Source of the DNA: a virus
Length of the DNA stretch: 64,000 nt
Direction: 5' to 3' (one strand)
IMG/VR virus record: IMGVR_UViG_3300029989_000005
Positions 1-64,000 of this stretch are shown piece after piece. The notes beneath the pieces were generated by a model. That model was given only the letters and a program-made list of their open reading frames with translations. It had not been told where the DNA came from and searched no databases. Position 1 is the first letter of the stretch; every line of letters begins with the position of its first letter. Made by a program: the position numbers and the translations under genes.

Positions 1-154
1 ATATTGAATTGAGGATTTTTTTCAAAGATAAATCCTCACTCTTTTTGGTAAATCTCAAGTTTTCAAGACGTATAATTTCATCTTTAATTTCTTGTACTGT
101 CACCTCTTGTCCTTGCTTAAACCTGCAGTACTGTAAACCTAAATTATATACCAT
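1..154 (-). CDS. Partial hypothetical protein running off the window start (MVYNLGLQYCRFKQGQEVTVQEIKDEIIRLE...)
   Basis: ATG at 154, 2 nt after the helicase stop; frame open to the window edge (translated by hand). Confidence 0.6.
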   Translation of the reverse strand, partial: MVYNLGLQYCRFKQGQEVTVQEIKDEIIRLENLRFTKKSEDLSLKKILNSI

Positions 155-156
155 GA

Positions 157-1554
157 TTAAAATTGACCATTTATATTATTGAATATACCACCAAAACCAT
201 CCGATTCCTTCTTATATTCTTTAACATCATTTTTATTTACATTACTCATAAATTCCATAACCGCATTATCAACCATTACTTCAGAAATTCCTAATGGTCT
301 TTTTAATTTTATACCTGATAATTTAGTACATCTAGATAAGGCAACATATGTCTGACCCGTGTCGAATATTCCTCTTTCACCTGTATCTATGACATATTCT
401 TCAATAGTACAAGACTGAGATTTATGTATAGACATGGCATAACCTATGGATATTGGATATTGGATAAATTTTCCTGTACCCATAGACCTAACCTCATTAG
501 ATGATTTATCAAATTCATATTTTTCAGAATGGAACTCAACCTTGCCTATACTTACAATACAGCCGCTGTCTAATTCAACATCCATAAGCTCACCATCAAA
601 ATTAATAAGTTTTCCAACAGTTCCATTGATATATTGCCCGCTTTCTCTATCATTTGAGCGAATCATAACCCTAGCACCTATTTTTATTTTTATTACCTCG
701 TCAACAGCACATTGCTTAACATTGAAATTTCCTTCTACTTTACCAACCAAAGTTATTGGTTTTGAACTTATTTCGTCAAGTTTTTTATTATTATAATATT
801 CTACATCCTTATTATAAGTACATAATACAATGGCATCATCTTTAATTTCGTTATGAACCATAATTTGGTTATGTTCATTAAGCTGAGAACGTGTTATTGT
901 GCCATATTTTATAGAATTTAAAAATGAAATAAATTTTTCATCTTTCTGTCTAAAAATTCTTGTAAAATTTATGGTTGTAATTGGTACAAATTCAAATGGT
1001 TTTGCTGAATAAAAGTATTTTGAGCCAAATGTATGCCTGATATAATCCATTTCAGATTTATCTGAAATTACAGGTGGTAATTGGTATAAATCACCAACTA
1101 ATATTAGCCTCTTTCCACCAAAAAATTCGTCTATATTAAGTGCTTTTCTATAAAATTCGTCTATTGCCGAAAGCATTAAAGATGAAACCATTGATATTTC
1201 ATCTATAACTAATGTTTCGGGTATGGCATACTTTTCTAAGCTATTTTCATTTGGCTTATGTATATTACACGGAAATAAAGGCTTAGGTGGGAATCCAAAA
1301 TAAGAATGTATGGTTTCACATTCTATACCATCTGTTCTTAGGTTGTTGGCGGCAACCCCTGTAGGAGAAAGCACAACATACGAACCAAGTTTCATGTTTG
1401 ATAATAAAAGTTTTAGGAACGTAGATTTTCCTGAACCCGCAGAACCTGTTATAAAAAACACACCGTTTTCTGTTGTTACAGTATCATATGCCTTTTCAAA
1501 TTCGTCTGTTATTTCTAACCAATCAGGTTTAATAAGTTTTGATAAATCAGCCAT
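157..1554 (-). CDS. PIF1/RecD-like SF1B DNA helicase
   Basis: Walker A ITGSAGSGKST, motif Ia LSPTGVAA, TIHSYF, Walker B IDEISMV, GDLYQLPPV, FRQKD, HKSQ and YVALSR; start placed at MADLSK. Confidence 0.92.
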   Translation of the reverse strand: MADLSKLIKPDWLEITDEFEKAYDTVTTENGVFFITGSAGSGKSTFLKLLLSNMKLGSYVVLSPTGVAANNLRTDGIECETIHSYFGFPPKPLFPCNIHKPNENSLEKYAIPETLVIDEISMVSSLMLSAIDEFYRKALNIDEFFGGKRLILVGDLYQLPPVISDKSEMDYIRHTFGSKYFYSAKPFEFVPITTINFTRIFRQKDEKFISFLNSIKYGTITRSQLNEHNQIMVHNEIKDDAIVLCTYNKDVEYYNNKKLDEISSKPITLVGKVEGNFNVKQCAVDEVIKIKIGARVMIRSNDRESGQYINGTVGKLINFDGELMDVELDSGCIVSIGKVEFHSEKYEFDKSSNEVRSMGTGKFIQYPISIGYAMSIHKSQSCTIEEYVIDTGERGIFDTGQTYVALSRCTKLSGIKLKRPLGISEVMVDNAVMEFMSNVNKNDVKEYKKESDGFGGIFNNINGQF

Positions 1555-1599
1555 TTTTATTATATTTTGTAATTTTATATAAAAACAGACCAATATTAA

Positions 1600-2373
1600 T
1601 CAAGCCTCATATGAACCCTCAGCATTTACAAGCCTACTCAAAGGTACTCTATTGCCATCACGAAGCTCTTTAGGGTTTGAAAGATTTAAGGAATTTATCA
1701 TTGAATTTGTTATCAACGATGTAAGGAATGAAAAAGCATTAGATGATTCAAGCATTGTGTATTTTATACAATGGCAGTCAACGATTTCTGTCTTTTGAAA
1801 TTTATCTTCAAATATAGTTTCCTGTAACCTTGATTCATCACCTATTAATTTAAAACACACATCTGAGAATACAGACATATCTTCTTTGTTAAAAATGTCA
1901 ATTATGGAAAGCTTTTTTTGAACTGTGTAATTTGTACATCTAATCACACCTTGTGATTGATACTTTTCTTTTACTAGATTAACTATATTTTTAAGAGTTA
2001 TATTTTCATTTCTTCCTAAAGATACTATATCATTTTCATAATTAGCGTCTTCGCCTATTGTTATAGATATTATACCATAGTTTTTAATATTGATCTCAAT
2101 TTTATCTCCAACAATAAAATTTTGACATAATTTAATTGCCGCACAATTATAAATATTAAATGTTCTCCAATATTTACATAGATCATGAGTTGCTGTTGAG
2201 ATTGCATCCTCTCGTATATCATCGGTAGCTAAATAGAACCTTTTACCAACATGTAAGCAATGCTTTCTGAACATATTCAGAAAATCTGTACTGAGTTGAT
2301 TGTTGATTATACATTTTCTAAGTTCAACATCATATCTTTCCCTGTCTATGTAATAATTGTTCTGTTTTGCCAT
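1600..2373 (-). CDS. T4 gp55-like late sigma factor with a large internal insertion
   Basis: N-terminal YYID...EL, then REDAISTA...KYWRTFN and NAFSFLTSLITNS, matching the gp55 pattern (EMIADG...HNFD...NPHAYITQ). Confidence 0.65.
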   Translation of the reverse strand: MAKQNNYYIDRERYDVELRKCIINNQLSTDFLNMFRKHCLHVGKRFYLATDDIREDAISTATHDLCKYWRTFNIYNCAAIKLCQNFIVGDKIEINIKNYGIISITIGEDANYENDIVSLGRNENITLKNIVNLVKEKYQSQGVIRCTNYTVQKKLSIIDIFNKEDMSVFSDVCFKLIGDESRLQETIFEDKFQKTEIVDCHCIKYTMLESSNAFSFLTSLITNSMINSLNLSNPKELRDGNRVPLSRLVNAEGSYEA

Positions 2374-2380
2374 AATAGTA

Positions 2381-4081
2381 TTAATTTGTATGTGGTGATT
2401 CTTCTTCAATCATTGTTTTGTTTTTCTCAAATTCTTCCAATGTCATAATTGCGAATTTGTCAATATATAGATATTTTTGAGAGTACATTGGTTGACCTTT
2501 ATCATTTTTTATAGCCTCATACAATTTAATCATATCGAGTTTTTTCTTAACTGTCATTGTTTGTTTGGCATCCTCAATCAAGAAATTGGCATTGTGTTTT
2601 ATTCCAAACGATGTTCTAAAAGATTTGTCTGCTTTTAATTCTTTATGTTTAAGCATACAATTTATATAAATTGGTGCTGAAAGTACTTGGTTAAAAGTAG
2701 TCATCATACGATTTATAAAATTGAAGTAAGATAAATCCTCATAGGATAAGTTATCATCAGCGTAAAATATAACCTTTCCACCACCATTATTATCAGCTCT
2801 ATCAAATCGTTTTGTTGGAAGTCTAGATATTTCGTTTAGTCTACCATTAAAATAATCAACAACTTTCATGTTTGTCAAATCTGGACCTTCCTGTTTAAGT
2901 GTGTCTATCTGTGATTGAGAACCATTAACCGATGGTACTACAATATTCCTTGAGTACGATATAGATGGTTGACCGTTTACAGTAACCTCACCACTGTCAA
3001 AATTTATAAGTAATGTTTCTTTAAAATGATTAACAAATTTCCTTAATGCTTCAAGTGCTTTATCTGTTGTTTTATTACCAACAGGTACTACCATCTTTAT
3101 ACGTGATTGGCAATTCATGATAAACCAACCAACTGTAGCATCCTCTAATTTTCTTTTTAAGTTGAAATCCCTGAGTAATCTTTCAACATAAGACAGATTT
3201 CCTGTAGTATCTATATCCAAATATGGTATATAAAGTATTTGATTTTCAGATAATGTTACCCTACTACCATCTGTTTTTACATATTCCCAACCTTTAATTT
3301 TTTTCTGATTCTCACTAAGATCACGTATATCAACATATTTAAGCCTATTTGGGTCAATTTCAACAAATCCTATAATTTTTACAGGATATATATCCTCTTT
3401 CTCAGTGCCATCTGTATAAAATTTACTGTTTTCATACATTTCAAATAGGCTTTGTATTTTATCAAGACCACTTTGGACTTTGGCTACTTGACCTTTGTAT
3501 ACTTTAACTCTTTCTTTATCATCTTTTTCTAATTTCAGATTTTCATTTATGGAAACTAATGATTTTTTAAGTTTAATTATTTGATCATTAAGTTCTGCTT
3601 TTGTTTTATATTCATACAGGATTTCGTATGATAGACACCCATCTATTAGCCATTGTCTGTATTTTTTCCAAGCTACATTTTCTCCATCAAAATCCAATAG
3701 TGAATATACATCCTCAAAAAATGACATTATTGATTCCTTTACATCCTTTTGGTATTTTTCATTTGTAAATTTTATTTCACAGTACCTGTTGAATTCGTTC
3801 GTTATAACTGAATCATCACATACACAATCTAATATATATTCTATTTCAGGATACGTGGAAAATTTTCTTAAGTATTTTCGTTTTTCGTTATAACTAGATT
3901 TTGAATATGAATTGTCCTCGTATGTATCTTCATGCCCTCTAGACCAACTACTATAGGCTTTATATAAATCATCCTCATATGTTATAGAATTGGTTTCTTT
4001 AATTATAGAATAATCAATTCCTATATTACCAAGCCGTTCAGCTAGTTTTGTTATAGGTTTAAACAATATTGGTATAGCCAT
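2381..4081 (-). CDS. Portal protein (T4 gp20-like)
   Basis: YPEIEYILDCVCDD, YRQWLIDG, LSYVERL, KLEDA, IDTL-EGPDL, VDYFN-RL...SRLP-RF: the gp20 motif series. Confidence 0.88.
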   Translation of the reverse strand: MAIPILFKPITKLAERLGNIGIDYSIIKETNSITYEDDLYKAYSSWSRGHEDTYEDNSYSKSSYNEKRKYLRKFSTYPEIEYILDCVCDDSVITNEFNRYCEIKFTNEKYQKDVKESIMSFFEDVYSLLDFDGENVAWKKYRQWLIDGCLSYEILYEYKTKAELNDQIIKLKKSLVSINENLKLEKDDKERVKVYKGQVAKVQSGLDKIQSLFEMYENSKFYTDGTEKEDIYPVKIIGFVEIDPNRLKYVDIRDLSENQKKIKGWEYVKTDGSRVTLSENQILYIPYLDIDTTGNLSYVERLLRDFNLKRKLEDATVGWFIMNCQSRIKMVVPVGNKTTDKALEALRKFVNHFKETLLINFDSGEVTVNGQPSISYSRNIVVPSVNGSQSQIDTLKQEGPDLTNMKVVDYFNGRLNEISRLPTKRFDRADNNGGGKVIFYADDNLSYEDLSYFNFINRMMTTFNQVLSAPIYINCMLKHKELKADKSFRTSFGIKHNANFLIEDAKQTMTVKKKLDMIKLYEAIKNDKGQPMYSQKYLYIDKFAIMTLEEFEKNKTMIEEESPHTN

Positions 4082-4141
4082 AAATTTATTTTATATTATT
4101 TAAACAAATATTGTTTAAAAGTTTCATTATCTTATATTTAA

Positions 4142-4170
4142 AAAGCCTGTAATTGTTCATCACAGGCTTT
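4142..4170 (-). terminator. Intrinsic terminator hairpin
   Basis: aaagcctgt/acaggcttt inverted repeat followed by a T-run on the minus strand, downstream of 4191..4904. Confidence 0.6.
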
Positions 4171-4190
4171 ATTTGTACTATATTTGTAAC

Positions 4191-4904
4191 TTATTTGCTT
4201 GTTTTTGCTTTTTTGTTTTCAAAAACAGCTTTACGATACCTTTTCTTTACTGATTCATTGATTGATTTTTTAATACCATCTTTACAGGCTTCATCAATAT
4301 TTTCTTCATTGTTCACAATTGCATCAACTGTAGCATCAACTATGTCACCAACAACATCAGATGGAATACCCGCATCTACCATTGCACCAACCAAATCATT
4401 AACAGATATTGTTTCAGTACCTGTAGCACTTGTGGCAGCGATTATTTGATCTTTTACATCATCAGTAACAGATTCAGTACCTGTTAATATACCATCAATA
4501 TCTCCACTTTCAATAATTTTATCATCAATTATTTCATCCGCCTCTGATTCTGTGATTTCTGTGATTTTTGCTTTACCACCTTCATTTGCCTCAGCTTTTT
4601 TTATAATTTCATTTGATAACAAAATCTCAGGGTCAAACTGTTGACCATCCTCAGATTGGAAATATCCATTGTCAGAAACAAAAGAACCGCTACCATTTGA
4701 AAAAGTACCTTGGTCATCTACATATGTTAATGTTGAATCAACAGGTAAAACAACCTTATCATCAACACTTAAATCATCTGTTGTTTTGTAAGTGTCACCA
4801 TCTGTTAGCTCAACACCAAATTTTTCAGAAGCGAAATTTTCAAAAACAGGAAGTTTTTTACCAATTTTAGACTTAAAAGTTTCGTTGATTTTATAAGCTT
4901 TCAT
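4191..4904 (-). CDS. Acidic hypothetical protein, probable head/prohead core component
   Basis: Adjacent to portal, upstream TAAATAAT motif, several [I/V]xE sites (KINE, VFEN, ITES, SINES). Confidence 0.45.
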   Translation of the reverse strand: MKAYKINETFKSKIGKKLPVFENFASEKFGVELTDGDTYKTTDDLSVDDKVVLPVDSTLTYVDDQGTFSNGSGSFVSDNGYFQSEDGQQFDPEILLSNEIIKKAEANEGGKAKITEITESEADEIIDDKIIESGDIDGILTGTESVTDDVKDQIIAATSATGTETISVNDLVGAMVDAGIPSDVVGDIVDATVDAIVNNEENIDEACKDGIKKSINESVKKRYRKAVFENKKAKTSK

Positions 4905-4969
4905 AATTAGAATTTTTAATTTTTATTATTTAGTAATATTACTATCATTCATTGATTTATAATTTTCAT

Positions 4970-5695
4970 TTAATAGTTTGCCGATAAGTTTTCAAATATA
5001 TCATTTATTCGTTTCTTCATCATTATATAAATGTTTCTGTGTATCCTATCCAATTCTTCAATAAATACTTGTACCTTTTGTTTATTTCTTGATTTTACGT
5101 ATCTTACGCAAATTTCTAATGTTTTGTCCATATCTATTGATGGAACTAAAGTTCCTAGTTGCCTTCCGTTGATATAAAATTCATTCATATAATCAACGCT
5201 TTTATTCCTGTGTATAAGTATAATACTTCTTACTAGTTCTGTTATTTTTCCATCATCATTTCCACAAATTTCATCGGATTCCAAGGTATTATACAACGAT
5301 TTAATCATATCAATTTTCTCTGAATCGAAAATTGATTTTATTATTACTACAGATTGCTGTAAGTTTATTTCTTTCTTTGCATCATTATCTATTTTTTCTG
5401 AAACTTTTTCCAAATATGCACTAACACGTTCCAATGTTGGTGCTATCGCTGCTATATCCCCTACAATCTTTGATGTTTCAGAATTACTTGATTTAATGAA
5501 TTGTTTAAACATCATAAGGAAAACAATCATAAAAACAGTAAACAAAGAAATTGACATCCAAATAGCAAATGATGTATTAGTTGTTGTTAAGCCGTATTTT
5601 TCAATATCCGATGATAATTTACCTATATTTTCTGCATTATTTTTGACAGACTGATTTACGACCTGTTGTATAACATCCAATAGTATAACTCCCAT
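4970..5695 (-). CDS. Single-pass membrane protein (possibly holin-like)
   Basis: One hydrophobic segment FAIWMSISLFTVFMIVFLMMF followed by a helical soluble domain. Confidence 0.4.
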   Translation of the reverse strand: MGVILLDVIQQVVNQSVKNNAENIGKLSSDIEKYGLTTTNTSFAIWMSISLFTVFMIVFLMMFKQFIKSSNSETSKIVGDIAAIAPTLERVSAYLEKVSEKIDNDAKKEINLQQSVVIIKSIFDSEKIDMIKSLYNTLESDEICGNDDGKITELVRSIILIHRNKSVDYMNEFYINGRQLGTLVPSIDMDKTLEICVRYVKSRNKQKVQVFIEELDRIHRNIYIMMKKRINDIFENLSANY

Positions 5696-5747
5696 AGCTC
5701 AAAAATTTTATTTTAATTATTTAATAAAATTTGATACGTATATTATA

Positions 5748-7148
5748 TTATTGGGGTAGTATTTTGTAACTTTCAGGCGGTATAACACCCGATGCTTCGG
5801 TCATACGCATATGTTGGTACTCTACATTCATTTTTAGGTAATAATCCTTATAACGTGAATCTCTAATTTTTAAAAATTTAAAATAAAATTCTTTATTCAT
5901 ACGCATAGTTTCGGGTGTTATCATACCAATCACATTATCAGCTCTATGGAAAAGTCCACTTGATTCAGATAAGAAGCTTCCCATCTCTATATCTGATGTA
6001 TTGGCATTTTTAATTGTAGCTTGATGTGCTGTTACCATTGCCCAATCATTGTCAACACCTGCTTGAAATAGTACCTCAGCATTGGATTTATGATAAGAGT
6101 ACATACTTTCGGGAGAAATACCAAAATCATTACCAAGTTCTGTAAGATAATCCAAAATTATAGCATCAAAATGTATACCTCTTTCCTCTTCAAGTCTTTT
6201 TATATCAGAAACAATTGTAAGTGGGGTTGCCTTTGAATATCTCATACCCAAGAATACTCCAACACCTTTTGCATCATGTATTATGTTTCTTAAGGCATCT
6301 TGTACAACATCCTGAGATTCAGAAAAACGTGCGTATTCATACATTGGTATATTTAGTATATTACTACCTATCCTCTTGTATATTTTATCTATACCCATTT
6401 CAAGAGATACAAGTACAACATTTTTCTTTGCAATAGACATTCCCGCAGCTAAATTACCCAAAACTAATGATTTACCACTGTTTGGTGCACCCGCAAATAT
6501 AGTTAAAGTTCCAGGAGCAAAACCGCCATTTTCCTCAAAATCGGACAAAGCTTGGTTAATAGCGGGAAATCCACTATTAACATAATTTTCGGCTTTCATC
6601 TGAACATGTTCTTTAGCATCCCAAAAATCGTGTATCTCAGCCTCATGCATGTCGATACAAGAACGTCTAACAACCATGTCTTTTGCTCTGTTGATGATTG
6701 TCTTAACATTGTCGGGTGTTATAGTCTGTGTCTGCATGTATTTTACAGCCGATTTGTAACCCTCTTGAGCATTTTGCCAACTAATCCAAGAACCAACGGT
6801 TTCTTTAAGCCATATGTCAGAATAATTATTGATGTTTGTTGATATTATATGCCTTGAAATATTTAAGAATCTACTTATATTTTCATCAACATTGCTGTTG
6901 GCATCAATGATATAGTTTTCTTTGTCTTCCTTTACTAAGACCTCTATTTGCCCGATATCAGGGCTAACAGTGTCAAAGAGAGCCTCCCTGAACCTAGTAT
7001 TGAATTCTTTAGCTAACCTAAATAAAAGCCTACAATATGAATCCTTAAAAAAAGATTCATCAATTTTAGCCATCAAATTTAGGTTATTTCTTCTTTGGGT
7101 GTAACAAAATACTATTTGCTCAAAATCCGTTGTACTGTTATCTATCAT
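5748..7148 (-). CDS. Replicative DnaB-like helicase (T4 gp41-like)
   Basis: Walker A GAPNSGKS, VSLEM, IILDY, VTAHQ, LSES-GL---AD, KIRD. Confidence 0.9.
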   Translation of the reverse strand: MIDNSTTDFEQIVFCYTQRRNNLNLMAKIDESFFKDSYCRLLFRLAKEFNTRFREALFDTVSPDIGQIEVLVKEDKENYIIDANSNVDENISRFLNISRHIISTNINNYSDIWLKETVGSWISWQNAQEGYKSAVKYMQTQTITPDNVKTIINRAKDMVVRRSCIDMHEAEIHDFWDAKEHVQMKAENYVNSGFPAINQALSDFEENGGFAPGTLTIFAGAPNSGKSLVLGNLAAGMSIAKKNVVLVSLEMGIDKIYKRIGSNILNIPMYEYARFSESQDVVQDALRNIIHDAKGVGVFLGMRYSKATPLTIVSDIKRLEEERGIHFDAIILDYLTELGNDFGISPESMYSYHKSNAEVLFQAGVDNDWAMVTAHQATIKNANTSDIEMGSFLSESSGLFHRADNVIGMITPETMRMNKEFYFKFLKIRDSRYKDYYLKMNVEYQHMRMTEASGVIPPESYKILPQ

Positions 7149-7154
7149 TAAAAT

Positions 7155-7403
7155 CTATGAAATAATTTTTATATTACCATCTTCAACTCTTATATTGTTA
7201 GATTCAATAAGTCTTGCTATACATGAATCAAATTCATTTTCCTTTTGCTCAGAATTTGCGACTGACTTTCTAACTTCCTCTAATTTCATAGATTTCTTAT
7301 TTTTATTAATAAGAAAAAACAAAATATCATCAGGTTCTATTGTATCAAGGTTTAGATACTGTCCTGTTATATATTTTAATTTTAAATTATTGACATCTAC
7401 CAT
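7155..7403 (-). CDS. Small hypothetical protein, possible winged helix
   Basis: 82 aa ORF between UvsX and gp41; FDSCIARLIESNNIRVED resembles a wHTH end. Confidence 0.5.
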   Translation of the reverse strand: MVDVNNLKLKYITGQYLNLDTIEPDDILFFLINKNKKSMKLEEVRKSVANSEQKENEFDSCIARLIESNNIRVEDGNIKIIS

Positions 7404-7404
7404 A

Positions 7405-9201
7405 CTACTGTTTTAAGATATTATTCATTTGATTTTCGAAATCATTTGTTGCCTCTACACTTTTATCATTATCTTCCAAATTATTTTCACTTTCAATAAA
7501 TTCTGTTCTATATTGGAATAATGGTTTAATTATTTTTTCATCAATTTGTTTAAGAGTATCGGTATCAAAAACAGTCTTGTTAAATAATTGGTTAAATTCA
7601 ACACACCTGTTAAGATGCTTAACACAGTATTGGTTAGACGTTGATTGTGGCTTGCATATTTTGCGTTCTTCTTTTACCACATTGCCATCTTTAATTTTCT
7701 CTGCTACAAATTTTTCAGTAAATTTAAAAGATTGATCAAGTTTAAGATTAAACTTTATATCGCTTGATGAACCCTCATTCATGAAAACGAATTCACTGTA
7801 TTCATATTTCTTATTATTTATAGAATCCAAAATTGGCTTTTTAAACTTGAATTTTTGGTTCTTGTCAATATTGATCTTGGCATTACCCATAACAAACAAA
7901 TCATCATTGCTTATTGAACCCTGAATCCATTTAGTAAATGCCTGATCTGAATAAATATCATTCAATTGCATTTTTTCCTTTAAGAATACTGTATCAAATT
8001 CAAGGTTAACGTTATGACCGCTATCTTCCAAAAATCCTATAAGATTTGGTAAACATATTTGTTGGTCTGTATTAGAGTCAAATTCTATACAACCATTATC
8101 CAAATCGTCTTCAAACGATGGTTGGAATGATTCTTCTTTGCTTTTAGCAAGTTGTGCCGAAAGCAATTTTGTAGAAAATTTTGTAGAAAGTATGGTTTCA
8201 ACAGTCACCAATTTCTTTGAAATAAGTTCCTGAGCAGTACTCATGTAGTCAACCATTTTACCTTTAGTTATACCACACACATCCCATGAAATGAATTCCT
8301 CAAGCCCCAAAAATCTGTTGATACCTTTTGTAAAAGAAATATAAAAAGTAACAGGTCTGTGCATTGAAAAACGGGACTCCATAATTTCAGCCGTAACGAT
8401 TATACCTTGTTTCTGCTTATTTTCATCTTTATCAAAGGTTTTACGAAGATTAATAACAATAGATGGCATATACATTGAGCCTTTACCACCCGATATTGTT
8501 TTAACTTTCTGATGAAATTCCTCTTTTTCATAAGTATGTGCCGTACAAACCATTGGTATACCTAATTTTCCGAACCTTGGTATCAAAAGATTGTACATTA
8601 CCTTAAGTTCTTTGGCAACTGTACCCATATCAGTTTTCATTTCACCTTCCAAAGCATCGGCTAATTGTTTTGATGAATTAAGAGATGTAACTGAATCAAT
8701 AAAAACAGCTACTTTTGGAATTGACTTTTTCTGATCTAAAGGTAATTTTTTATTTTCTGCAGTGATTTTTACTGCTGTATCCATCAATGATTGAGTTAAT
8801 TGAACCATCGGTGATGTAATTTCGTTTATGGTTTCAGGAACAATAATACGACAATTTTCAGGGTCTATACCCTGACCAATATATCTTTCCTTGCTGTGTG
8901 CGTGCTCAGAATCAAATATAATTGGATAATATCCTAACATTTGACAAAATCTTATAATATCCAACACTATATAGCTTTTTCCTGTCTTTGGGTCACCCGA
9001 AATCATAACACAATGCCCACTTGGAACACCACCAAAAAGTGAGCCACTCATACAAGCCGAAAGCACAAATGAACCACTTGGAATAAATTCAATATCAGGT
9101 TGATCAATCATAGATATTGAATCATCAGGTAAGAATTGTCCAATAAAATTACTGACATCTGAAAGTTTGGCTGAATCGCCTACGAAAAATTGCTTTGCCA
9201 T
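7405..9201 (-). CDS. uvsX: RecA/UvsX recombinase with long C-terminal insertion
   Basis: IPSGSFVLS, Walker A GDPKTGKS, FDSE, Walker B VFIDS, DMG, AHTY, SGGKG. Confidence 0.9.
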   Translation of the reverse strand: MAKQFFVGDSAKLSDVSNFIGQFLPDDSISMIDQPDIEFIPSGSFVLSACMSGSLFGGVPSGHCVMISGDPKTGKSYIVLDIIRFCQMLGYYPIIFDSEHAHSKERYIGQGIDPENCRIIVPETINEITSPMVQLTQSLMDTAVKITAENKKLPLDQKKSIPKVAVFIDSVTSLNSSKQLADALEGEMKTDMGTVAKELKVMYNLLIPRFGKLGIPMVCTAHTYEKEEFHQKVKTISGGKGSMYMPSIVINLRKTFDKDENKQKQGIIVTAEIMESRFSMHRPVTFYISFTKGINRFLGLEEFISWDVCGITKGKMVDYMSTAQELISKKLVTVETILSTKFSTKLLSAQLAKSKEESFQPSFEDDLDNGCIEFDSNTDQQICLPNLIGFLEDSGHNVNLEFDTVFLKEKMQLNDIYSDQAFTKWIQGSISNDDLFVMGNAKINIDKNQKFKFKKPILDSINNKKYEYSEFVFMNEGSSSDIKFNLKLDQSFKFTEKFVAEKIKDGNVVKEERKICKPQSTSNQYCVKHLNRCVEFNQLFNKTVFDTDTLKQIDEKIIKPLFQYRTEFIESENNLEDNDKSVEATNDFENQMNNILKQ

Positions 9202-9271
9202 AATATTTTTATTATATCGTTATTTTAATATCTTATATTTCTTGGATATTAAAATATTCATTATTAGACAA

Positions 9272-9309
9272 TTAAACGCCTGTAAATTTTTATATTTACA
9301 GGCGTTTAA
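9272..9309. terminator. 16-bp perfect hairpin, probable terminator
   Basis: ttaaacgcctgtaaat / atttacaggcgtttaa. Confidence 0.6.
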
Positions 9310-9329
9310 GTATATAGTCTAAATGTAAT

Positions 9330-11036
9330 TTATATAATACTAAAATAATTTATATCTTCAGTTAATAATTTTATAGTATCAGAATTATTAATATCATACG
9401 TTACATTTCTGAAAGGTTTTGTATTGTTAATTAATTGATTAACATCATTATTAACATTTTCCAATTCTTTAAAGCTGTATTTCCAACATTTGAATGTTAT
9501 AAGGTTATTATTTTTTCTTAATTCTATAATTTTATACGCACGAAATCTGTTTATTATAACAGTTTCCTCTGTTTCCATAAGTTTATTGATAATATCTTCT
9601 GTAGATTCATCATCGTCTGCAATATAGCTTTCAAGTATTTTCCTTATATCAGCCGATTCATTAATCTTATGCATTTTCTTATCAATAATTAGAGATTTTT
9701 CAAAAACACCAAACTTGTTAATAATAACAGGCTTTATAAGCTTACCTTTAAAATTAAATTCTCTACCCTCGTTTATATCAATATGGTTTTCAAGGTCGTT
9801 ACTATCATCATCTTTCTTTATATTAGTAAGACCTTCAATGTTGCCGAGTTCAGTTGATATTTCCGATACAACTTTGTCAATAATTTTATCGGATTTTTCT
9901 GTGTCGGAAAGTTTTTGTATTTGTTCTTTTTTACCCAAAAGCAACAAATAAACCTCTTCTATATCAGCATTATATCTTATTTCATCAGGAAGTGATTCAA
10001 TTTTTTTAATGTTTCTTTGTATTATTTCAAGTTCCTGTATATATTCTTCATCATTTTCAGAAACTATGCTATCAAAGTTAAATGAATTATCTTGCTCTCC
10101 ATCCATGTTTTCACCATCCACATTTTCAGTGTTGATATTATTGGCATCCACATTTTCAGTATCAGTATTTTTGGTATCAAGATTATCATCATTATTATTT
10201 TCAGCATCATCTACTTTTGAAATATCAAAATCCTCGTTTATTGGCTCAGTATTAAAGTATGAATTCAAATCAATTCCATAAGAATTGAGGATGTATTCTT
10301 GAACATTATCATCATACTTGAACATTTCATCAATACTGTTTATTTCATCTACAACGATAATATAAATACAATCACCTAAAAATACAACGCTTATAGTTGA
10401 ATATACATCCTCAAGCTTAATCGAAAATCCTTTTAACGGGGTTTCCTCAGATGATATATAATTCTCAGCACCTTCAAAAATTTTCTCACCTTGAGTTACA
10501 ACAAGTGAATTTTTATTACTTTTTGCTATAAAATCAATAGCTTCTTCTATAATTACGTTTCTGCCATTATTTGTGTTTGTTACCGATGCAACAGATTGAG
10601 TTGATGGGTCTATTGATATTATATCATTATACAAATCAAGTACCCTCATACTACCACCATCATCATTCATAGTTTTTACCAAATCCTCAGGATTTATGTA
10701 TTTTAACACATATTGAGGTATAACAGTAGGTGGTAAGAATCTTGCATTAACAAGCTTTTTATAAACTCCTGAATCATCAGAACCTTCTGTTTTAATTAAA
10801 TTAATAAGCCCCGCCAATAACACAGCTGATGCATTTTTAACGGTAAGTGTATATTGTTTCATTATTTCCTCAGCATTTGATTTAATTACGTTTTCTGAAT
10901 CACCCTGAACACCAACCAAATATTTTTGATTTTCTTTGTTGTTGAATAAATAGTAATTACCATCAGTATCAACAGATATGAGTAAAGTGTTATCATATTC
11001 AAGAAAATAGCTATTATCTTTATTAATCCAATTCAT
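9330..11036 (-). CDS. Acidic hypothetical protein, probable virion head protein
   Basis: 568 aa, D/E/N-rich, upstream TAAATAAT, several INE motifs. Confidence 0.45.
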   Translation of the reverse strand: MNWINKDNSYFLEYDNTLLISVDTDGNYYLFNNKENQKYLVGVQGDSENVIKSNAEEIMKQYTLTVKNASAVLLAGLINLIKTEGSDDSGVYKKLVNARFLPPTVIPQYVLKYINPEDLVKTMNDDGGSMRVLDLYNDIISIDPSTQSVASVTNTNNGRNVIIEEAIDFIAKSNKNSLVVTQGEKIFEGAENYISSEETPLKGFSIKLEDVYSTISVVFLGDCIYIIVVDEINSIDEMFKYDDNVQEYILNSYGIDLNSYFNTEPINEDFDISKVDDAENNNDDNLDTKNTDTENVDANNINTENVDGENMDGEQDNSFNFDSIVSENDEEYIQELEIIQRNIKKIESLPDEIRYNADIEEVYLLLLGKKEQIQKLSDTEKSDKIIDKVVSEISTELGNIEGLTNIKKDDDSNDLENHIDINEGREFNFKGKLIKPVIINKFGVFEKSLIIDKKMHKINESADIRKILESYIADDDESTEDIINKLMETEETVIINRFRAYKIIELRKNNNLITFKCWKYSFKELENVNNDVNQLINNTKPFRNVTYDINNSDTIKLLTEDINYFSII

Positions 11037-11130
11037 AATAAAATATTTTGTTTATATTATTTATTTTCGAAAGATTATTATATTAATTAAATTCAATATT
11101 AATACAAAGACATTTTATTATAAAATACAT

Positions 11131-11165
11131 TTTGACCACCAATAATACTATATTTGGTGGTCAAA
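11131..11165. terminator. 12-bp hairpin after tail tube gene
   Basis: tttgaccaccaa / ttggtggtcaaa. Confidence 0.6.
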
Positions 11166-11189
11166 TTATTAATAATATAATGTGCGTTA

Positions 11190-11756
11190 TTATCCTGCAA
11201 GTAAGTCCTTTTGATTTTCACATTGAAACTTAAACCCTGTGATTTTGTAAATACCTTCGGTAGTTTGGTTCAAATTCCAAGCGGGTAATTGTGTTATAGG
11301 GAAGAAAATAGGAATATCATAATATTTAATAAGTTGACCTATTTTGTTTGTAATTTCAACAGTTGCAGACCCTGTATGATCTCTCTTAAGTGTCTGTAAT
11401 CCTGTTGCGGGGTCATATGAAAGCTTTGACCAATCCCTAAGTAAATCGTATGGGTAGGGTATAAGTGTATCAGGGTTAACATTTACCTCAAAATCAAATG
11501 TTAGTGCCATTTTTGTATCAACAATAGTTCCCAAAAATGTTCTATCATGGTGTTTATATTTTTGAGAAACAGTTCCTGGAATTTTATCATTATCAAGTCC
11601 ATCAATTTTAAGATGTTGTTCCAACAATAATGAGGCATTTCCATATTTTTGTTGTAAAGAAGCGGGTAATATGATATTAGCTTTATATCTAGTCAGGAAT
11701 ACAGGTTCATCTAGATTAACCGCTGCTCTTGAGCCTGAAAATTTATAGTTTTCCAT
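11190..11756 (-). CDS. Tail tube protein (T4 gp19-like)
   Basis: 188 aa beta-rich fold pattern: QKYK---RTF-G, LTFDFEVN, LRDW---YDP-TG, FFP. Confidence 0.75.
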   Translation of the reverse strand: MENYKFSGSRAAVNLDEPVFLTRYKANIILPASLQQKYGNASLLLEQHLKIDGLDNDKIPGTVSQKYKHHDRTFLGTIVDTKMALTFDFEVNVNPDTLIPYPYDLLRDWSKLSYDPATGLQTLKRDHTGSATVEITNKIGQLIKYYDIPIFFPITQLPAWNLNQTTEGIYKITGFKFQCENQKDLLAG

Positions 11757-11828
11757 AATATAATAAATTTTTGATATTATTGTTTTAATTATTTAGTAAA
11801 ATTTTGTATACTATAACACAACCTTTTT

Positions 11829-12572
11829 TTAATCTGTATACATGATTCCAAGCGATGCAGAATTTAATTGGTAGTCCATAAGATATTTATCCACTTCTTT
11901 TATCATATCTTTACCATCACTTTTAATTTCCGTAAAATTTATTTTATAACCACCAATCAATTTTTGATCTGTGAATGCTACGATATTGGCGAATGACACT
12001 TTACATTTACCAAGGCAATATTTCTTAAACATCACATCATTATATAACATTTCTTCGGGTATTTTCATACTACATTCAGCAAGTACACTTGATTTCATAT
12101 CTTGACCATCAACCGTTATCATATGGGTATTCTGATTAAAATCATATATCAAATCTTTAACCATAAAATTTGTTAAAAATGATGTATAAAAATTATATGT
12201 TATGGCTGTAAGCATAGCACCTGAATCACCCGCTATACCCATTGCAAAATTCCAATTGGTTTGCTTAAAATCTGTGTCTTTACCTGTATACAAGCCATCA
12301 TTAAAATTACCTGACAATGTGCGTATTCTAGTTATAGCATGAGTAGCATCAGGCATAGCTATTTGTCGCTTTGCCTTGAACAATGGTGTATTAAATGCTG
12401 TTTGTCTTATTACTATATAGCAAAATTCATGAGATAAATCAGATAACTCATAATAATAATCCCTTGTGTTATTAATTATGGTTTCAATTCTATGGACTTT
12501 AGGTGAGGCGGGAATAGTACCACCCTCAGTTAATTCATCGATTAACCAATTTACAAATTCTTTCTTTGTCAT
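11829..12572 (-). CDS. Neck/head-completion protein (T4 gp13-like)
   Basis: YDFNQNTH-ITV-G, LYND-MFKKY--GKCK, LIGGYKINF-EIKSDG resemble the gp13 C-terminus. Confidence 0.7.
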   Translation of the reverse strand: MTKKEFVNWLIDELTEGGTIPASPKVHRIETIINNTRDYYYELSDLSHEFCYIVIRQTAFNTPLFKAKRQIAMPDATHAITRIRTLSGNFNDGLYTGKDTDFKQTNWNFAMGIAGDSGAMLTAITYNFYTSFLTNFMVKDLIYDFNQNTHMITVDGQDMKSSVLAECSMKIPEEMLYNDVMFKKYCLGKCKVSFANIVAFTDQKLIGGYKINFTEIKSDGKDMIKEVDKYLMDYQLNSASLGIMYTD

Positions 12573-13102
12573 ACAAATAATTTATTAATATCAATATTGT
12601 TGGCTTCACATTCAAAAAGAAGAATTTGTAAAATCTTGGTTAACAGTTCTTCATCATTTTCGCTTTCATTATTTGTGTACCATTCCTCTATTAGTTCATA
12701 AAAGCTATATTCATCACATGGTATAGGAAGAATATCACTTTTATAAGTTTTAGATGAACATATGTTGTGTATGGCTTTAGCATACATATCTTTGGAGTAA
12801 ATATTTATGCTATTATTGAGAAGTACGGTTGAAAGTAAAGTGTATAATTCATCCTTTTCATTACTTTCAGTTACAAAATTTTTGATTACATCTATATTAT
12901 TGCGTTTATATTCTTTATCTGTATATTCAAAATCATTATTTTCAATTTTATATGAAAACGTTATTCCATCATGAGATATACAGAATATTTTTATAAAGCT
13001 ATTATCTATAACAAATCCACGGTGTCCACGTTTAATAATTTTCACACGGTAATTTGGAGAGTACACTGTTAATTGGTCACATGTTAATATAGCTTCTTTC
13101 AT
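12569..13102 (-). CDS. Hypothetical protein
   Basis: 177 aa ORF overlapping the next start by 4 nt. Confidence 0.6.
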   Translation of the reverse strand: MKEAILTCDQLTVYSPNYRVKIIKRGHRGFVIDNSFIKIFCISHDGITFSYKIENNDFEYTDKEYKRNNIDVIKNFVTESNEKDELYTLLSTVLLNNSINIYSKDMYAKAIHNICSSKTYKSDILPIPCDEYSFYELIEEWYTNNESENDEELLTKILQILLFECEANNIDINKLFV

Positions 13103-13112
13103 AAACGTAAAA

Positions 13113-13772
13113 TTACACTTTGTTTTTATTATTTATTTTATAAATTGTTTTTGTTAACCAATATTCAAATTTGGTTAACCAATTTTTAGATTTTATGTTT
13201 GAATAATACAGTTCAAATATTGGAATGTGATTGAATTCTGAGGTTTCTTTGTTGAGTATTTCTATACCAGTATCGGCAGTTACACAGTTATGCACTTTGA
13301 TACCATTAGCAACGAATACATGCATTTTGTTACTTATAGTTAAGTCAAATACTCTATGAAATCCCAATATTTTTTCTATCGATTTTACCTCCTCACAGAA
13401 TCCACCTGAATTTATAACACTATATTTGCTGCCTGTATGCATATCAATTTTGTGTTTGAGATCAGCAATAGAAAAAAATTTATCATTTCCTTTTAACACC
13501 TCTGTAACCTGATATATAGGAAGTATATGGTCTTGGGTGGCATATAAGGTTTTACCACCATATGTTTCAAGTTTGTATAATCTTTTTATACCTGTGTAAT
13601 GAACATGGGTTATTTTTGACTCTTGATCTTCATCTATGTTTACAAAATACCCAAATTTACTTATGTTATAAGACCTATATTCCTTATAAATCATAAAATA
13701 TTCTAAGACCTCTATTAATTTAATAGAGGTCTTATATACACATATTTTTAAATTATTTAACAATATTATCAT
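13113..13772 (-). CDS. Extein-less split-intein fusion: IntC (residues 1-162) directly followed by IntN (163-219)
   Basis: Block B ATQDH, block F VFDLTI, block G FVANGIKVHN, then immediately block A CVTADTGIEI...IPIFELY; C163 codon at 13286-13284. Confidence 0.8.
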   Translation of the reverse strand: MIILLNNLKICVYKTSIKLIEVLEYFMIYKEYRSYNISKFGYFVNIDEDQESKITHVHYTGIKRLYKLETYGGKTLYATQDHILPIYQVTEVLKGNDKFFSIADLKHKIDMHTGSKYSVINSGGFCEEVKSIEKILGFHRVFDLTISNKMHVFVANGIKVHNCVTADTGIEILNKETSEFNHIPIFELYYSNIKSKNWLTKFEYWLTKTIYKINNKNKV

Positions 13773-14232
13773 ACGCCAATTTATAATCCTCGTTAGTCAT
13801 TTCGAAGATTGTTTTAATTCTATCCTTTTTAACTATTGATATTATCTCACTATCAGACATATATCCTACCTTGCTAATATATTCAGATATTTTTTTATAT
13901 GCATCACAGCTATCATTTGAAACATAAAAATTGTTGGTTGCTGTTTTATTACCTTCACCCGTACTAAATTTAACGGCTACTTTGTAATAAAAATCGCTAT
14001 CATCACCAACAACACCCTCAATTTCTTCCTTCAATATCTTTTTGAATTCAAGTTGCTTTCTGTTTTCAATAGATATACATTCTTTACATATCATATCAAG
14101 ATTTATAAGTTCCTTGAATATATTTTCAGCATCTGTATAATTTAGTGCGGGAATATAATATTCTTGTGTCTTTGGTACTATTCCGAAGTCCGTTTTGGTT
14201 TCTTCTTTAATCAGTGCTTTGAAGTACATCAT
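13753..14232 (-). CDS. DUF4494-like protein (Bacteroidota-associated)
   Basis: YFKALIK...EYYIPALNYTDAE...FYYKVAVKF...DSEIISI matches the two-repeat DUF4494 pattern as recalled. Confidence 0.6.
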   Translation of the reverse strand: MMYFKALIKEETKTDFGIVPKTQEYYIPALNYTDAENIFKELINLDMICKECISIENRKQLEFKKILKEEIEGVVGDDSDFYYKVAVKFSTGEGNKTATNNFYVSNDSCDAYKKISEYISKVGYMSDSEIISIVKKDRIKTIFEMTNEDYKLAYDNIVK

Positions 14233-14253
14233 AGTTTTTAAATTTTAATTTTG

Positions 14254-15840
14254 TTAATAGTCTTTAGATATATTTATTTTTATTTGTTCAACCTCGAATT
14301 CCTCAGATACATAATAGGAGTAACGTTCCTTTCCCCATTTATGCATATAAGATACAATTGACTCCAATTTACCTGTTGTCAAATTTTGTTTCTTTGTGTT
14401 AGTAGATTCAACTACATCATAAATATATGTCATATCTTTACCCTCATAAAGACGTGCCAATCTACCCATAGTTTGATTATTAGTTGTACTAGATTTAAAT
14501 GCCTCACCATACAAAATATTAACTAAGTTTTTGATTGATTGACCCGTTGAGAAAGTTAAATAGTTTGCAACCAATATACAGTTACCCTCAGTATGATTTT
14601 TAATTTCGCTTTTTATTATTTCTCTTGTTGATACCTCTACATCACCATCGATAAAATATATCTTTTTACCAAGGTTTTGGTATATATTAAGTTCAATAAG
14701 CCTTTCATATATTTGTTTGCCATATCCACCTTTCTTGTCTGTAAAATAAACTAATGTGTTTCCTTTCATTTTACTAACCAATTGACATTTCCATTCAAAA
14801 AGTCTTCTGTGTGATCTTACAAATTGCTGTTCATACCTTAATTTTTTCTCAGGGTCATCTATATATTCCTTATCAATAGCTAATTGCAATTTTTCCTTAT
14901 CACTAGCAAAATCAATTATTATTTGTTTTATTTTACAATCTGTTGTAGCACCTGCAGAAACCAAATCCCTCTTTGAAATTATGTATGATATAAGACCAAA
15001 ATTATCCTCGTTTGTGAAATGTTCAGAATTATCACCAACCTTTGGGTGTGAGCCTGATAGACCAACTCTGTTCATAAGTACACCACAATTTTTAATTATA
15101 TTCATTATGGATGATGATGTAGACCTATGAGATTCATCACAAAATACTGTATCAAATTTAGATAAAAAAGTTTCATCTAAATTTGCCAAAGTTTGAAAAT
15201 TACCAATTATATGATCAAATTTACCTATATTCTTTTTATCCTTTGAATCACCATAAGCCATACCCATCTTAAGGTTGAATCTACCATTTGAATAGTCAGT
15301 AAATTCTTGATATGTTTGTATTACATATTGTGGGTCAGGCTCTATAATAAGTATGTGATGTGCCTGACCTGTATATCTAAGAAGCATCATTAGTAAATAC
15401 ATGGTAAGTGTTTTACCACCACCCGTACCAACATCAAGTCTTGAGAACCTATATTTATAAGCATTGTATATCGATTCTACTTGGTAATCATAAGGAACTA
15501 TATCATCGATATGTTCTGTCATGCTGTAGCAAAATTTTTTAACCTGATCATAAGTTATATTATCTCTTATTAGATTATCAAAATTTTGAAGTTGTATAGG
15601 AAATCCAAATCTTTCACACATAGTCATTAAATTAGACCATTGTGTTGACTTTAATTTATCAGCACCTATCATATAGTTTATAATACCATCAAGTCTTTTA
15701 CCTTTAGCTTTCAATTTCTTTTGTAGAAAATGGAAATTATCTATTTTCTTCCTGAAGTAAACAGATGTTTGTAATTGTTCAGCCTCTGTTTCAAAAAACA
15801 GAGTTATATATTGTAAATCATCAGATAGTTTAGCAATCAT
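14254..15840 (-). CDS. uvsW: SF2 helicase UvsW-like
   Basis: PYDYQ, GTGGGKT, DESH, GLSGS, TFSTGQSIKNL, QTMGRLAR, IYDVV. Confidence 0.88.
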   Translation of the reverse strand: MIAKLSDDLQYITLFFETEAEQLQTSVYFRKKIDNFHFLQKKLKAKGKRLDGIINYMIGADKLKSTQWSNLMTMCERFGFPIQLQNFDNLIRDNITYDQVKKFCYSMTEHIDDIVPYDYQVESIYNAYKYRFSRLDVGTGGGKTLTMYLLMMLLRYTGQAHHILIIEPDPQYVIQTYQEFTDYSNGRFNLKMGMAYGDSKDKKNIGKFDHIIGNFQTLANLDETFLSKFDTVFCDESHRSTSSSIMNIIKNCGVLMNRVGLSGSHPKVGDNSEHFTNEDNFGLISYIISKRDLVSAGATTDCKIKQIIIDFASDKEKLQLAIDKEYIDDPEKKLRYEQQFVRSHRRLFEWKCQLVSKMKGNTLVYFTDKKGGYGKQIYERLIELNIYQNLGKKIYFIDGDVEVSTREIIKSEIKNHTEGNCILVANYLTFSTGQSIKNLVNILYGEAFKSSTTNNQTMGRLARLYEGKDMTYIYDVVESTNTKKQNLTTGKLESIVSYMHKWGKERYSYYVSEEFEVEQIKINISKDY

Positions 15841-15841
15841 A

Positions 15842-16360
15842 TTAATTTATATTATTTCTGTGTATAAACAAGTATCTTTCATCAAGTCTTTCAACATCAT
15901 AAATATATGTGAATAATGCAATTATAAATTTATTGTCTTTGTCTTTACAACCGAACCTTTTATAATTTTTAAAGTATTCACATGCTTTAGATACTATATA
16001 TTTGTTGCTACTTGTTATAAGTAGTTCAAACACCTCGTTAAACTCCCTAGTTTCTATATATTTCATATTATATTCTTTCCTGAATTCAATCAGCTCTTTA
16101 TATGTACTACATGCACGATTATGTATACGTTGCCTCCAATAGTCTATCCTTAAGTCAAGATAAATTATTATAATTTTAGTAATACTATAGACGATAACGT
16201 ATGCACATATTCCACATAAAAATGCACTCATAAATGCATCTTTAATACACGATATGCTTGCCAAAAAAATACACAAAAACACAACAGACATGCATATTTC
16301 CCACAAAGCAGCCTCTTTTTTTAATGTTTCTTTTATGTGCTTAAATATTAAATTTCCCAT
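15842..16360 (-). CDS. Hypothetical membrane protein
   Basis: Two N-terminal hydrophobic segments. Confidence 0.55.
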   Translation of the reverse strand: MGNLIFKHIKETLKKEAALWEICMSVVFLCIFLASISCIKDAFMSAFLCGICAYVIVYSITKIIIIYLDLRIDYWRQRIHNRACSTYKELIEFRKEYNMKYIETREFNEVFELLITSSNKYIVSKACEYFKNYKRFGCKDKDNKFIIALFTYIYDVERLDERYLFIHRNNIN

Positions 16361-16363
16361 AAT

Positions 16364-16888
16364 TTATAATTTTTGGTATTCTTCTAATTTTAATACTAAT
16401 TCATGCCCAAACGTCATATCGGAAATATTTTTAATTGTTTCAACTAGAAAATTTATATGATTTTCAAGTAGTGATATACAATATTGATACTGTGAAAGAT
16501 TTGATTCTAAAAATATCTTTCTTTCTGTATCGTTTGATGGCTTTATACCATCAGGATTGTTTCCGAATTTATATTTTTTGATTTCTTTTTCCTTAATAAC
16601 AGCCACATCCTTTGACAACCATATTAAATCATCAATAATACACTGTTTCCGTATTATGATTGTCTGTCTATCATAATAAAACCTGTTTTTTGATTTTGAT
16701 AGAAGTACAACATTTTTCAAATTATAACTAAGGTCTTGTATGTTTTTGGATATTTTTTGAACATCATGTTCCTTCCTTTCTTCAATAAAAACTGATATTT
16801 CAGATATATGATTTGATAATATATTAGAATTTATGAGGCTTTTAATTGGTTTATTGAGGTCATATATGTTTTCAGAAGATTCCGACAT
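16364..16888 (-). CDS. uvsY: UvsY-like recombination mediator
   Basis: Helical protein ending ERKIFLES...INFLVETIKNISDMTFG, near UvsW; start placed at MSESS. Confidence 0.6.
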   Translation of the reverse strand: MSESSENIYDLNKPIKSLINSNILSNHISEISVFIEERKEHDVQKISKNIQDLSYNLKNVVLLSKSKNRFYYDRQTIIIRKQCIIDDLIWLSKDVAVIKEKEIKKYKFGNNPDGIKPSNDTERKIFLESNLSQYQYCISLLENHINFLVETIKNISDMTFGHELVLKLEEYQKL

Positions 16889-16950
16889 TTTTGGTGTTTT
16901 TATTTTTATTATCAATAATGGTGGTTTTTTTCACAGGTATAATGTTGGAA

Positions 16951-16990
16951 ATTTTAGCTTTAGGAATAGACATATTCCTAAAGCTAAAAT
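16951..16990. terminator. 18-bp perfect hairpin downstream of gp46
   Basis: attttagctttaggaata-gaca-tattcctaaagctaaaat. Confidence 0.6.
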
Positions 16991-17025
16991 CAATTTCCAA
17001 ATCATTATCAAATTTAAGTAGTTTT

Positions 17026-19773
17026 TTAACCTTTTTCATTACCTGATCTCATGTTTGTTATTTTAATTTCAGAAAAATTATTATCCACAGTCATTTCTAT
17101 TTTATTATCAAAAAATGTAGGATTAATTAATGAATGATTTACCAAGAACACATCCATATTTAAACCATCTACTATTTCTTTTTTGGTTATTTCAAGTATT
17201 ATTGGTAACATTGAAACATGTAATGAAGAAAATATTTCATCAAGGAAAACAACATTAAGATTTGTGCATTTGTTTTTAATAAATTTGATTATTGTGATAA
17301 TGATTGAATAATCAATCATTTTGGATTGACCTAGAGATATCGTTCTGTATGAAACATCGTTCCCAAATCTGTATATAGCGGGTTTGAATTCATCATCAAA
17401 CTTTATAGCCAAAGGCAAATCAAATTGATTAAGTATACGATTAACGGATTGATTAATGTATGGTATAATTTTACCAATTATAAAGCTTTTTATTCCTTTG
17501 TCAGAAAGTGAGTATTCAATTAATTTTAAGAATAGCAATATTGTATTGGTGGTATTATATTCCTTTAAAATATTTTCAACCTGTTTATTGTATTCTATTA
17601 ATTTAACTTTCATTAAATCCTTATTGTTGGTTATAATTAGCTTATTATTGTTTATGGTTTGAAGATTTTGATTTATTTCGTTGTTAATTTCTTTATTCTC
17701 TTTAGCAACCATTTCAGATTTAAGTTCCAATTCTTTCAGTTTGATCTGAGCAGTATCTAATGAGTCAAATTTTGTTATGCATTGTTCAAATTGTGTTTCG
17801 TCATTGGATAAGCGATTTTTCAGGTTTTCTATATCTTTTTCTATATTTACTTTGCGTTCAGATTCAGATTCAATTAATTTTGAAATAGATTTCTCTTTAA
17901 GTTCTTTAAGTCTATTCTCTGTTGCGGCAACATTATTGTCAGTAATATCAACAAGACCATATTTAAGTTGGTTGATTTCAGTTGATTTGGTTTTATCAAA
18001 TTTATCAACCTCTCCTTGATATATTCTTTGTTTTGATGTGGTTTCGTTATATTCTTTGCTTATATTATCAAGTTCTTGTTTTTTAACATCAATGTTTTCA
18101 GATACCTCAGAAATTTTTACTTTCATATTAGCAAGCATTTCATCATCTTTACCAAATTTTATCATATTTTCAGTTACCAAATATGTATTAAGCAGCTTAT
18201 ACCAATTTGTGAGTGTTTCAATTACCTCGTCTGTTGTTATGCTAGCAAGTTGCGTATTAAAGATAATTTCTGATACAGGATTAAAATTTGATTTAAGTTT
18301 TAATTTAAATTCAATCATTTTTCTTTTGGCTGTATCTATATCAGTACCAACTTTAACAATCGTTTCATTCTTAACTTTCAATGAATCTTTTAAAATAGGA
18401 AGCTCCCTACCAAATTTCTCATTAAGCTCCTCAAGTTCAATTATTTTATGCTGATGATCAACATCCTCGAATGAGGTTTCACAGGTTGGACACATACCCG
18501 ATTTATAAAGACCTATAAGCCTTTCATTATTCTTTACGTTATCTGATTTTGAATTAATATTAATTTGCTCTTCATCACGCAAATTAATAAGTTCATCATA
18601 TTGCTTTGAAAGTTCATTTTTAAGGCTTAGCTCTCTTGTATATTGATTCCTTGTTTCTTTTATATTATTGAAATCCTCAATAGATTTTTCAATAATATTA
18701 TTGAAATCATTATACAATTTATTTTGTACTAAGAGATTATATTCATCCCGTATTTTTATAGCTTTTTTTGATTGTTCAGAAGACTTATAGTTGAGTTCTG
18801 ATAACAACGACAAGTAGTCATTATATTGCTTAAGAGAATTTTTCTTGTAATATGTCTGAATGTCTGAAATAATATTATCTATTTCTTCCGAATTCTTTTT
18901 TTCTGATTTTCTGAGGCTATCTATATTGACTTTAACTTTTTCAAGTTCAAGTTCCTCAGATTTTATAGCTATTTTTGCCTGTTCATTTGTAGAGTATTCA
19001 ATATATTTAAGAGCTATATCATATTCTTTTTGACATTCCTCTATACAAACAATTTTATTGTTGGATATTTCAGTTTTTATTTTATTTCCTTCTTCAAGTA
19101 TTTTTATTTCCTGTTCAAGCTCTGATATTCTTTCATCACTATCTAAACTATTTTTCAATTTTTCAATTTCGCTTTCTATGAAATCTTTTTTTATAGTATT
19201 TTCCGTTAACTTATCTACATATTTTTTGATTCCAACTTTATTCTGTTCATTCATTTCATTTAAAATATAGAACCCGAATATTCTGTCACGGATAAGTCTA
19301 GTGTCTTTGGCGGACATTGCTATAAAGCTTTTAAAATCAGCCATTGAAAGCGATACAATATTTGAAAATATATGGTATTCAATATCTAAAATATTTTCAT
19401 ATATATATTTTTTGGTTTCAGGTAGCTTGCCTGTATCCAAAATCACATTATCTTTTGTAATGATTATGGATTTCATGGATGATTTAGTGTAATTACTCTC
19501 AATAGACCACACACTATTAAACGATTCAAGTTCCACCTTGATATAACCATTACCATTTATATCATTTGAAATTTCTGATACGTTAATTGGAACTTTATCA
19601 AAATACATTCCTAATTTAAGGCAATTGATCAATGATGATTTGCCACTACCATTTTTACCCAACAATATGTTCATTGTTGGTTGGTTATTATTGGATAAAT
19701 TTTCAAAGTCAATAAATTGTTTGTTATTTCCAAACAACATTACATTCTGCAGGGTAAGTGATTTTATTTTCAT
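17026..19773 (-). CDS. Rad50/SbcC-like recombination ATPase (T4 gp46-like)
   Basis: Walker A GKNGSGKSS, long coiled coils, zinc hook CPTC, signature ISLGQ, Walker B FLDEIFSSL, VNH. Confidence 0.92.
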   Translation of the reverse strand: MKIKSLTLQNVMLFGNNKQFIDFENLSNNNQPTMNILLGKNGSGKSSLINCLKLGMYFDKVPINVSEISNDINGNGYIKVELESFNSVWSIESNYTKSSMKSIIITKDNVILDTGKLPETKKYIYENILDIEYHIFSNIVSLSMADFKSFIAMSAKDTRLIRDRIFGFYILNEMNEQNKVGIKKYVDKLTENTIKKDFIESEIEKLKNSLDSDERISELEQEIKILEEGNKIKTEISNNKIVCIEECQKEYDIALKYIEYSTNEQAKIAIKSEELELEKVKVNIDSLRKSEKKNSEEIDNIISDIQTYYKKNSLKQYNDYLSLLSELNYKSSEQSKKAIKIRDEYNLLVQNKLYNDFNNIIEKSIEDFNNIKETRNQYTRELSLKNELSKQYDELINLRDEEQININSKSDNVKNNERLIGLYKSGMCPTCETSFEDVDHQHKIIELEELNEKFGRELPILKDSLKVKNETIVKVGTDIDTAKRKMIEFKLKLKSNFNPVSEIIFNTQLASITTDEVIETLTNWYKLLNTYLVTENMIKFGKDDEMLANMKVKISEVSENIDVKKQELDNISKEYNETTSKQRIYQGEVDKFDKTKSTEINQLKYGLVDITDNNVAATENRLKELKEKSISKLIESESERKVNIEKDIENLKNRLSNDETQFEQCITKFDSLDTAQIKLKELELKSEMVAKENKEINNEINQNLQTINNNKLIITNNKDLMKVKLIEYNKQVENILKEYNTTNTILLFLKLIEYSLSDKGIKSFIIGKIIPYINQSVNRILNQFDLPLAIKFDDEFKPAIYRFGNDVSYRTISLGQSKMIDYSIIITIIKFIKNKCTNLNVVFLDEIFSSLHVSMLPIILEITKKEIVDGLNMDVFLVNHSLINPTFFDNKIEMTVDNNFSEIKITNMRSGNEKG

Positions 19774-19883
19774 TTGATTTTATTTTTTCGTTTAGCCTTA
19801 TTCTTTCTACAGGTGTCTCTGTGCTTAATTTCCTGTTTACCTTCTTTGCTGTCTTTATATTCAACTAATTTATAAGCTTTCAT
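19770..19883 (-). CDS. 37-aa basic peptide MKAYKLVEYKDSKEGKQEIKHRDTCRKNKAKRKNKIK
   Basis: Translated by hand; its TGA overlaps the gp46 ATG (ATGA); below the ORF-track cutoff. Confidence 0.55.
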   Translation of the reverse strand: MKAYKLVEYKDSKEGKQEIKHRDTCRKNKAKRKNKIK

Positions 19884-19934
19884 ATATCAATTTTCATTTT
19901 TATATTTATATTAGTCCTTAGTTGTCTAACACAG

Positions 19935-19964
19935 ATTAGGCTGTAGAAGTTTCTACAGCCTAAT
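19935..19964. terminator. 14-bp hairpin
   Basis: attaggctgtagaa / ttctacagcctaat downstream of 19983..20378. Confidence 0.55.
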
Positions 19965-19982
19965 AAGTTTATGTAATATTTT

Positions 19983-20378
19983 TTACTTTACTTTATATAA
20001 TAAAAAATCAACAACGACATTGGTGACATTATTGTTGGTTATTTTTATATCACCACTTGTAAATACCAAGTGCTGTGCATTAAACACTTCTTGTGTGGGT
20101 TCAATTTTTTCCAATAATATTATTTTAGAATCTTTTATGAACATACAAACATTATCACATGACATTGTAATGGATGCATCAGGTTTTAATGTTATGGTTG
20201 ATTTGTCAACATTACCATCAACGTTTATTAAAAAATTACCCAAATAAATGGAGTTTCCTGATTGATTGTTGAATACCGATTCACCTAAAAATTCTACAGT
20301 GTTTATAGTCTGTAAAATTTTTTTGTCGTATTGAATCAATTCCTCAGGTGTTTCATTACCCGTTATCTCTTTTGCCAT
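19983..20378 (-). CDS. Hypothetical beta-rich protein
   Basis: 131 aa ORF directly after nrdJ. Confidence 0.6.
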   Translation of the reverse strand: MAKEITGNETPEELIQYDKKILQTINTVEFLGESVFNNQSGNSIYLGNFLINVDGNVDKSTITLKPDASITMSCDNVCMFIKDSKIILLEKIEPTQEVFNAQHLVFTSGDIKITNNNVTNVVVDFLLYKVK

Positions 20379-20390
20379 ATCTGTATAAAA

Positions 20391-22400
20391 TTAAACTGAA
20401 TGTACTTCACAACTACCACCCGCACAAGCTGCCTCACGTGTTGTTTCCTTATTTATTGAAACGTTTACCAATGATAAATCAACTTTTTCGGGCATCATGG
20501 ACATCATATATTCATAGTGTGCTTCGTCTATTTTTTCAAATGGCATTTGCCTATAAGAATTATTAGTTTTAGGTAATAACGTTAATCCTGCACATTCAAA
20601 CCTGTTTTTCCAAATCCAATCGATTACCTCCTCTACATCTTCGTTATCAACATGTATCGTTGCTGAAACATTATTATAGGATTTACCAACTCTATGACCA
20701 TTACGTATCCAATTAACATTATATCTTTTTATACGTTCAAGAAGTTCAATAGGCGATTCCATTTCCGTAATACAGCCATCGGCACTTTTTAGAGGAAGAG
20801 AAAGCACCAATTTAGAGGAGTCCATTACATCATCCTCAATAAAATCAGGCATTATTGATTTTAAATATGCTGCAATAGGTTGATCTTTTTGTATCCTTAA
20901 TCTTCTAATATATCTATCAGAAAATGCTGAATGTACACCCGCACCAAATGCCTCAGCTACCAACGTTGTAGTACCCTCAGGTTTAATACATGTAACTCTA
21001 TCGGCTTTATTTATACCAATCAAATTGGCTACTCTTTCATTTTCATTTATTGCACATTTTGCAGCCCAACTTTCATCTAAATTATCAATTTTCCTACCCG
21101 CTATACCTGTAATTGAAACACCAAGAAGTGCTTGTCTTTGTGCTTTCTCTTTCCAAGAATATCTGATATAATGAAAATCAGTAAATCCCGCTTGTAAAGT
21201 TCCAAAAAAAGCAGACATCCTAGAACGGTTGTTGAAATCCTCTTGATCATCAATATCATAGGCGTTAATAGTAGTTAAATTACAGAACGATTCTGACTCA
21301 AAGACAATCTCACCACATGGATTTGAAAGTAAATCTTCGGAATTAGTAAATAAAATTCCTGGCTCTCCCGTTCCGTTTGATATTGATTTTCTCATTATAA
21401 TCTTAAATTCATCTTCTGTAATATTATCATATGTTTCAGAAACTGAATTATTAGACATTGCTCTGTGTGGGTAAACATGATACCATTGAATCTGATTATG
21501 TCTTAACATTGCAATGTCATTAACACTATCAGATGGAAATTTTACTATATGAGTAAGATTATCTTTTGTAGTAATTTCATAAACGTTATAACCATCGTCA
21601 CCTGTAAGTATCATTTTATGTGATTTGAATTGTACAATACCCTTGGCATTAATTATATCCAAATCATCTTTATCAGCAAATATTATAATAGCTGCAGAAC
21701 GTATTCCACCCGAAACAACAGCACCCGCAATAATAGTTATAATGTCCAAGCATTCTATTGATGTTAGCTGTCTTCCTATTGCATTTTTAAGTATTTTGTC
21801 AATTTCCCTTATAGCTTGCTTTAATCTTGAACTACCAGGAGCTAAACATTGCAATTTTTTAATTTCAGTACCTTTTTTACGTATGTCTGAAAAATCAAAT
21901 GTAGGATAATTTGTGCCCCTAAAATAAGAATACACCAACATACGAATTGCATCAGCCCAACCCTCTATATTGTCAGAAATTCTGAATTTTTTTGCTTGTG
22001 CAGGTTGTATTACAGGTGGTAATTTACTTATACACCTTTTCTTTAATGAAACACCAACACCACAACCCGAAAGTGATAAAAACATTACCTCTGAAAAGAC
22101 TTTAATATCATCAAGTTCTATGCCCGAACAATTATACATTCTAGCGTGATTGTTTTCTATGGGAATACCAGCATATTGTAATGCCCGCATAGACGGAAAT
22201 ACCTTTTTATTTTTGATGTATTCTCCATTTGTAAGTATTTCATCTTCAATATGTGGGTATTTGCGTACCATCATTTTTAGGTATTCATCAACTATTTCAT
22301 CCCAATTCATTTTTCTTTTAGTTCCATCTACATTTTCGGTTGTTCTAGAATATTTTGTGAAAACAACAATATCTGATAATAATTTGTCGGGGTTAATCAT
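20391..22400 (-). CDS. nrdJ: Class II (adenosylcobalamin-dependent, monomeric RTPR-type) ribonucleotide reductase
   Basis: FPSMRALQ, YNCS, GCGVG, VSGGIRSAA, SNPCGEI-FCNLT, TCIKPEGT, C-terminal ACAGGSCEV. Confidence 0.93.
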   Translation of the reverse strand: MINPDKLLSDIVVFTKYSRTTENVDGTKRKMNWDEIVDEYLKMMVRKYPHIEDEILTNGEYIKNKKVFPSMRALQYAGIPIENNHARMYNCSGIELDDIKVFSEVMFLSLSGCGVGVSLKKRCISKLPPVIQPAQAKKFRISDNIEGWADAIRMLVYSYFRGTNYPTFDFSDIRKKGTEIKKLQCLAPGSSRLKQAIREIDKILKNAIGRQLTSIECLDIITIIAGAVVSGGIRSAAIIIFADKDDLDIINAKGIVQFKSHKMILTGDDGYNVYEITTKDNLTHIVKFPSDSVNDIAMLRHNQIQWYHVYPHRAMSNNSVSETYDNITEDEFKIIMRKSISNGTGEPGILFTNSEDLLSNPCGEIVFESESFCNLTTINAYDIDDQEDFNNRSRMSAFFGTLQAGFTDFHYIRYSWKEKAQRQALLGVSITGIAGRKIDNLDESWAAKCAINENERVANLIGINKADRVTCIKPEGTTTLVAEAFGAGVHSAFSDRYIRRLRIQKDQPIAAYLKSIMPDFIEDDVMDSSKLVLSLPLKSADGCITEMESPIELLERIKRYNVNWIRNGHRVGKSYNNVSATIHVDNEDVEEVIDWIWKNRFECAGLTLLPKTNNSYRQMPFEKIDEAHYEYMMSMMPEKVDLSLVNVSINKETTREAACAGGSCEVHSV

Positions 22401-22762
22401 TTGTTTAAAAATTTAAAATTAGCTTATTAATATTTTTTAATTTACAGAGTTCAGGTTATTTACATATTATAGAAAGTATCAGCTAATAAGTTTTTTGATA
22501 TTCCAAATGCATTGTTTCATATACCTATTAAAATTTGTTACTCATTGGTCAGTTCAATATATTATCATGTACCTAAAAGCCTTTTTCACTTTATATTTTG
22601 TAATAGTATACATTATCAAAAGTAGTTGTATTTAATATATTAGTTGTATATTTGTTATTATATGGTCAATTTAATTTGAAAATATAGGTATGATTGGAAT
22701 ATTAATAATAGTGTGGATGTTTTTACTGAAAAATATAAATAAACAGGAACACAAATAAAAAT

Positions 22763-24511
22763 ATGAGTATAATATCAATACCAAGAAGTTATATAGTAAA
22801 CAAAGATTTGGAGGATGATCTGTTTATATTCATATTAAGACTCAAAGCTGAATTCGAAAGTGGTATATTTTCAATTTACGATTTGCCGAGACTTCAATCA
22901 AAATTACAATACAATCAACCTACACTATTAAAACTAATAAACAAAGCATTTGATTATCATTTTTTATCAAAGAATCAGATGATAGATGATTATAGCATGA
23001 TAGATGATTATAGGTCTGTTATGATTGATTATGTAAAGCCTTTTTTAATTTCTTATAACTTATCAAGCGGAGATGATATATTAATTTTAAATGATTTTTT
23101 AACAAAATATAGCTCAATAGCTTTCAACATATCAAATTATAAAGAATTTTTACATAATTCTTTTTGTGTTGCTAAAGTAATATTGAAAAGACATACTAGA
23201 GCTAGCCTATATTTGAATACGTTTGATAAGTTATCACAAAAATCTTTCTCGTTAGAAACGGATTATAAATCTTTACAAACAATTTTACAATCCGTTGAGA
23301 ATTTAATGCTTTATCTTAAATCAGATATAGTATTAAAACGTAAAATGTCGTTCTTAGAGCCATACATAAAGAAACAATTTAACATATTATTATCAACATT
23401 CGATAATATGAATGTTGATAATTTCGGTGAGTACAGGAATAAAAATATCGAAAGGAAAAACATACAAAAAATAAACAGGTACAAAATTTTTAGGGTATCA
23501 AACAAAAAATTTTGTGATAAGTTATCAAAATTCAACAATCTAAAAAGCATGTTGAGCTTTGATAACAATATGACTATAAAAATAAATTCCTTTAGACCAA
23601 ATATAAGCCAATTAAAAGATAGAATACCAACACAGGAACACAATAAGCAAACTATAAATCAGTATGAATGGTTACAGTTATCAAATTATTCAATAGTAAA
23701 GGATTTATTGATAACACCCGAAATAAGCTACAAGCTTGATTTAGATTTTATAAAATCAAACCCATACCATTCAATAAAACGAAAATTAGCTGAAACTAGA
23801 ATAATGTACGCTGTACAACATGAAAATAAAAGTATATCTTATACAGAACTTTCATCGTGTTGTAAATTAAGTAGATCAAAAACTGTTGATTTAATAAATG
23901 AAATGGTTAAGTCAAAATTGATATTTAAAAATCACTTTGACAGTATATTGGTTGAAGAAAATGTTAAATCATTTATTAAACCTAGAGGAAATTATTATAT
24001 ACACAACAATAATCTTTATCTTAAGCCGAAAAATGAATATGATATATTAAATCATGTTAGTACAACTTGGCAAATAGGTAAAAAAATAAAAAAGAAATAC
24101 GGAAACAATAAATTGTTAAACATTTCTCTATTAGGTAATCCTTTCAAAGAGTTAAAGGAAAAATTACAAAAATTACAAAAATTAGGGAACAGGATAGAAC
24201 ATTTTAAAGTTAGATTTAACAATAGAACATGTTATATTTATGTAAATTTCAAAGATGTTCATTTTGAGGTGTATAAATCCACAAAGAATACATATTACAG
24301 AAATTTCATAAATGGAACACATGTAGAAGATTACATGTTATACAAATTTCTTGGCAAAAGTTCAGTTACGATAATGTACAGTACGAAAGATTGCGAGTCA
24401 GTAAGGTCTGAAAATAGTCAAGAAATTTTTATATCAAAGTTTTTTAATAAAAAGAGCGGAACTAATTTCTTACAAAATAATGTAGGATTTGATTTGCTTT
24501 TCAATAAATAG
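22763..24511 (+). CDS. Basic DNA-binding protein with winged HTH; candidate replication initiator
   Basis: ISYTELSSCCKLSRSKTVDLINEMVKSKLIFK wHTH; flanked by the two largest non-coding regions, at the strand-switch point. Confidence 0.45.
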   Translation: MSIISIPRSYIVNKDLEDDLFIFILRLKAEFESGIFSIYDLPRLQSKLQYNQPTLLKLINKAFDYHFLSKNQMIDDYSMIDDYRSVMIDYVKPFLISYNLSSGDDILILNDFLTKYSSIAFNISNYKEFLHNSFCVAKVILKRHTRASLYLNTFDKLSQKSFSLETDYKSLQTILQSVENLMLYLKSDIVLKRKMSFLEPYIKKQFNILLSTFDNMNVDNFGEYRNKNIERKNIQKINRYKIFRVSNKKFCDKLSKFNNLKSMLSFDNNMTIKINSFRPNISQLKDRIPTQEHNKQTINQYEWLQLSNYSIVKDLLITPEISYKLDLDFIKSNPYHSIKRKLAETRIMYAVQHENKSISYTELSSCCKLSRSKTVDLINEMVKSKLIFKNHFDSILVEENVKSFIKPRGNYYIHNNNLYLKPKNEYDILNHVSTTWQIGKKIKKKYGNNKLLNISLLGNPFKELKEKLQKLQKLGNRIEHFKVRFNNRTCYIYVNFKDVHFEVYKSTKNTYYRNFINGTHVEDYMLYKFLGKSSVTIMYSTKDCESVRSENSQEIFISKFFNKKSGTNFLQNNVGFDLLFNK

Positions 24512-24543
24512 GCAATAATTGTTTATTTAAATTTTTATTCCAT

Positions 24544-24559
24544 TGTTTCACGTGAAACA
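24544..24559. promoter_or_regulatory. parS centromere-like site
   Basis: Exact TGTTTCACGTGAAACA consensus inside a 28-bp perfect palindrome (24538-24565). Confidence 0.8.
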
Positions 24560-24706
24560 ATGGAAAATTCATATATTTTTTGTAATATGAGTGAACACAA
24601 ATTCTATATCTGTATTCACATGTGATAACTGTTGACATAGATGACAGCACATTGACAGCAATCATTATAAGTTATATAACATCTAAATCAAATCACCAAT
24701 TGTATA

Positions 24707-24810
24707 TGATTGGGGTAAAAATTAATAATACCTTCTTATGAACTATGCCTGCTTTGCAGTCACCACTTTGTTTAGTTCTTTTCGAAGATATCACTTCATT
24801 ACCCCAATCA
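24707..24810. other. Nested inverted-repeat element (structured RNA or origin cruciform)
   Basis: tgattggggtaa/ttaccccaatca enclosing cttc/gaag, gaacta/tagttc and ctgc/gcag. Confidence 0.4.
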
Positions 24811-24966
24811 ACTGATTCATTTCATGAAGCAATAAGTGATTATGAAGTTGTTTTGCAAACGAAAACGATAAGATATGCTATGGATTGTATTGAAATAAGT
24901 AAAAATATTTAGAATATTGACATAAGCATCATGCACCGATGTAAATAATAAAATGAAGCATATTTT

Positions 24967-26592
24967 ATGAAGATCAACGAAATATTATACTCCGACTCAG
25001 AACTTATTATAAAGTTTGGTGAGATAAAATACAAAATATTAGATTTTACACATTCTATAATAAGTTACTATATTTCAATACCCGATATAAATATTTCCTA
25101 TTCTATTTCTAAAGATGACAGGACTTATACTGATTGGATAATGGTTGAAGACACAGATTGGTATAAATCATTCGAAAAGTTCCCATTTTTCCTTAAATTA
25201 AAATTATTATATTCATCCTCAGTAGAAAGCCAAATTACCATTGAGGAAATGACATTTATAACTGATAAACCAAAACCATATATAATAGCTCAGGGAGAAT
25301 CCATTCTTTTATCGGGTGTTTCGGAAGATAATATGCTTGATTATGCTGAAATGGGTGAGGGATTAGTTAAATTGGAAACAGACCTTAATTACTTCCTTAA
25401 CAAACATAATGGTATACAAGCTATGTATTTCCATACTAATCCTGATATGTCTACAAAGGATGATTTCTTAAAAGAATATTCATTATACAATCTTGTTTCT
25501 AGTAAGTTAATAAAGGTTGTTGCAACAGATAATAAAACCCCTATACCAAAACATGAATTTTCTCAATGGGGAATCGAATTCGAAAAACTTGAAATATACA
25601 TTGAGAAAACATATTTTGAGGAAATGTTTGGTGTTAATGAAAATCCACGTAGTTACGATTACATTTACTTCAAGCAATTAAACAGGATGTATTATATAGA
25701 GGATAACTATCTTGAACATGGTATAAATGAGGTTGGTAATTTTAATGTTTGTGTTCTAAAGAAGTACCAAGATATTTCCGCTATTGAAAAAGATGAAGAT
25801 TCATTGGATTTCCTTAAGGAACATATAGAGGTACAAGGCTACACAGAACAGCAGAAAATGGAAATGATTGACGGTACAAATTATCAGCAGAATATAGAGA
25901 AAGATGTTGTATATGATAATGTTAGAGAATTGGTATCCAAAAAAGTAGTAATATCAGATGATGATTTCAAATATAATTCATCGCTAATAAGCAGCCATTT
26001 TTACGACATGACGGCTGTAACATCACAGGTTATATACAAACCAAAAGTATTTTTGGACTCAAATGGTGGTATATCTATCATGTTTTGGATTAAACCTGTA
26101 ATATTAAATGTTGGGAAACGTAACGAAAGTAAACTATCTTGTAAATTATTATCAATAGGAAATAATTTTGAGCTATATATTAATGATAATACAAAAGATT
26201 TTAACTTAGAAATACCTCAGGATTATAATGGCTCTGTTTGCTGCGTGATATCCATTAACAATCAATTCAAAACCATATCAAAATTCATATATGGTATTAC
26301 AGCCAACGGATTACAAAGGATTGATTATACCAACAATACCATACAAAACGAAATCTTATTCACAAATAGCATAGTTCAATTATATGAAGGTAACTATTAT
26401 ATAAGGTGTATAAGATTAAGTAATTATGTAATACAAGAGCAATTTCATCAATATATAATGCTAACAAAAAATGTCAAGAAAGCATCAGCATTTACCATTA
26501 TTGATGATTGTGAACCAATTACAAACTTAAGGAAAATTAAAAAATCTTCATTCCCTGAACTTAATAAAGAAACCTTTGGTGATGTAATATAA
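24967..26592 (+). CDS. Neck protein (T4 gp14-like) with a C-terminal beta-sandwich/LamG-like extension
   Basis: DDFLKEYSL, FSQWGIEF-KLEIYI, PRSYDYIYF---NRMYYI; C-terminal ISIMFWIKP. Confidence 0.65.
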   Translation: MKINEILYSDSELIIKFGEIKYKILDFTHSIISYYISIPDINISYSISKDDRTYTDWIMVEDTDWYKSFEKFPFFLKLKLLYSSSVESQITIEEMTFITDKPKPYIIAQGESILLSGVSEDNMLDYAEMGEGLVKLETDLNYFLNKHNGIQAMYFHTNPDMSTKDDFLKEYSLYNLVSSKLIKVVATDNKTPIPKHEFSQWGIEFEKLEIYIEKTYFEEMFGVNENPRSYDYIYFKQLNRMYYIEDNYLEHGINEVGNFNVCVLKKYQDISAIEKDEDSLDFLKEHIEVQGYTEQQKMEMIDGTNYQQNIEKDVVYDNVRELVSKKVVISDDDFKYNSSLISSHFYDMTAVTSQVIYKPKVFLDSNGGISIMFWIKPVILNVGKRNESKLSCKLLSIGNNFELYINDNTKDFNLEIPQDYNGSVCCVISINNQFKTISKFIYGITANGLQRIDYTNNTIQNEILFTNSIVQLYEGNYYIRCIRLSNYVIQEQFHQYIMLTKNVKKASAFTIIDDCEPITNLRKIKKSSFPELNKETFGDVI

Positions 26593-26671
26593 TAAAACGA
26601 TATATTCCTTAATTTACGGGATATATTTCCCTTATATTCTAATGTATGTAAACATATTAAAACAATATAAA

Positions 26672-27034
26672 ATGAAAAAATTATCAAGAAACGTAATTAT
26701 ATTAATTATATTAAGTACCGTGTTAAGTACCGTACTTATTATCATGTCAACAATGTATTTTAGAACCTCTTCTACTCTTAAAGATAGTAATGCTTTTATT
26801 AAGGATAAGGAATCTGAAATATCCGTTAGAAATGTTATTATCAAGAAATTTGAATCTGTTAATGACAGCATTATCAATTCAAATAAAATATTGACTCTTC
26901 GAATTGATAGCCTAAAATTGGTAAAGCACAATATATACATTACTCCAACCAAACAAATATCTGATACACCTGAACAGGCATACAAAGAAATGATTAAAGA
27001 ACTTAATAAATACAGAGATGAAAAAAGTAAGTAA
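26672..27034 (+). CDS. N-terminal TM plus coiled-coil protein (i-spanin-like)
   Basis: Basic N-terminus, one TM helix, coiled coil; overlaps the next gene. Confidence 0.4.
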   Translation: MKKLSRNVIILIILSTVLSTVLIIMSTMYFRTSSTLKDSNAFIKDKESEISVRNVIIKKFESVNDSIINSNKILTLRIDSLKLVKHNIYITPTKQISDTPEQAYKEMIKELNKYRDEKSK

Positions 27035-27431
27035 ATTTATAATGCTTTCAGTGATAATAATATTATCTCAGTCAGCATTATCTCAGTCAAGGAATTGTGA
27101 CAGCATAAAAAATGTTAAGTTAACAATTTGTGATATGGATGACATTACAACAGTTTTCCGTGACAGAAGTAAGTTTATAAAATTGAACTCAGTGAATGAT
27201 TCAATATTTGTTAATGATTCAACTTTGATTTCCAATTATAAGAGAGAAATCAAAAACGATTCAGAAATAATATTGAACTTAAAGAAAAATAGTGTAGATG
27301 ATAATCTTATAATAGACAATCAGAAAACTGTGATTAAATCTGAGCAAAAGAAAACTTTGTTTTGGAAATCAACAACCTATATAAGCGGTGTTGCCGCTAC
27401 TGTTTTTTTAATTCTTACTTTATTAAAATAA
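27018..27431 (+). CDS. Signal peptide, coiled coil and C-terminal TM protein (spanin-like partner)
   Basis: MKKVSKFIMLSVIIILSQSALSQ leader; C-terminal ISGVAATVFLILTLLK. Confidence 0.4.
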   Translation: MKKVSKFIMLSVIIILSQSALSQSRNCDSIKNVKLTICDMDDITTVFRDRSKFIKLNSVNDSIFVNDSTLISNYKREIKNDSEIILNLKKNSVDDNLIIDNQKTVIKSEQKKTLFWKSTTYISGVAATVFLILTLLK

Positions 27432-27432
27432 A

Positions 27433-28800
27433 ATGTCAAAATTCAAATCAATATCCCCAATAGATAGTAGATACCGTAAGGATGGTGTTATGCGTGAACT
27501 ATGTTCATACGAGAATCAGATAAACACAAAAATTTATTCTGAATTTCAATGGTTTCTCTTTCTTTGTGAAATTAATGGTATACCACCAAGTAATTCACAA
27601 CTTAATGAGCTATATTCACACCTTTTTAACAACTTAGAAAAATTTAATGCTTTTGAAAAAATAACAAAGCATGATATAAAAGCTGTTGAATATTATGTAA
27701 AATCTGTTGCTCAAAGTTCTGATTTTTACACATCAAAATCAGAACTTGAGGGTATAAAAATTATATCATACATACATTTTGGTCTTACAAGTCAAGATAT
27801 AGTAAGCCTATCATCAAATTCACTTTTTTCAAATATTTCTAATGAATTGATATTTAACATTACAATGTTATTGGACTCGTTACATAAAGTATTTTGTGAA
27901 AATTCTGTATTAATGATTGGATTCACTCACGGACAACCCGCTGTACCAATAAATTCAAAATTAATATACAAAAACTATAATAGTAGAATCTCATCTTTAC
28001 TCACCAATCTGACTAATATACAACCAAGTGTTAAGTTTGGTGGTGCTGTTGGTAATAATTCATCTATGAAACTAATAGGTATTACCAACATAGATGAATT
28101 AATGGATAAATTTATTAATGGGTTTACATCATTGAACTTGAGTGTAAATATGTCATTAAAACGTTCTGAGAATACTACTCAAGTTGATAATTGGGTATAT
28201 TTGGTTGATTTACTTAAAGAATATTTACAACTTGCATCAATATGTATTGATTTATGCCGAGATTTATGGCATTATTGTTCAATAGGATATTTGTATCAAA
28301 GTAAAGATGATGGTCAAATTGGTTCATCAACGATGGTTCAAAAAACTAATCCAATAGATTTCGAAAATTGTGAGGGTATAATGGAAAAGATGGAATCTGA
28401 TTTTTCATTTTATATCAAGAAATTTTCGAAATCAAGATTACAACGTGACCTGACTGATTCTGTTGCTATTAGAATGGTATTTGAAAGTTTCGCAATGTTT
28501 GATGTTGCCATAAATTCTTTACGTAGAGGCTTGTCTAAAACATCATTAAATGAAGAATTTATAACCAAAGAATTAGATAATCATTATGAAATGTCAGCTG
28601 AATATCTGCAGCTATTCATGAAAAATGCGGGATTACCCGACGCTTATGAAACAATATTCAATCGTCTGAAAGATACAAAGTTGACAGATAAACTTAGCTA
28701 CAGAAATTTTATTATTAAGCTTTATTCTGATTGTGTAATTAATAAGATAATGTATGATAAACTTATAAACTTTGACCTTAATGATTATAAAACATTTTAA
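27433..28800 (+). CDS. purB: Adenylosuccinate lyase
   Basis: ISPIDSRY, TKHDIKAVEY, HFGLTSQD, THGQPA, KFGGAVGN, GSSTMVQKTNPIDFEN, SRLQRDLTDS. Confidence 0.95.
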   Translation: MSKFKSISPIDSRYRKDGVMRELCSYENQINTKIYSEFQWFLFLCEINGIPPSNSQLNELYSHLFNNLEKFNAFEKITKHDIKAVEYYVKSVAQSSDFYTSKSELEGIKIISYIHFGLTSQDIVSLSSNSLFSNISNELIFNITMLLDSLHKVFCENSVLMIGFTHGQPAVPINSKLIYKNYNSRISSLLTNLTNIQPSVKFGGAVGNNSSMKLIGITNIDELMDKFINGFTSLNLSVNMSLKRSENTTQVDNWVYLVDLLKEYLQLASICIDLCRDLWHYCSIGYLYQSKDDGQIGSSTMVQKTNPIDFENCEGIMEKMESDFSFYIKKFSKSRLQRDLTDSVAIRMVFESFAMFDVAINSLRRGLSKTSLNEEFITKELDNHYEMSAEYLQLFMKNAGLPDAYETIFNRLKDTKLTDKLSYRNFIIKLYSDCVINKIMYDKLINFDLNDYKTF

Positions 28801-28812
28801 TATCAACTGATT

Positions 28813-29034
28813 ATGATTATTATTATATTATTGTTAGGAATTTTTATATTTATACCATTTATATCCACGTTTGTTTTGGGTTCTATAATTCTTTATAATG
28901 ATTTATTTCATAATATACCATATAAAGAATTATACAAAATAAATAAAGCTTTCAAGACCTCATATATATTTTTCTTATCATCATTAATTGTATTTATTAT
29001 TATCATTTTATTTTTAAATAAAATAAAATTGTAA
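28813..29034 (+). CDS. Small two-TM membrane protein
   Basis: Two hydrophobic segments; fills the gap and abuts the next start. Confidence 0.5.
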   Translation: MIIIILLLGIFIFIPFISTFVLGSIILYNDLFHNIPYKELYKINKAFKTSYIFFLSSLIVFIIIILFLNKIKL

Positions 29035-29735
29035 TGGTTACGCAGAAAGCTATTTCACCAATAACATATTTCTCAATAGAAACTAGACAGGAGATTGAAA
29101 TTAATGCTGATAAAATTATAGACTTTACAGATCAAATTTTTTCAAGCAAAAAGGCGGTTAATTTCAATCATAATGGAACTTTTATTATATCACCCGAATT
29201 TGAAGGTAAGCCAAATTTGGTATCATATGCATTATATACAGATCAAAATGTTGCCGATATAATGATGTTTTATAGTGAAATAAGCAATCCATTTTCTATT
29301 TCATCTGATATGATTGTTATGATGCCTGATATTTCTGATGCTGTTGGTGCTGTGAATTCTCAATCATCTGAGGTAACAAAGAAGAAAAAGAATAAATCGC
29401 AAATAGAATTTGCGAAGAACATTAATGTTCAAGACAAAAAGCGTGTTATGGAACTGATAAGACAAAGTAACCCATCTAGCGTTACTTTATCAGACATATC
29501 CAATATAAATGATGCGGGAATTAATACAAAAACAGGTAAGGTATCAACATTAGATGATTATATAAAATCACCCAACATGACAACATCTGATCAACTTAAG
29601 ATAATTGATGGGAAAGTTATATTGGGTGCTAATGTAAGTAGTAAAAAATGCTCTGATTCAGCAACAAAATCTCAGGGCTTATCAACATCAATAAGGCAAT
29701 CAATACTTGCTAAAATAAAAACAGGTGAAATTTAA
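29034..29735 (+). CDS. Baseplate wedge protein (T4 gp53-like/LysM-like)
   Basis: GKPNLVSYALY...DIMMFYSEISNPFSI...IVMMP. Confidence 0.65.
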   Translation: MVTQKAISPITYFSIETRQEIEINADKIIDFTDQIFSSKKAVNFNHNGTFIISPEFEGKPNLVSYALYTDQNVADIMMFYSEISNPFSISSDMIVMMPDISDAVGAVNSQSSEVTKKKKNKSQIEFAKNINVQDKKRVMELIRQSNPSSVTLSDISNINDAGINTKTGKVSTLDDYIKSPNMTTSDQLKIIDGKVILGANVSSKKCSDSATKSQGLSTSIRQSILAKIKTGEI

Positions 29736-29738
29736 ATT

Positions 29739-30176
29739 TTATTTTGATGTTCTTCCGTAATAAAACTCCAAAGTACTCTTGATGGATTTTCTAACATCCT
29801 CCATATCCAAATTGTTTATTATTATATCAATAATTTCCTCTTGCTTTAAATCCTGTTCGAACAAATCTAATAAAAATTTAAATGTTTTTTTATCGTAAAC
29901 CTGTAGATTTATTGTAGACTTTAAAGGAATCTTTGACTTCCTAGATAAAATTTCTATAATTGTGCTTTCAACCTTTGGTGTATTTTTTGTAAATTCCGAT
30001 TTAATCATATTTATTCCCTCTTGCCTCACAGGTCTGTCTTTCGGCTTCAACATTATATTATCTACCTTTGTTGAGTTATCTGTAACTGATATCTCACTAG
30101 TGGCTTTTAATATACCTTCCAATTCGGGGTCAAAAAAATTACTATCTTCTGTTTTAGTGCTTTCAGGGGTGTCCAT
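29739..30176 (-). CDS. Hypothetical protein
   Basis: 145 aa ORF. Confidence 0.6.
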   Translation of the reverse strand: MDTPESTKTEDSNFFDPELEGILKATSEISVTDNSTKVDNIMLKPKDRPVRQEGINMIKSEFTKNTPKVESTIIEILSRKSKIPLKSTINLQVYDKKTFKFLLDLFEQDLKQEEIIDIIINNLDMEDVRKSIKSTLEFYYGRTSK

Positions 30177-30275
30177 AATTTTTATACGTTTATATGTTTA
30201 TATGCTTAATTAAGTTATGTTTTCATGATTTGATACTATTGTAATAACGTGAATATAAATGTATAAAACAATAAT

Positions 30276-31406
30276 ATGATTACAATACCCGATATAAATA
30301 TTGTTATAGGTGATTTACATTTTGGTAGATATAGCAATGATCTGAAAGAGTTAGAAATATCACTTAACTATTTTAGAAAATTTATTTTGCCGATTCTTGA
30401 TAAGTTGAATAAAGCATATGGTGCTGAAAATGTTGGTATAATACAAGTTGGTGATGTATATGATAACAGATCATTAATTTCAACCGAAATACAAGATTCA
30501 ATACTCGATACGTTCGAAAAAATTTCTGAGCACAATATTGTTGTTGTTGATACGGGTAATCATGATAAGTTTAATCAAACAATAACAACAAATCGTGTGC
30601 TATCATACATAAGTAACTGTATTGTTGTAAGACAGCCTACAAGATTTTTAACAAAAAGCGGTAAAAAGGTATCATTCATCCCCGCAATTGAAAATAAAGA
30701 TGGATTAGCTGAGGTTATATCAAACGATGAATACGCTGATTATATGTTTGGTCATGATGATATAGCGGGATTTTCTCATGAAGGAATTATGGTAACCGAG
30801 GAAAAATCTATTAATATGTCACATTTTTCCAAGTATAAGCATGCTATCATCGGTCACATCCACAAGCCACAAGAGAACAAAAATATAGTTTATGTTGGTG
30901 CAGCATATCACACAAGGAAAAATGAGTGGGAAAACAAACCACAGATTATGATAATAAATATTGCCGATGAATCATTTAAATATATAGAAAATAATGTATC
31001 ACCAAAATATTTAAATGTATATCTTCCCGATTTATTGGATATGACTGTTACCGATGCAAATGATTTAATTAAAAATAACAGGGTTTCCGTGTTTGTTGAT
31101 GATTTTAATAGAATAAGTACAGTAAAGATAACTGAATTTCTTACAGGTTACTATTCACTTAAATATGAACAAAAAGTTGGTAAAATATATTCACAGAATG
31201 AAATAACTAATTCTGATGAAAATGTTGATTTTGATATAAATGATGATATCAAAGATATTATGTCAGAATACGTTACATCATTAGATTCTGTGATTATAGA
31301 TAAGAAGCTAATTCAAATTTCAGCGGTAACAAAGGATAAAATTATAAATAACCTTAACAAATTATATGAAATATCTAAAGACAATGTGAAAATGTTGGAT
31401 ATATAA
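30276..31406 (+). CDS. Mre11/SbcD-like nuclease (T4 gp47-like)
   Basis: Metallophosphoesterase motifs GDLHFG, GDVYD, GNHD, FGH, GHIHKPQ. Confidence 0.9.
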   Translation: MITIPDINIVIGDLHFGRYSNDLKELEISLNYFRKFILPILDKLNKAYGAENVGIIQVGDVYDNRSLISTEIQDSILDTFEKISEHNIVVVDTGNHDKFNQTITTNRVLSYISNCIVVRQPTRFLTKSGKKVSFIPAIENKDGLAEVISNDEYADYMFGHDDIAGFSHEGIMVTEEKSINMSHFSKYKHAIIGHIHKPQENKNIVYVGAAYHTRKNEWENKPQIMIINIADESFKYIENNVSPKYLNVYLPDLLDMTVTDANDLIKNNRVSVFVDDFNRISTVKITEFLTGYYSLKYEQKVGKIYSQNEITNSDENVDFDINDDIKDIMSEYVTSLDSVIIDKKLIQISAVTKDKIINNLNKLYEISKDNVKMLDI

Positions 31407-31449
31407 AAAGGAAAATTAACCATTATTAAACCATTTATTAATTACAGCT

Positions 31450-31815
31450 ATGCAAGAACTTATTAACAAATTAGCCAATTTAAAAAACGGTTTACAAGTC
31501 AAGAAATCTTTTAATACTCTCGATGAAATTTACAATAAAACGTATTTTACAGAGATGGTTAAGCATTTTGACACCACCATTTCTGAAATTTCTGAAGGTG
31601 TAGTAAACCGTTCTACCATTTCTCTGAAAATATTGGAGTATACATCATTAATTGATGAATTAATTGAAAAACGTAAGAAAATCGAGAATTTTAACGACAA
31701 AAATTCCACTATGGAAAGATCAAAGATCACGTCATACATTGATTTTTTAACTCAGCTCAAGGATGTTTTTAATGAAGAACTTGGTGAAGAATTAAAAGAC
31801 ACTTATAAAAATTAA
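31450..31815 (+). CDS. Hypothetical helical protein upstream of purZ
   Basis: 121 aa ORF ending 3 nt before the purZ start. Confidence 0.6.
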   Translation: MQELINKLANLKNGLQVKKSFNTLDEIYNKTYFTEMVKHFDTTISEISEGVVNRSTISLKILEYTSLIDELIEKRKKIENFNDKNSTMERSKITSYIDFLTQLKDVFNEELGEELKDTYKN

Positions 31816-31818
31816 TAT

Positions 31819-33222
31819 ATGTCACATTCAAAAACGCTTTTTAACCCCTTTTTTAAAGAAGGGAAAATTTCATTCATTATGGATGGGTTCGCTGGGAGTA
31901 GTGGAAAGGGTCTTTTAGCATCAAATTTGGTAAAATACAGCAATAATTGTAATTTTGCTGTTTCAACCAATGGTCAAAATGCATCTCATTATTATGAGGA
32001 AAAATTTCCTGATGGTACAGAAAAAATTATTTTATTCAAAGTACTTCCTACATCATCTGTTTATCATGAAAAACTTGATGCAGTATATGTTGCTCAGGGT
32101 GCTGCCTTTGAACCTCAAAGATTGCTTGAGGAAATTGAACTTACAGGTATACCACGTGGCAAGGTAAGAATTCATTACAAGGCGGGGATTATTTCCAAGC
32201 AAGACAGAGATTTTGAATCAGGTGTTTGTAATTACGAGGGTAAAGTTAACGAGGAACGCCAAAAGGGAACAGTTACCTCAGGTACAACCGCTAGCGGTGC
32301 GGGTTCTGTACGTGCCAAAAAATGTATGAGAAATCCTGATCAAAGGATTTATGCATATGAATATCCTGAATTACAGGATTTTTTGTGTGATACAGAACGT
32401 GAAATTATGGACAGACTTGATGCGGGTCAGTCAGGGCTTTTCGAAATTGCTCAGGGCTTTGCATTATCAAGTGGACTTTCATACAGTAAACGTAACACAA
32501 CGGCACGTAACTGCTCAATTACTGCAGCCATGGATGATGCAATGATTCCACCATTTTATGCGGGTAACGTATTTATTAACTTGCGTACATTCCCTATTAA
32601 AATAAACAATAAAAAGTGGGTTTTAAAAGGTGGTATTCAATATTATACTACAAATGAACTATCATTATCTGAGGTTAAGGCAAGATTTGATGAAAGGTTG
32701 TTTAATTTCGAAGATAATGAAGATTATTTGGTAAAAGTCATAACCAAAAAGGATATTTTCCTTACGGGATTTGATTTGGAAAAATACCCAAATATTCCAT
32801 ATGACGAAATTGATTCTTATTCTGGCGATTGGTATAGAAATGGATGGGAAAAACCCGAAACACAGGAAGAACTTACTTGGGAACAGGTTGAGGCTCAATA
32901 TGGTGGTGTGATTGATAAAAAAGCAATTTATACATCGCTTACTCTTATGCCAAGGAGAGTAGCCACATTCTCAAAAGAATTGCTTGTTGATGCAATAAGA
33001 TATAACAGACCATCTAAAGATTCTGAAATTTTTCTATCTTTAAATTTCTGTAATTGGCTTGATAAGGAGATTGAGGGTAAAACCAAATTAACTGATACTA
33101 CTCACAAAGTAATTGAGTGGCTTGAAAGCAATTTTGATGTTATCGATGAATTTGATAACGTATCACTTTCAATACTTGGAACAGGTAAATGGGTTGGAGA
33201 ATTTATTAGCTTTCCAAGATAA
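31819..33222 (+). CDS. purZ: PurZ-like 2-amino-adenylosuccinate synthetase (PurA family)
   Basis: P-loop GSSGKGLLA (Ser where PurA has GDEGKG Asp), NASH, SGAGS, TARN, RTFPIK, TSLTLMPRR (no PurA GR-RR Arg), LNF instead of TKLD. Confidence 0.75.
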   Translation: MSHSKTLFNPFFKEGKISFIMDGFAGSSGKGLLASNLVKYSNNCNFAVSTNGQNASHYYEEKFPDGTEKIILFKVLPTSSVYHEKLDAVYVAQGAAFEPQRLLEEIELTGIPRGKVRIHYKAGIISKQDRDFESGVCNYEGKVNEERQKGTVTSGTTASGAGSVRAKKCMRNPDQRIYAYEYPELQDFLCDTEREIMDRLDAGQSGLFEIAQGFALSSGLSYSKRNTTARNCSITAAMDDAMIPPFYAGNVFINLRTFPIKINNKKWVLKGGIQYYTTNELSLSEVKARFDERLFNFEDNEDYLVKVITKKDIFLTGFDLEKYPNIPYDEIDSYSGDWYRNGWEKPETQEELTWEQVEAQYGGVIDKKAIYTSLTLMPRRVATFSKELLVDAIRYNRPSKDSEIFLSLNFCNWLDKEIEGKTKLTDTTHKVIEWLESNFDVIDEFDNVSLSILGTGKWVGEFISFPR

Positions 33223-33239
33223 TACCTATTGATTATACT

Positions 33240-33276
33240 TTTGAAGAGGATAATTGTTATAATTATCCTCTTCAAA
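33240..33276. terminator. 16-bp hairpin after purZ
   Basis: tttgaagaggataatt / aattatcctcttcaaa. Confidence 0.6.
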
Positions 33277-33301
33277 TATATTTAAATAATAAAAAATTGC
33301 T

Positions 33302-34096
33302 ATGGCAGATGAATTCAATAATGAGATGAACGTTAAAAAGAATTACGAAAATGTATTCTTACGGTCTGTAATTGTTTCTTTCACATCTTTCATGTCAGAC
33401 ATAATTGAATTTGAAAGACATAAAAAAGGTAAAACTGAAATTATTAAATGCCCTGTGTTTTATTCATATACAGGTGATCAGGCTTTTCTGTCTGATATGT
33501 TTTTAGATTCTCACAGATTTCCATATAGTGGCGGGAAACAATTAGCTGAGGGTAATGTAATGCCTATACCCTCAGGTACATTTTCTGTCAAAGAATCGGG
33601 TGTACAAAATTCTAGTGTTAGTGGCGGTAATGAAAGGATTTTATATTTTGTAGACGAAGAAAATGAGCACGGTGTACAACCGCAAGTTCCGTATTCAGCA
33701 AGGGGTGTGTGGTTTCCTGAATCATTTTTGGTGGATTTAGAAATAAAAGCATCATCAGAGCTAGATAGGTTGAAAATATATGATGCTATAATAGAAAACT
33801 TGTACAAAACTAGGAAAACTTATATAGATGATTATAAAGGGTTTAAAAAGATACCTTTAACAATTGCATTTCCTGAAACACAACAATTAAGTAGATCATT
33901 TTCATTTTTTGCCAATTCACAAAGCGATTTACCATCTTTAAAATTGCAATTGGAAATTTATACAAAAAGACCTATAATTGATAAATCAACAGCACAAAAA
34001 CTTGATACTAAAGTTAAAAGTATACATATTGATGAATATTTGAAATCGGTTGGAGAAGAGGGAAACGAATTATTAGGTAGTTCAGATATTAATTAA
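33302..34096 (+). CDS. Tail terminator/sheath stabilizer (T4 gp15-like)
   Basis: FLRSVIVSFTSFMSDI...IKCPVFYS...P-GTF...DLEIKASS-LD-LKI-D-I. Confidence 0.65.
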   Translation: MADEFNNEMNVKKNYENVFLRSVIVSFTSFMSDIIEFERHKKGKTEIIKCPVFYSYTGDQAFLSDMFLDSHRFPYSGGKQLAEGNVMPIPSGTFSVKESGVQNSSVSGGNERILYFVDEENEHGVQPQVPYSARGVWFPESFLVDLEIKASSELDRLKIYDAIIENLYKTRKTYIDDYKGFKKIPLTIAFPETQQLSRSFSFFANSQSDLPSLKLQLEIYTKRPIIDKSTAQKLDTKVKSIHIDEYLKSVGEEGNELLGSSDIN

Positions 34097-34101
34097 AATT
34101 C

Positions 34102-35235
34102 ATGGCAAATATAATTAAAATACCAACAGAACCTATTGAACAAGTATTATCACAACCGTATAAAACTGACACGGTTGGATATTTTGTTAATATATTTAAC
34201 GGTAGGTCTAAAGCATCTAAACGAAAATTTAATTTTCCTGATAAAGGACAAGCGGCTCAATTTTATACTGATAATTCGGGCAAATGGAGAATAGATTTCA
34301 CGGATTTATCAGGTAATTTATTAGCTGATGAAAAAAGCTTGTTATTTGATTCAAGAGCTTTAGCATATTCACAATATGCTAAACTAATGAGCAAAAATAA
34401 GGAAGTTATAGAAAATACAGAGGATGATGTAGAGGATATAGTTATTGAACAACTTGAAAGGACATTTGAGCAATATCTCCCATCATTGGTAAAAAGTCAA
34501 CCAAAAAGAAAGTCAAATTTCAGTGATCTACCCAAATTTGATGATGAAGATGAAGATGAAGAACACGAAAAAGAACATGATGAGGATGTATTACAAGCTG
34601 AGGAAAAATACATACAGGCATCATCTATAGCACTTACAGAGGCAAAAAGCTTATTAGGCTCTATAGCTGAACTTTATATCGAAAAAGGTGTTATAGAAAA
34701 ATTTCCGTATTTCAAAAATAAATTATATTTTGAGGAGAATTCTATACAAATGATTCATACTCAAATGATGATTTCGCAGCTTGTGCTTAAGAAATTTTTT
34801 AAACAAGTAATTAAAAATCCTACAGCTAAAAACATTGAATCACTGTCTAAAATACAAATGTCACAATTAGCCTTGAGTAAATATCAAAGGGAATACTTGT
34901 CTGATGTCGAGGAATCTTTCAAAAAACTCAAGAAAGATTATGTTAATGGTGAATTTGTTAATCAGTCAGGAATAGAGGAAGGTGAGGTTATAATACCTGA
35001 TACACCTGTTTTCAATGATAGGAAAAAATTAATAATGGAGCTTTCTGAGGTTGTTGAAGCTGATGATTTAATACCTCTATCGCCCAATCAGAATTTAAGA
35101 AATAATATCAAAGATAATGAAAGAAACAGGTATGAAACATCGTTTAAAATTCACACTCAAAGTGAATCATCTAAAGACGAAGAAATACTTGTTGAAAAAA
35201 ACGCTGAGGATATATTTAGCAGCTTTATGGACTAA
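34102..35235 (+). CDS. Hypothetical protein, possible terminase small subunit (gp16-like helical core)
   Basis: Immediately upstream of the TerL piece; NPTAKNIESLSKIQ helical segment loosely like gp16 SPRHMEV. Confidence 0.35.
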   Translation: MANIIKIPTEPIEQVLSQPYKTDTVGYFVNIFNGRSKASKRKFNFPDKGQAAQFYTDNSGKWRIDFTDLSGNLLADEKSLLFDSRALAYSQYAKLMSKNKEVIENTEDDVEDIVIEQLERTFEQYLPSLVKSQPKRKSNFSDLPKFDDEDEDEEHEKEHDEDVLQAEEKYIQASSIALTEAKSLLGSIAELYIEKGVIEKFPYFKNKLYFEENSIQMIHTQMMISQLVLKKFFKQVIKNPTAKNIESLSKIQMSQLALSKYQREYLSDVEESFKKLKKDYVNGEFVNQSGIEEGEVIIPDTPVFNDRKKLIMELSEVVEADDLIPLSPNQNLRNNIKDNERNRYETSFKIHTQSESSKDEEILVEKNAEDIFSSFMD

Positions 35236-35239
35236 CACA

Positions 35240-36328
35240 ATGGGACTATTAGAAATTTTGGAAAAAACTTTAAATGCTATATTAAAAATAGTTATATTTT
35301 TAAATTATAATCTGTGGAAATATAAAGTTGAGGAAGACTGTATAATTAGTTCCTCTATTCCTAAAGATAATTTATTGGTAAACGGTATAAAGGGTGGTCA
35401 ATATTTATCGGCTGTCCATATTAAGACAAATGCCGAAATACTTAAAATAACTACTAAAAATGGATGCTTTGTAAAGTGTTCTGTAAATCATTTGTTTTAT
35501 GATTCAAATATGCAGATAATTGATGCTAATAACGTAACAAGGCAGACATTTTTAATCACAAAACAAGGAATATCACGTGTTGTAAAAGTAGAAAAATTAC
35601 CTAGACAATTTACTTTTGATGTTACAGTTGGTTCAGGAGAAATGAGTTATTTTTCTAATGATATACTGAGCCATAATTCTATTACATCAGGTATTTTTAT
35701 AATGTGGTATTTACTTACCAATTATGATAAAGGTGTCGCATGTACTTCGGCAACCGATGATAAAGTTAAAGAACTTATAGAAAAGATAGATACAATATAC
35801 GACAATTTGCCATTTTATATGAAACTTGGTATATGTGTTGATAATCAAAAGAGGAAAATATATGATAATGGCTGCTCAATAAAAGGTGAAACAGCAACAG
35901 AGAAAGCGGGTGCAGGTCTTACTGTTAACGGTATACTTTACTGTGATGAATTTGCACTGATTGACCCACAGGTATTAAAAATATTCTATCAAACTATTTT
36001 TCCAACAATGTCATCGTCAAAAACAGCAAAGATGATAATTACATCTACAGCAAGAGGCAGAAATTTATTTTGGCAATTGTACACTGATGGATTACTTGGT
36101 AAAAATTATTTCAATCCTATACGTGTAGATTGGTTTGATGTTGAGGGTAGAGATGATAAATGGAAACAAGAGGAAACAGCCAACATAGGTTCTGAGGAAG
36201 CATTTGAGCAAGAGTATGGAAATAGTTTTGATACCAATCAACAATTACTTTTGCCATCTGATGTTATGAAGTCATTAAAATCATATCAATCACACTTTAC
36301 AAATAATCGGCTTTCCAATGCATCTTGA
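35240..36328 (+). CDS. terL: Terminase large subunit ATPase fragment fused behind a split-intein C-half
   Basis: 146-aa IntC (CSVNH, FDVTV, YFSNDILSHN ending 35677), then +1 Ser SITSGIF (post-Walker A), Walker B LYCDEFA, motif ITSTARG, FEQEYG. Confidence 0.88.
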   Translation: MGLLEILEKTLNAILKIVIFLNYNLWKYKVEEDCIISSSIPKDNLLVNGIKGGQYLSAVHIKTNAEILKITTKNGCFVKCSVNHLFYDSNMQIIDANNVTRQTFLITKQGISRVVKVEKLPRQFTFDVTVGSGEMSYFSNDILSHNSITSGIFIMWYLLTNYDKGVACTSATDDKVKELIEKIDTIYDNLPFYMKLGICVDNQKRKIYDNGCSIKGETATEKAGAGLTVNGILYCDEFALIDPQVLKIFYQTIFPTMSSSKTAKMIITSTARGRNLFWQLYTDGLLGKNYFNPIRVDWFDVEGRDDKWKQEETANIGSEEAFEQEYGNSFDTNQQLLLPSDVMKSLKSYQSHFTNNRLSNAS

Positions 36329-36374
36329 CAACACAATTTATGTAATTATATAAGAACTTAAAACAAGTATTGGA

Positions 36375-36656
36375 ATGAAAAATGAAACTATTGCCCTATT
36401 GAAATCCATCAAGAAGACATCTGAAAGATATCAAGGTATAAACTTGTCATTAGAGAATGTTGAGATGATAAGAAATGATGTATCAAAATCGTTAAGTAGA
36501 GTAGATGTACACCAAAGAGATTTTTTAAATTATATGTGTAATTCATTTAAAAACCTTATTGAAATGGGTGATGAAATATTTTTACCCGATGCACTAGAGG
36601 CAAATTACACAGAATCACAGATTACACAATATTTAATTGATTTAATCGAAATTTAA
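36375..36656 (+). CDS. Hypothetical protein
   Basis: 93 aa ORF. Confidence 0.6.
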   Translation: MKNETIALLKSIKKTSERYQGINLSLENVEMIRNDVSKSLSRVDVHQRDFLNYMCNSFKNLIEMGDEIFLPDALEANYTESQITQYLIDLIEI

Positions 36657-36660
36657 AATT

Positions 36661-37179
36661 ATGGGGCTAATAATGCTTATATCGGTATTTTTGTTTTGTT
36701 TTGTTTTGTTTTATTGGAAGACCGTTAAATTATATAGCTATACAATTAACTGTTTCTATAATATTTGTGGAATAAAATATATTCAAGAAAAGTATACTAT
36801 AACTATCAAAGGAAATACCATTAATAACCTAAGAGTATCAACGTTTGGTACTATGTATTTAGTTGTAGTTATACCCGAAGAAGTTGAATCTGAATACTTT
36901 GATGAATACTTACAAACATATTTAACAATACTAGAACAGGCAATGGTTGTTCAGAATCTTTATGGCTTGGTGAAGACAAGAAAGGAAAAATATTTAGTTA
37001 CTTCTGATCAAGAAATTAAAAATGCCATTTTTTATATTAAATTTGTTCCAATACTATACAAAAATACATTTTCAAGATTCATATGTTATGTTTTGGTAAG
37101 CTTTTTATCTGTGTTTTTAATAAACCATTTTGAATTAATCAAAGTTGTTTTAGACATTATAAGGCTGATTAAAATATAA
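36661..37179 (+). CDS. Hypothetical membrane protein
   Basis: N- and C-terminal hydrophobic segments. Confidence 0.55.
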   Translation: MGLIMLISVFLFCFVLFYWKTVKLYSYTINCFYNICGIKYIQEKYTITIKGNTINNLRVSTFGTMYLVVVIPEEVESEYFDEYLQTYLTILEQAMVVQNLYGLVKTRKEKYLVTSDQEIKNAIFYIKFVPILYKNTFSRFICYVLVSFLSVFLINHFELIKVVLDIIRLIKI

Positions 37180-37185
37180 ATTGAT

Positions 37186-38664
37186 ATGATAAATTCAAAA
37201 CAAATATTTAATGACATGTCTATCTCCTATTTCAATGAAAATGGTGAAATAGACTTGGTTAATATTCCAATTTCAGATAGTGAAAAATTTGTTTGGGAGG
37301 AAGCAGGATTAGATGATAGATACAAACATCCTACTATAACATCTCAATTTGATAGACCCGTAAAAAAGATACGTAAAAATTATCTAACAAAATACAGGCA
37401 ATACGAATATATAAATAATTTACCACAGCATTTACAGGACAAAATATTTTCAGATAACAAGCCAAAGAAATGGTTTTGGGATATAGAAACAGAAACTGTT
37501 AATGGTGTGTATACCGAGGCATCCAATCCTATTGGTAGAATATTACTCCATACTATTTGTGATGAATATGGAAATGGTACTATATTTGGGATGAAGGAAT
37601 TGACGGGTGAGCAATTAAAAAGAATTGAAATAAAATTAAACGCTCATTTATCTAAAATATTGGATAAAAAAATAGTTAAACAAGTAAATCTAAAATACCG
37701 TCAATACAAAGATGAATACTCCATGAATTGCGATTTTGCCGTAAACTATATGAGCAAAATGTCTGTAATATTCGGTTGGAATGTTTTAAAATTTGATGCA
37801 CAATATTATTTTAATAGGTGTAAAAGAACAGGTATTGATTATGCAAAAATTATATCACCTGTAGGAAAAACATTTTCTCATTCGCTTTCTGATAAATACA
37901 ACAAAGAAAATAAAATAATATTAGATTTACCATTGCATAGACCAATTATTGATTATATGCAAATATTTGAATTCTTTGACCAATCTGTTGCGTATAAAAC
38001 ATCTATGTCATTAGGGTTTATTTCGAATGAGGTATTGGGTGTTACCAAAATTGAATACAATGGAAACTTACAAGATTTATACGACACAGATTTTGAGAAA
38101 TTTTGCTTTTATGGTATAACTGATGCTTTTCTTGTAGAAATGATTGACAAGAAAACCGATATATTTTCCTTGATGCAAACTATAACCAACATTGGAAAGG
38201 TTGATTTACTTTTGGGAACATCGGTTTCAATTATAATAGAATCAATCTTTAGTGATTATTATTACAAAACTTACAATAAGGTATTTATAAAAGAAGAAAA
38301 CATAAAAGAAGGCTATGCGGGTGCTTTTGTTGTTGAGCCAACAATAGGCTTATATGAATACATTGGCATTTATGACTTCGAAAGTCTTTATCCATCCATA
38401 ATGCAATTCCTAAATGTTGGTCTTGATACTTATATAGGTCAAACATATGACGATAAAACAACCGTTGTTACAAAAACAGGTGAGCAAATACCATATGATA
38501 AAAACACTATGATACGTGCTAACAATGGTGTAGTATATACAAGTGAAAAAGATGGATGTGTTAGAACTGTCATAGACAACTTGTTTACAAAGCGTGTTAA
38601 GGCAAAATATGCTAATCATGATATTGCTCATGATATAGAAGAACTTAAAAAATTAATAGCTTAA
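37186..38664 (+). CDS. Family B DNA polymerase, N-terminal part (exonuclease plus motif A); split gp43-like
   Basis: ExoI WDIET, ExoII GWNVLKFD, ExoIII YGITD, YAGAFV-EP, motif A YDFESLYPSI; stops before motif B (KxxxNSxYG). Confidence 0.9.
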   Translation: MINSKQIFNDMSISYFNENGEIDLVNIPISDSEKFVWEEAGLDDRYKHPTITSQFDRPVKKIRKNYLTKYRQYEYINNLPQHLQDKIFSDNKPKKWFWDIETETVNGVYTEASNPIGRILLHTICDEYGNGTIFGMKELTGEQLKRIEIKLNAHLSKILDKKIVKQVNLKYRQYKDEYSMNCDFAVNYMSKMSVIFGWNVLKFDAQYYFNRCKRTGIDYAKIISPVGKTFSHSLSDKYNKENKIILDLPLHRPIIDYMQIFEFFDQSVAYKTSMSLGFISNEVLGVTKIEYNGNLQDLYDTDFEKFCFYGITDAFLVEMIDKKTDIFSLMQTITNIGKVDLLLGTSVSIIIESIFSDYYYKTYNKVFIKEENIKEGYAGAFVVEPTIGLYEYIGIYDFESLYPSIMQFLNVGLDTYIGQTYDDKTTVVTKTGEQIPYDKNTMIRANNGVVYTSEKDGCVRTVIDNLFTKRVKAKYANHDIAHDIEELKKLIA

Positions 38665-38675
38665 AAATAAATATT

Positions 38676-38960
38676 ATGGAAGGTGAAAAATTAATAGTAG
38701 ATGTAATTAAAAGTAGAATACTTGTTAAAATTGAAGAACAAATTGAACAAACCGAAAGCGGATTGATAGCTATAAAAATTGATGATACAGACCAAACTCT
38801 TGGTGAAATTGTCGGTGTAGGTGAAAGTGTAGGTGAAAATACTGTTGTTGGTAAAAGAGTAATGTTTAATAGATTTTCAGGTACTCAGTTAACTATCGAA
38901 AGCAAAAAATATAGGGTTATGGAAGAGGGTGATATTTTATTAATCATAACCAAAAAATAG
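38676..38960 (+). CDS. groES: Co-chaperonin GroES
   Basis: RILVK...QTESGLI...GEIVGVG...FSGT...MEEGDIL. Confidence 0.92.
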   Translation: MEGEKLIVDVIKSRILVKIEEQIEQTESGLIAIKIDDTDQTLGEIVGVGESVGENTVVGKRVMFNRFSGTQLTIESKKYRVMEEGDILLIITKK

Positions 38961-39045
38961 CCCTCTGCTGCAGACGATATACTTTCCTTTAATTTAAATC
39001 ATTTTCATAATACTAACATAACAAAAATATATAAAATTTAAAAAA

Positions 39046-40644
39046 ATGAATGACAAAGTACAAATAAAAACAGGTGCTGAGGCAAGAGATACGATACTTT
39101 ATGGTGCAAAACAATTATGTGATATTGTATCATCTACACTAGGTCCTGGAGGCAAAAACGTATTACTCAAGCATTTAAATGAAAGAATCATACAATCCAC
39201 AAAAGATGGTGTCACTGTTGCTAAATTTATAGAACTTGAAAATGAATGGGAAAACATAGGGTGTAACCTGCTCAAGCAATCATCAATGAGAACGGCATTA
39301 AATGCGGGTGATGGCACTACATCTACGGTTGTGTTTGCTTATGCACTTATGAAAGAGATAAATGAATTTTTGAAATCAAATCCTGATTTTAATGTTCATA
39401 AACTCCGTGATGATTTAAACAAATCAAAGGATTTGATGATTGAATATATTAAGGATCATTCAATAATTTCAAAAACAAATAAGGATATTAGAAACATTGC
39501 CATGATTTCTACAAATGGAGATGTTAGAATATCCGATTTGATTGCATCGGCATATGATAAATTCGGAAATGAACATGGAACTATAATGGTTGAACCATCA
39601 CCATCAACTGAAACATCAATAACTATACAAAGCGGGATTAAAATAGCTTCGGGATATTCTAGTTATATGTTCATGACAGATGTTAATAAGATGATTTCTG
39701 AGCTAACAGATTGTGGTATAATTATAACAGACCACAACATTTCAAAAGGCTCTGATATGTTAAAAATTCTTAGTATAGCCAATACCAATTATAAATCATT
39801 ACTTATAATTGGTGAGAATATTGAGGGTGAAGCTGTTCAGACTATGATTGCCAATCATATGAGCCAAAAGATGAAAATATGTTTGATAAAACCAACATTT
39901 TACGGTGAAAGAAGAAAAGATTATTTGTCAATGATTGCATCCGCTACATTAGCAACACCTTTTTATATTGAGTCTGGTACTAAGCTAGCTGAATTCAGTT
40001 CTAAGTTTATTGGCTCTGCTCAAAAAATTGTAGTGAGTAAAGATGAAACAAATATTCAAATATATGACATTAATAAGCCTAATCTTGATACAAAAATTTG
40101 TCAAATAGAGGAAAATATAAAGTCTATGATTGAAACAGGTTCACCCGAAGAGAATGAGGCTATTCAATGGAAACGTAATTTGCTATCTTTTGCAAAGGGA
40201 AATATAGCTACGATTAAAATCGGTGGTAATTCCGATACAGAAATTTATGAGGTAAAGGATAGAATTGATGATGCAATAGCTGCCGTTAAATCATCTATTG
40301 AGGAAGGTGTATCGGTTGGTGCGGGTGCATCATACATAAAGGCTGCTTATCAATTACCACCTTATTCAATTTCAGGCAATTTGATTAAGTCGGCATCGGA
40401 ATCAATAAAAAGAAAATTGTTAAGCAACTTGTGTATTTCCGATATTGATAAGCTGATTATAGATGACATATTAGATGACAATAATGGTATTAATATGTAT
40501 GGTGAATTAGCAAACCTTGTCGAGGATGGTATTATCGACCCAACAAAAGTAATAAGGAATTGTATAGAAAATGCTATTTCCGTAGCTACAATGTTTTTAC
40601 TTACCGACAATATAGCGATGAAAGTCGAGGACATCTTAATATAA
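39046..40644 (+). CDS. groEL: Chaperonin GroEL
   Basis: STLGPGGKNV, TKDGVTVAK, AGDGTTS, KDRIDDA--A, GIIDPTKV. Confidence 0.95.
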   Translation: MNDKVQIKTGAEARDTILYGAKQLCDIVSSTLGPGGKNVLLKHLNERIIQSTKDGVTVAKFIELENEWENIGCNLLKQSSMRTALNAGDGTTSTVVFAYALMKEINEFLKSNPDFNVHKLRDDLNKSKDLMIEYIKDHSIISKTNKDIRNIAMISTNGDVRISDLIASAYDKFGNEHGTIMVEPSPSTETSITIQSGIKIASGYSSYMFMTDVNKMISELTDCGIIITDHNISKGSDMLKILSIANTNYKSLLIIGENIEGEAVQTMIANHMSQKMKICLIKPTFYGERRKDYLSMIASATLATPFYIESGTKLAEFSSKFIGSAQKIVVSKDETNIQIYDINKPNLDTKICQIEENIKSMIETGSPEENEAIQWKRNLLSFAKGNIATIKIGGNSDTEIYEVKDRIDDAIAAVKSSIEEGVSVGAGASYIKAAYQLPPYSISGNLIKSASESIKRKLLSNLCISDIDKLIIDDILDDNNGINMYGELANLVEDGIIDPTKVIRNCIENAISVATMFLLTDNIAMKVEDILI

Positions 40645-40795
40645 CCAAAATTTTCGGCACTATAGTTCAATACTCATTAGAACGGCTAGCTAGGGAAGTG
40701 TGATTGATACCCGAACCTAGCAGAATTCAATAAGTCACGATATATAGAATTTTTATCATGGTATGAAATCCATGTAGTGTTGAAAATCTTTGGTT
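40643..40795 (+). ncRNA. tRNA-shaped structured RNA in the leader of the gp32-like gene
   Basis: Acceptor-like GGCACTA/TAGTGTT with G-U pairs, D-like GTTC/GAAC, T-like CATGG/CCATG, two inner hairpins and an extended outer stem. Confidence 0.6.
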
Positions 40796-40856
40796 TGTAA
40801 CGGTATAAAATATTTTGAATTTTTGAAAACTATTGTATAATTAAAAAACTATTGAA

Positions 40857-42155
40857 ATGAGTGAAAAAATTGAACAAACTGAAAATTTTGAATTTGGCGG
40901 AATTTTTGCGGTAACAGCAGAAAATTTTGAACAACCAACATCAAGCAATTTTAATGAGGATTTTTTGGCATTAAAACTTGACGATGAAAAGGTAAAAGAT
41001 GGTCGCTATGTAGTAACAGGCAGATTAGTTCCCGATGTTAATTGTGGAGAAATCAGGCGTGACCGTGTTACCAAACATATGTATTATCTTCCTGACCCAA
41101 ATGACCCTAAAGCCCGAATTTATGTAGATGCACCAAGTAATAATCCTAAACTCAAGGATTTAGCTACTGCAGCATATATGAAGCATGTGTACGATAAAGG
41201 TAAGAATTACGACCAAAACACCCCAATACAATTATCAAAACGGTTGGAAGTGCTTAAACGCAATACTTACAATTATTCCCTGTTTTTGATTTATGATGAC
41301 CCACAACACCCTGAATTGAATGGTAAAATCAAAATTTTGAGATATGGCAAAATCCTTAACGTTAAACTTGATCAATTATTAAAGGGTGACCCAATTCTCA
41401 AAAGAAAGCCGATTGTGCCGTTTGACCTTATTAATGGTAAAGATTTAACTATTGTGGTATCAGAGGGAAATCAAAATATGCCAACATATGAACAAAGTTC
41501 TTTCAATGATGGTCTTTGTGGTATTTCATTTGATTGTGGTAAAACTACAATCAAAGAATTTAACCAAGAAACAGGAAAACAAGTTTTTGATTTTTTAAAG
41601 ACAAATTCCCCTGACCTGTCACAAACGTACTACAAAGAAACAACAGCAGAAGATGCTAAATTGTTAATCAATTGCATTAAAATAGCATTTGGTGAACAGT
41701 ATTATAAAGAATTCTGTGAATTGTATTTTGAAGTTTTTGGAACTCAGTACGTACCCGAATACAATAATGTTACAACAGTTGCCGAAGGTCAACAGGCTGT
41801 AGGATTACAACAGGGAACTACACAGGTACAACCAAAAGTTGCCGAACAACCAAAAGTTGTGGAAACAACAACTCAACCAAAAGTTGTGGAAACAACAACT
41901 CAACCAAAAGTTGTGGAAACAACAACTGATAAAGCATCTGTTGACACTACATCGAAATTCAAGTCATTGAAAGACAATGCAGGTACTGTTTCCGCAAGTG
42001 AAAAACCTGTAGAAACCGTTATAGAAGCAAATCCTGTAGAAACTATTGCCGCAAATGAAAAACCTGTAGAAACTGCTGTAAAATCAGTTACACAAACTGA
42101 TCAAAAAGGCTTTGGTGATTTAAACTTTGACAATTTGCCTGATGATATTAACTAA
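40857..42155 (+). CDS. Single-stranded DNA-binding protein (T4 gp32-like)
   Basis: LIYDDPQHPELNGKIKILRYGK, PFDLINGKDL, PTYEQSSF; acidic C-terminal tail. Confidence 0.85.
   Translation: MSEKIEQTENFEFGGIFAVTAENFEQPTSSNFNEDFLALKLDDEKVKDGRYVVTGRLVPDVNCGEIRRDRVTKHMYYLPDPNDPKARIYVDAPSNNPKLKDLATAAYMKHVYDKGKNYDQNTPIQLSKRLEVLKRNTYNYSLFLIYDDPQHPELNGKIKILRYGKILNVKLDQLLKGDPILKRKPIVPFDLINGKDLTIVVSEGNQNMPTYEQSSFNDGLCGISFDCGKTTIKEFNQETGKQVFDFLKTNSPDLSQTYYKETTAEDAKLLINCIKIAFGEQYYKEFCELYFEVFGTQYVPEYNNVTTVAEGQQAVGLQQGTTQVQPKVAEQPKVVETTTQPKVVETTTQPKVVETTTDKASVDTTSKFKSLKDNAGTVSASEKPVETVIEANPVETIAANEKPVETAVKSVTQTDQKGFGDLNFDNLPDDIN
41847..41927 (+). repeat. 27-bp tandem repeat x3 (QPKVVETTT)
   Basis: caaccaaaagttgtggaaacaacaact, three perfect copies in the SSB linker. 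Confidence 0.9.
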
Positions 42156-42182
42156 TAACTAATACCAAAAGCAAATAAATTA

Positions 42183-42217
42183 AAAATAGTCCGAGAAATT
42201 GTTTCTCGGACTATTTT
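42183..42217. terminator. Bidirectional terminator between convergent genes
   Basis: aaaatagtccgagaaa / tttctcggactatttt. Confidence 0.75.
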
Positions 42218-42221
42218 GTTT

Positions 42222-43853
42222 TTATGAGTGGAATCTCTCTATATTTATGTTTACACACCCCATATAATCATTCAATGGGTCAAATTCATCCTTAAAATAT
42301 ACATTATTGCTGTCAGTCCAATCACCTCTTATAACTGCTATTTGATTATTATCGACTTTTATATTTCCTAAAGAATCTATGTATTTGCTATCTTGAGATA
42401 ATAATATAACCTTAACGGAATAAATATTATCTAATCCGTTAATAAGTGACACTATTTCAGAATGTATTATGTCTGATGTTGATTCTCTATTCAACAAATA
42501 ATTACTTATAATATTTAAAATATTTTGTCTTGTAATCATCATATTTGATATATCGGCATCCACACCATCCTCCAATTCACAGTAAATCATCATTGCGAAC
42601 TTCTGTATAAGAGGATTTATAAGTTCCATAGTTATATTGGCTGATTCAATACCTGACTCCTGTATCTGTGATAAAATTTGAGCTTTTTCATAATCCAATA
42701 ATAAAAATTTATCTAAAGATATAGTAAAATAATTTTCACCTGTTATTAACCTGTTAATCAAAGATGGTACTAAGTACACAGAATATTCGTTTATATTATC
42801 AATAGTTTTCTTAAATATGTTGATTGACGAAAAATAATTCATCTTTTTAAAGAAATAATTAATTGACTTTTTGTCATGTAATATAAAACTTCTTGAAATG
42901 TTTGGTGCTAAAATTTTTGTTAAATTTATATCCTCTGAATCAGCACCAAGGCAAGGTAATATATTGTTGTTTACATAAAAAATATCATCAAGACTTAATT
43001 CATTACCATTACCATCAAAGCATGTATCATTAAGTTTCCAAGTTGTTTTTGAATTGAATAAATTACCTATACTTCCATTGGTTGTAAGTACATTTACTTT
43101 TATTTCAGAGCCTAAAGGTGGAATCTCTTGGAAATTGTTTTTCCCAAATATTATATCAACACCTGATGTCATACCCGTTTTAACTAAACACCCTGCAGCA
43201 CCATATGGTATATCATACAGCGAAATATACTGCTCATATATTTTACCGTTAACCATTACCTCAACATATGAATCATCATACATTTGAAATTGTAAGTTTG
43301 GTAATTCATATGTTTGTATATTTGTACCTGTTCCTGTGAATGTATGAGTTTCTACAACACCTTCTACAATAGGTATTTGTAATTCCTTTGTATCATTTAT
43401 ATTGAATGTTTTGAAATCAGTATTCATTAATATTGTATACTGTAAACCATTTTCCAAATTCTGTATTTTGGTGTAATTAGGTATGTGTATTTTGTCACCC
43501 GCTATACTTATATTTATTGATGGGTTTCTAATAAGTATAATACTTCCCCTTGCCGATGAACCTCTAAAAGCGTTGTGACCTTGTAATCTTGCAAGACCAT
43601 GTACAGAATGTATTCTGTTAGCTGTTTTAAAATTAGATTGAGTTGCTGAGTCGTTAATATAATAGAAAATATTATTAACGTGATTTTGTAATACAAGTAT
43701 TATTTGACCAAAACTTGAGGCATATGTGAAAGACCTAAGGTTGTTTTTGAATCTAATAATTAAATTATTAGTAAGTTCATTTATAGAATCTATAGCTTTT
43801 ACCTTGTTTTTAGGTATTAATTTATTTTCTAAATTATCATTATTAACAGCCAT
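42222..43853 (-). CDS. Baseplate wedge protein (T4 gp6-like)
   Basis: SVHGLARLQGHNA-RG, IVEG, DIIFG------PPLGSEI-V----TNG-IGN, GADSE. Confidence 0.8.
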   Translation of the reverse strand: MAVNNDNLENKLIPKNKVKAIDSINELTNNLIIRFKNNLRSFTYASSFGQIILVLQNHVNNIFYYINDSATQSNFKTANRIHSVHGLARLQGHNAFRGSSARGSIILIRNPSINISIAGDKIHIPNYTKIQNLENGLQYTILMNTDFKTFNINDTKELQIPIVEGVVETHTFTGTGTNIQTYELPNLQFQMYDDSYVEVMVNGKIYEQYISLYDIPYGAAGCLVKTGMTSGVDIIFGKNNFQEIPPLGSEIKVNVLTTNGSIGNLFNSKTTWKLNDTCFDGNGNELSLDDIFYVNNNILPCLGADSEDINLTKILAPNISRSFILHDKKSINYFFKKMNYFSSINIFKKTIDNINEYSVYLVPSLINRLITGENYFTISLDKFLLLDYEKAQILSQIQESGIESANITMELINPLIQKFAMMIYCELEDGVDADISNMMITRQNILNIISNYLLNRESTSDIIHSEIVSLINGLDNIYSVKVILLSQDSKYIDSLGNIKVDNNQIAVIRGDWTDSNNVYFKDEFDPLNDYMGCVNINIERFHS

Positions 43854-43989
43854 GTTGTTATTTTAATTTATTTATACTTAAATGGGACTATCAAAATTAA
43901 TTGGTAATCCCATTTGAACTTATTTATATAATATTTTTATAATCCTTAATATTTTTAATTTTTTATTTTTAATAATTTTAACTTTGATT

Positions 43990-44274
43990 TTAATTCCATC
44001 CAAATGATTTAGCCAAATCCAAAGCATCTTTTTCATCAACCAATCCCGCAGCCATTAATTTATGATAATAATTATTTACACGTGATAAATGATCTGTTGC
44101 AATTTCCTTTGCTATTGATGGGTTATTAGTATGTTCAACCTCAACCAAACATCCAACTTGTAATTCCTCTTGGTCAAATGTTGAATCATCAGTATTATCA
44201 CCTTCCCCACCTCTTAATGTATCAACCATATTAAGTTTTTGATCTTGTGATTCAAACACCTTTAATCTTTTCAT
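43990..44274 (-). CDS. DUF5661-like small protein
   Basis: ELQVG--VEVEHT----IAKEIATDHL----NYY-KL. Confidence 0.7.
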   Translation of the reverse strand: MKRLKVFESQDQKLNMVDTLRGGEGDNTDDSTFDQEELQVGCLVEVEHTNNPSIAKEIATDHLSRVNNYYHKLMAAGLVDEKDALDLAKSFGWN

Positions 44275-44313
44275 ATTTAGTATGCTTTTGATTATTTAAT
44301 ATTGTTACAAAAA

Positions 44314-46104
44314 TTAATAAACAACACCACCCGCACCCTGTGCATCTGTTGCGTTTATGCTCAGACCATTCTTGACATCTCCATTTTGGAATTCAACAGC
44401 AGTTCCCTCTGAATTAGTTTTTAGCTTATCATCATCACCAATTATCTCGTCTAACATCCCCGAAAGTGGTAAATATGTCCTACCCTGACCCGCATTTAAT
44501 ATAGCCTGAATATCACCACTATCCATTTTTCTAGCTCTTTTCAAACTAATTTCCAAAGTCCATTTAGTTGGGAAATCATCAAATCCAAGTTCATCGCTAG
44601 GCGTAACTGTAAAAGAATCACAAATTAAATTTCCTATTGTATAAATTGGATTATAGGGATTGCCAACAACTAGGTGATATTCACCAACAGGTGCACCCGA
44701 TACAAGTGAATGTATAGCAACAATATTTGGTCTTGATTTTTTAGTTGCCATATCAAGCATTTTATCTCCACCAATTTTCCCACCACCTAATAAATTAGAA
44801 AATAATGATTGAAAATTCCCTGACATCATACTTTGCCACAACCCCGAAAGTGCGTTTCCTGTTTTCCCCATAACACTTCCTATATTTCCCGCTACAGATT
44901 TAAAGAATCCGCCATAATCACCCGAATAAAGCTTATGATAATCACCCAAAAACCCAAATTGCTCCATAACACGAGGTGTAAACCTGTTAGCACCACCCCA
45001 CCATTTAGCGTGATAAAATGTAAGTGCTAACATGTTACCAATAAGGTCAAGCATTGCTAACTTTGGATTTATATTTTTATATGATTTTAATTCATATTCA
45101 AATTTTAATCTGAAAGATAAATCAGCACCAATTCCTGATTCTCTAGTCATTGTATCCTTTATCACATTTATTGGACCTAGTACCTTGTGAATATATGAAA
45201 AATCTCTAGATGCCTTTATTGCATCTATTCTTGAATTGCTAGCACCTGACAAATCGGATGTTTGAGAATCTCCTGTAAAAGTAGATGCCCTTGATGCCAT
45301 ATCCATTCCCTGACCAACATAACCCTTAAGATTTATTCCACTAAGCCTACCACCAAGAGTTGGAACAAACCCTGTTACAGCATTTTTTTGAGATTCAAGT
45401 GTTGGTATGTTTTGATTTGCTTCATCCCATATCTGAGATGATACATTTTTCCAAGAGATACTTCCTGTTATGGAAAATAAAGAAGATAATTTATTATCTG
45501 TTGGGTCACCAAAATACGTAATTGCTTGAGCTATTGGCTTTATATCATTACGATTTGTATTTGAAAACTGTAAATTATCATATACAGGATAAGCAAACCT
45601 TCTTAATGTTAATAACCTATTAAGAGGTATTTTATCATAGTATTTTGCATATAAAAAATCATTGGCAAAATATGGCATTGATGGCGATTTGTCGGGTGTA
45701 AAATCAGCTAACAAATTTCCTATAGTTAATTCAGGTTTATCCTCTACATGTCCAAACACACCATTTTCACCCTGTTTGTCATAGAAATCATTTATTCCAT
45801 TACAAAAAGAATGTGTGAACAAAATATAATTATTGAATAAAGAATTTACCCCCTTCACATTTTGACCTACAGTATAACTTTTATCGGCTTTTCCTTCTGA
45901 TGTATACATCCTCATACCATTTCCCTTAACCAATGATGCTTTTGGTTTATTAACGGGGTCTTTTGATTCACGTTTTAAACCTTTGAATGAATCATTAACA
46001 TATGATTTTTTCTGAGGTATACCACCAACGATAGGTGATTTACCAAGGTTCATTGAGGCTGATGGACTCGATAAGCTATTAAAATCTGTTGAAGCACTTG
46101 ACAT
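44314..46104 (-). CDS. Probable baseplate/tail-tube initiator (gp48/gp54-like)
   Basis: LTLRRFAYPVYDN; C-terminal YHLVVGNPYNP--TIGNLICD...DDFPTK--LEISLK tube-like pattern. Confidence 0.5.
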   Translation of the reverse strand: MSSASTDFNSLSSPSASMNLGKSPIVGGIPQKKSYVNDSFKGLKRESKDPVNKPKASLVKGNGMRMYTSEGKADKSYTVGQNVKGVNSLFNNYILFTHSFCNGINDFYDKQGENGVFGHVEDKPELTIGNLLADFTPDKSPSMPYFANDFLYAKYYDKIPLNRLLTLRRFAYPVYDNLQFSNTNRNDIKPIAQAITYFGDPTDNKLSSLFSITGSISWKNVSSQIWDEANQNIPTLESQKNAVTGFVPTLGGRLSGINLKGYVGQGMDMASRASTFTGDSQTSDLSGASNSRIDAIKASRDFSYIHKVLGPINVIKDTMTRESGIGADLSFRLKFEYELKSYKNINPKLAMLDLIGNMLALTFYHAKWWGGANRFTPRVMEQFGFLGDYHKLYSGDYGGFFKSVAGNIGSVMGKTGNALSGLWQSMMSGNFQSLFSNLLGGGKIGGDKMLDMATKKSRPNIVAIHSLVSGAPVGEYHLVVGNPYNPIYTIGNLICDSFTVTPSDELGFDDFPTKWTLEISLKRARKMDSGDIQAILNAGQGRTYLPLSGMLDEIIGDDDKLKTNSEGTAVEFQNGDVKNGLSINATDAQGAGGVVY

Positions 46105-46185
46105 ATTTAATACTATTTTTAGTTATTTATAAAACATTTGATTATTTTATAAAGCTGATAATATAAAATCAGATAATATAAAATA

Positions 46186-46452
46186 ATGAAAAACATGGAC
46201 ATGGATATAGAAAACAAAACTGAAAGCACTGAAAGCACTGAATTTCAAATAGGTCATTATACTGCACTTGTGTTGGCATACAGAACTATTGGTGTTTCTG
46301 TAGATATGAAAGATGCAATGCTTATTGAAAAGATATCTGACTTTATTAAAGGCAAAACAACTAAAGATATTAAATTGCATGATATTGATAATTTAATTAA
46401 AGAATCAAATCATGATTTCGAAAATATCGTGGTTAAAAATAAACTTGTATAA
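46186..46452 (+). CDS. Hypothetical protein
   Basis: 88 aa ORF heading the deaminase-gmk unit. Confidence 0.6.
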   Translation: MKNMDMDIENKTESTESTEFQIGHYTALVLAYRTIGVSVDMKDAMLIEKISDFIKGKTTKDIKLHDIDNLIKESNHDFENIVVKNKLV

Positions 46453-46454
46453 AT

Positions 46455-47468
46455 ATGTACGCTGAATTCCATACTCATTTAGGTGGTTCTACATTACCAC
46501 AAACATTGTTTTCTATAGCTTATGATAGAGGATTAAAAATCAAAAAGTATCAGGATTATGACAAATTTTCTGATACAATTTTTAATGGTGCAAATGAGGA
46601 TAAATCTTTGACAGGATATTTAGGTAGATATAAAATGATTCAAGAAATTTGTTCTTATCCGCAATCAATAGAACTTTCTGTTTATCATGTTCTTGAGGAC
46701 TTATATATTAACCATGGATATAGACTTATTGAATTAAAGCTAAACCCTGCCTTGAGAAATCAAAAAGGTCTATATGATTTGGATACAATAATAATGTCTG
46801 CTTGTAATGGATTGCAGAAAGCAAAGGCTATATTCAAAGACTTGCGATGTGGTTTGATAATTGAATCAGATCAATCATTTTCCATAGAACTCACAAAAAT
46901 TATATTTGAAAAAGCGGTTAAATTCAAAAATTTTGGTATTGTAGGAGTAGATATTTCGGGGTATCATTTAGATTATTCATCCAACCTTTTAAACGGATTT
47001 TATAAGGAAGCATTCAAATTTATAAAGGAAAATGGTCTTAAAATAACCTTACATTTTGGTGAAATTATTAAAGATGTGCCTGACGAGAGCGATAGAAATT
47101 CGTTAACTAATTTCAAAAACATAATTAAAAGTATTGACAGAATAGGTCATGGTGTACAATTTTTGTTGTATTCAAAATTTGCTGTTGATATTATAGCCTC
47201 TAATGGCATACCAATTGAATTTTGTCCTAACTCAAATTTGAAAACAAGTGCAATTGATAAAGAGGATATTGAAAAAATAATCGATAAAGCTGTCTGCAAC
47301 AACATTCAATTGCTTTTATGTTCTGATGGTCATATATTTAATGGAAACTTTGAAAACAATTTGAAAACAATACAAAATAATATAAAAGATAAATGGTTGT
47401 TCCAAAATTTCAAAGGTTCTGTTACTGATTTTGAAGCGGTTTCCAAATATTCATTTATAAATCAGTAA
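46455..47468 (+). CDS. Adenosine/AMP deaminase-family amidohydrolase
   Basis: EFHTHLGGS, VGVDISG, TLHFGE, RIGHG, EFCPNSN, CSDG. Confidence 0.88.
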   Translation: MYAEFHTHLGGSTLPQTLFSIAYDRGLKIKKYQDYDKFSDTIFNGANEDKSLTGYLGRYKMIQEICSYPQSIELSVYHVLEDLYINHGYRLIELKLNPALRNQKGLYDLDTIIMSACNGLQKAKAIFKDLRCGLIIESDQSFSIELTKIIFEKAVKFKNFGIVGVDISGYHLDYSSNLLNGFYKEAFKFIKENGLKITLHFGEIIKDVPDESDRNSLTNFKNIIKSIDRIGHGVQFLLYSKFAVDIIASNGIPIEFCPNSNLKTSAIDKEDIEKIIDKAVCNNIQLLLCSDGHIFNGNFENNLKTIQNNIKDKWLFQNFKGSVTDFEAVSKYSFINQ

Positions 47469-47472
47469 AGTC

Positions 47473-47955
47473 ATGTTTGGTAAAAAAATTATTTTAATAG
47501 GTGCGGGTGCATCGGGTAAAGACTTCTTAAGGAAAAACTTTCAGTATACTCTTAATTTTAAATTTGGCATATCTTGTACCTCTAGATTACCAAGAAATGG
47601 TGAAATCAATGGTGAGGATTATAGATTTATGTCAAAATACGATTTTAAAAGAAAAATTGAGCATGGTGAAATGCTGCAATACTCTGATTTTGGTAGTGCA
47701 TATTACGGAACATCAAGGGAGGACTTCAACGAATGTAACTTATTCATAATGTCACCTGATGGTCTTAAGCAGCTAACAAAAGAGGATAGAGATAAATGTA
47801 CAGTAATTTGGGTGAAATCAGATGAAGATATAATATACAAAAGATTATTGAAACGAGGAATGTCTGAGGAAAATATAAATGACAGACTTTTTGCCGACTA
47901 CAGTCTGTTTATGGAATATACAGACTTTGATTATATTATAATCAATAATGGTTAA
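47473..47955 (+). CDS. gmk: Guanylate kinase
   Basis: GAGASGKD, SCTSRLPRNGEINGEDYRF, YYGT, RLLKRG. Confidence 0.9.
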   Translation: MFGKKIILIGAGASGKDFLRKNFQYTLNFKFGISCTSRLPRNGEINGEDYRFMSKYDFKRKIEHGEMLQYSDFGSAYYGTSREDFNECNLFIMSPDGLKQLTKEDRDKCTVIWVKSDEDIIYKRLLKRGMSEENINDRLFADYSLFMEYTDFDYIIINNG

Positions 47956-48485
47956 AAATTGGTATCCGTGTTTTCACCTTTTGGGAAACTCGACTTTGGT
48001 TGTTGTGCTATTATAGTTGTTATAAATTTATCGCCTGAATCATTATAACCTGAACGGTACATTGAAAATTTTTTGCCTGTAAGAAATAAATTTTTAATGT
48101 ACCTATCATCTACTATAAACATTCTCCAACCCGACTTTTTTGCAAATCCTGTTTTTAGATTTTTAGATTTTTGAGATTTTGATTTGTGTCTAGCTAATTT
48201 ATCAGTTATGGAATCATCTTTTAATGTGTCTGATATAACATAAAATCTCATATATGTTACAGTTTCCCCTTTTTTATTTGTTCTGTAACCTATGGCATAT
48301 GGTTCACCAAACCTTGGACCGCTAGTGCCATCACCTGTTTTATCGGTATAATAAAAACTAATATATTGCCTTGTGTTAATAGCCTTTATAAGTTGATCTA
48401 ACTTCACAGAACCCATAGCCTCAAAAACAGGTTTGGAACTTACTTTTATAATAACATTATTTTCAGATAATTTTAAAGGCTTCAT
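47952..48485 (-). CDS. Stand-alone WYL-domain protein
   Basis: LIKAINTRQYISFYY...RFGEPYAIG...GWRMF--D-I. Confidence 0.7.
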   Translation of the reverse strand: MKPLKLSENNVIIKVSSKPVFEAMGSVKLDQLIKAINTRQYISFYYTDKTGDGTSGPRFGEPYAIGYRTNKKGETVTYMRFYVISDTLKDDSITDKLARHKSKSQKSKNLKTGFAKKSGWRMFIVDDRYIKNLFLTGKKFSMYRSGYNDSGDKFITTIIAQQPKSSFPKGENTDTNF

Positions 48486-48531
48486 TAATTTTTATTTTAT
48501 TTAAAAACATAACTTTAAATAAAATAAATCA

Positions 48532-50160
48532 TTGACAATGGATTTATCAAAAACATACGAGAATATCAAATCGGGTGGTGCTATTAATAAATTGCTTGGG
48601 GTAGATTCTTTATTTACCGATGTAGAAAAGAAAAGAAATGAGCAGGATAAATTTCTTGATAATGGCAAAGAAAGATTTTTCAATTCAAGTTTCAATTACA
48701 AGAAATCTAGGGGTGATAGTAATATTAAAAATAAGGACACTGTTGTATTAAAATATGCAGATGACCCTACTTTACTAGGATTTAAATTGATTCCAAACTT
48801 ATCAAGCCCGTTGTTTAATATTACTGTTGCTGATTCTAACGAAGAACAGGAGGAATCGGCATTTGCATATCTTTTATCAATAAATCAACAAGACAGAGCC
48901 AAAAAATTACTTAATTTTATTGAGTCTTTTAAACTTCTTGTACAGGAATATCCATATTATTTACAAGAATTATCGGGATTGGGTGATTTGTACAAAATAG
49001 AAGGGCATAGATCATATTATGAAAGGAAATTAAAAATAAAAACATATGAATCTGTAGACCTATTTATATCGGCAATGATGCATGATTACATAAATGCGGT
49101 ATATGATTTTACAGAACTTAAATGGGTAGTTCCTATAAATTTATTGTACTTCGATTTAATAATTTATATTTCTGAGGTAAGAAAATTCAAGACTGTATAT
49201 AACATAATTAGTGACAATTATCTTGATGATACTAATATAAATTATGTACTTGATAAAGATTCAATGTTTTTGCTTAACAAATATATAGGTGCTTATGCTA
49301 TTAGGTTTAATAAGTGTAGCTTTGAATCAGAGCATATAAATAAATACTTGTCGAATATAAGTAATCAATCTCCTAAATCACCCGAAAACGAAATAGGTAT
49401 GTGTCTTGGTAAAATGTCTTTTCATTTGACTAATTTACATCCATTTTCTCATGTTTATAAATATTATGATGAAATATACCCATTGGTTAATGATGTAAAT
49501 TATGACACGGAATCAGAACTAAATAGGTTTAATGTCAAGTCAGAACAATCTGACAAAGGTATATTTGATATGGCTCTTGATATAGTAAAAGAAGAGGCGG
49601 CTAAAACAGCAAACGGACTAATAAAGCAAGTTACAAGTAAAGTCGAAAACACCATAACTTTTGGAGTTTCCAAATTAGAAACTCTTGGTAAAGAAATAAT
49701 ATCTGAATATACACCATCTAATATAATTAATAGATTAATAGGTGATGAACTTGATAAGGTATCTAAAAATGTAAATGATGGGCTTAATAGTTTTATAGAC
49801 GATTTGGAAGCTAATTCTACTAACAAAACAGGTAATTTAAAAAGAAATGCCGATAATGAAAGGCTTGCATCACTTTTAATAAATCAAAACAATGTTATAC
49901 AGCCTACTTCCGACATTGTTAGTGATAATACTAATGTTATAAATACAAAAGGAGCTATCTCTGAGTTTATGCCTGATATTAAAAACATAAACTCAGGTAT
50001 CAAATCATTATACGCAATAAATTTAAAGGAAGAAACCAAGAAAGCACAAAATGAGGATTTGAGGAAGAAAGTACTTACCATGATCTTGGATGGTACTGAT
50101 GAAATTAAATTGTTAAGGGAAACCCTGTTTATTGGAAATACAAATCAAAAAATAAACTAA
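48532..50160 (+). CDS. Probable tail/baseplate structural protein
   Basis: DDPTLLGFKL, YLQELSGL, ESVDL, VPINLLYFDLIIYISEVR; tube-like beta pattern. Confidence 0.4.
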   Translation: MTMDLSKTYENIKSGGAINKLLGVDSLFTDVEKKRNEQDKFLDNGKERFFNSSFNYKKSRGDSNIKNKDTVVLKYADDPTLLGFKLIPNLSSPLFNITVADSNEEQEESAFAYLLSINQQDRAKKLLNFIESFKLLVQEYPYYLQELSGLGDLYKIEGHRSYYERKLKIKTYESVDLFISAMMHDYINAVYDFTELKWVVPINLLYFDLIIYISEVRKFKTVYNIISDNYLDDTNINYVLDKDSMFLLNKYIGAYAIRFNKCSFESEHINKYLSNISNQSPKSPENEIGMCLGKMSFHLTNLHPFSHVYKYYDEIYPLVNDVNYDTESELNRFNVKSEQSDKGIFDMALDIVKEEAAKTANGLIKQVTSKVENTITFGVSKLETLGKEIISEYTPSNIINRLIGDELDKVSKNVNDGLNSFIDDLEANSTNKTGNLKRNADNERLASLLINQNNVIQPTSDIVSDNTNVINTKGAISEFMPDIKNINSGIKSLYAINLKEETKKAQNEDLRKKVLTMILDGTDEIKLLRETLFIGNTNQKIN

Positions 50161-50161
50161 T

Positions 50162-50413
50162 ATGAACTCAGATTATTCTATATATAAGTCATTAAAACAT
50201 AGAAAAGATAATGTTAAAAATCTTGGGTATGATTATAGAGGTAATATAATGAAAAATTCTATTTCCAATATTATAAAAAATAGTAATAATCAAACTCTCC
50301 AAGATATATTAAAGCTTATAGACAGCTGCTTGGATTTTATGATTGTTGGTGTTAAGACTATTAAATCTAGAGTAAACATATGTGTTGATAAAGATACAGA
50401 CCTTATAAATTAA
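50162..50413 (+). CDS. Hypothetical protein
   Basis: 83 aa, tightly packed in an operon. Confidence 0.6.
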   Translation: MNSDYSIYKSLKHRKDNVKNLGYDYRGNIMKNSISNIIKNSNNQTLQDILKLIDSCLDFMIVGVKTIKSRVNICVDKDTDLIN

Positions 50414-50414
50414 T

Positions 50415-52037
50415 ATGGATAACGAATTATTAAAATCTATATTACCCGAAGACCTTTATCAAGAATTAGTTAACCTTGATAAAAACGTTGTGGAACTAGA
50501 TACCTGCAGGATTCCAAAAAATGGTGAACCTATTGATATATTACAAGGGTGTGTTCCTGTAATACCCAAATTCAACAATGTAAAAGATGTAAAAGGCATA
50601 AATGACATAATAAGTTCTATACTATCTGATTCACCGTTACTTAAAGATGTAAATTTAGACGAACAAAGGAAGAATTGTCTAGATATTATACAAACTGTAG
50701 CTTTAAACCTTTCAAAGGCAAGTTTAGATAGGTTGAATAAAAATCAATTAATACCTTTACAAAAAATATTGTTAAATTTAATAGAAATAACAATATACAA
50801 CACTATACTTGAAAAAAACAACAAATCACATCAATGTTTTAATTTATCTTTGAACTCTGATAATTATTACAGCCTTATTCCACGTATTAAAAATTATCAT
50901 TTACAATCAGGAATTAGGTCTTATGGCATACATGATATATTTGATGATATGATAAGGTCTGTAATTATTAAAAAGGAATATAAAACCACACAAAATACAA
51001 ATATATCTCATGTAATAAAATATTTTGTAGATTTAAACAAGTTGTCTGATAGTGATATAGGTGATGGAACTGTGGATATAAAAACTATAATATACACAAG
51101 GTTACTAACATTTAAAAATATTTTATTAGGTGTACTTGGTGAATTATACAAAACTGTCAATACTCCTTTACTACCACAACCACTAATTTATAATTTATCA
51201 TCGGGTATTATAAATACTTATTTTAATGGAAATATTTCTGAAATAACTAATAAAAAACTAATTTCGGGGATAAGTATAACGTTAAAGACAGATGATGAAA
51301 TAATTGAGTACTATAAATCTCTTAACACATCACTACAAAAAAACTTATCCGAATACTTTTCTATAATTGATATGTTTGATTTAGATCAAATCAAATATGA
51401 ACTAATATATGAATTATCAATTATTCCTTGTACAAGTTCAAATAAAGGATTTTATGAATCGGTAACAAATAACAAAGCTCAATATAAAGAAAATCTCAAG
51501 GATATTCCTATTAATTCAGATGAATACAATATATTCCTACCGACTTATTGGATGGTATGGACTACATATTTAAACTTAATATCATTGTTACCAAATCATT
51601 GGACTGTAGGATTTATAACACCCGTTGGTGCACCCGTTAAATTACCTATAATTTACATTCATTTGCTTACTATACCAATCGGAAGTACAAACATAGTAGT
51701 TTGGCTAACAATAAATGGTTTGGCTATAGCACCTGTTGTAATGGTAGTAGATGGTAAAACAAAATCAACTTGGGAAGTACTGTTTAGGGGTGGAAAGCAA
51801 CTAATAGAGGAGAGCCAAGGTTCTAAAACTGTACCAACAGGATTTAATTTACCTCAATATATAGGTGATTCACAAGCCGTTATTGACATTAATACTAACA
51901 TAACTGAAAGTGCACCAATGTTGGAAGATGCATTTCCACCAATGTATAGAATGTCACCGTTAAATCTTGTATTCTTAAAATTTCTTAATTCATGCTGTGA
52001 TAAAGGAAAAATATTCATGGGACTGATACCAATATAA
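50415..52037 (+). CDS. Hypothetical protein
   Basis: 540 aa ORF with a Pro/hydrophobic C-terminal region. Confidence 0.65.
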   Translation: MDNELLKSILPEDLYQELVNLDKNVVELDTCRIPKNGEPIDILQGCVPVIPKFNNVKDVKGINDIISSILSDSPLLKDVNLDEQRKNCLDIIQTVALNLSKASLDRLNKNQLIPLQKILLNLIEITIYNTILEKNNKSHQCFNLSLNSDNYYSLIPRIKNYHLQSGIRSYGIHDIFDDMIRSVIIKKEYKTTQNTNISHVIKYFVDLNKLSDSDIGDGTVDIKTIIYTRLLTFKNILLGVLGELYKTVNTPLLPQPLIYNLSSGIINTYFNGNISEITNKKLISGISITLKTDDEIIEYYKSLNTSLQKNLSEYFSIIDMFDLDQIKYELIYELSIIPCTSSNKGFYESVTNNKAQYKENLKDIPINSDEYNIFLPTYWMVWTTYLNLISLLPNHWTVGFITPVGAPVKLPIIYIHLLTIPIGSTNIVVWLTINGLAIAPVVMVVDGKTKSTWEVLFRGGKQLIEESQGSKTVPTGFNLPQYIGDSQAVIDINTNITESAPMLEDAFPPMYRMSPLNLVFLKFLNSCCDKGKIFMGLIPI

Positions 52038-52067
52038 ATAAATTAAAATAAATTAAAAATTAGAAAA

Positions 52068-52721
52068 ATGAAAAATCTAGCAAACAATTTTGTACTGTCA
52101 CGTGCAAAAATTAGCAATTCATCGATACAAGTTGGTGATTTGTACATTACACCTAATTTTGACGAAAACATATCTGATGAAATATTATCAGAGGTAGAAA
52201 GTATTGTCAGAAAAAACTTTACTAATGTAAGGCAATTAAACGGTAAATCTGTAAAGAATTTACGTCATTTATTTGAAGACAATGTTAAAACAACTCAATT
52301 TTTTATGGGTGCTCTGACATTATTGACGATAGATAAATGTAAATTTTATGTTGTTAACAACAAAACAGGTATACTAATGCCAACAATATCGGTTTTGGAA
52401 GTTCAATTTCCAACTGCTGAGGAGGAAAAAGTGGAAGCACCTGTTGTGGAAGCACCTGTTGTGGAAGAAGTGGAAGCACCTGTTGTGGAAGCACCTGTTG
52501 TGGAAGCACCTGTTGTGGAAGCACCTGTTGTGGAAGCACCTGTTGTGGAAGCACCTGTTGTGGAAGCACCTGTTGTGGAAGCACCTGTTGTGGAAGCAGT
52601 TAAGACAGAGGAAACCAAAGCACCTGTTGTAAAGCCCACAAAACCCACAAAAGTAGTTACTAAAAACGTTGCCGATGCTCAGAAGCAAAATGCAGCCAAA
52701 ATAGAAGAAAGCTTAAAGTAA
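52068..52721 (+). CDS. Hypothetical protein with VEAPV repeat linker
   Basis: Globular N-terminus plus low-complexity tail. Confidence 0.7.
   Translation: MKNLANNFVLSRAKISNSSIQVGDLYITPNFDENISDEILSEVESIVRKNFTNVRQLNGKSVKNLRHLFEDNVKTTQFFMGALTLLTIDKCKFYVVNNKTGILMPTISVLEVQFPTAEEEKVEAPVVEAPVVEEVEAPVVEAPVVEAPVVEAPVVEAPVVEAPVVEAPVVEAPVVEAVKTEETKAPVVKPTKPTKVVTKNVADAQKQNAAKIEESLK
52431..52598 (+). repeat. 15-bp tandem repeat, 10 perfect copies
   Basis: gtggaagcacctgtt x2, gtggaagaa, x8, then a partial copy. Confidence 0.95.
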
Positions 52722-52735
52722 AAACACAAATTTTG

Positions 52736-52778
52736 AACATAGATAAAGCCAAGGGTAACCCTTGGCTTTATCTATGTT
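52736..52778. terminator. 20-bp perfect hairpin
   Basis: aacatagataaagccaaggg-taa-cccttggctttatctatgtt. Confidence 0.65.
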
Positions 52779-52822
52779 TGACAATAAAAACTCATAATAA
52801 ATATAAAAATTAAAAGTTATAC

Positions 52823-53437
52823 ATGAAATATACTATCAAAACCACAGCAGAATTACTTGATATCACAAACCAATATAGTAAAAATAAGAATTTAGCTGTT
52901 GAGATTAAAGGGAGCAATTTGGTTATATATAAAACTAAAGTCATAAGGTTGTTTGGTATAGAACTTATAATTACCAAGACTTCATTAGCATCTGTTGAAA
53001 TATTACCATCTGTAAAAGATTATGATTATATAGAAACATATGTAAATTATGTTGGTCAGGAGATAATGAATAATAAATCAGGTAATAAAATTATTCTTGA
53101 TTTACTTAATATGTGTATGGGAAATTCCATTGAATCAAACGAGGTTTTAGGTCTTTTGCAGAAAAACGTATATTTCGGTGCACCATATGAGAAATGGAGA
53201 ATGATTGATGAACTTTCAGATAATTTATTTTACTATGTTGGTATAATGAGATTAGTAGGTACTAATTTCGAAGAGGTTATGGAAGCCAATATGGTTAAAC
53301 TGAAATCAAGATACCCTGACGGTAGGAAAAATTTGAATGTATTTGTGAATAAAAATAAGGAAAAAGAAAAAGAATTAATAAAAGAATTAATACAAAAAAA
53401 CGAAAAAAATGGAAAATCTGAAAACCCTGAAATTTAA
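52823..53437 (+). CDS. MazG-like (d)NTP pyrophosphohydrolase with N-terminal extension
   Basis: IESNEV...QK...DELSD-LFY...FEEVMEANMVKLKSRYP. Confidence 0.8.
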   Translation: MKYTIKTTAELLDITNQYSKNKNLAVEIKGSNLVIYKTKVIRLFGIELIITKTSLASVEILPSVKDYDYIETYVNYVGQEIMNNKSGNKIILDLLNMCMGNSIESNEVLGLLQKNVYFGAPYEKWRMIDELSDNLFYYVGIMRLVGTNFEEVMEANMVKLKSRYPDGRKNLNVFVNKNKEKEKELIKELIQKNEKNGKSENPEI

Positions 53438-54254
53438 TAAATTAAACGTTAAGAAATTTATTGAATATTTATCTAGTACTAATATTAAGGAAAAAGAAAT
53501 TATAGATTTTGAGAGTGACAGGTTGGTATGTAAATCACATGCAAAAATAAAAACCTATATTAAATTCGTTGAAATTGGTATTAATGATATATTCGAGGGG
53601 TTGGAGCAATACAAGCATATATATTTTCCAATAAACGACGTTAATAAATTAACAAAAGTATTTGAATTATACAACGCAAACGAATATAATTTTGTTGGTG
53701 GAGATATACAATACAGTGAGGATATAGATGGAAATTTCATAGCCCATATACTGAATATTAAATCTGGTAAATTAAAAAATAAATTGACCCTTGGTGAATT
53801 TAGTAATATTCAGTATATGAATACGAAGATATGGGACACAGTTATCTCAGAGGTATCAAATTCTTCTATGGTGTTTAATTTGTCAAGCTTGGACATAACC
53901 AATATTTTAAAACTGTTGGCGATAGATAAGGACACAGATCTTCTAAATAAAACGGGTGATTTCAACAAATTTACATTAAAATGTGTTGATGGTAATTTCG
54001 TAATTGCATCATATGAAAATAAATGGGAATATGCTGTTGGTGAGGTAGATGTAATGAGAGAGGAAAAAGAAATTCACTGCTTTGATATAATGATTAAACT
54101 ATTGGATAAATCTAATTCTCATAAAATAAGTATTTATAAATCCTCAAGAGGCATTTATATGTCATACATAGAGGAAATAAATTTGGAAAAAGAGGAAATT
54201 GAACGTGGAACAAAACCCAAAAAATACCTAGTAAGCTGTGATGTTGCAAAATAA
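53409..54254 (+). CDS. Probable sliding clamp (T4 gp45-like)
   Basis: 281 aa with a two-domain alpha/beta clamp-like pattern (DVNKLTKVF, FNLSSLDITNILKL). Confidence 0.45.
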   Translation: MENLKTLKFNKLNVKKFIEYLSSTNIKEKEIIDFESDRLVCKSHAKIKTYIKFVEIGINDIFEGLEQYKHIYFPINDVNKLTKVFELYNANEYNFVGGDIQYSEDIDGNFIAHILNIKSGKLKNKLTLGEFSNIQYMNTKIWDTVISEVSNSSMVFNLSSLDITNILKLLAIDKDTDLLNKTGDFNKFTLKCVDGNFVIASYENKWEYAVGEVDVMREEKEIHCFDIMIKLLDKSNSHKISIYKSSRGIYMSYIEEINLEKEEIERGTKPKKYLVSCDVAK

Positions 54255-54918
54255 CGATGAAATAGTTGAACAACCGAACGATGAATTAGATTCAGAGTTT
54301 GATGAATTAGATTCAGAGTTTGATGAATCATTTTTAGATATTGACGAAAACGTAGAATTTTCTGAGCAAACATCTGAATCTGATTATATTATTTCTACAC
54401 AAGCACCTATGTCATTTGCCATAGATGCTTGCGTAGAGGTTAATGAAGAATTATCAGACCCTGAGAATTATTATGGTAGTAAGTTTATTTATGAAAGAGT
54501 TGTAGGGTATTTAAAAGATATATCTAGCAAACATGAAAAATATGCTTATATACGAGATTTGTCAATAGAATTCATAGAAAGCGGTTCTTCTGTGTTATAT
54601 TTAAATGAATTATACGAGGTTCAATATGTTTTTAACGATAATACAGTATTGATTCACAACCATGGCAAGGATTCAATAAAGCTTATCGATAGAAATGACT
54701 TGCTTCCAAACGATAATTCATGCAAAAATATTACAAACAAAGACGTTAAATTTTTGTTTGATGAATTGATATCAAGATTTTCTGTTGACAAGGATACAAT
54801 ATATGATGTTTTTGTATCCTTTTCAAATTACATGAAAATAGATGTAAAGAAAATATTCAAGTCTTTGGATGATAAAACTCAAAATAAAATAGTTTTAGCA
54901 TTGAATAAGAGGACATAA
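54238..54918 (+). CDS. Acidic hypothetical protein; C-terminus weakly gp33-like
   Basis: DELDSEF x2 (21-bp repeat); helical end VFVSFSNYMKIDVKKIFKSLDDKTQNKI. Confidence 0.35.
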   Translation: MMLQNNDEIVEQPNDELDSEFDELDSEFDESFLDIDENVEFSEQTSESDYIISTQAPMSFAIDACVEVNEELSDPENYYGSKFIYERVVGYLKDISSKHEKYAYIRDLSIEFIESGSSVLYLNELYEVQYVFNDNTVLIHNHGKDSIKLIDRNDLLPNDNSCKNITNKDVKFLFDELISRFSVDKDTIYDVFVSFSNYMKIDVKKIFKSLDDKTQNKIVLALNKRT

Positions 54919-54940
54919 TTTTAGTAAAAGATTTTAAAAA

Positions 54941-55378
54941 ATGGGAAATCAAATCAAATTAATCGGTACAATAAAATTAAAATGCATAATAAACACATGT
55001 GAGGTTTCTGAATTTGATTACAATCCTCCTTTTTCGGATGAATTAAAAACATTGGGTGGTGTATTTAAGCCCATAGAATTTAAATTCGTTTTTAATAATT
55101 GCACACATGAAAAATTTGATAAGATTGAAGAGGTGTGTAATTATTATTATTCTCCACAAAAACATTATACATCGGGTCAAAGGAACTTGATTAAAAAAGT
55201 CGAGGTAGCTTTTGATGGCTGTGCAAATGATTTCATATTTAAAAAGGATGACGATGGTATGTCGTTTATAGATTTGAATGAGGTATGTGGTACACCAAAT
55301 TATATTTCTACTGTTCTTAAGAAGAATAAAATAAAAGTGATTAAAACGACATCAAGAAGGATTTATATTAGTAATTAA
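54941..55378 (+). CDS. Hypothetical protein
   Basis: 145 aa ORF. Confidence 0.6.
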   Translation: MGNQIKLIGTIKLKCIINTCEVSEFDYNPPFSDELKTLGGVFKPIEFKFVFNNCTHEKFDKIEEVCNYYYSPQKHYTSGQRNLIKKVEVAFDGCANDFIFKKDDDGMSFIDLNEVCGTPNYISTVLKKNKIKVIKTTSRRIYISN

Positions 55379-56901
55379 TCCAAAGTAAAGGACATTTTAC
55401 TAAATATTGACTCATTGTTTCCGTTAGTTGACTTTCCAATTACATAACATAAATTACCACTACCAATAGCATAAATTTGACTTGATGTGGATTCTTCTAT
55501 TACAAACAGCAATTGACCTTTTGACTTGTTGACTGATGAATTAACAGTTTCTTTAATTTCTATTCTACTTGCCGACTTGTTTGGGAATACAAGATAATAC
55601 ACAAGGCTGTTTGAAATTTCAATCAGTGCGTTTGATTCATCAATAAACGATAAAAGCAAGTTATTTTTAAGTGGTGCTATCTCTAATATTCCACCGTTAG
55701 TTTTCAATGACAATCTTTCAACATATTGATTAACTACAACTGTTTTTATTACCTCGTCAATTTGCTGTTGTATATTCCTCTGTGATTTTGAGATGTGATT
55801 GTAAACATCAAATTTAGTTAATGGTATATCAAGTTTTACAAGCCTATTGCTAAATCTGAATATTTCCTGAGTTGAAACAGATGATTCTATTGTAACACCC
55901 ATACCATCAACATTATTAATTAGCTGTACTGAATAATCTATTGATATTGATGATAGACTTGAATTTTGTATAACAGGCTTGAACTTATACAATCTTTGAT
56001 AATTTGAATTTTGTATTGTAGTATATTCATCAGTGATTATATATTCATCACCTATCTGCTCAATTACTTTAATAGTATGAATTAAATAAAAATTATTTCC
56101 TGGAATGGAATTTAGCTTAAAAATGAAATCCTCAATTTGATCATTATTATATTGTAACTGAAATTCGAAATAATCACCATCGATAGCTAATTGTACAAAT
56201 CCTGCCAAAGATGTATACTTGTTTTGAGTTATAAATTGGTTTGTGATTGTGTCAACCAACAAAAACTGATAAAAACCGTTGTTATAAACACCATTCTGAA
56301 TGAGTGAATATTCAAAATATAAAGAATTTTCGACTATTAATTTATCGTTGAAAATTGATAATATATCCTCGTTTTCAACATTCTGTAATTCTAACCAATA
56401 TTCAAGCGAAGGAATTTGTAGCTCTATATATTTATCAAATACAGCCTCTGATAATTTTATAGGCTTTGAATTATATTGTATTAGCTCAGCAAACTTTCTT
56501 AAATACACAAAATTGGCAAAGTACACCTTTTGACCCGATTTTGTATAAGTGAATACTTTCAGATTAAATCCATCATGACCAATAAAATTGAATCCTGATG
56601 CTATATTTATCCTTACAGTATTGTACTTCATAACAAAGGTATCAGATATACTAGGAATTATTTTGTGTATATCTGAATCAACTGTTAATAAATCATATAC
56701 ACCATCCTCGTTGAGTAAGGTTAGATTGTTAGAATTTTCTTCTGCAGTATACCTATCTTGATTTGGCTTTAATACTGTCTTTGAATTATCATGTAAATTT
56801 TCAACAACGAATAAGCCATTATTTACAGCATTTTCATTTGTTTCTGCATAATTGTATTCTAACAATACCTCGTCTTGTAATCTTATAACAGCTTTTGACA
56901 T
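55375..56901 (-). CDS. Probable virion structural protein
   Basis: Beta-rich 508 aa; VLLEY, YNTVRINIASGFNF, FDKYIELQIPSL; late-type upstream motif. Confidence 0.45.
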   Translation of the reverse strand: MSKAVIRLQDEVLLEYNYAETNENAVNNGLFVVENLHDNSKTVLKPNQDRYTAEENSNNLTLLNEDGVYDLLTVDSDIHKIIPSISDTFVMKYNTVRINIASGFNFIGHDGFNLKVFTYTKSGQKVYFANFVYLRKFAELIQYNSKPIKLSEAVFDKYIELQIPSLEYWLELQNVENEDILSIFNDKLIVENSLYFEYSLIQNGVYNNGFYQFLLVDTITNQFITQNKYTSLAGFVQLAIDGDYFEFQLQYNNDQIEDFIFKLNSIPGNNFYLIHTIKVIEQIGDEYIITDEYTTIQNSNYQRLYKFKPVIQNSSLSSISIDYSVQLINNVDGMGVTIESSVSTQEIFRFSNRLVKLDIPLTKFDVYNHISKSQRNIQQQIDEVIKTVVVNQYVERLSLKTNGGILEIAPLKNNLLLSFIDESNALIEISNSLVYYLVFPNKSASRIEIKETVNSSVNKSKGQLLFVIEESTSSQIYAIGSGNLCYVIGKSTNGNNESIFSKMSFTLD

Positions 56902-56994
56902 ATAGAATTTATTTTGTTTATTTAAATAACTTAAAATATAATATATAGTTGATTAATTAAAGGCAAATATATTATAAAAAACAAAAATTACTCT

Positions 56995-57831
56995 ATGTAT
57001 TCTGAAACACTGCTTGATCTTGATATGTATTTCTTAGTTCATTCATCTATTGACATATCAAGATTTAAAGATGAACGTAGGAGATTTGTACACTCAATAG
57101 ATTTGGCTGAGGGAACGGGTGGTGATTATTCAGTCATAAACATCTTTGAGGTTCTACCTATGACCATTGATGAAATAGGAAAAGTATCAATTATAGAAGA
57201 TGAATATTCTTTTTTTAAAATGGTTCAGGTTGCTATGTTCAGGTCAAATCAAGTAATAGTACCCGAATTAGCTAAATGGTATTATCATTGCTTAGTTGAG
57301 CTTTTTATACCCGATAACGTAAGGACATGTCTTGAAAATAATTATGATGGAAACTATTTTAGGGAAATTGTTATTAAATTATATGGTGAGGAGAATGAAA
57401 TAGATGGCGATTTACTTTTCTTACAATTTGCATACAATATGAAAGATGATCAATCTTATGCTGTGCGTGTTGGAATCAAGCAAAATGACCATACTAAAAA
57501 CTTGGGTACTACAATGATGAAAACCCAAATGAGGCAGACACAATTGGTATTAACAGAATTTATAACAATAGAGGAGGCATTATCATTTGCACGAAAAAAA
57601 TTAAAGAATGGTAATTTTGGTGGATATTGTGCAATGATTGGTAATGATGATTGTATAATGACCTCTGTAAATATCACACACGTAAGAAAATTACCTGAAT
57701 TTCAAGAGCTTGTGGATGATATTTCGCAATATTGCCCACAAGAATTTTGGAATGCTATATCTGATATAATGGGTAAAGTGCCTTTACAATCCGATGATTC
57801 AGGTGATCTAACATCAGTATTCAATAGATAG
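56995..57831 (+). CDS. terL: Terminase large subunit C-terminal RNase H-like nuclease domain as a separate gene
   Basis: SIDLAEGTGGDYSVINIF, QVAMFRSN, LENN, GNDDCIM correspond to gp17 nuclease motifs. Confidence 0.85.
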   Translation: MYSETLLDLDMYFLVHSSIDISRFKDERRRFVHSIDLAEGTGGDYSVINIFEVLPMTIDEIGKVSIIEDEYSFFKMVQVAMFRSNQVIVPELAKWYYHCLVELFIPDNVRTCLENNYDGNYFREIVIKLYGEENEIDGDLLFLQFAYNMKDDQSYAVRVGIKQNDHTKNLGTTMMKTQMRQTQLVLTEFITIEEALSFARKKLKNGNFGGYCAMIGNDDCIMTSVNITHVRKLPEFQELVDDISQYCPQEFWNAISDIMGKVPLQSDDSGDLTSVFNR

Positions 57832-57868
57832 TTTTAATAAATAAATAAAATTATTAAAACTAACGCAT

Positions 57869-59338
57869 ATGTCTGAACATAAAAGTCCTTATACAGGTGG
57901 ACAAGTAGATGAAATGTTGAACATGATCAATTTTTCATTATATCCTGCATTATCAAATATTGGACCGAATTTGGACAAGGATGGTAATGTAAACCTATCA
58001 AATCCAACAAATAGTATACCATCACAATTCAACGGAACTTTTACTGAATTCAAAAATGAATTCATGAAACTTATAAATAGAAGTTACCTTAAGGATTATT
58101 TCATCATAAATGAAGACAATACTGTAACCATCGACACATCAAAACTGTTTAGACAGAAAACTGATGAAGATTTGATGTTTCTTGATTATAGAGGTGACAG
58201 AATTTTCGGAATATCAAATGGGTATTTTATAATTTTTAATCAAGATGAACCTTTGCTTACAACGGGTTCAGAAGGTTTATTCATCAATAAATTAGAGGGT
58301 GTTATTCAATCAGCCGCAACACATATAGCCGTATTTGATACTAATAAATTGCTTGGTAAAATACCTGTAACATGGTTTGCTAAAGCAACAGATTTGGCAC
58401 TTACAAAGGAAATAGCTCAAGGTGCAACAGTGTCATATGCCTTTCATACTGTTGCTGAACTAGATAGTTGGATAGCGGGTACAGGTGGCGTACCGATAAA
58501 CGATTCAGATGCGTTACCTATTAACATGAAAGTTGGTACAAATTTGTTTATTATAAATGATTATGAAAGTGATTATTGGTGGGATGGTACAGGAAAGCAA
58601 GTATTATCGGGTGATAGTAGTGCATATCAAAGAGCAAATATAATGAGTATTTATGGAGGTGCGGCAAGAGATTACTCAGTAGTATTTGTACGACCCTTAC
58701 CATCTGCTAATTATATCATACAATTTTCAGCAGATGGCATGGATGCAAAGTTTAGAACTATATCCAAAACAACACTTGGGTTTACAGTTGAAATAACACC
58801 AAATGCTGCTTATAGTTATGACATTCCATCTGTATTTGAAAACTTGACAATATCAAGAAATGATTTTTATTCAGGCAACCCATATATTGAATTACCATTA
58901 CCTATTGGCAGCGATGCTAATTTTATGCATTTATTTACTATTAATCCTGATGGAACATTAACCGCCAAAAGAGATATAGTTGGAACGCTTAGCATATCAT
59001 TAAGTACTATAGAAAGTATTGCGGATGATACTTACCAATACGAACAAGATTTAAATTCAGCTGTTTTTTATGTTTTGGGTAAAACTTTGGTTTCAGGTAC
59101 GATAGTTAATGATCACAATACTTGGACATTAACTATACCCGCTCAAAGTTTTAGTATTAACATACCCGCTAATACTGTTGTGCCAATGAACCGATTTTTT
59201 ATACAGACTACTAGGCGTTTTGGTGGTCAAACAAATGAAGTAAATTGGGGTGTAAGCGGACTTGTTAATGCTGTTTTGTCTGATACTACACCTATTGAGT
59301 ATATAGCCAATTATTCTACTTGTAAGATTTCAATATAA
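57869..59338 (+). CDS. Probable tail fibre/virion appendage protein
   Basis: YTGGQVDE N-terminus, DYWWDGT, VVFVRPLPSANY...KTTLGFTV, beta-rich C-terminus. Confidence 0.5.
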   Translation: MSEHKSPYTGGQVDEMLNMINFSLYPALSNIGPNLDKDGNVNLSNPTNSIPSQFNGTFTEFKNEFMKLINRSYLKDYFIINEDNTVTIDTSKLFRQKTDEDLMFLDYRGDRIFGISNGYFIIFNQDEPLLTTGSEGLFINKLEGVIQSAATHIAVFDTNKLLGKIPVTWFAKATDLALTKEIAQGATVSYAFHTVAELDSWIAGTGGVPINDSDALPINMKVGTNLFIINDYESDYWWDGTGKQVLSGDSSAYQRANIMSIYGGAARDYSVVFVRPLPSANYIIQFSADGMDAKFRTISKTTLGFTVEITPNAAYSYDIPSVFENLTISRNDFYSGNPYIELPLPIGSDANFMHLFTINPDGTLTAKRDIVGTLSISLSTIESIADDTYQYEQDLNSAVFYVLGKTLVSGTIVNDHNTWTLTIPAQSFSINIPANTVVPMNRFFIQTTRRFGGQTNEVNWGVSGLVNAVLSDTTPIEYIANYSTCKISI

Positions 59339-59343
59339 TATAT

Positions 59344-60699
59344 TTATTCAGCAAAATCTCTCTTATTGCAATCTATATCCATCGTAATTATGTTCATACC
59401 TGTAAATATATATCTTATTTTTGTTGATATATAAAAACCACTAACAAACTTATCAACAACTATTTCTTTTTTTAATTTTTCATTATATTGTAGATCATTA
59501 TTTTCGTCATTTGGGTCGTTATGTAAAAATTGATCTACATCTCTGTTTTGTATGATTATTGGAATTTGCATGAAGCATCTAATGGCGGGGTTTATTGTAG
59601 TTAAACTTACTGATAGCTTATAATTAAGTAGAGAGGTTATATTTATCTCATTAAGCCCTTTAGCGGCAAAATAATTTTTATGAACGTTTATGTTGTTTTG
59701 CTCACCAAAATGCACAGTCTTTATTATTTCATTTATTATTTCATTTGTTTTATATTTTTCTTTACTTCCCTCAGTTAATAGAGGTTTTATATAAAATTCC
59801 TTGAATTCTTCATCGGTTTTTTCATACATTTGTAAATACAATTTACTACCTATGCTATTTATAGCACTACCTAAGCTATTTTTATTGTTGTAATCGGCTA
59901 TAAAATTGGTTCTACCGAAATCATCTATATTATGTAAGAAAAATTCCTCTAAAGTTCCATCATCCTCTTCACCATTCATAACATCACCAAGGGCTATTTC
60001 CTTTATTGACGTTATTTTTTGTAATTCTCCATCTGTAACTACCATTTTATTGATTTCTATTATATTAAGATAGTAAAACTGATCTATGAATACTTTAAAG
60101 AAAGAACTATCATCTTTATAAATTGATGGTATTATGTCATTTTGTATAAAATCTGATAATGATAATGACGGACAAACATGACACATTGAATCGTTGGTTG
60201 ACGTTTCATTTGATGCAAATCCTAATTTTAAATCTTTGGCTATTTTCTTTAATGTATCAAAGCTTGATAATTTACCATAACTTATTATCTTTTCATTGAA
60301 TAGATCAGGTAAATTTAAAACAGCCGTTATATAAACTATTGAATCAAACTTTGAAAAAGATGTAATCTTGTAATCTTGCCTTATTGGCTTGAAATCCTTA
60401 TTTTTACTTCTAACAAACAGTTTAACTATGGAATCAGTTACAGCCGCTTGATTTGATAATATTCTTTCATCATCTTTAATAGATATAGTTAACTTTGGCA
60501 AAAAATCTCCTACCTCTATTACAGAACTTGTTATTGAATAATGGTCGAAATATTTATCATTTATTTGTATTATAGGTGAGTACAAACCCAAAGCCATATT
60601 TGGGTTTGTACTGTTATATTCTTTCTTTTCCTCAGAATTTGGTACGGATAATTCAGAAAGCTCTATTTCAGGATTAAAAATTACTACAGCATCTATCAT
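59344..60699 (-). CDS. Probable baseplate hub protein (gp27-like)
   Basis: FLPKLTISIKD, LKKIAKDLKLGFASN, FIDQFYYLN, FVSGFYI---I-Y. Confidence 0.55.
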   Translation of the reverse strand: MIDAVVIFNPEIELSELSVPNSEEKKEYNSTNPNMALGLYSPIIQINDKYFDHYSITSSVIEVGDFLPKLTISIKDDERILSNQAAVTDSIVKLFVRSKNKDFKPIRQDYKITSFSKFDSIVYITAVLNLPDLFNEKIISYGKLSSFDTLKKIAKDLKLGFASNETSTNDSMCHVCPSLSLSDFIQNDIIPSIYKDDSSFFKVFIDQFYYLNIIEINKMVVTDGELQKITSIKEIALGDVMNGEEDDGTLEEFFLHNIDDFGRTNFIADYNNKNSLGSAINSIGSKLYLQMYEKTDEEFKEFYIKPLLTEGSKEKYKTNEIINEIIKTVHFGEQNNINVHKNYFAAKGLNEINITSLLNYKLSVSLTTINPAIRCFMQIPIIIQNRDVDQFLHNDPNDENNDLQYNEKLKKEIVVDKFVSGFYISTKIRYIFTGMNIITMDIDCNKRDFAE

Positions 60700-60772
60700 A
60701 TTTGTAAAATTATTTTATTATTTACATATATGAAATTTGCTTGGGTTTAAATAAATAAAATAAAATAAAATT

Positions 60773-61771
60773 ATGGAAATAATTGACCTTATACAAGACA
60801 AAATCAGAGAATCACAAACCTTTGATTTATTAAATCAAATTGACTCTGCAATAAATGATGTAAACATTCCTGATTCCGATATGATATTACTTAATATCAT
60901 AAGAGAATTTATAGATGGGAAAGATACTGATTCGCTTATTAAAAAATTACCCAATCTTTCAGAGCCACAGTTGAGTCTTATATATAGTTCTATTTTAGAT
61001 TGTTGTAGAAGTTATTTTAAATCAAAAATAGATTTAACGGTCTTTCTTTCAAATTTCTTTACTTATCAAGAACTCATGTATTTTGATATTGATAATCTTA
61101 CTGCTATTGACTTATCAAGCATAAACCAAATTTTGTTGAATATAGAATCATCTATCAATTTCAATAATGTCTATGATATTGAGCTTAGCTGTGAACTCAA
61201 AGAAAGCGTAAGAGAATCTATAATTGAATACTTCGATTCAAAAAATATGTTTGATAAGGGATTTATTGAGAATGTTGAATCGGCAAGTATAACAAGAGAT
61301 ATTTTAGGAAATGATGCTATTTTGGAAAGTGATAATGTATCTGATAAAATAAGGAAATTGGAAGAAATGGATGATCAATCCATTACGTTCCTTTATTCTA
61401 TATTTACGGGTGATTATACAGCTAGCTTTAGATTTTCCATGCGGTCTGAACTTTCAGAAGAGGTGGTAAGACACCCTGCGGGTCAGATTTCACGATATTT
61501 ATCACCTATTTCACCCGAACAACAAGATTCATTACTAGTAAGTAATAATTCAACTCAATCAGATGTTGACCAATTTTGGCAATCAATACAAAGCCAATAT
61601 GGCACAAGAATAAACGAAAATCTTTTGATATTATATACAAAACTGTTTCCTATAAATGAATGTAGGAGATTACTAACATCATTATCCAATATAAATATAA
61701 TAAAAGGAATAAACGAAAACTATTATATGGTTTCGGGGAAAAACCTTAATAACATCAAACTCTTAAAATAA
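60773..61771 (+). CDS. Acidic hypothetical protein, probable head protein
   Basis: 332 aa with repeated [I/V/L]xE motifs (IRES, VRES, ILES, INEN). Confidence 0.5.
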   Translation: MEIIDLIQDKIRESQTFDLLNQIDSAINDVNIPDSDMILLNIIREFIDGKDTDSLIKKLPNLSEPQLSLIYSSILDCCRSYFKSKIDLTVFLSNFFTYQELMYFDIDNLTAIDLSSINQILLNIESSINFNNVYDIELSCELKESVRESIIEYFDSKNMFDKGFIENVESASITRDILGNDAILESDNVSDKIRKLEEMDDQSITFLYSIFTGDYTASFRFSMRSELSEEVVRHPAGQISRYLSPISPEQQDSLLVSNNSTQSDVDQFWQSIQSQYGTRINENLLILYTKLFPINECRRLLTSLSNINIIKGINENYYMVSGKNLNNIKLLK

Positions 61772-61793
61772 TAATTAACTAAAATATACAACA

Positions 61794-64000
61794 ATGATCA
61801 CCAAAGTTAAAAAAATAGTTGATAATAGCACTACAGAGGTTAAAGCGAATTTTAAAAAATTTGTAAACGAAAACCACAAAATTTTGAATTCCAAAGACTC
61901 AAAAGCTATTAATGAAAAATTGAATGGATTTTTATCAGACAATCATATAGCTCATAATAATTTTGAATTCGTAACCTTAAAAAATATAGTTAGCAAAAAA
62001 AGCGAAATATTTGCTGTACTTGAAAATTATCGTAAGGAAAACAACCGATTGTTTGTTGAGGCTAGAAAAGTTTTTGAAAATGGTAAAGGTAAGCTTTCGT
62101 GTCAAAAAATCAACGAGGAATTTTCAGCACTTGAGCAAAAATATTATCACTTGTCAAGGAAAATAAACGAAAGTTCTGACTTGGATTTAAATATTGGAAC
62201 TTTCGACTTAAGTTCCACACAGGAACTTTATGATAACTTTGACTCAAATTTTGTTGAAAAAAATAAGGATAAATTTGATGAAGTCCGTTTAAATGATTTC
62301 TTTTATAATGGCGGAACAATTGATTTGACTATTTCAAAAGATTCAGATACAATATCAGGATATGGTGTGTATATAGAATTAAATTCTCCTGATGGAAAAG
62401 ATGGTATTGATAAAGATTTACAAAACAATCTTAATGATTTAGCTGTAAAATATTTTGAATCTGGTATTGTTGATTATGTGGCTGAAAGTGTAAATGAAAG
62501 TAATGATTTTGATATTTTTGCACAAGCTAAAGCACATATGTTGCCCGAAGAAATCGACCATCATGAAACTGATTTATATCTAAAATGTAATAATATTTCA
62601 TATAATTTGGTTGATAGATACGAGTTTAATAAGGATGTTAAAAGATTTAAATCTGATATTGATGGTGAATTTTGGTATGACATATCATTTGCTTGGTACA
62701 ATGATTCTGTAAATGAATCAGATAATTCATTAATTGATAAAATAAAGGGTCAATTTCCTGAACTTTCAGATGAACTTATTACCAAAGTGGGTGCTGAACT
62801 ACAAAACGCTGATAAAAAGGCGGGTGTTATTGATAGGGTTTCAACTTGGATAGCTAAAGAGCTTGGTTATATTGGTGAAGATGATTCAATGATCGATGAA
62901 CAGGGTTATAAGGATATTATAAGCAAAACTTTTGAAATCTATAAATCGGTTGAATCAATAAATGAGGATTCTAACGATTATGAAGCAAAATTACAAGAAC
63001 TTACAAGTTATGGTAATGGTTTGGAAGAATCTTATAAACACACTATTGATGGCGTTGAAGACAATAAAGGTGTTGAAGGAAATTATCACAAAGTTTATGG
63101 TAATGATAAAACCTTGAAAGATTCTAATCTTAGAATCAAGTCAATGTCTATAGTACTTGATAAAAATACAAGTAAATTCTTAGTTGATGAAGGTAGCGTG
63201 CATTCAGCGATAACTTCTCAAGAGTTTAATGAGTACAGAAATGAACTCAGAGGTTTAAAAGATAAACAGTTTAATACAGTTGCTGAGGCTGTTGCTGCTG
63301 CCGATGAATTTGCAAATAAATGGAATTCAACATTTATGAAAGACAATGCTGTTAATGAGGATACAAATTCTGAATCTTATACCGCTGCAACAGAACTTGC
63401 TAGGACAAAAATAAATGATTGGGATGGTAAAGGTGTCTTGAAATTTGACCTTGATGCACCTGTTGGTGGTGAGGGCAAACAATTATTTTTAAAAACTGCA
63501 GGTCGTGATACTAATGAAAAATTTGGTACAGTATTTCAGGTTGAGCTTGATGAAAAATCAGTAAAAATTACAAATCTTGATAATGTTGACAAAAAAGGAA
63601 AAATTAATGAATGTGCTGTTGGTGATTCATTTAAAGCACAAGCTTTGTCAGGTGTAATGAATGGAACAGGAACTATACTTAAAGAAGATGGTGATGATTT
63701 TACCATCGGATTCAAAAATGGAACTAGTAAAGCAACTGATGATTATGATAAAACAATAACTATTAAAAAGGATAAACTTAAACAGTATCTCAAATTAGAT
63801 TCAGTCAACGAGGGTAATGATAATAATTCTCGTGGAACTATGGAAAATGCAGAAAACGGAAATTTTATTGTCAAAGATACAACAAAACCTATTGATGATC
63901 AAATTGTTTATGATGGTAATGACTTGGTTACGGCAAAAAGTATGTTAAATGCTTTGAATAATCCAAATGCTGTAAATGAAGATGATAATACTGAGTATAA
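61794..64000 (+). CDS. Large modular polyprotein (>735 aa, runs off the window) with [V/I]NE linkers
   Basis: Translated by hand from ATG 61794 (MITKVKKIVDNS...) with no stop to 64000; absent from the ORF track because it is open-ended. Confidence 0.85.
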   Translation, partial: MITKVKKIVDNSTTEVKANFKKFVNENHKILNSKDSKAINEKLNGFLSDNHIAHNNFEFVTLKNIVSKKSEIFAVLENYRKENNRLFVEARKVFENGKGKLSCQKINEEFSALEQKYYHLSRKINESSDLDLNIGTFDLSSTQELYDNFDSNFVEKNKDKFDEVRLNDFFYNGGTIDLTISKDSDTISGYGVYIELNSPDGKDGIDKDLQNNLNDLAVKYFESGIVDYVAESVNESNDFDIFAQAKAHMLPEEIDHHETDLYLKCNNISYNLVDRYEFNKDVKRFKSDIDGEFWYDISFAWYNDSVNESDNSLIDKIKGQFPELSDELITKVGAELQNADKKAGVIDRVSTWIAKELGYIGEDDSMIDEQGYKDIISKTFEIYKSVESINEDSNDYEAKLQELTSYGNGLEESYKHTIDGVEDNKGVEGNYHKVYGNDKTLKDSNLRIKSMSIVLDKNTSKFLVDEGSVHSAITSQEFNEYRNELRGLKDKQFNTVAEAVAAADEFANKWNSTFMKDNAVNEDTNSESYTAATELARTKINDWDGKGVLKFDLDAPVGGEGKQLFLKTAGRDTNEKFGTVFQVELDEKSVKITNLDNVDKKGKINECAVGDSFKAQALSGVMNGTGTILKEDGDDFTIGFKNGTSKATDDYDKTITIKKDKLKQYLKLDSVNEGNDNNSRGTMENAENGNFIVKDTTKPIDDQIVYDGNDLVTAKSMLNALNNPNAVNEDDNTEY

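Follow-up and report, generated by a model that had tools for sequence, protein, structure and literature searches.

An intein-only protein of a T4-like phage as the candidate middle link in two-step trans-splicing of the large terminase

In a T4-like large phage we identified a protein that consists entirely of intein parts, and which, judging from its sequence and from those of its relatives, is probably the middle link of a two-step trans-splicing relay that joins the ATP-binding loop of the large terminase (TerL). The protein, which we call the adaptor, carries a C-terminal intein half (IntC1) and, directly after it, an N-terminal intein half (IntN(b)). Its gene lies in a stretch of 64,000 nucleotides, called the window below, that has 29% GC and encodes a T4-type portal, gp13, a UvsW-like helicase, GroES/GroEL and a family B polymerase. 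The adaptor gene and its parts are the following:

13113..13772, minus strand: adaptor gene, 219 residues in the order helix, IntC1, Cys163, IntN(b), helix; an open reading frame with a PF14890 match, a conserved family and a predicted HINT fold.
13692..13769, minus strand: N-terminal amphipathic helix of IntC1, residues 2–27; a helix in the AlphaFold2 model.
13287..13772, minus strand: IntC1, residues 1–162, with block B (Thr79/His82), block F (Asp143) and block G (His161-Asn162).
13284..13286, minus strand: codon of Cys163, putatively both the +1 nucleophile of intein 1 and residue 1 of intein 2; invariant in 14 of 14 family members.
13116..13286, minus strand: IntN(b) and C-terminal helix, with block A strands at residues 163–191 and the helix at 198–215, from the IntN HMM and AlphaFold2.

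The first-pass annotation had read this frame as intein parts only, without an extein, and the Pfam, profile, HMM and structure matches bear it out. Residues 50–162 of the adaptor correspond to positions 34–155 of the 155-position Pfam Intein_splicing model (PF14890, E 3e-6), and the adaptor family profile aligns with solved inteins from about residue 21 through to the end (gp41-1, E 3.5e-10). Since these alignments miss only the intein start, all of an intein but block A sits before Asn162, with block B at residue 78, block F at 141 and His-Asn-Cys at 160–163. The 57-residue tail (residues 163–219) scores 72 bits (E 4e-21) against an HMM of TerL IntN tails. AlphaFold2, given an alignment of 14 rows, returned helices at residues 2–27 and 198–215 around a beta-rich core (pLDDT 82, pTM 0.75), and the top matches of this model to the PDB in Foldseek are all inteins (E 1e-6 and weaker); as modelled, the adaptor is a HINT fold, and the N-terminal helix of IntC1 is the counterpart of the second helix in the split-point hairpin of contiguous relatives. 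Pfam, PHROG and HMM searches found no TerL or other domain in the adaptor, and all 219 residues are assigned to helix, IntC, IntN or helix. Thus the adaptor has blocks B, F and G and a +1 Cys, and its system is split between blocks A and B as an atypically split TerL intein is, but it lacks the extein on each intein half that an ordinary split-intein precursor has.

The adaptor family comprises about 14 sequences down to about 25% identity. Four are close metagenomic homologues with 50–74% identity, and about nine are distant homologues, among them full-length adaptors of 198–232 residues that an exhaustive profile search added. Thr79, His82, Asp143, His161, Asn162 and Cys163 are invariant in a six-sequence alignment, and in the 14-sequence alignment His82 of block B, Asp143 of block F, the His-Asn-Cys motif and one Glu and one Tyr of the IntN are invariant, with the IntN core retained throughout. 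With this many homologues and with invariant catalytic residues the adaptor ORF is not due to chance. Scans of viral contigs with P0084, P0064 and distant adaptors as queries gave nothing useful.

These homologues bear on a reading of the adaptor as a contiguous mini-intein, in which Cys11 opens block A behind a short N-extein and the last 57 residues form a C-extein. The first-pass annotation had itself raised the chance that Cys11 is the true block A, and the Val-Tyr-Lys-Thr-Ser that follows this residue does loosely resemble one. Position 11, however, is Leu, Phe, Phe and Phe in the four close homologues, the region is a predicted helix, and solved inteins align only from residue ~21 onward. 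Because Cys11 is not conserved we rejected this reading, to which we give practically no weight.

Directly upstream of the adaptor lies a DUF4494 gene (window 13753–14232, minus strand; L118:2799–3353; L124:3289–3846), which in the window overlaps the adaptor start by 20 nt. The same linkage is found in two distant adaptor lineages (P0015 and P0019).

The terminase that the adaptor would serve is itself broken into pieces, which are encoded as follows:

1,163–1,669 nt before window base 1 (pointer 1..157 in the window; L123:6001–6507), minus strand: TerL-N–IntN(a)–helix gene, P0010, 168 residues.
35240..35677, plus strand: helix and IntC2, 146 residues, with block B at 80–84, block F at 126 and SHN/S at 144–147; nests with the IntC of two-piece TerL systems.
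35678..36328, plus strand: TerL-mid extein, in which Ser147 (+1) completes Walker A and the rest of the ATPase domain follows; phrog_2, PF03237.
56995..57831, plus strand: gene of the TerL nuclease domain, 278 residues, found with the C-terminal third of full-length relatives as tblastn query (E 5e-32 to 8e-21).

A gene in which a Walker A Gly-Lys is followed by Cys and block A had been predicted to exist elsewhere in the genome, and P0010 is that gene in the window's own phage: the contig that carries it, L123, is 100% identical to window positions 1–4838. P0010, which lies outside the window and adjoins the C-terminal DNA polymerase piece, ends its terminase portion with the Walker A Gly-Lys and continues as Cys, IntN and helix. 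Likewise, in a complete relative of 167,485 bp (G001) the TerL profile matches a 157-residue ORF that ends with Gly-Lys, Cys, block A and a helix. The terminase piece at 35240, described in the first-pass annotation as starting with a similarly built IntC, turned out to be just so, with a helix, IntC2 and SHN/S before TerL takes up after Walker A; TerL-mid matches positions 291–462 of the phrog_2 profile with E 9e-19. The insertion thus falls after Gly-Lys of Walker A, as TerL-N ends with GK/Cys and TerL-mid resumes at Ser; uninterrupted TerL relatives have GK-Thr at this site. Among the tblastn matches, cyanophage ACG-2014d has an ordinary uninterrupted TerL and the TerL of phiM12 is annotated as two adjacent genes. 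Cys111 of TerL-N is invariant, as are Ser81, His84, Asp127, His145, Asn146 and Ser147 of the TerL-mid gene. All three genes, with every catalytic residue retained, also occur in a further complete genome (G002, 150 kb) that has a higher GC content and is more divergent. In this genome TerL-N and TerL-mid are only 2 kb apart on the same strand, and the adaptor is ~47 kb away.

The TerL nuclease gene lies 21 kb from TerL-mid, and its ORF at 56995–57831 has no match in Pfam. HMM searches of 56995–57831 gave no IntN or IntC signal at this second TerL break. As TerL-mid ends without an IntN, the second break is not intein-mediated and the parts must associate non-covalently; with the nuclease domain separately encoded, four genes are needed for one terminase.

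The family B DNA polymerase of this phage is also encoded in two genes, with no intein involved. Its N-terminal part is at window 37186–38664 on the plus strand (PF00136 positions 34–136), and its C-terminal part, of 405 residues (L123:4685–5902, PF00136 positions 152–237 onward), lies just before the window start beside TerL-N. A phage GroES (94 residues) and GroEL (532 residues) pair occupies window 38676–40644 on the plus strand.

Two IntN and two IntC halves allow two wirings. In the relay, IntN(a) of TerL-N pairs with IntC1 and IntN(b) pairs with IntC2 of TerL-mid; in the direct wiring, IntN(a) pairs with IntC2 and the two halves of the adaptor pair with each other. Family HMMs detect exactly two IntC and two IntN in the complete G001 genome (next E at least 0.03), and in the window they detect the corresponding three intein halves and nothing else significant. 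All three genes are present in each of the three genomes with an a-type TerL-N, which are the window phage, G001 and G002.

A natural fused form, P0064, fixes the order of the parts. This 376-residue protein, present on three contigs, one of 167,877 bp, aligns over residues 3–112 with TerL-N of P0010 through the GK junction (46% identity, E 7e-36) and over residues 207–371 with the adaptor through His-Asn/Cys into IntN(b) (E 8e-13). The IntC of P0064 is of IntC1 type by score (46 bits, versus 4 bits as IntC2 type), and the tail that ends the protein is b-type (61 bits, versus 11.5 as a-type). The IntN part of its contiguous intein is too divergent for typing by sequence, and AlphaFold2 run without an alignment gave a pLDDT of 33. 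From this layout, P0064 joins IntN(a) and IntC1 in a single contiguous intein with IntN(b) as its C-extein, and cis-splicing of this intein must yield TerL-N–IntN(b), which is the intermediate of the relay. In the phage that encodes P0064 (L107:10001–13290) the TerL-N–intein–IntN(b) gene stands directly before GroES/GroEL, where the window has the N-terminal polymerase part; split terminase pieces do move around between related genomes.

P0064 also bears on a reading in which the adaptor is a self-complementing permuted intein. Here IntN(b) would fold on the IntC1 of its own chain or of another adaptor copy, the adaptor would be a stand-alone HINT protein with a role such as self-cleavage at Asn162/Cys163 or binding, and TerL would be joined through IntN(a) and IntC2. 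AlphaFold2 does fold the adaptor alone into a compact structure, in which the IntN(b) strands have pLDDT 74–87 and both terminal helices are formed. That model fits the relay and self-complementation alike, and with only 14 rows in the alignment the fold was likely filled in from a HINT-fold prior. In P0064, by contrast, the IntC1-type half is contiguous with a different upstream IntN, which makes IntN(b) its C-extein rather than its partner. Endonuclease genes lie between TerL-N–IntN and the adaptor, as they do in fractured genes, and because Cys163 directly adjoins Asn162, the two scissile bonds would coincide in one peptide bond, so that only cleavage would be possible. Self-complementation would further leave the strict co-occurrence of the adaptor with a split TerL without explanation. 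We consider this reading improbable.

The relay order is further supported by gene layouts in relatives. On L115 and L116, two contigs that otherwise match, TerL-N–IntN is followed by the adaptor, with a 412-residue endonuclease-like gene between them in one variant only; on L119 the adaptor is followed by two small genes and IntC-TerL; and on L108 the adaptor stands between a Vsr-like endonuclease gene and a GIY-YIG endonuclease gene. These gene orders are collinear with the relay and equal the fractured-gene layout of Dassa et al. (PMC2677866) twice in tandem. The TerL-N IntN of the P0022 lineage (L115:9237–9800, L116:770–2627) starts with Gln, which is non-canonical compared with Cys or Ser.

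A viral-contig scan with TerL-N recovered many two-piece systems and one contiguous intein (L089), inserted at the same site, and in all of them IntN is followed, and IntC preceded, by a helix; the IntN tails are 48–58 residues long including the helix. One two-piece TerL split intein belongs to a 462-kb huge phage (LR756500, L021:2848–4734); its IntC ends with Ser-Ser-Gln instead of His-Asn, and a gene for a 366-residue Vsr-like endonuclease lies between its halves.

In a tree of IntC sequences, IntC1 (13 sequences, including P0064) is set apart from the two-piece TerL IntC together with IntC2 (SH-aLRT 95). An HMM of the two-piece family gives 44–67 bits for IntC2 and 7–32 bits for IntC1, and in every case tried the IntN tails of two-piece systems scored higher with the b-type than with the a-type HMM. 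None of the IntC1-clade members found is fused to TerL; the C-extein is always IntN(b). The corresponding tree of IntN sequences, which are too short to resolve, has support of only 54/20 at its deep split, so that the assignment of a- and b-types rests mostly on position, IntC and the fused form. The rates of evolution match the same pairing. Identities between genomes are 75/51/49% for IntC2 and 65/46/46% for IntN(b), the best-conserved part of the adaptor, versus 43/31/29% for IntC1 and 56/34/40% for IntN(a). A slow pair of IntC2 and IntN(b) and a fast pair of IntC1 and IntN(a) favor the relay wiring. The order put forward in the first-pass annotation, namely TerL-N/IntN1, IntC1/IntN2 and IntC2/TerL, is supported by independent comparisons, namely P0064, the gene layouts and the IntC tree. 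Two further comparisons were uninformative. The score of a predicted complex of the TerL-N tail, IntC2 and the adaptor was not specific versus a control, and when the net charges of the four helices were compared by eye as a pairing code, all were Lys-rich with no clear complementarity.

IntC1 and IntC2 belong to one superfamily, and hence IntN(a) could cross-react directly with IntC2, which would make the adaptor dispensable. In this alternative, which we regard as unlikely although it is the one to be taken most seriously after the relay, TerL is joined by IntN(a) and IntC2, and the adaptor is a remnant of a second intein, harmless or slightly competitive, that may also feed the same product through the relay. 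The two homologous inteins share their split point and helix design, every residue needed for a reaction between IntN(a) and IntC2 is present, and TerL-N and TerL-mid are near neighbors in G002. In the adaptor P0084, moreover, both halves look like the ordinary two-piece type, making cross-reaction plausible at least there. A dispensable gene should decay, however, and the adaptor is found in three of three long genomes with an a-type TerL-N, with its catalytic residues kept down to 25% identity and IntN(b) as its most conserved part. IntC1 and IntC2 are also only 28–31% identical and fall into separate clades.

The relay that we favor over direct splicing and self-complementation involves two atypically split inteins, each with a short IntN and a long IntC, placed in tandem at a single TerL site. 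They separate the Lys of Walker A from the Ser that comes next, and no extein residue stands between them. Their four halves are distributed over three genes as TerL-N–IntN(a), the adaptor IntC1–IntN(b), and IntC2–TerL-mid. First, IntN(a) would dock on IntC1, aided by the two flanking helices, which form a hairpin in contiguous relatives, and trans-splicing would join Lys110 of TerL-N to Cys163 of the adaptor to give TerL-N–IntN(b). Second, IntN(b), now with Cys163 as its own residue 1, would dock on IntC2 and splice. This would join Lys110 to Ser147 and restore the P-loop, and no adaptor residue would be left in the product. How the relay reacts chemically, that its two pairs are orthogonal and that the adaptor is required are inferred from the sequences.

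As to its origin, a split intein with a free-standing homing endonuclease likely invaded a TerL allele that already held another split intein, and it would have used Cys1 of the resident intein as its own +1 residue. The endonucleases would later have been lost in the window's lineage, and the pieces scattered over at least 58 kb. The first-pass annotation had described the system as a three-gene AND gate for DNA packaging. Such a function is speculation, and a simpler origin is that two selfish split inteins came to be stacked on a shared hot spot. A broader proposal, on which we are evenly balanced, is that the IntC1 clade represents an intein that lives only atop another. In all 14 members found the C-extein would be the resident TerL IntN, whose Cys1 is borrowed as the +1 residue; in the window's lineage the pairs would be orthogonal and the adaptor obligatory and traceless, and assembly of the ATPase would need three products in a fixed order.

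Several elements of this system are already known: atypically split TerL inteins, fractured genes, engineered tandem trans-splicing and neighboring inteins spaced by extein residues. AceL-TerL is one atypically split TerL intein. GOS-TerL inteins of this kind were described from metagenomes, in fractured genes, by Dassa et al. in 2009 (PMC2677866). The present system resembles both in having a T4-type large terminase as host, a split after block A, a short IntN and a long IntC with blocks B, F and G, and, in relatives, a fractured-gene layout with a free-standing homing endonuclease. That last feature is present in L021, L108 and L116; in the window, none of the three genes has such an endonuclease gene as its neighbor. 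Unlike GOS-TerL and AceL-TerL, which are two-piece systems with each half on an extein, there is here a third gene in which the IntC of one intein is fused to the IntN of the other, and paired helices flank the split point in the window's lineage.

Engineered three-segment tandem trans-splicing with orthogonal split inteins (PMC7210297, PMC12707363, PMC7090010) uses the same logic, with a middle segment of the form IntC(1)–…–IntN(2) and two sequential reactions that turn three polypeptides into one protein. The engineered middle segment leaves an extein in the product, whereas the natural adaptor would leave nothing; its Cys would serve as +1 residue of intein 1 and residue 1 of intein 2 and depart with intein 2. 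Several inteins can also occupy neighboring sites in one host protein, as in haloarchaeal MCM (PMC10643990). We observed another such case in P0076, an unrelated 701-residue P-loop protein with two contiguous inteins beside Walker A that are 9 extein residues apart. Both share with the present system the presence of more than one intein in one conserved motif region, but they have extein residues between the inteins, where here there are none and both inteins are split. Circularly permuted inteins are used for peptide cyclization in SICLOPPS. These likewise have IntC before IntN in one polypeptide; their halves, however, derive from one intein and flank the peptide to be cyclized, and here there is no insert and the halves apparently come from different inteins. 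A search of full-text literature that covered few subscription journals found neither a natural extein-less IntC–IntN protein nor abutting inteins that share one Cys.

If confirmed, the adaptor would be the first natural protein made of intein halves only, a traceless connector between two trans-splicing reactions in which a single Cys does double duty, as the +1 residue for the first intein and as residue 1 for the second. The family offers co-evolved and presumably orthogonal pairs of atypically split inteins, with a short IntN and built-in helical zippers, as parts for multi-segment protein ligation and labeling. For the biology of these phages, confirmation would mean that one insertion site can hold inteins on top of each other, and that an enzyme essential to the phage can become reliant on a gene from which it receives no residue, which would clearly illustrate how selfish elements build up complexity.

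Follow-up and report, generated by a model that had tools for sequence, protein, structure and literature searches.

Does a large T4-type phage make 2-aminoadenine (Z) nucleotides for its own DNA? PurZ is known as a small-phage enzyme for replacing adenine by Z in DNA. The question arises for a phage from peat because of what we call the window, the whole 64,000-nt stretch of IMG/VR record IMGVR_UViG_3300029989_000005, which encodes a PurA-superfamily synthetase together with several candidate partner enzymes (Table 1). An earlier interpretation made from the letters alone (the sequence-only reading) had proposed a self-sufficient Z pathway in an AT-rich jumbo phage. The five open reading frames that it named, those of the synthetase, PurB, Gmk, the MazG-like protein and the deaminase, are exact and all on the plus strand, and they are dispersed over 26 kb, unclustered as it had noted. 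The window is AT-rich (29.2% G+C), but "jumbo" is not confirmed: the collinear complete relative measures 167,485 bp.

Table 1. Features of the window considered here, with the evidence for each.
Feature	Length (aa)	Position	Strand	Evidence
Ribonucleotide reductase (context: deoxynucleotide supply)		20391..22400	-	phrog_367, 2e-105
Probable adenylosuccinate lyase PurB	455	27433..28800	+	Pfam Lyase_1 (4e-22) and ASL_C (2e-19), both above GA
Long-form PurZ-type synthetase (succino-amino-deoxyadenylate synthase-like)	467	31819..33222	+	PDB phmmer, Foldseek, site table, trees
Family B DNA polymerase (split), N-terminal part		37186..38664	+	Pfam DNA_pol_B 1.7e-13, profile positions 34-136 only
ADA-family deaminase	337	46455..47468	+	Pfam A_deaminase 1e-27
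Guanylate kinase Gmk	160	47473..47955	+	Pfam Guanylate_kin 2e-21
MazG-domain nucleotide pyrophosphohydrolase-like protein	204	52823..53437	+	Pfam MazG (weak, 25 bits, GA 22); phrog_229 (2e-18)

Residues, fold and phylogeny of the synthetase

The best PDB phmmer matches of the synthetase are two PurZ enzymes with experimental proof, those of phiVC8 (6fm1, 1.8e-13) and S-2L (7odx, 3.4e-12). With its AF2 model (pLDDT 95.4), Foldseek ranks 6fm1 first (E 1.6e-24), although PurZ and P. horikoshii PurA are not separable in that search. The top-scoring family is the NCBIfam PurZ model NF038379, on which the synthetase stays below the curated cut-off (84.3 bits vs 300); other proteins on this model score 397 (phiVC8), 350 (S-2L), 367 (Wayne), 145 (MaF61) and 241 (Ochrobactrum phage OH). 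The archaeal-type PurA model gives 81 bits, close to the 84 on the PurZ model. Scores on the canonical PurA models are below cut-off (TIGR00184, 32 bits vs 395; PF00709, 25 bits vs a GA of 27), and these scores, together with Ser27 and N412, speak against a canonical PurA identity.

In the P-loop, G26-S27-S28-G29-K30-G31, S27 occupies the position of the PurA catalytic Asp and is aligned with S23 of S-2L, S14 of phiVC8 and Asp13 of E. coli. Conservation of Asp13 reaches 99% across the PurA clade, and all phage PurZ-group sequences (100%) have Ser there (PMC12884076). The aspartate loop reads T372-S-L-T-L-M-P-R-R380, with T-S-L-T in place of PurA G-A-T-T; the consensus of the long-form clade described below is T-[TS]-L-T, against G-[AST]-T-T in the viral controls of PurA type. 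In a structure-guided alignment T372 corresponds to S-2L T273 and phiVC8 T262, and a Thr at this loop tip of PurZ accommodates the 2-amino group. The base pocket, N409-F-C-N412-W413, is of the ATP type (N-F-x-N/Q-Y) and replaces the GTP-selecting (N/T)KxD; N412 is equivalent in the structure-guided alignment to Q308/N297 of known PurZ, and F410 to F306, while the residue matching N412 is Asp in both PurZ0 and PurA. All three substrate-contacting residues named as PurZ-specific by Czernecki et al. 2021 (PMC8342488) are found in the synthetase, as S27, T372 and N412. The shared catalytic and 6-oxopurine-phosphate residues N54, H57, T157, R171, Q212, T228 and R379 are intact, and I262 is a further key residue. 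The motifs quoted in the sequence-only reading (GSSGKG, TSLTLMPRR and LNF) are present in the translation, and its PurZ-type signatures are borne out by residues, phylogeny and fold; its statement that LNF replaces TKLD was essentially correct but shifted by one register, the Asp equivalent being N412 of N-F-C-N-W.

The full Z state at the three sites occurs in the window enzyme, in MaF61 and in the sequences G030 and G034, and mixed PurA/PurZ states occur in none of 20 tabulated sequences. Because the synthetases of other large PurB-carrying viral contigs keep all three PurA states (GD[ES]GKG, G[AST]TT and [NTM]K.D), we regard the three-site signature as a discrete switch rather than decay. 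The long-form enzymes have further peculiarities. An insert of ~85 aa lies at about residues 264-345, directly after I262, and a second one of 12 aa lies near residue 140. The larger insert is beside the loop that discriminates against ribose in PurZ, where it could alter which sugar or substrate the enzyme selects. The synthetase has Ala at the aromatic position (F12/Y21) preceding the P-loop Gly-Ser, and other altered motifs of the clade are NASH for NAGH and K-I for R-V, while the aspartate-contacting loop shows only conservative changes (T-S/T-L-T-K/L-L-P-R-R).

The sequence-only reading had called for a phylogeny against PurA, PurZ and PurZ0. In our trees, which had no archaeal PurA as outgroup, the long-form clade (29 rows, viruses only) forms a well-supported monophyletic group (UFBoot 99 / SH-aLRT 95), and its sister is the classical PurZ group (phiVC8, S-2L, DMU1, ZP6, OH). 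PurZ0 branches below these two, and D-type viral PurA-like enzymes lie outside. Moving the long-form clade outside PurZ0 plus PurZ costs 35 lnL and is rejected (p-AU 0.035). The clade thus nests in the Ser-type PurZ0/PurZ radiation; both groups that bracket it make the Z precursor (PMC12884076). PurZ0 has a Ser-type P-loop and still keeps the Asp that goes with a GTP donor, but the synthetase has Asn (N412) at that position and branches separately, which speaks against a PurZ0 identity. Residues, phylogeny and fold support the window synthetase as PurZ-type and not PurA-type.

Partner genes and their distribution in relatives

Co-occurrence was counted in seven CheckV-complete relatives of 150-167 kb. 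PurB is present in six of them (all except G002), and Gmk and the MazG-like gene in all seven; Gmk also occurs in MaF61. PurB stays below the NCBIfam PRK09285 cut-off (272 bits vs 446) but keeps the S-S-x-M-P-x-K-x-N loop region conserved in the fumarase superfamily (alignment A7), and Gmk scores 92.6 bits on TIGR03263 (cut-off 160). In one 204-kb contig (L029), a 6-kb stretch contains the synthetase, PurB and MazG genes, with PurB only 0.5 kb from the synthetase. Since viral PurB also accompanies ordinary PurA-type enzymes, the synthetase-PurB pairing alone is not Z-specific.

The MazG-like protein, which had been described as a pyrophosphatase, has the MazG domain with an ExxE...ExxD motif (E104/E107/E130/D133), but no similarity to MazZ-1 or MazZ-2 and no PDB match. 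The deaminase gene ends 4 nt upstream of gmk, and its product has the HxH, HxxE, H and D motifs, with SDG where ADA has DD; its PDB matches include ADA and the AMP-level ADAL/MAPDA enzymes. The sequence-only reading had listed this gene with the others of the window; it is found in only 2/7 complete relatives and is absent from MaF61, and is an accessory gene and not a conserved part of the set. In principle, an ADA-family enzyme could deaminate Z nucleosides back to G.

The expectation of a family B replicase rather than DpoZ was supported. PolB was found in all four of the seven complete relatives that were checked (in G001 the remainder of the split gene is a separate gene at 89660-90487 on the minus strand), and PolA in none of five relatives searched, four of them complete. 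Homologues of DatZ, MazZ, DpoZ and PrimPol were not detected in the window (phmmer E<0.1), as the sequence-only reading had stated for DatZ, nor in G001 or MaF61. In these there is no purZ-datZ-mazZ cluster with DpoZ or PrimPol, only dispersed and divergent MazG-domain and HD_3-like genes. An NDT/DmtZ orthologue was not found, and a DUF550 search gave no match, its control likewise matching nothing anywhere.

The search for datZ and mazZ beyond the window, also suggested earlier, recovered neither gene in the relatives but did recover a divergent HD_3/YfbR-like protein of 210-368 aa in G001, G002, G003, G005 and MaF61 (PDB 2gz4, 1.9e-14), outside the window's region. DatZ itself belongs to these Pfam families. 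The alignment with DatZ covers only the HD motif (hhalign probability 6.8%), and a ~170-aa YfbR-like/HD_3 protein homologous to S-2L or phiVC8 DatZ was found in neither the window nor the relatives. The divergent 210-368 aa protein is possibly a dATP-removal enzyme, and its presence elsewhere in the relatives' genomes weakens the worry over a missing one.

The synthetase is on every large contig found via the portal protein, from those with 73% portal identity to those with as little as 26-27%, and several of its homologues contain inteins. Both observations suggest that the gene belongs to the core and is linked to replication, rather than being a dispensable metabolic addition. The lineage comprises AT-rich T4-type myophages of roughly 150-200 kb, probably of Bacteroidota hosts.

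A candidate Z pathway and its alternatives

We consider it somewhat probable that this lineage makes Z nucleotides for its own DNA, using phage synthetase, PurB and Gmk, host NDK and PolB. The long-form synthetase would join dGMP and aspartate with ATP or dATP as phosphate donor, PurB would remove fumarate to give dZMP, and Gmk, as the proposed dZMP/dGMP kinase, would form dZDP. Host NDK would then make dZTP, which the family B polymerase would place opposite T. The MazG-domain pyrophosphohydrolase, the HD_3/YfbR-like hydrolase and sometimes the deaminase may supply dGMP and lower dATP. Full self-sufficiency goes too far: phage-encoded PurB and Gmk do accompany the synthetase, but a search of four complete relatives and one partial record gave no NDK, which leaves the last phosphorylation to the host. 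What the analysis establishes is the family of the enzyme with its diagnostic residues, its place in the tree and its fold, and which genes occur together; the substrate of each pathway enzyme and Z in the virion DNA are inferences. We read the whole as a probable Z-DNA pathway in a new phage type, with a divergent, longer PurZ-type enzyme and follow-on enzymes of its own, and the DNA of this phage probably contains Z.

If the synthetase instead used IMP like PurA, then with PurB (and, where it occurs, the deaminase) AMP synthesis or a purine-nucleotide cycle would raise the adenine supply for a 71% A+T genome whose DNA is canonical. Pairs of PurA-type enzymes and PurB in other large phages, one of 465 kb, indicate that such auxiliary metabolism exists in viruses, and the score below the PurZ cut-off, the nearly equal archaeal PurA score, the Foldseek result and the lack of DatZ or DpoZ would fit. 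We nevertheless find this quite unlikely, given that the window enzyme is in the PurZ state at each of the three sites where viral enzymes of true PurA type retain Asp, G-A-T-T and NKxD, that Asp or Ser at position 13 divides the PurA clade from the phage PurZ group (PMC12884076), that the long-form clade nests within the PurZ0/PurZ radiation, and that the deaminase required for the cycle is absent from 5/7 complete relatives. A reaction on another 6-oxopurine nucleotide or amino donor, yielding a different modified purine, appears very improbable: the deep distinct clade, its two specific inserts, its altered motifs (NASH, K-I, Ala before the P-loop) and the scores under family cut-offs suggest novelty, but the aspartate-contacting loop is kept, the 2-amino-accommodating Ser and Thr are retained, and the co-occurring PurB specifically takes fumarate off succinyl adducts.

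It is also unlikely that PurZ-type chemistry operates here with mostly canonical virion DNA, (d)GMP being converted to 2-aminoadenine nucleotides for partial substitution, a ZTP ribonucleotide pool or manipulation of host dGTP/dATP. Neither a dedicated dATPase orthologue nor a Z-selective PolA was found, and the large insert could relax deoxy-specificity; however, S-2L reaches full replacement with a non-selective polymerase and pool control (PMC8342488, PMC8065100), and Gmk, MazG-domain and HD_3-like genes are conserved beside the synthetase. GATC is still strongly avoided in the window (63 observed vs 203 expected), but the proven Z phage phiVC8 avoids it equally (4/152).

Comparison with known systems

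One relative is an isolate, Flavobacterium phage MaF61 (PQ858689), a 168-kb myovirus whose ORF141, annotated as "putative adenosuccinate synthetase", is a member of the long-form clade (identity 35.5%, covering 97% of the length) and has the same three-site signature. MaF61 also carries PurB, Gmk, an HD_3 protein and a MazG-domain protein; it differs from the window in its G+C content (37%), in a PolB that is not split and in the absence of an ADA-family gene. Neither these genes nor DNA modification is taken up in the MaF61 paper. PurA and PurB pairs in other large viral contigs (e.g. IMG/VR 3300023174_000033, 465 kb) share the superfamily and a viral PurB, but their PurA-type enzymes retain Asp, G-A-T-T and NKxD/TKLD, and in the trees they fall with PurA of bacterial or short archaeal-like type. 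PurZ0 (Arthrobacter phage Wayne, Gordonia phages; PDB 7VF6) is of the same superfamily and, like the window enzyme, has Ser for Asp13 and a TTVT-type loop, but its guanine-selecting position is Asp (GTP donor) rather than Asn (ATP type). PurZ0 phages carry DutZ/DmtZ (PMC12884076).

Classical PurZ (DgsS) of phiVC8 (PDB 6FM1/6FKO/6TNH), cyanophage S-2L (7ODX) and Acinetobacter phages has the same fold as the window enzyme, and both have Ser for Asp, a Thr-rich aspartate loop and an N-F-x-N/Q-aromatic ATP pocket. Identity is only 22% to phiVC8 PurZ (Foldseek alignment) and 29.8% to Ochrobactrum phage OH PurZ, the best match in the classical clade (tblastn). The window enzyme is about 100 residues longer, including the ~85-aa and 12-aa inserts, and has Ala where classical PurZ has Phe/Tyr before the P-loop Gly-Ser. 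Known PurZ genes are in ~40-kb sipho- and podoviruses, clustered as purZ-mazZ-datZ and accompanied by DpoZ or PrimPol, whereas the window type belongs to 150-200 kb T4-type myophages with PolB, their own PurB and their own Gmk.

A PurZ-type synthetase with a long insert

The five ORFs from which the sequence-only reading built a 2-aminoadenine (Z) pathway were recovered at the expected places, all on the plus strand (see table). PHROGs place the 467-aa synthetase in phrog_1211, labelled '2-aminooxy adenylosuccinate synthetase'. In a sequence search of the PDB, it best matched the PurZ enzymes of phiVC8 (1.8e-13) and S-2L (3.4e-12), with P. horikoshii PurA behind them (1.2e-8) and bacterial PurA essentially undetected. 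The AlphaFold model, built from a 115-sequence alignment, has a pLDDT of 95.4 and a pTM of 0.93, and with it Foldseek returned phiVC8 PurZ at the top (E 1.6e-24, TM 0.83 on the target) together with S-2L PurZ, ranking P. horikoshii PurA and PurZ0, the Ser-type enzyme with a GTP donor, after these two.

The motifs quoted earlier for this protein, GSSGKG with Ser27, TSLTLMPRR and LNF, are all in the translation. We mapped residues by alignment with named PurZ, PurZ0 and PurA sequences, using positions from PMC8342488 and the metaGPA preprint. The residues for catalysis and for binding the 6-oxopurine nucleotide are intact (N54, H57, T157, R171, Q212, T228 and R379), and in the alignment the PurZ state is seen at each of the three substrate-contacting positions specific to PurZ; S27 is at the place of PurA Asp13, T372 is within the T-S-L-T loop, and N412, with F410, is in N-F-C-N-W, where PurA and PurZ0 have a guanine-selecting Asp. 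The synthetase deviates in having Ala where an aromatic residue precedes the P-loop Gly-Ser, NASH for NAGH, and K-I for R-V. It also has two inserts, one of 12 aa near residue 140 and one of about 85 aa (~264-345), which is well folded in the model and directly follows I262. At this loop in PurZ, a Val is pressed against C2', which disfavours ribonucleotides.

Features in the window, in its complete relative G001 and in comparison records
Feature	Location	Strand	Evidence or remark
PurB	window 27433-28800	+	Pfam Lyase_1 plus ASL_C
Synthetase	window 31819-33222	+	Pfam Adenylsucc_synt 25 bits, just below gathering score 27
ADA-family deaminase	window 46455-47468	+	Pfam A_deaminase
Gmk	window 47473-47955	+	Pfam Guanylate_kin
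MazG-like	window 52823-53437	+	Pfam MazG, weak
PolB, N-terminal part	window 37186-38664	+	profile positions 34-140
PolB, C-terminal part	G001 89660-90487	-	profile positions 153-390; just upstream of window start
Large terminase region	window 34102-36328	+	two overlapping ORFs, 377 and 403 aa
GroEL-type chaperonin	window 39046-40644	+	phrog_5725, 1.8e-101
219-aa ORF	window 13113-13772	-	intein-splicing match 27 bits, under threshold
HD_3-like (YfbR-like) protein	G001 5065-5847
Type IX secretion C-terminal sorting domain ORF	G001 5979-6449 (locus L007)		Por_Secre_tail, 2.8e-12
Second 'PurZ' match	G001 20321-21553		weak, E 0.009
dUTPase	G001 151343-151735		canonical, 100 bits
dUTPase site in window	window ~56,900-56,995		short intergenic gap
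PurA-type + PurB pairs	IMG/VR G026-G029, G031, G033 (loci L153-L157, L160)		Asp, GATT, NKxD/TKLD

Phylogeny and distribution of the long-form gene

A search through all 1.84 billion representatives turned up 810 relatives with a threshold of E<=1e-3, 44 of them also passing E<=1e-30, and the motifs G-S-[ST]-G-K-G and N-F-x-N-[YW] are present in nearly all. In a maximum-likelihood tree of 83 rows, rooted on bacterial PurA (archaeal PurA was left out of all trees), the window enzyme belongs to a 'long-form' clade of 29 rows (UFBoot 99 / SH-aLRT 95) that is sister to the group containing the PurZ of phiVC8, S-2L, DMU1, ZP6 and OH, with PurZ0 below. Forcing this clade outside PurZ0+PurZ cost 35 log-likelihood units (p-AU 0.035). 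When viral D-type enzymes were added, the short D-type group became sister to the whole Ser-type radiation with support of 100, and the long clade still stood beside classical PurZ. The phylogeny against PurA, PurZ and PurZ0 that the sequence-only reading had called for thus places the gene within the PurZ0/PurZ radiation. Both groups that bracket the long clade are experimentally Z-precursor synthases (PMC12884076), so the simplest inference is that the clade inherited the same chemistry.

The long-form gene is absent from 185,579 GTDB species genomes. It was found on viral contigs of 150-204 kb and in the Flavobacterium phage isolate MaF61, a 168-kb myovirus with Flavobacterium sp. B330 as host and ORF141 as its synthetase; five further clade members (P0008, P0020, P0011, P0040 and P0047) are on contigs of 2-4.5 kb with no informative neighbours. 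Every large contig recovered through the portal protein, with portals from 73% to as little as 26-27% identical, carries the synthetase, and this search found no large relative without it. Five homologues of 750-824 aa (P0010, P0015, P0019, P0024 and P0027) contain inteins, with LAGLIDADG or Hint domains, at two sites, one following residue ~148 and the other residue ~220-235. The co-occurrence with the portal and the inteins together suggest a core, replication-linked gene.

Partner genes, replication genes and host

The rest of the window, which has a G+C content of 29.2%, encodes replication, recombination and packaging functions of T4 type, including a Dda-like helicase, portal, gp41-like helicase, UvsX, SbcCD, RNR, large terminase, SSB, GroEL and the N-terminal portion of a family B polymerase. 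In the terminase region, Terminase_6N and a faint intein signal occur in the second ORF only, and GroES- and GroEL-like genes are also found in MaF61. Megablast found no near-identical phage record. The window DNA is present in many peat metagenome runs from 2019, in all cases as contigs, which cannot reveal base modification; no RNA dataset is listed among them. As a proxy for the remainder of the genome, we used G001, a CheckV-complete IMG/VR contig of 167,485 bp whose 90-157 kb region is collinear with the window at ~70-75% nucleotide identity. Because the window matches part of a complete genome of this size, the phage is on present evidence large and not, as had been proposed, jumbo. The type IX secretion sorting domain in G001 hints at a Bacteroidota host.

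Seven CheckV-complete genomes carry the long-form gene, and all of them have Gmk and a MazG-like gene, six have PurB (all except G002), and two have the ADA-family deaminase. A 204-kb contig has its synthetase, PurB and MazG-like genes grouped inside 6 kb. In MaF61, which has no deaminase, the synthetase is accompanied by PurB, Gmk, and proteins of the MazG-domain and HD_3 types. In the window, 4 nt separate the end of the ADA-family gene from gmk, which makes co-transcription of the pair probable. Its protein has SDG instead of the usual DD pair, and its best PDB matches include AMP-level deaminases (ADAL/MAPDA), which is compatible with a nucleotide-level substrate.

As the sequence-only reading had it, no DatZ homologue is detectable in the window; the wider search for datZ and mazZ that it suggested also came back empty, with no homologue of DatZ, MazZ, DpoZ or PrimPol detectable in the window, G001 or MaF61. 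Outside the region covered by the window, an HD_3-like protein is conserved in G001, G002, G003, G005 and MaF61; in MaF61 it is ORF97, scores above the Pfam HD_3 threshold, and has its gene 1.5 kb from gmk. It matches PDB 2gz4 at 1.9e-14 and resembles DatZ at the HD motif only. NDK and NDT are absent among the relatives examined (for NDK, four complete genomes and one partial record), and DUF550 (PF04447) gave no match in the search, nor in its controls. G001 and G002 have a dUTPase; since its site in G001 corresponds to a bare gap in the window, the window's phage would be without dUTPase at that spot.

The predicted family B polymerase without DpoZ held up: five relatives were searched, and each has PolB and lacks PolA. 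The window's sub-lineage has its PolB divided between two genes ~42 kb apart, a split shared by G002, G003 and G005, whereas MaF61 has a single 995-aa gene.

We also looked at other indications of modified DNA. GATC is rare both in the 64-kb window (63 observed, 203 expected) and in G001 (84 observed, 561 expected), and CCGG, GGCC and GCGC do not occur in the window. This test was rejected as non-discriminating because phiVC8, a proven Z phage, avoids GATC just as strongly and the main text of the REase paper does not mention GATC enzymes. Replacement of dG as in Campylobacter phages was dropped, given no similarity to such phages and a synthetase of PurZ type.

Weighing a proposed Z-nucleotide pathway

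The family of the enzyme, its residues, its fold, its place in the tree and the co-occurrence of the partner genes are established, and a Z-nucleotide pathway is the explanation they support best, one toward which we lean. The long-form PurZ would join dGMP and Asp, using ATP or dATP, into a succinylated intermediate, which PurB would convert to dZMP; Gmk would then make dZDP and host NDK dZTP for use by the family B polymerase. Control of the nucleotide pools would fall to the MazG-domain protein and the HD_3-like one, joined in some members by the ADA-family enzyme.

A PurA-superfamily enzyme and PurB could also serve ordinary salvage from IMP to AMP, which we consider unlikely here. Using a PurB profile, we collected 68 viral loci and searched 17 further PurB-bearing records for a synthetase. 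Ten have a PurA-superfamily gene, and of the eight for which the key columns were read, six are in the full PurA state: three short enzymes on contigs of 79-168 kb have GDSGKG, G-A-T-T and N-K-x-D, and three more, one on a 465-kb contig, have GDEGKG, G-[AST]-T-T and [MT]-K-L-D. The other two (G030 and G034) are in the full PurZ state, and none of the 20 sequences tabulated is mixed. The PurA-type pairs look like a phage auxiliary module for ordinary AMP synthesis, so PurB alone is no marker of Z, and we dropped it as one. The window enzyme is changed at all three sites jointly, and this speaks against a PurA that has simply decayed.

Profile scores do cast doubt on membership in PurZ, as the NCBIfam PurZ model gives the synthetase 84 bits against a cut-off of 300 (the MaF61 enzyme has 145) and the archaeal-type PurA model gives it 81, barely less. 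That the insert allows some new reaction is very unlikely in our view. PurZ chemistry without genome-wide replacement we regard as rather unlikely. The DNA composition, like the substrates of all the enzymes, we infer. Returning to the Z-nucleotide pathway, we would give roughly even chances to its broadest form, in which the whole lineage of Bacteroidota T4-type myophages, MaF61 included, replaces A with Z, with long-form PurZ, PurB and Gmk all phage-encoded, with pools cleared by non-orthologous proteins (MazG-domain, HD_3-like and sometimes ADA-family), and with a family B replicase.

In the literature we searched, no myovirus is described with a PurZ-type gene, nor is such a gene described alongside a phage PurB, and the MaF61 paper leaves these genes undiscussed. 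Two recent surveys took PF00709 as their starting point; the long-form clade scores at or under the threshold of this model, so surveys of this kind likely miss it. With MaF61 in culture, the presence of Z can be tested directly. The characterised Z-DNA phages in the papers we consulted have genomes of ~40-80 kb, are mostly siphoviruses or podoviruses, and replicate by a Z-selective PolA, or by PrimPol plus DatZ (PMC8342488, PMC12884076). If the proposal is true, this lineage would have assembled a Z-DNA system independently, and it would be the first case from a myovirus, from a genome >100 kb and from a phage with a T4-type replisome. Z in its DNA would extend Z-DNA to large T4-type myoviruses and a family B replisome, to Bacteroidota hosts, to peat and lake habitats, and to a very AT-rich genome in which Z would be about 35% of bases. 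It would also mean that the host-supplied steps of PurB and Gmk can be virus-encoded, provide new enzymes for Z-DNA production, and add another independent assembly of pool control to the picture of 'functional convergence'.

Follow-up and report, generated by a model that had tools for sequence, protein, structure and literature searches.

The large terminase of an uncultured peat phage is encoded by three scattered gene pieces and an intein-only adaptor gene, with its ATP-binding part probably joined by two protein-splicing steps

INTRODUCTION

The large terminase (TerL; gp17 in phage T4) is normally one chain. AceL-TerL, reportedly described by Thiel et al. in 2014, is an atypically split terminase intein. 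Another essential multidomain enzyme, the family B DNA polymerase of T4-like Aeromonas phages, is said by Petrov et al. (in 2006) to be split without an intein into gp43A and gp43B; as proposed here for a terminase, its two polypeptides work unjoined, but the enzyme is a different one and the halves are adjacent in Aeromonas phages. The split of terL in Staphylococcus phage Twort is due to group I introns. The Twort terminase occupies three CDS (PMC13729910), and Parabacteroides phage phiPDS1 has TerL in two adjacent CDS, for which a problem with the codon table or the assembly was suspected by the authors (PMC10773633); neither is a conserved, dispersed fission at the protein level, and our literature searches for a natural ATPase/nuclease fission of TerL turned up these two cases only.

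A terminase split intein with a long IntC is known from metagenomes as the 'Terminase' locus of Dassa et al. 2009, later named GOS-TerL (PMC2677866). GOS-TerL and AceL-TerL resemble the system described here in having an intein in the TerL P-loop, a short IntN with block A (N1) only, and a long IntC with all other motifs, although the IntC is 122 aa in the case of Dassa et al. (PMC2677866) and 146 aa in the peat phage. They differ in being two pieces at one locus, in which the IntN of the N-extein pairs with the IntC of the C-extein, whereas the peat phage halves are ~36 kb apart on opposite strands and the partner, as judged by descent, is on an extein-less adaptor, with two inteins in series. 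The same separation and strand arrangement distinguish the peat phage from the 'fractured genes' of Dassa et al. (2009). Single-chain terminases such as T4 gp17 (PDB 3CPE, 3EZK) and Flavobacterium phage MaF61 TerL (PQ858689) have the same domain order, motifs, and fold as the peat phage pieces, and a purA-like gene likewise lies upstream of MaF61 terL; in the peat phage, however, the chain is interrupted twice, first at the Walker-A lysine and then ~20 residues beyond the hinge (T4 residues 354-364), and the nuclease is its own polypeptide.

Here we report that the large terminase of an uncultured peat phage (~173 kb) consists of three scattered gene pieces and an intein-only adaptor gene. Two protein-splicing steps probably join its ATP-binding part, and the DNA-cutting domain is probably a separate protein.

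RESULTS

The window analyzed is a 64-kb (64,000-nucleotide) stretch of the phage genome, and its terminase-related features are listed in Table 1. The coordinates that a sequence-only reading had assigned to the ATPase and nuclease genes all hold. Residues 1 to 146 of the ATPase gene product are intein-like and match positions 38 to 128 of the gp41-1 intein (128 aa; E 1.4e-5), and the +1 Ser of the extein follows IntC2 directly (SHN-S at 35677/35678). The ATPase core begins one residue past the Walker-A lysine, takes in Walker B and the TST coupling motif, and stops shortly beyond the inter-domain hinge. Residues 149 to 335 of the gene product align with T4 gp17 169-361 (E 2e-12) and with MaF61 TerL 113-323 (E 1.4e-32), and the core aligns with the single-frame relative P0016 up to its residue 380 and matches phrog_2 (E 9e-19). 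Walker B with the catalytic Glu (LYCDEF, aligned to T4 IYIDEC) and the coupling motif (ITSTARG, aligned to T4 ITTTPNG) are both present, and the gene ends 32 aa after FEQEYGNSF. The preceding open reading frames at 33302-34096 and 34102-35235 were ruled out as TerL pieces on examination, and a megablast search of 35000-40000 against GenBank phages gave no match.

Table 1. Terminase-related features in the 64-kb window
Feature	Coordinates	Strand	Features and evidence
Start of DNA polymerase B C-terminal piece	1..154	-	Synteny marker for TerL N-piece P0168
Extein-less adaptor, 219 aa	13113..13772	-	IntC1 (162 aa) fused directly to IntN2 (57 aa)
IntC2, split-intein C-part	35240..35677	+	28-aa hydrophobic leader; block B (SVNH); blocks F/G; ends SHN
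TerL ATPase core, 216 aa	35678..36328	+	T4 gp17, MaF61, and P0016 alignments; phrog_2; own stop codon
Stand-alone TerL nuclease domain, RNase H-like, 278 aa	56995..57831	+	Alignments, invariant triad, fold

The 20,667 bases between the ATPase and nuclease genes carry ordinary phage genes, which lie on both strands. The nuclease gene begins with a start codon of its own, and upstream of it are 93 AT-rich nt that it shares with a divergent gene. Its product aligns with MaF61 TerL 370-613 (E 2.4e-37), with P0016 396-653, and with the C-termini of many annotated TerL proteins; the acidic triad D36, E114, and D219 is invariant in 66 homologues, with D36 aligned to T4 D401. An AlphaFold (AF2) model has a pLDDT of 92.4, and its best Foldseek matches are T4 gp17 and the RB49 gp17 nuclease domain (TM 0.77; 3CPE, 3C6H). 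Alignment and modeling together indicate a terminase nuclease domain that is complete and retains its catalytic acidic residues. In a T4-type large terminase the ATPase and nuclease share one polypeptide, whereas here they are encoded by separate genes 20.7 kb apart, an arrangement that is conserved.

The piece carrying Walker A is absent from the window, as the sequence-only reading had also noted. A tblastn match of the TerL N-terminus at 54418-54696 (E 1.5) is to an unrelated acidic protein, and a six-frame pattern search of the window for Walker A followed by Cys recovered unrelated ATPases only. The piece (P0168) is found in the same genome, on the minus strand ~1.2 kb beyond the left window edge. 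Its TerL part is 110 aa long, closes with the Walker-A sequence SRQSGK (T4 SRQLGKT), and is followed by a 58-aa IntN1; the ATPase gene contributes the +1 Ser. Its position is given by a sequence-word index, in which a 507-letter stretch sharing 38 of 38 words sits 1163 letters before the window start, and the polB C-piece of the window matches the polB C-pieces that adjoin the TerL N-piece in two relatives, G001 and G002. P0168 and P0002 are on the same 172,977-bp contig; a 39-mer taken from the left window edge has no exact match in the viral, metagenome, and genome contigs searched. We note that polB is also split in this genome.

The proposal that TerL lies in at least three dispersed extein-bearing genes is thus borne out, with two pieces in the window and P0168 outside it. 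The exteins sum to 604 aa (110+216+278), compared with 601 to 623 aa in intact relatives. A search for a shared promoter motif upstream of the TerL pieces found none.

The fourth gene is the adaptor. Its IntC1 has block B TQDH and ends in VHN, and its IntN2 reads CVTADT...FELYY with an aromatic amphipathic tail. The adaptor frame is also open in G001 (49% identity) and G002 (29%), and the HN-C junction and the block-B His are intact across relatives, although its dN/dS of about 0.38 indicates faster evolution than in the other TerL parts. A single-chain relative, P0017, contains a contiguous intein that corresponds to the adaptor IntN2 plus the IntC2 of the ATPase gene: IntN2 aligns gap-free to its residues 1-54 (z 15.4), and IntC2 matches its residues 60-197 (score 242, z 40.5), whereas IntN1 of the N-piece has no similarity to its N-part (z -0.4). 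Identity is 14 to 24% between the two IntC groups and 15 to 28% between the two IntN groups. Both pairs fit the layout of atypically split inteins, with a short IntN having block A only and a long IntC with blocks B, F, and G, ending in HN plus a nucleophile. By descent, then, IntC2 pairs with IntN2 and not with the IntN1 attached to the N-extein. Since the P0017 intein is IntN2 plus IntC2, and IntN1 is unrelated to it, the first joint is most likely made by a two-step relay via the adaptor, and probably depends on two splicing reactions as well as a fourth gene. For the other intein, we found no contiguous relative, and IntN1 and IntC1 are paired by elimination.

The fragmentation is not an assembly artifact. 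Contigs of individual runs from other peat samples span 55242-57990 and 52569-57990 without a joint, and the same gene ends are seen in separate IMG/VR assemblies. The phage is present in 24 sequencing runs from peat samples, none of them listed as an RNA run. A search for Rfam families gave none in the whole window, the two breaks included, and no repeats of at least 10 bases are common to the break flanks. The second break is, as previously described, free of intein and intron, and neither of its ends has a conserved nucleophile or HN motif. The stop codon and tail of the ATPase gene are conserved, and the ATPase tail and nuclease N-terminus are ancestral linker segments with no new docking module. 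With no intein, intron, or repeat at this break, the most economical reading is that the second joint is non-covalent. The sequence-only reading had proposed one trans-spliced and one non-covalent joint; the latter stands in this qualified form, whereas the count of one trans-splicing does not, because the partner of IntC2 by descent is on the adaptor, which gives two steps.

G001 and G002 are CheckV-complete relatives (167 and 150 kb), and neither has an intact terL. Their pieces, the same non-overlapping ones as here, map to MaF61 TerL 5-114, 112-324, and 365-614, with no other match in those genomes. Spacing and strand of the pieces vary among genomes; in G002 the ATPase and nuclease pieces are on opposite strands, 37 kb apart, and the N-piece and the IntC2-ATPase gene share a strand, separated by just one clamp-loader-like gene. 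IntC2 is kept at 74% identity in G001 and 51% in G002, and dN/dS values for the TerL pieces are 0.07 to 0.10 (ATPase core, 0.07; IntC2, 0.10; nuclease, 0.10) with dS >1.2. We found seven N-pieces and about eight different nucleases that stand alone (271-287 aa, 47-87% identity); all N-pieces found in the database are of the IntN1 type.

Three further relatives (P0016, L016, and L017) have IntC, ATPase, and nuclease in one frame, with the same leader, IntC2, and exteins as the window at 42 to 46% identity. Their hinge is intact, corresponding to the state immediately before the fission in the window. The window pieces map to P0016 20-380 and 396-653, such that nothing is lost at the break. Because P0016 has all three parts in one frame, we regard the hinge break as a later, clade-specific fission without loss of residues, and the order of events read from these comparisons is contiguous intein, then split intein, then hinge fission. 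A short nuclease-only match, P0015, was considered as an independent fission and rejected, as all 12 loci examined among 18 related viral-contig loci encode an intact TerL of 601 to 619 aa. Relatives of P0027 were not found in viral contigs.

DISCUSSION

We infer, with reasonable confidence, that this TerL is the product of four genes (N-piece, adaptor, IntC2-ATPase, and nuclease), with a two-step splicing relay and a nuclease working in trans. IntN1 of P0168 would pair with the adaptor IntC1, transferring the N-extein onto the adaptor Cys and recreating a precursor in which ...GK is followed by C-IntN2. IntN2 would then pair with IntC2, and the second splicing would restore the P-loop (SRQSGK-SITSG) in an ATPase chain of 326 aa; the reverse order of the two splicing steps is equally possible. 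The nuclease would never be covalently joined, but would act in trans on the ATPase ring and cut concatemers at the start and end of packaging. We lean, by a smaller degree, toward the fuller proposition of a packaging motor that has a separate non-covalent nuclease and a P-loop assembled only after the adaptor-mediated two-step relay.

The most plausible alternative, although an unlikely one, is a single trans-splicing step in which IntN1 pairs directly with IntC2, as in GOS-TerL and AceL-TerL, with the adaptor being a regulator, a decoy, or a selfish remnant. The two IntN types are equal in length and block-A layout, the N-pieces uniformly carry IntN1, and the N-piece/IntC2-ATPase locus of G002 resembles a 'fractured gene' (PMC2677866), with both halves on one strand, but with an intervening gene that is clamp-loader-like rather than an endonuclease. 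Cross-reaction of IntN1 with IntC2 would leave the adaptor dispensable or regulatory. However, it is IntN2 (z 15.4) and not IntN1 (z -0.4) that matches the N-part of the contiguous intein with an IntC2-type C-part, and the adaptor remains open, with all splice residues kept, in three genomes whose synonymous sites are saturated; both argue for the two-step relay. A different question is how the nuclease engages the motor. It seems improbable that it is a free headful or maturation nuclease, transiently recruited via TerS, the portal, or DNA, with the spliced ATPase ring alone translocating as in phi29-type systems, and this would be a variant of the four-gene explanation rather than its opposite. 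Such a role accords with the lack of a docking module at the break, with a gene that moves independently of the ATPase gene (opposite strand in G002), and with the ability of the P74-26 ATPase domain alone to grip DNA (PMC5389665), but in isolation the nuclease domain of P74-26 fails to bind or cut DNA (PMC5389665), and nuclease regulation in T4 relies on inter-domain contacts, the hinge being treated as part of an ATPase-nuclease communication track (PMC3074133). Given this role of the T4 hinge and the inert isolated P74-26 nuclease, the trans arrangement needs an interaction surface, and none was identified.

It is highly improbable that the two halves become covalently joined by an unseen route, such as RNA trans-splicing, programmed DNA rearrangement during infection, or an unrecognized protein ligation. 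Nothing speaks for this directly, although contigs drop rare variants and a minority joined form of the DNA could be missed; the lack of Rfam introns or ribozymes, of repeats at the breaks, and of joints in contigs argues against it, as do the opposite strands and 37-kb spacing in G002, the conserved ATPase stop and tail, the nuclease's own start, and ends devoid of a conserved nucleophile or HN motif. We give even less credence to an assembly artifact, or to the idea that the pieces are decaying pseudogenes left by a terminase whose place another packaging enzyme has taken. For the two adjacent TerL-domain CDS of phiPDS1, the authors did suspect an assembly or codon-table problem (PMC10773633), but here independent assemblies agree, purifying selection is strong, the active sites are intact, and the two complete relatives have no other TerL.

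Models of the terminase motor disagree: in T4 a hinge-tethered nuclease takes part in each translocation stroke, whereas in P74-26 the nuclease is a flexible appendage used for cutting only. Unlinked ATPase and nuclease genes under strong purifying selection provide a natural experiment on the role of the nuclease, testable with recombinant proteins, and if the fuller proposition above is true, the covalent hinge would be dispensable for DNA translocation and headful cutting. The first joint appears to offer orthogonal inteins in a natural series, each atypically split with a short N-part, a set-up that may be of practical interest for ligating several protein fragments. TerL also serves as the standard marker by which phages are detected, placed in phylogenies, and judged for completeness; because the nuclease piece has no Pfam or PHROG match, and the ATPase piece is below the Pfam cut-off (Terminase_6N, 19.3 bits against 22), genomes of such phages can be mis-scored. 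PDB 8DGC is among the structural matches, and we speculate that Avs-type immune sensors that recognize TerL might be affected by its fragmentation.

Identification of the TerL pieces

The window DNA, from an uncultured phage, is AT-rich (~29% GC), and its terminase-related features are listed in the table. In the IntC-ATPase gene, the intein part has SVNH as block B, ends in SHN, and is followed directly by Ser; it aligns (E 1.4e-5) with the 128-aa gp41-1 intein over positions 38-128. Because the match starts at position 38, the gene lacks block A and the rest of the first ~37 intein residues. The TerL part starts directly after the Walker A lysine, contains Walker B and the coupling motif, matches phrog_2 'terminase large subunit' (E 9e-19), and aligns with T4 gp17 169-361 (E 2e-12) and, over residues 113-323, with the TerL of Flavobacterium phage MaF61, which is intact. 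The nuclease gene has no match among Pfam or PHROG models; it aligns to MaF61 TerL residues 370-613 (E 2.4e-37) and to the C-termini of jumbo-phage proteins annotated as TerL. All 66 homologues keep the acidic residues D36, E114, and D219, and the AlphaFold model (pLDDT 92.4) has T4 gp17 and the RB49 gp17 nuclease domain as its top structural matches. A sequence-only reading had placed TerL in at least three dispersed genes, and its observations on the fragmentation are borne out in every particular.

Features of the TerL pieces and nearby genes
Feature	Coordinates	Strand	Evidence or content
Extein-less adaptor ORF	13113-13772	-	IntC (TQDH ... VHN) fused straight to Cys + IntN (CVTADT...FELYY)
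IntC-ATPase gene	35240-36328	+	146 intein-like residues, then 216 residues of TerL
Stand-alone TerL nuclease gene	56995-57831	+	Alignment to TerL C-termini and structural match
Putative linker-derived segments	35240-35323 and 13113-13190		Halves of P0017-type helical linker
polB N-half	37186-38664	+	Ends past motif A (DFESLYPS)
polB C-terminal piece	1-154 (starts at base 154, runs off left edge of window)	-	Match to polB piece beside N-piece; begins ahead of motif B (KKILNSIYG)
PurZ-like adenylosuccinate synthetase homologue	31819-33222	+	phrog_1211
GroEL-type chaperonin	39046-40644	+	phrog_5725, E 2e-101; Pfam Cpn60_TCP1
Adenosine-deaminase-family gene	46455-47468	+	
MazG-like pyrophosphatase	52823-53437	+	

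The N-terminal piece was located through the IMG/VR relatives G001 (167 kb) and G002 (150 kb), both complete by CheckV. Each encodes a ~160-aa protein in which the TerL N-terminus ends at Walker A SRQSGK, after which come Cys, an intein block A stretch of ~47 residues, and an amphipathic tail that is basic; in both, the neighbouring gene encodes the C-terminal part of a DNA polymerase B that is itself split. By word index, a sequence with 38 of 38 words in common with the N-piece lies 1163 letters to the left of the window, and the N-piece protein P0168 (168 aa) and the window's nuclease protein share the same longest contig (172,977 bp). The exteins sum to 110+216+278 = 604 aa, compared with 601-623 aa in intact relatives.

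Fragmentation is conserved and not an assembly artefact

The fragmentation could have reflected misassembly, or have been accompanied by an intact terL elsewhere, as the sequence-only reading allowed. Separately assembled contigs from other peat metagenome runs span the nuclease 5' junction without joints or indels, and neither of the two complete relatives (0/2) has a fused gene; MaF61 TerL has exactly three non-overlapping matches in each (5-114, 112-324, and 365-614). The fragmentation is thus not an artefact, and the complete relatives have no intact copy. G001 has the window's layout. In G002 the ATPase and nuclease genes lie on opposite strands, 37 kb apart, and just 2 kb separates the ATPase gene from the N-piece upstream of it. 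Comparison of the window with G001 gives dN/dS values of 0.07 (ATPase), 0.10 (nuclease), and 0.10 (IntC), at dS 1.3-1.6. In a large protein collection, the nuclease occurs as a stand-alone protein in ~8 distinct versions, which are 47-87% identical, and there are seven TerL N-pieces.

We note that at 52031-52600, inside an ORF (52068-52721) with a weak extensin-like low-complexity match, per-run contigs break and depth rises ~1.5- to 2-fold in three of four runs; this is probably a repeat present elsewhere in the genome or community. In G002, the gene between the N-piece and the IntC-ATPase gene is clamp-loader-like AAA+ (L013, 1905-2981), not a homing endonuclease.

The first break is most likely bridged by an intein relay

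The adaptor ORF is kept open in both G001 and G002. Intein pairing was examined using relatives in which the intein at this GK|C site is still contiguous. The adaptor's IntN (IntN2) aligns without gaps to residues 1-54 of the intein of single-chain relative P0017 (z 15.4), and the IntC of the ATPase gene (IntC2) aligns to residues 60-197 (z 40.5), so that the two are halves of one ancestral intein, broken within its internal helical linker; what is left of the linker forms a 'tail' on one half and a 'leader' on the other. The amphipathic IntN tail and hydrophobic IntC leader correspond to a linker continuous in P0017 intein residues 33-80, and may act as a built-in zipper that draws the split halves together.

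The IntN of the N-piece (IntN1) has no similarity to the P0017 intein (z -0.4), and the IntC2 group and the group of the adaptor's IntC (IntC1) share just 14-24% identity. By elimination, IntN1 would pair with IntC1. This first step would yield a product built like the N-terminal portion of a precursor of the P0017 type, which makes a two-step route chemically coherent. The single trans-spliced joint proposed earlier therefore stands as to intein bridging but probably not as to a single step, since by descent the partner of IntC2 is IntN2 (z 15.4 versus -0.4 for IntN1). IntN1 may cross-react directly with IntC2; on the alignments, a relay via the adaptor is most likely. The ATPase would bind ATP only after splicing restores the P-loop. 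A terminase split intein whose long C-part lacks motif N1 only was reported earlier by Dassa et al.; their model also anticipated dispersal of the two halves (PMC2677866).

The second break is a fission at the hinge

An exhaustive search with the nuclease piece showed that fused ATPase-nuclease proteins are the norm. The nearest, P0016 (655 aa), has the same leader and IntC, with the ATPase core continuing into the nuclease; residues 18-359 of the ATPase gene align to P0016 20-380, and residues 16-275 of the nuclease gene to 396-653. Two further relatives, L016 and L017, share this layout. Because these fused relatives carry IntC and an unbroken hinge, the split intein predates the hinge fission, and the comparison identifies the second break as a clean, late fission. 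Later, within the window's clade, the linker acquired a stop codon and a start codon, and the halves then dispersed; the nuclease most likely stays a separate protein. The break is ~20 residues beyond the position of the T4 gp17 hinge (residues 354-364), which is regarded as part of the ATPase-nuclease communication track (PMC3074133). At this break, neither gene end has an intein motif or conserved nucleophile, no Rfam family was found anywhere in the window, and no repeats common to both flanks were found. The intervening 20.7 kb consists of ordinary phage genes, including the polB N-half, GroEL, an SSB-like gene, the deaminase, and MazG.

A short nuclease-only match, P0015, was considered as a second fission and rejected, as its gene call is truncated; the 12 loci examined among its 18 relatives are all intact TerL genes. 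TerL proteins of 220-330 aa that seem 'nuclease-only' can be truncated or internal-Met calls on short contigs, so protein length alone is no proof of fission. With P0015 the one other short match checked, hinge fission has so far been seen only in the window's clade. The TerL-associated nuclease domain has been described as a universal feature of Caudovirales (PMC7824862), and the only comparable split found in a literature search is phiPDS1, where the TerL domains are in two adjacent CDS and the authors themselves suspected an artefact (PMC10773633). A TerL divided at the hinge is a new form of this known enzyme.

Other genes near the TerL pieces

The family B DNA polymerase is likewise split, without an intein, into halves ~37 kb apart on opposite strands, and its C-half adjoins the TerL N-piece in all three genomes. 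The GroEL-type chaperonin is phage-encoded. The PurZ-like, adenosine-deaminase-family, and MazG-like genes are close to TerL pieces, and could constitute a 2-aminoadenine DNA pathway.
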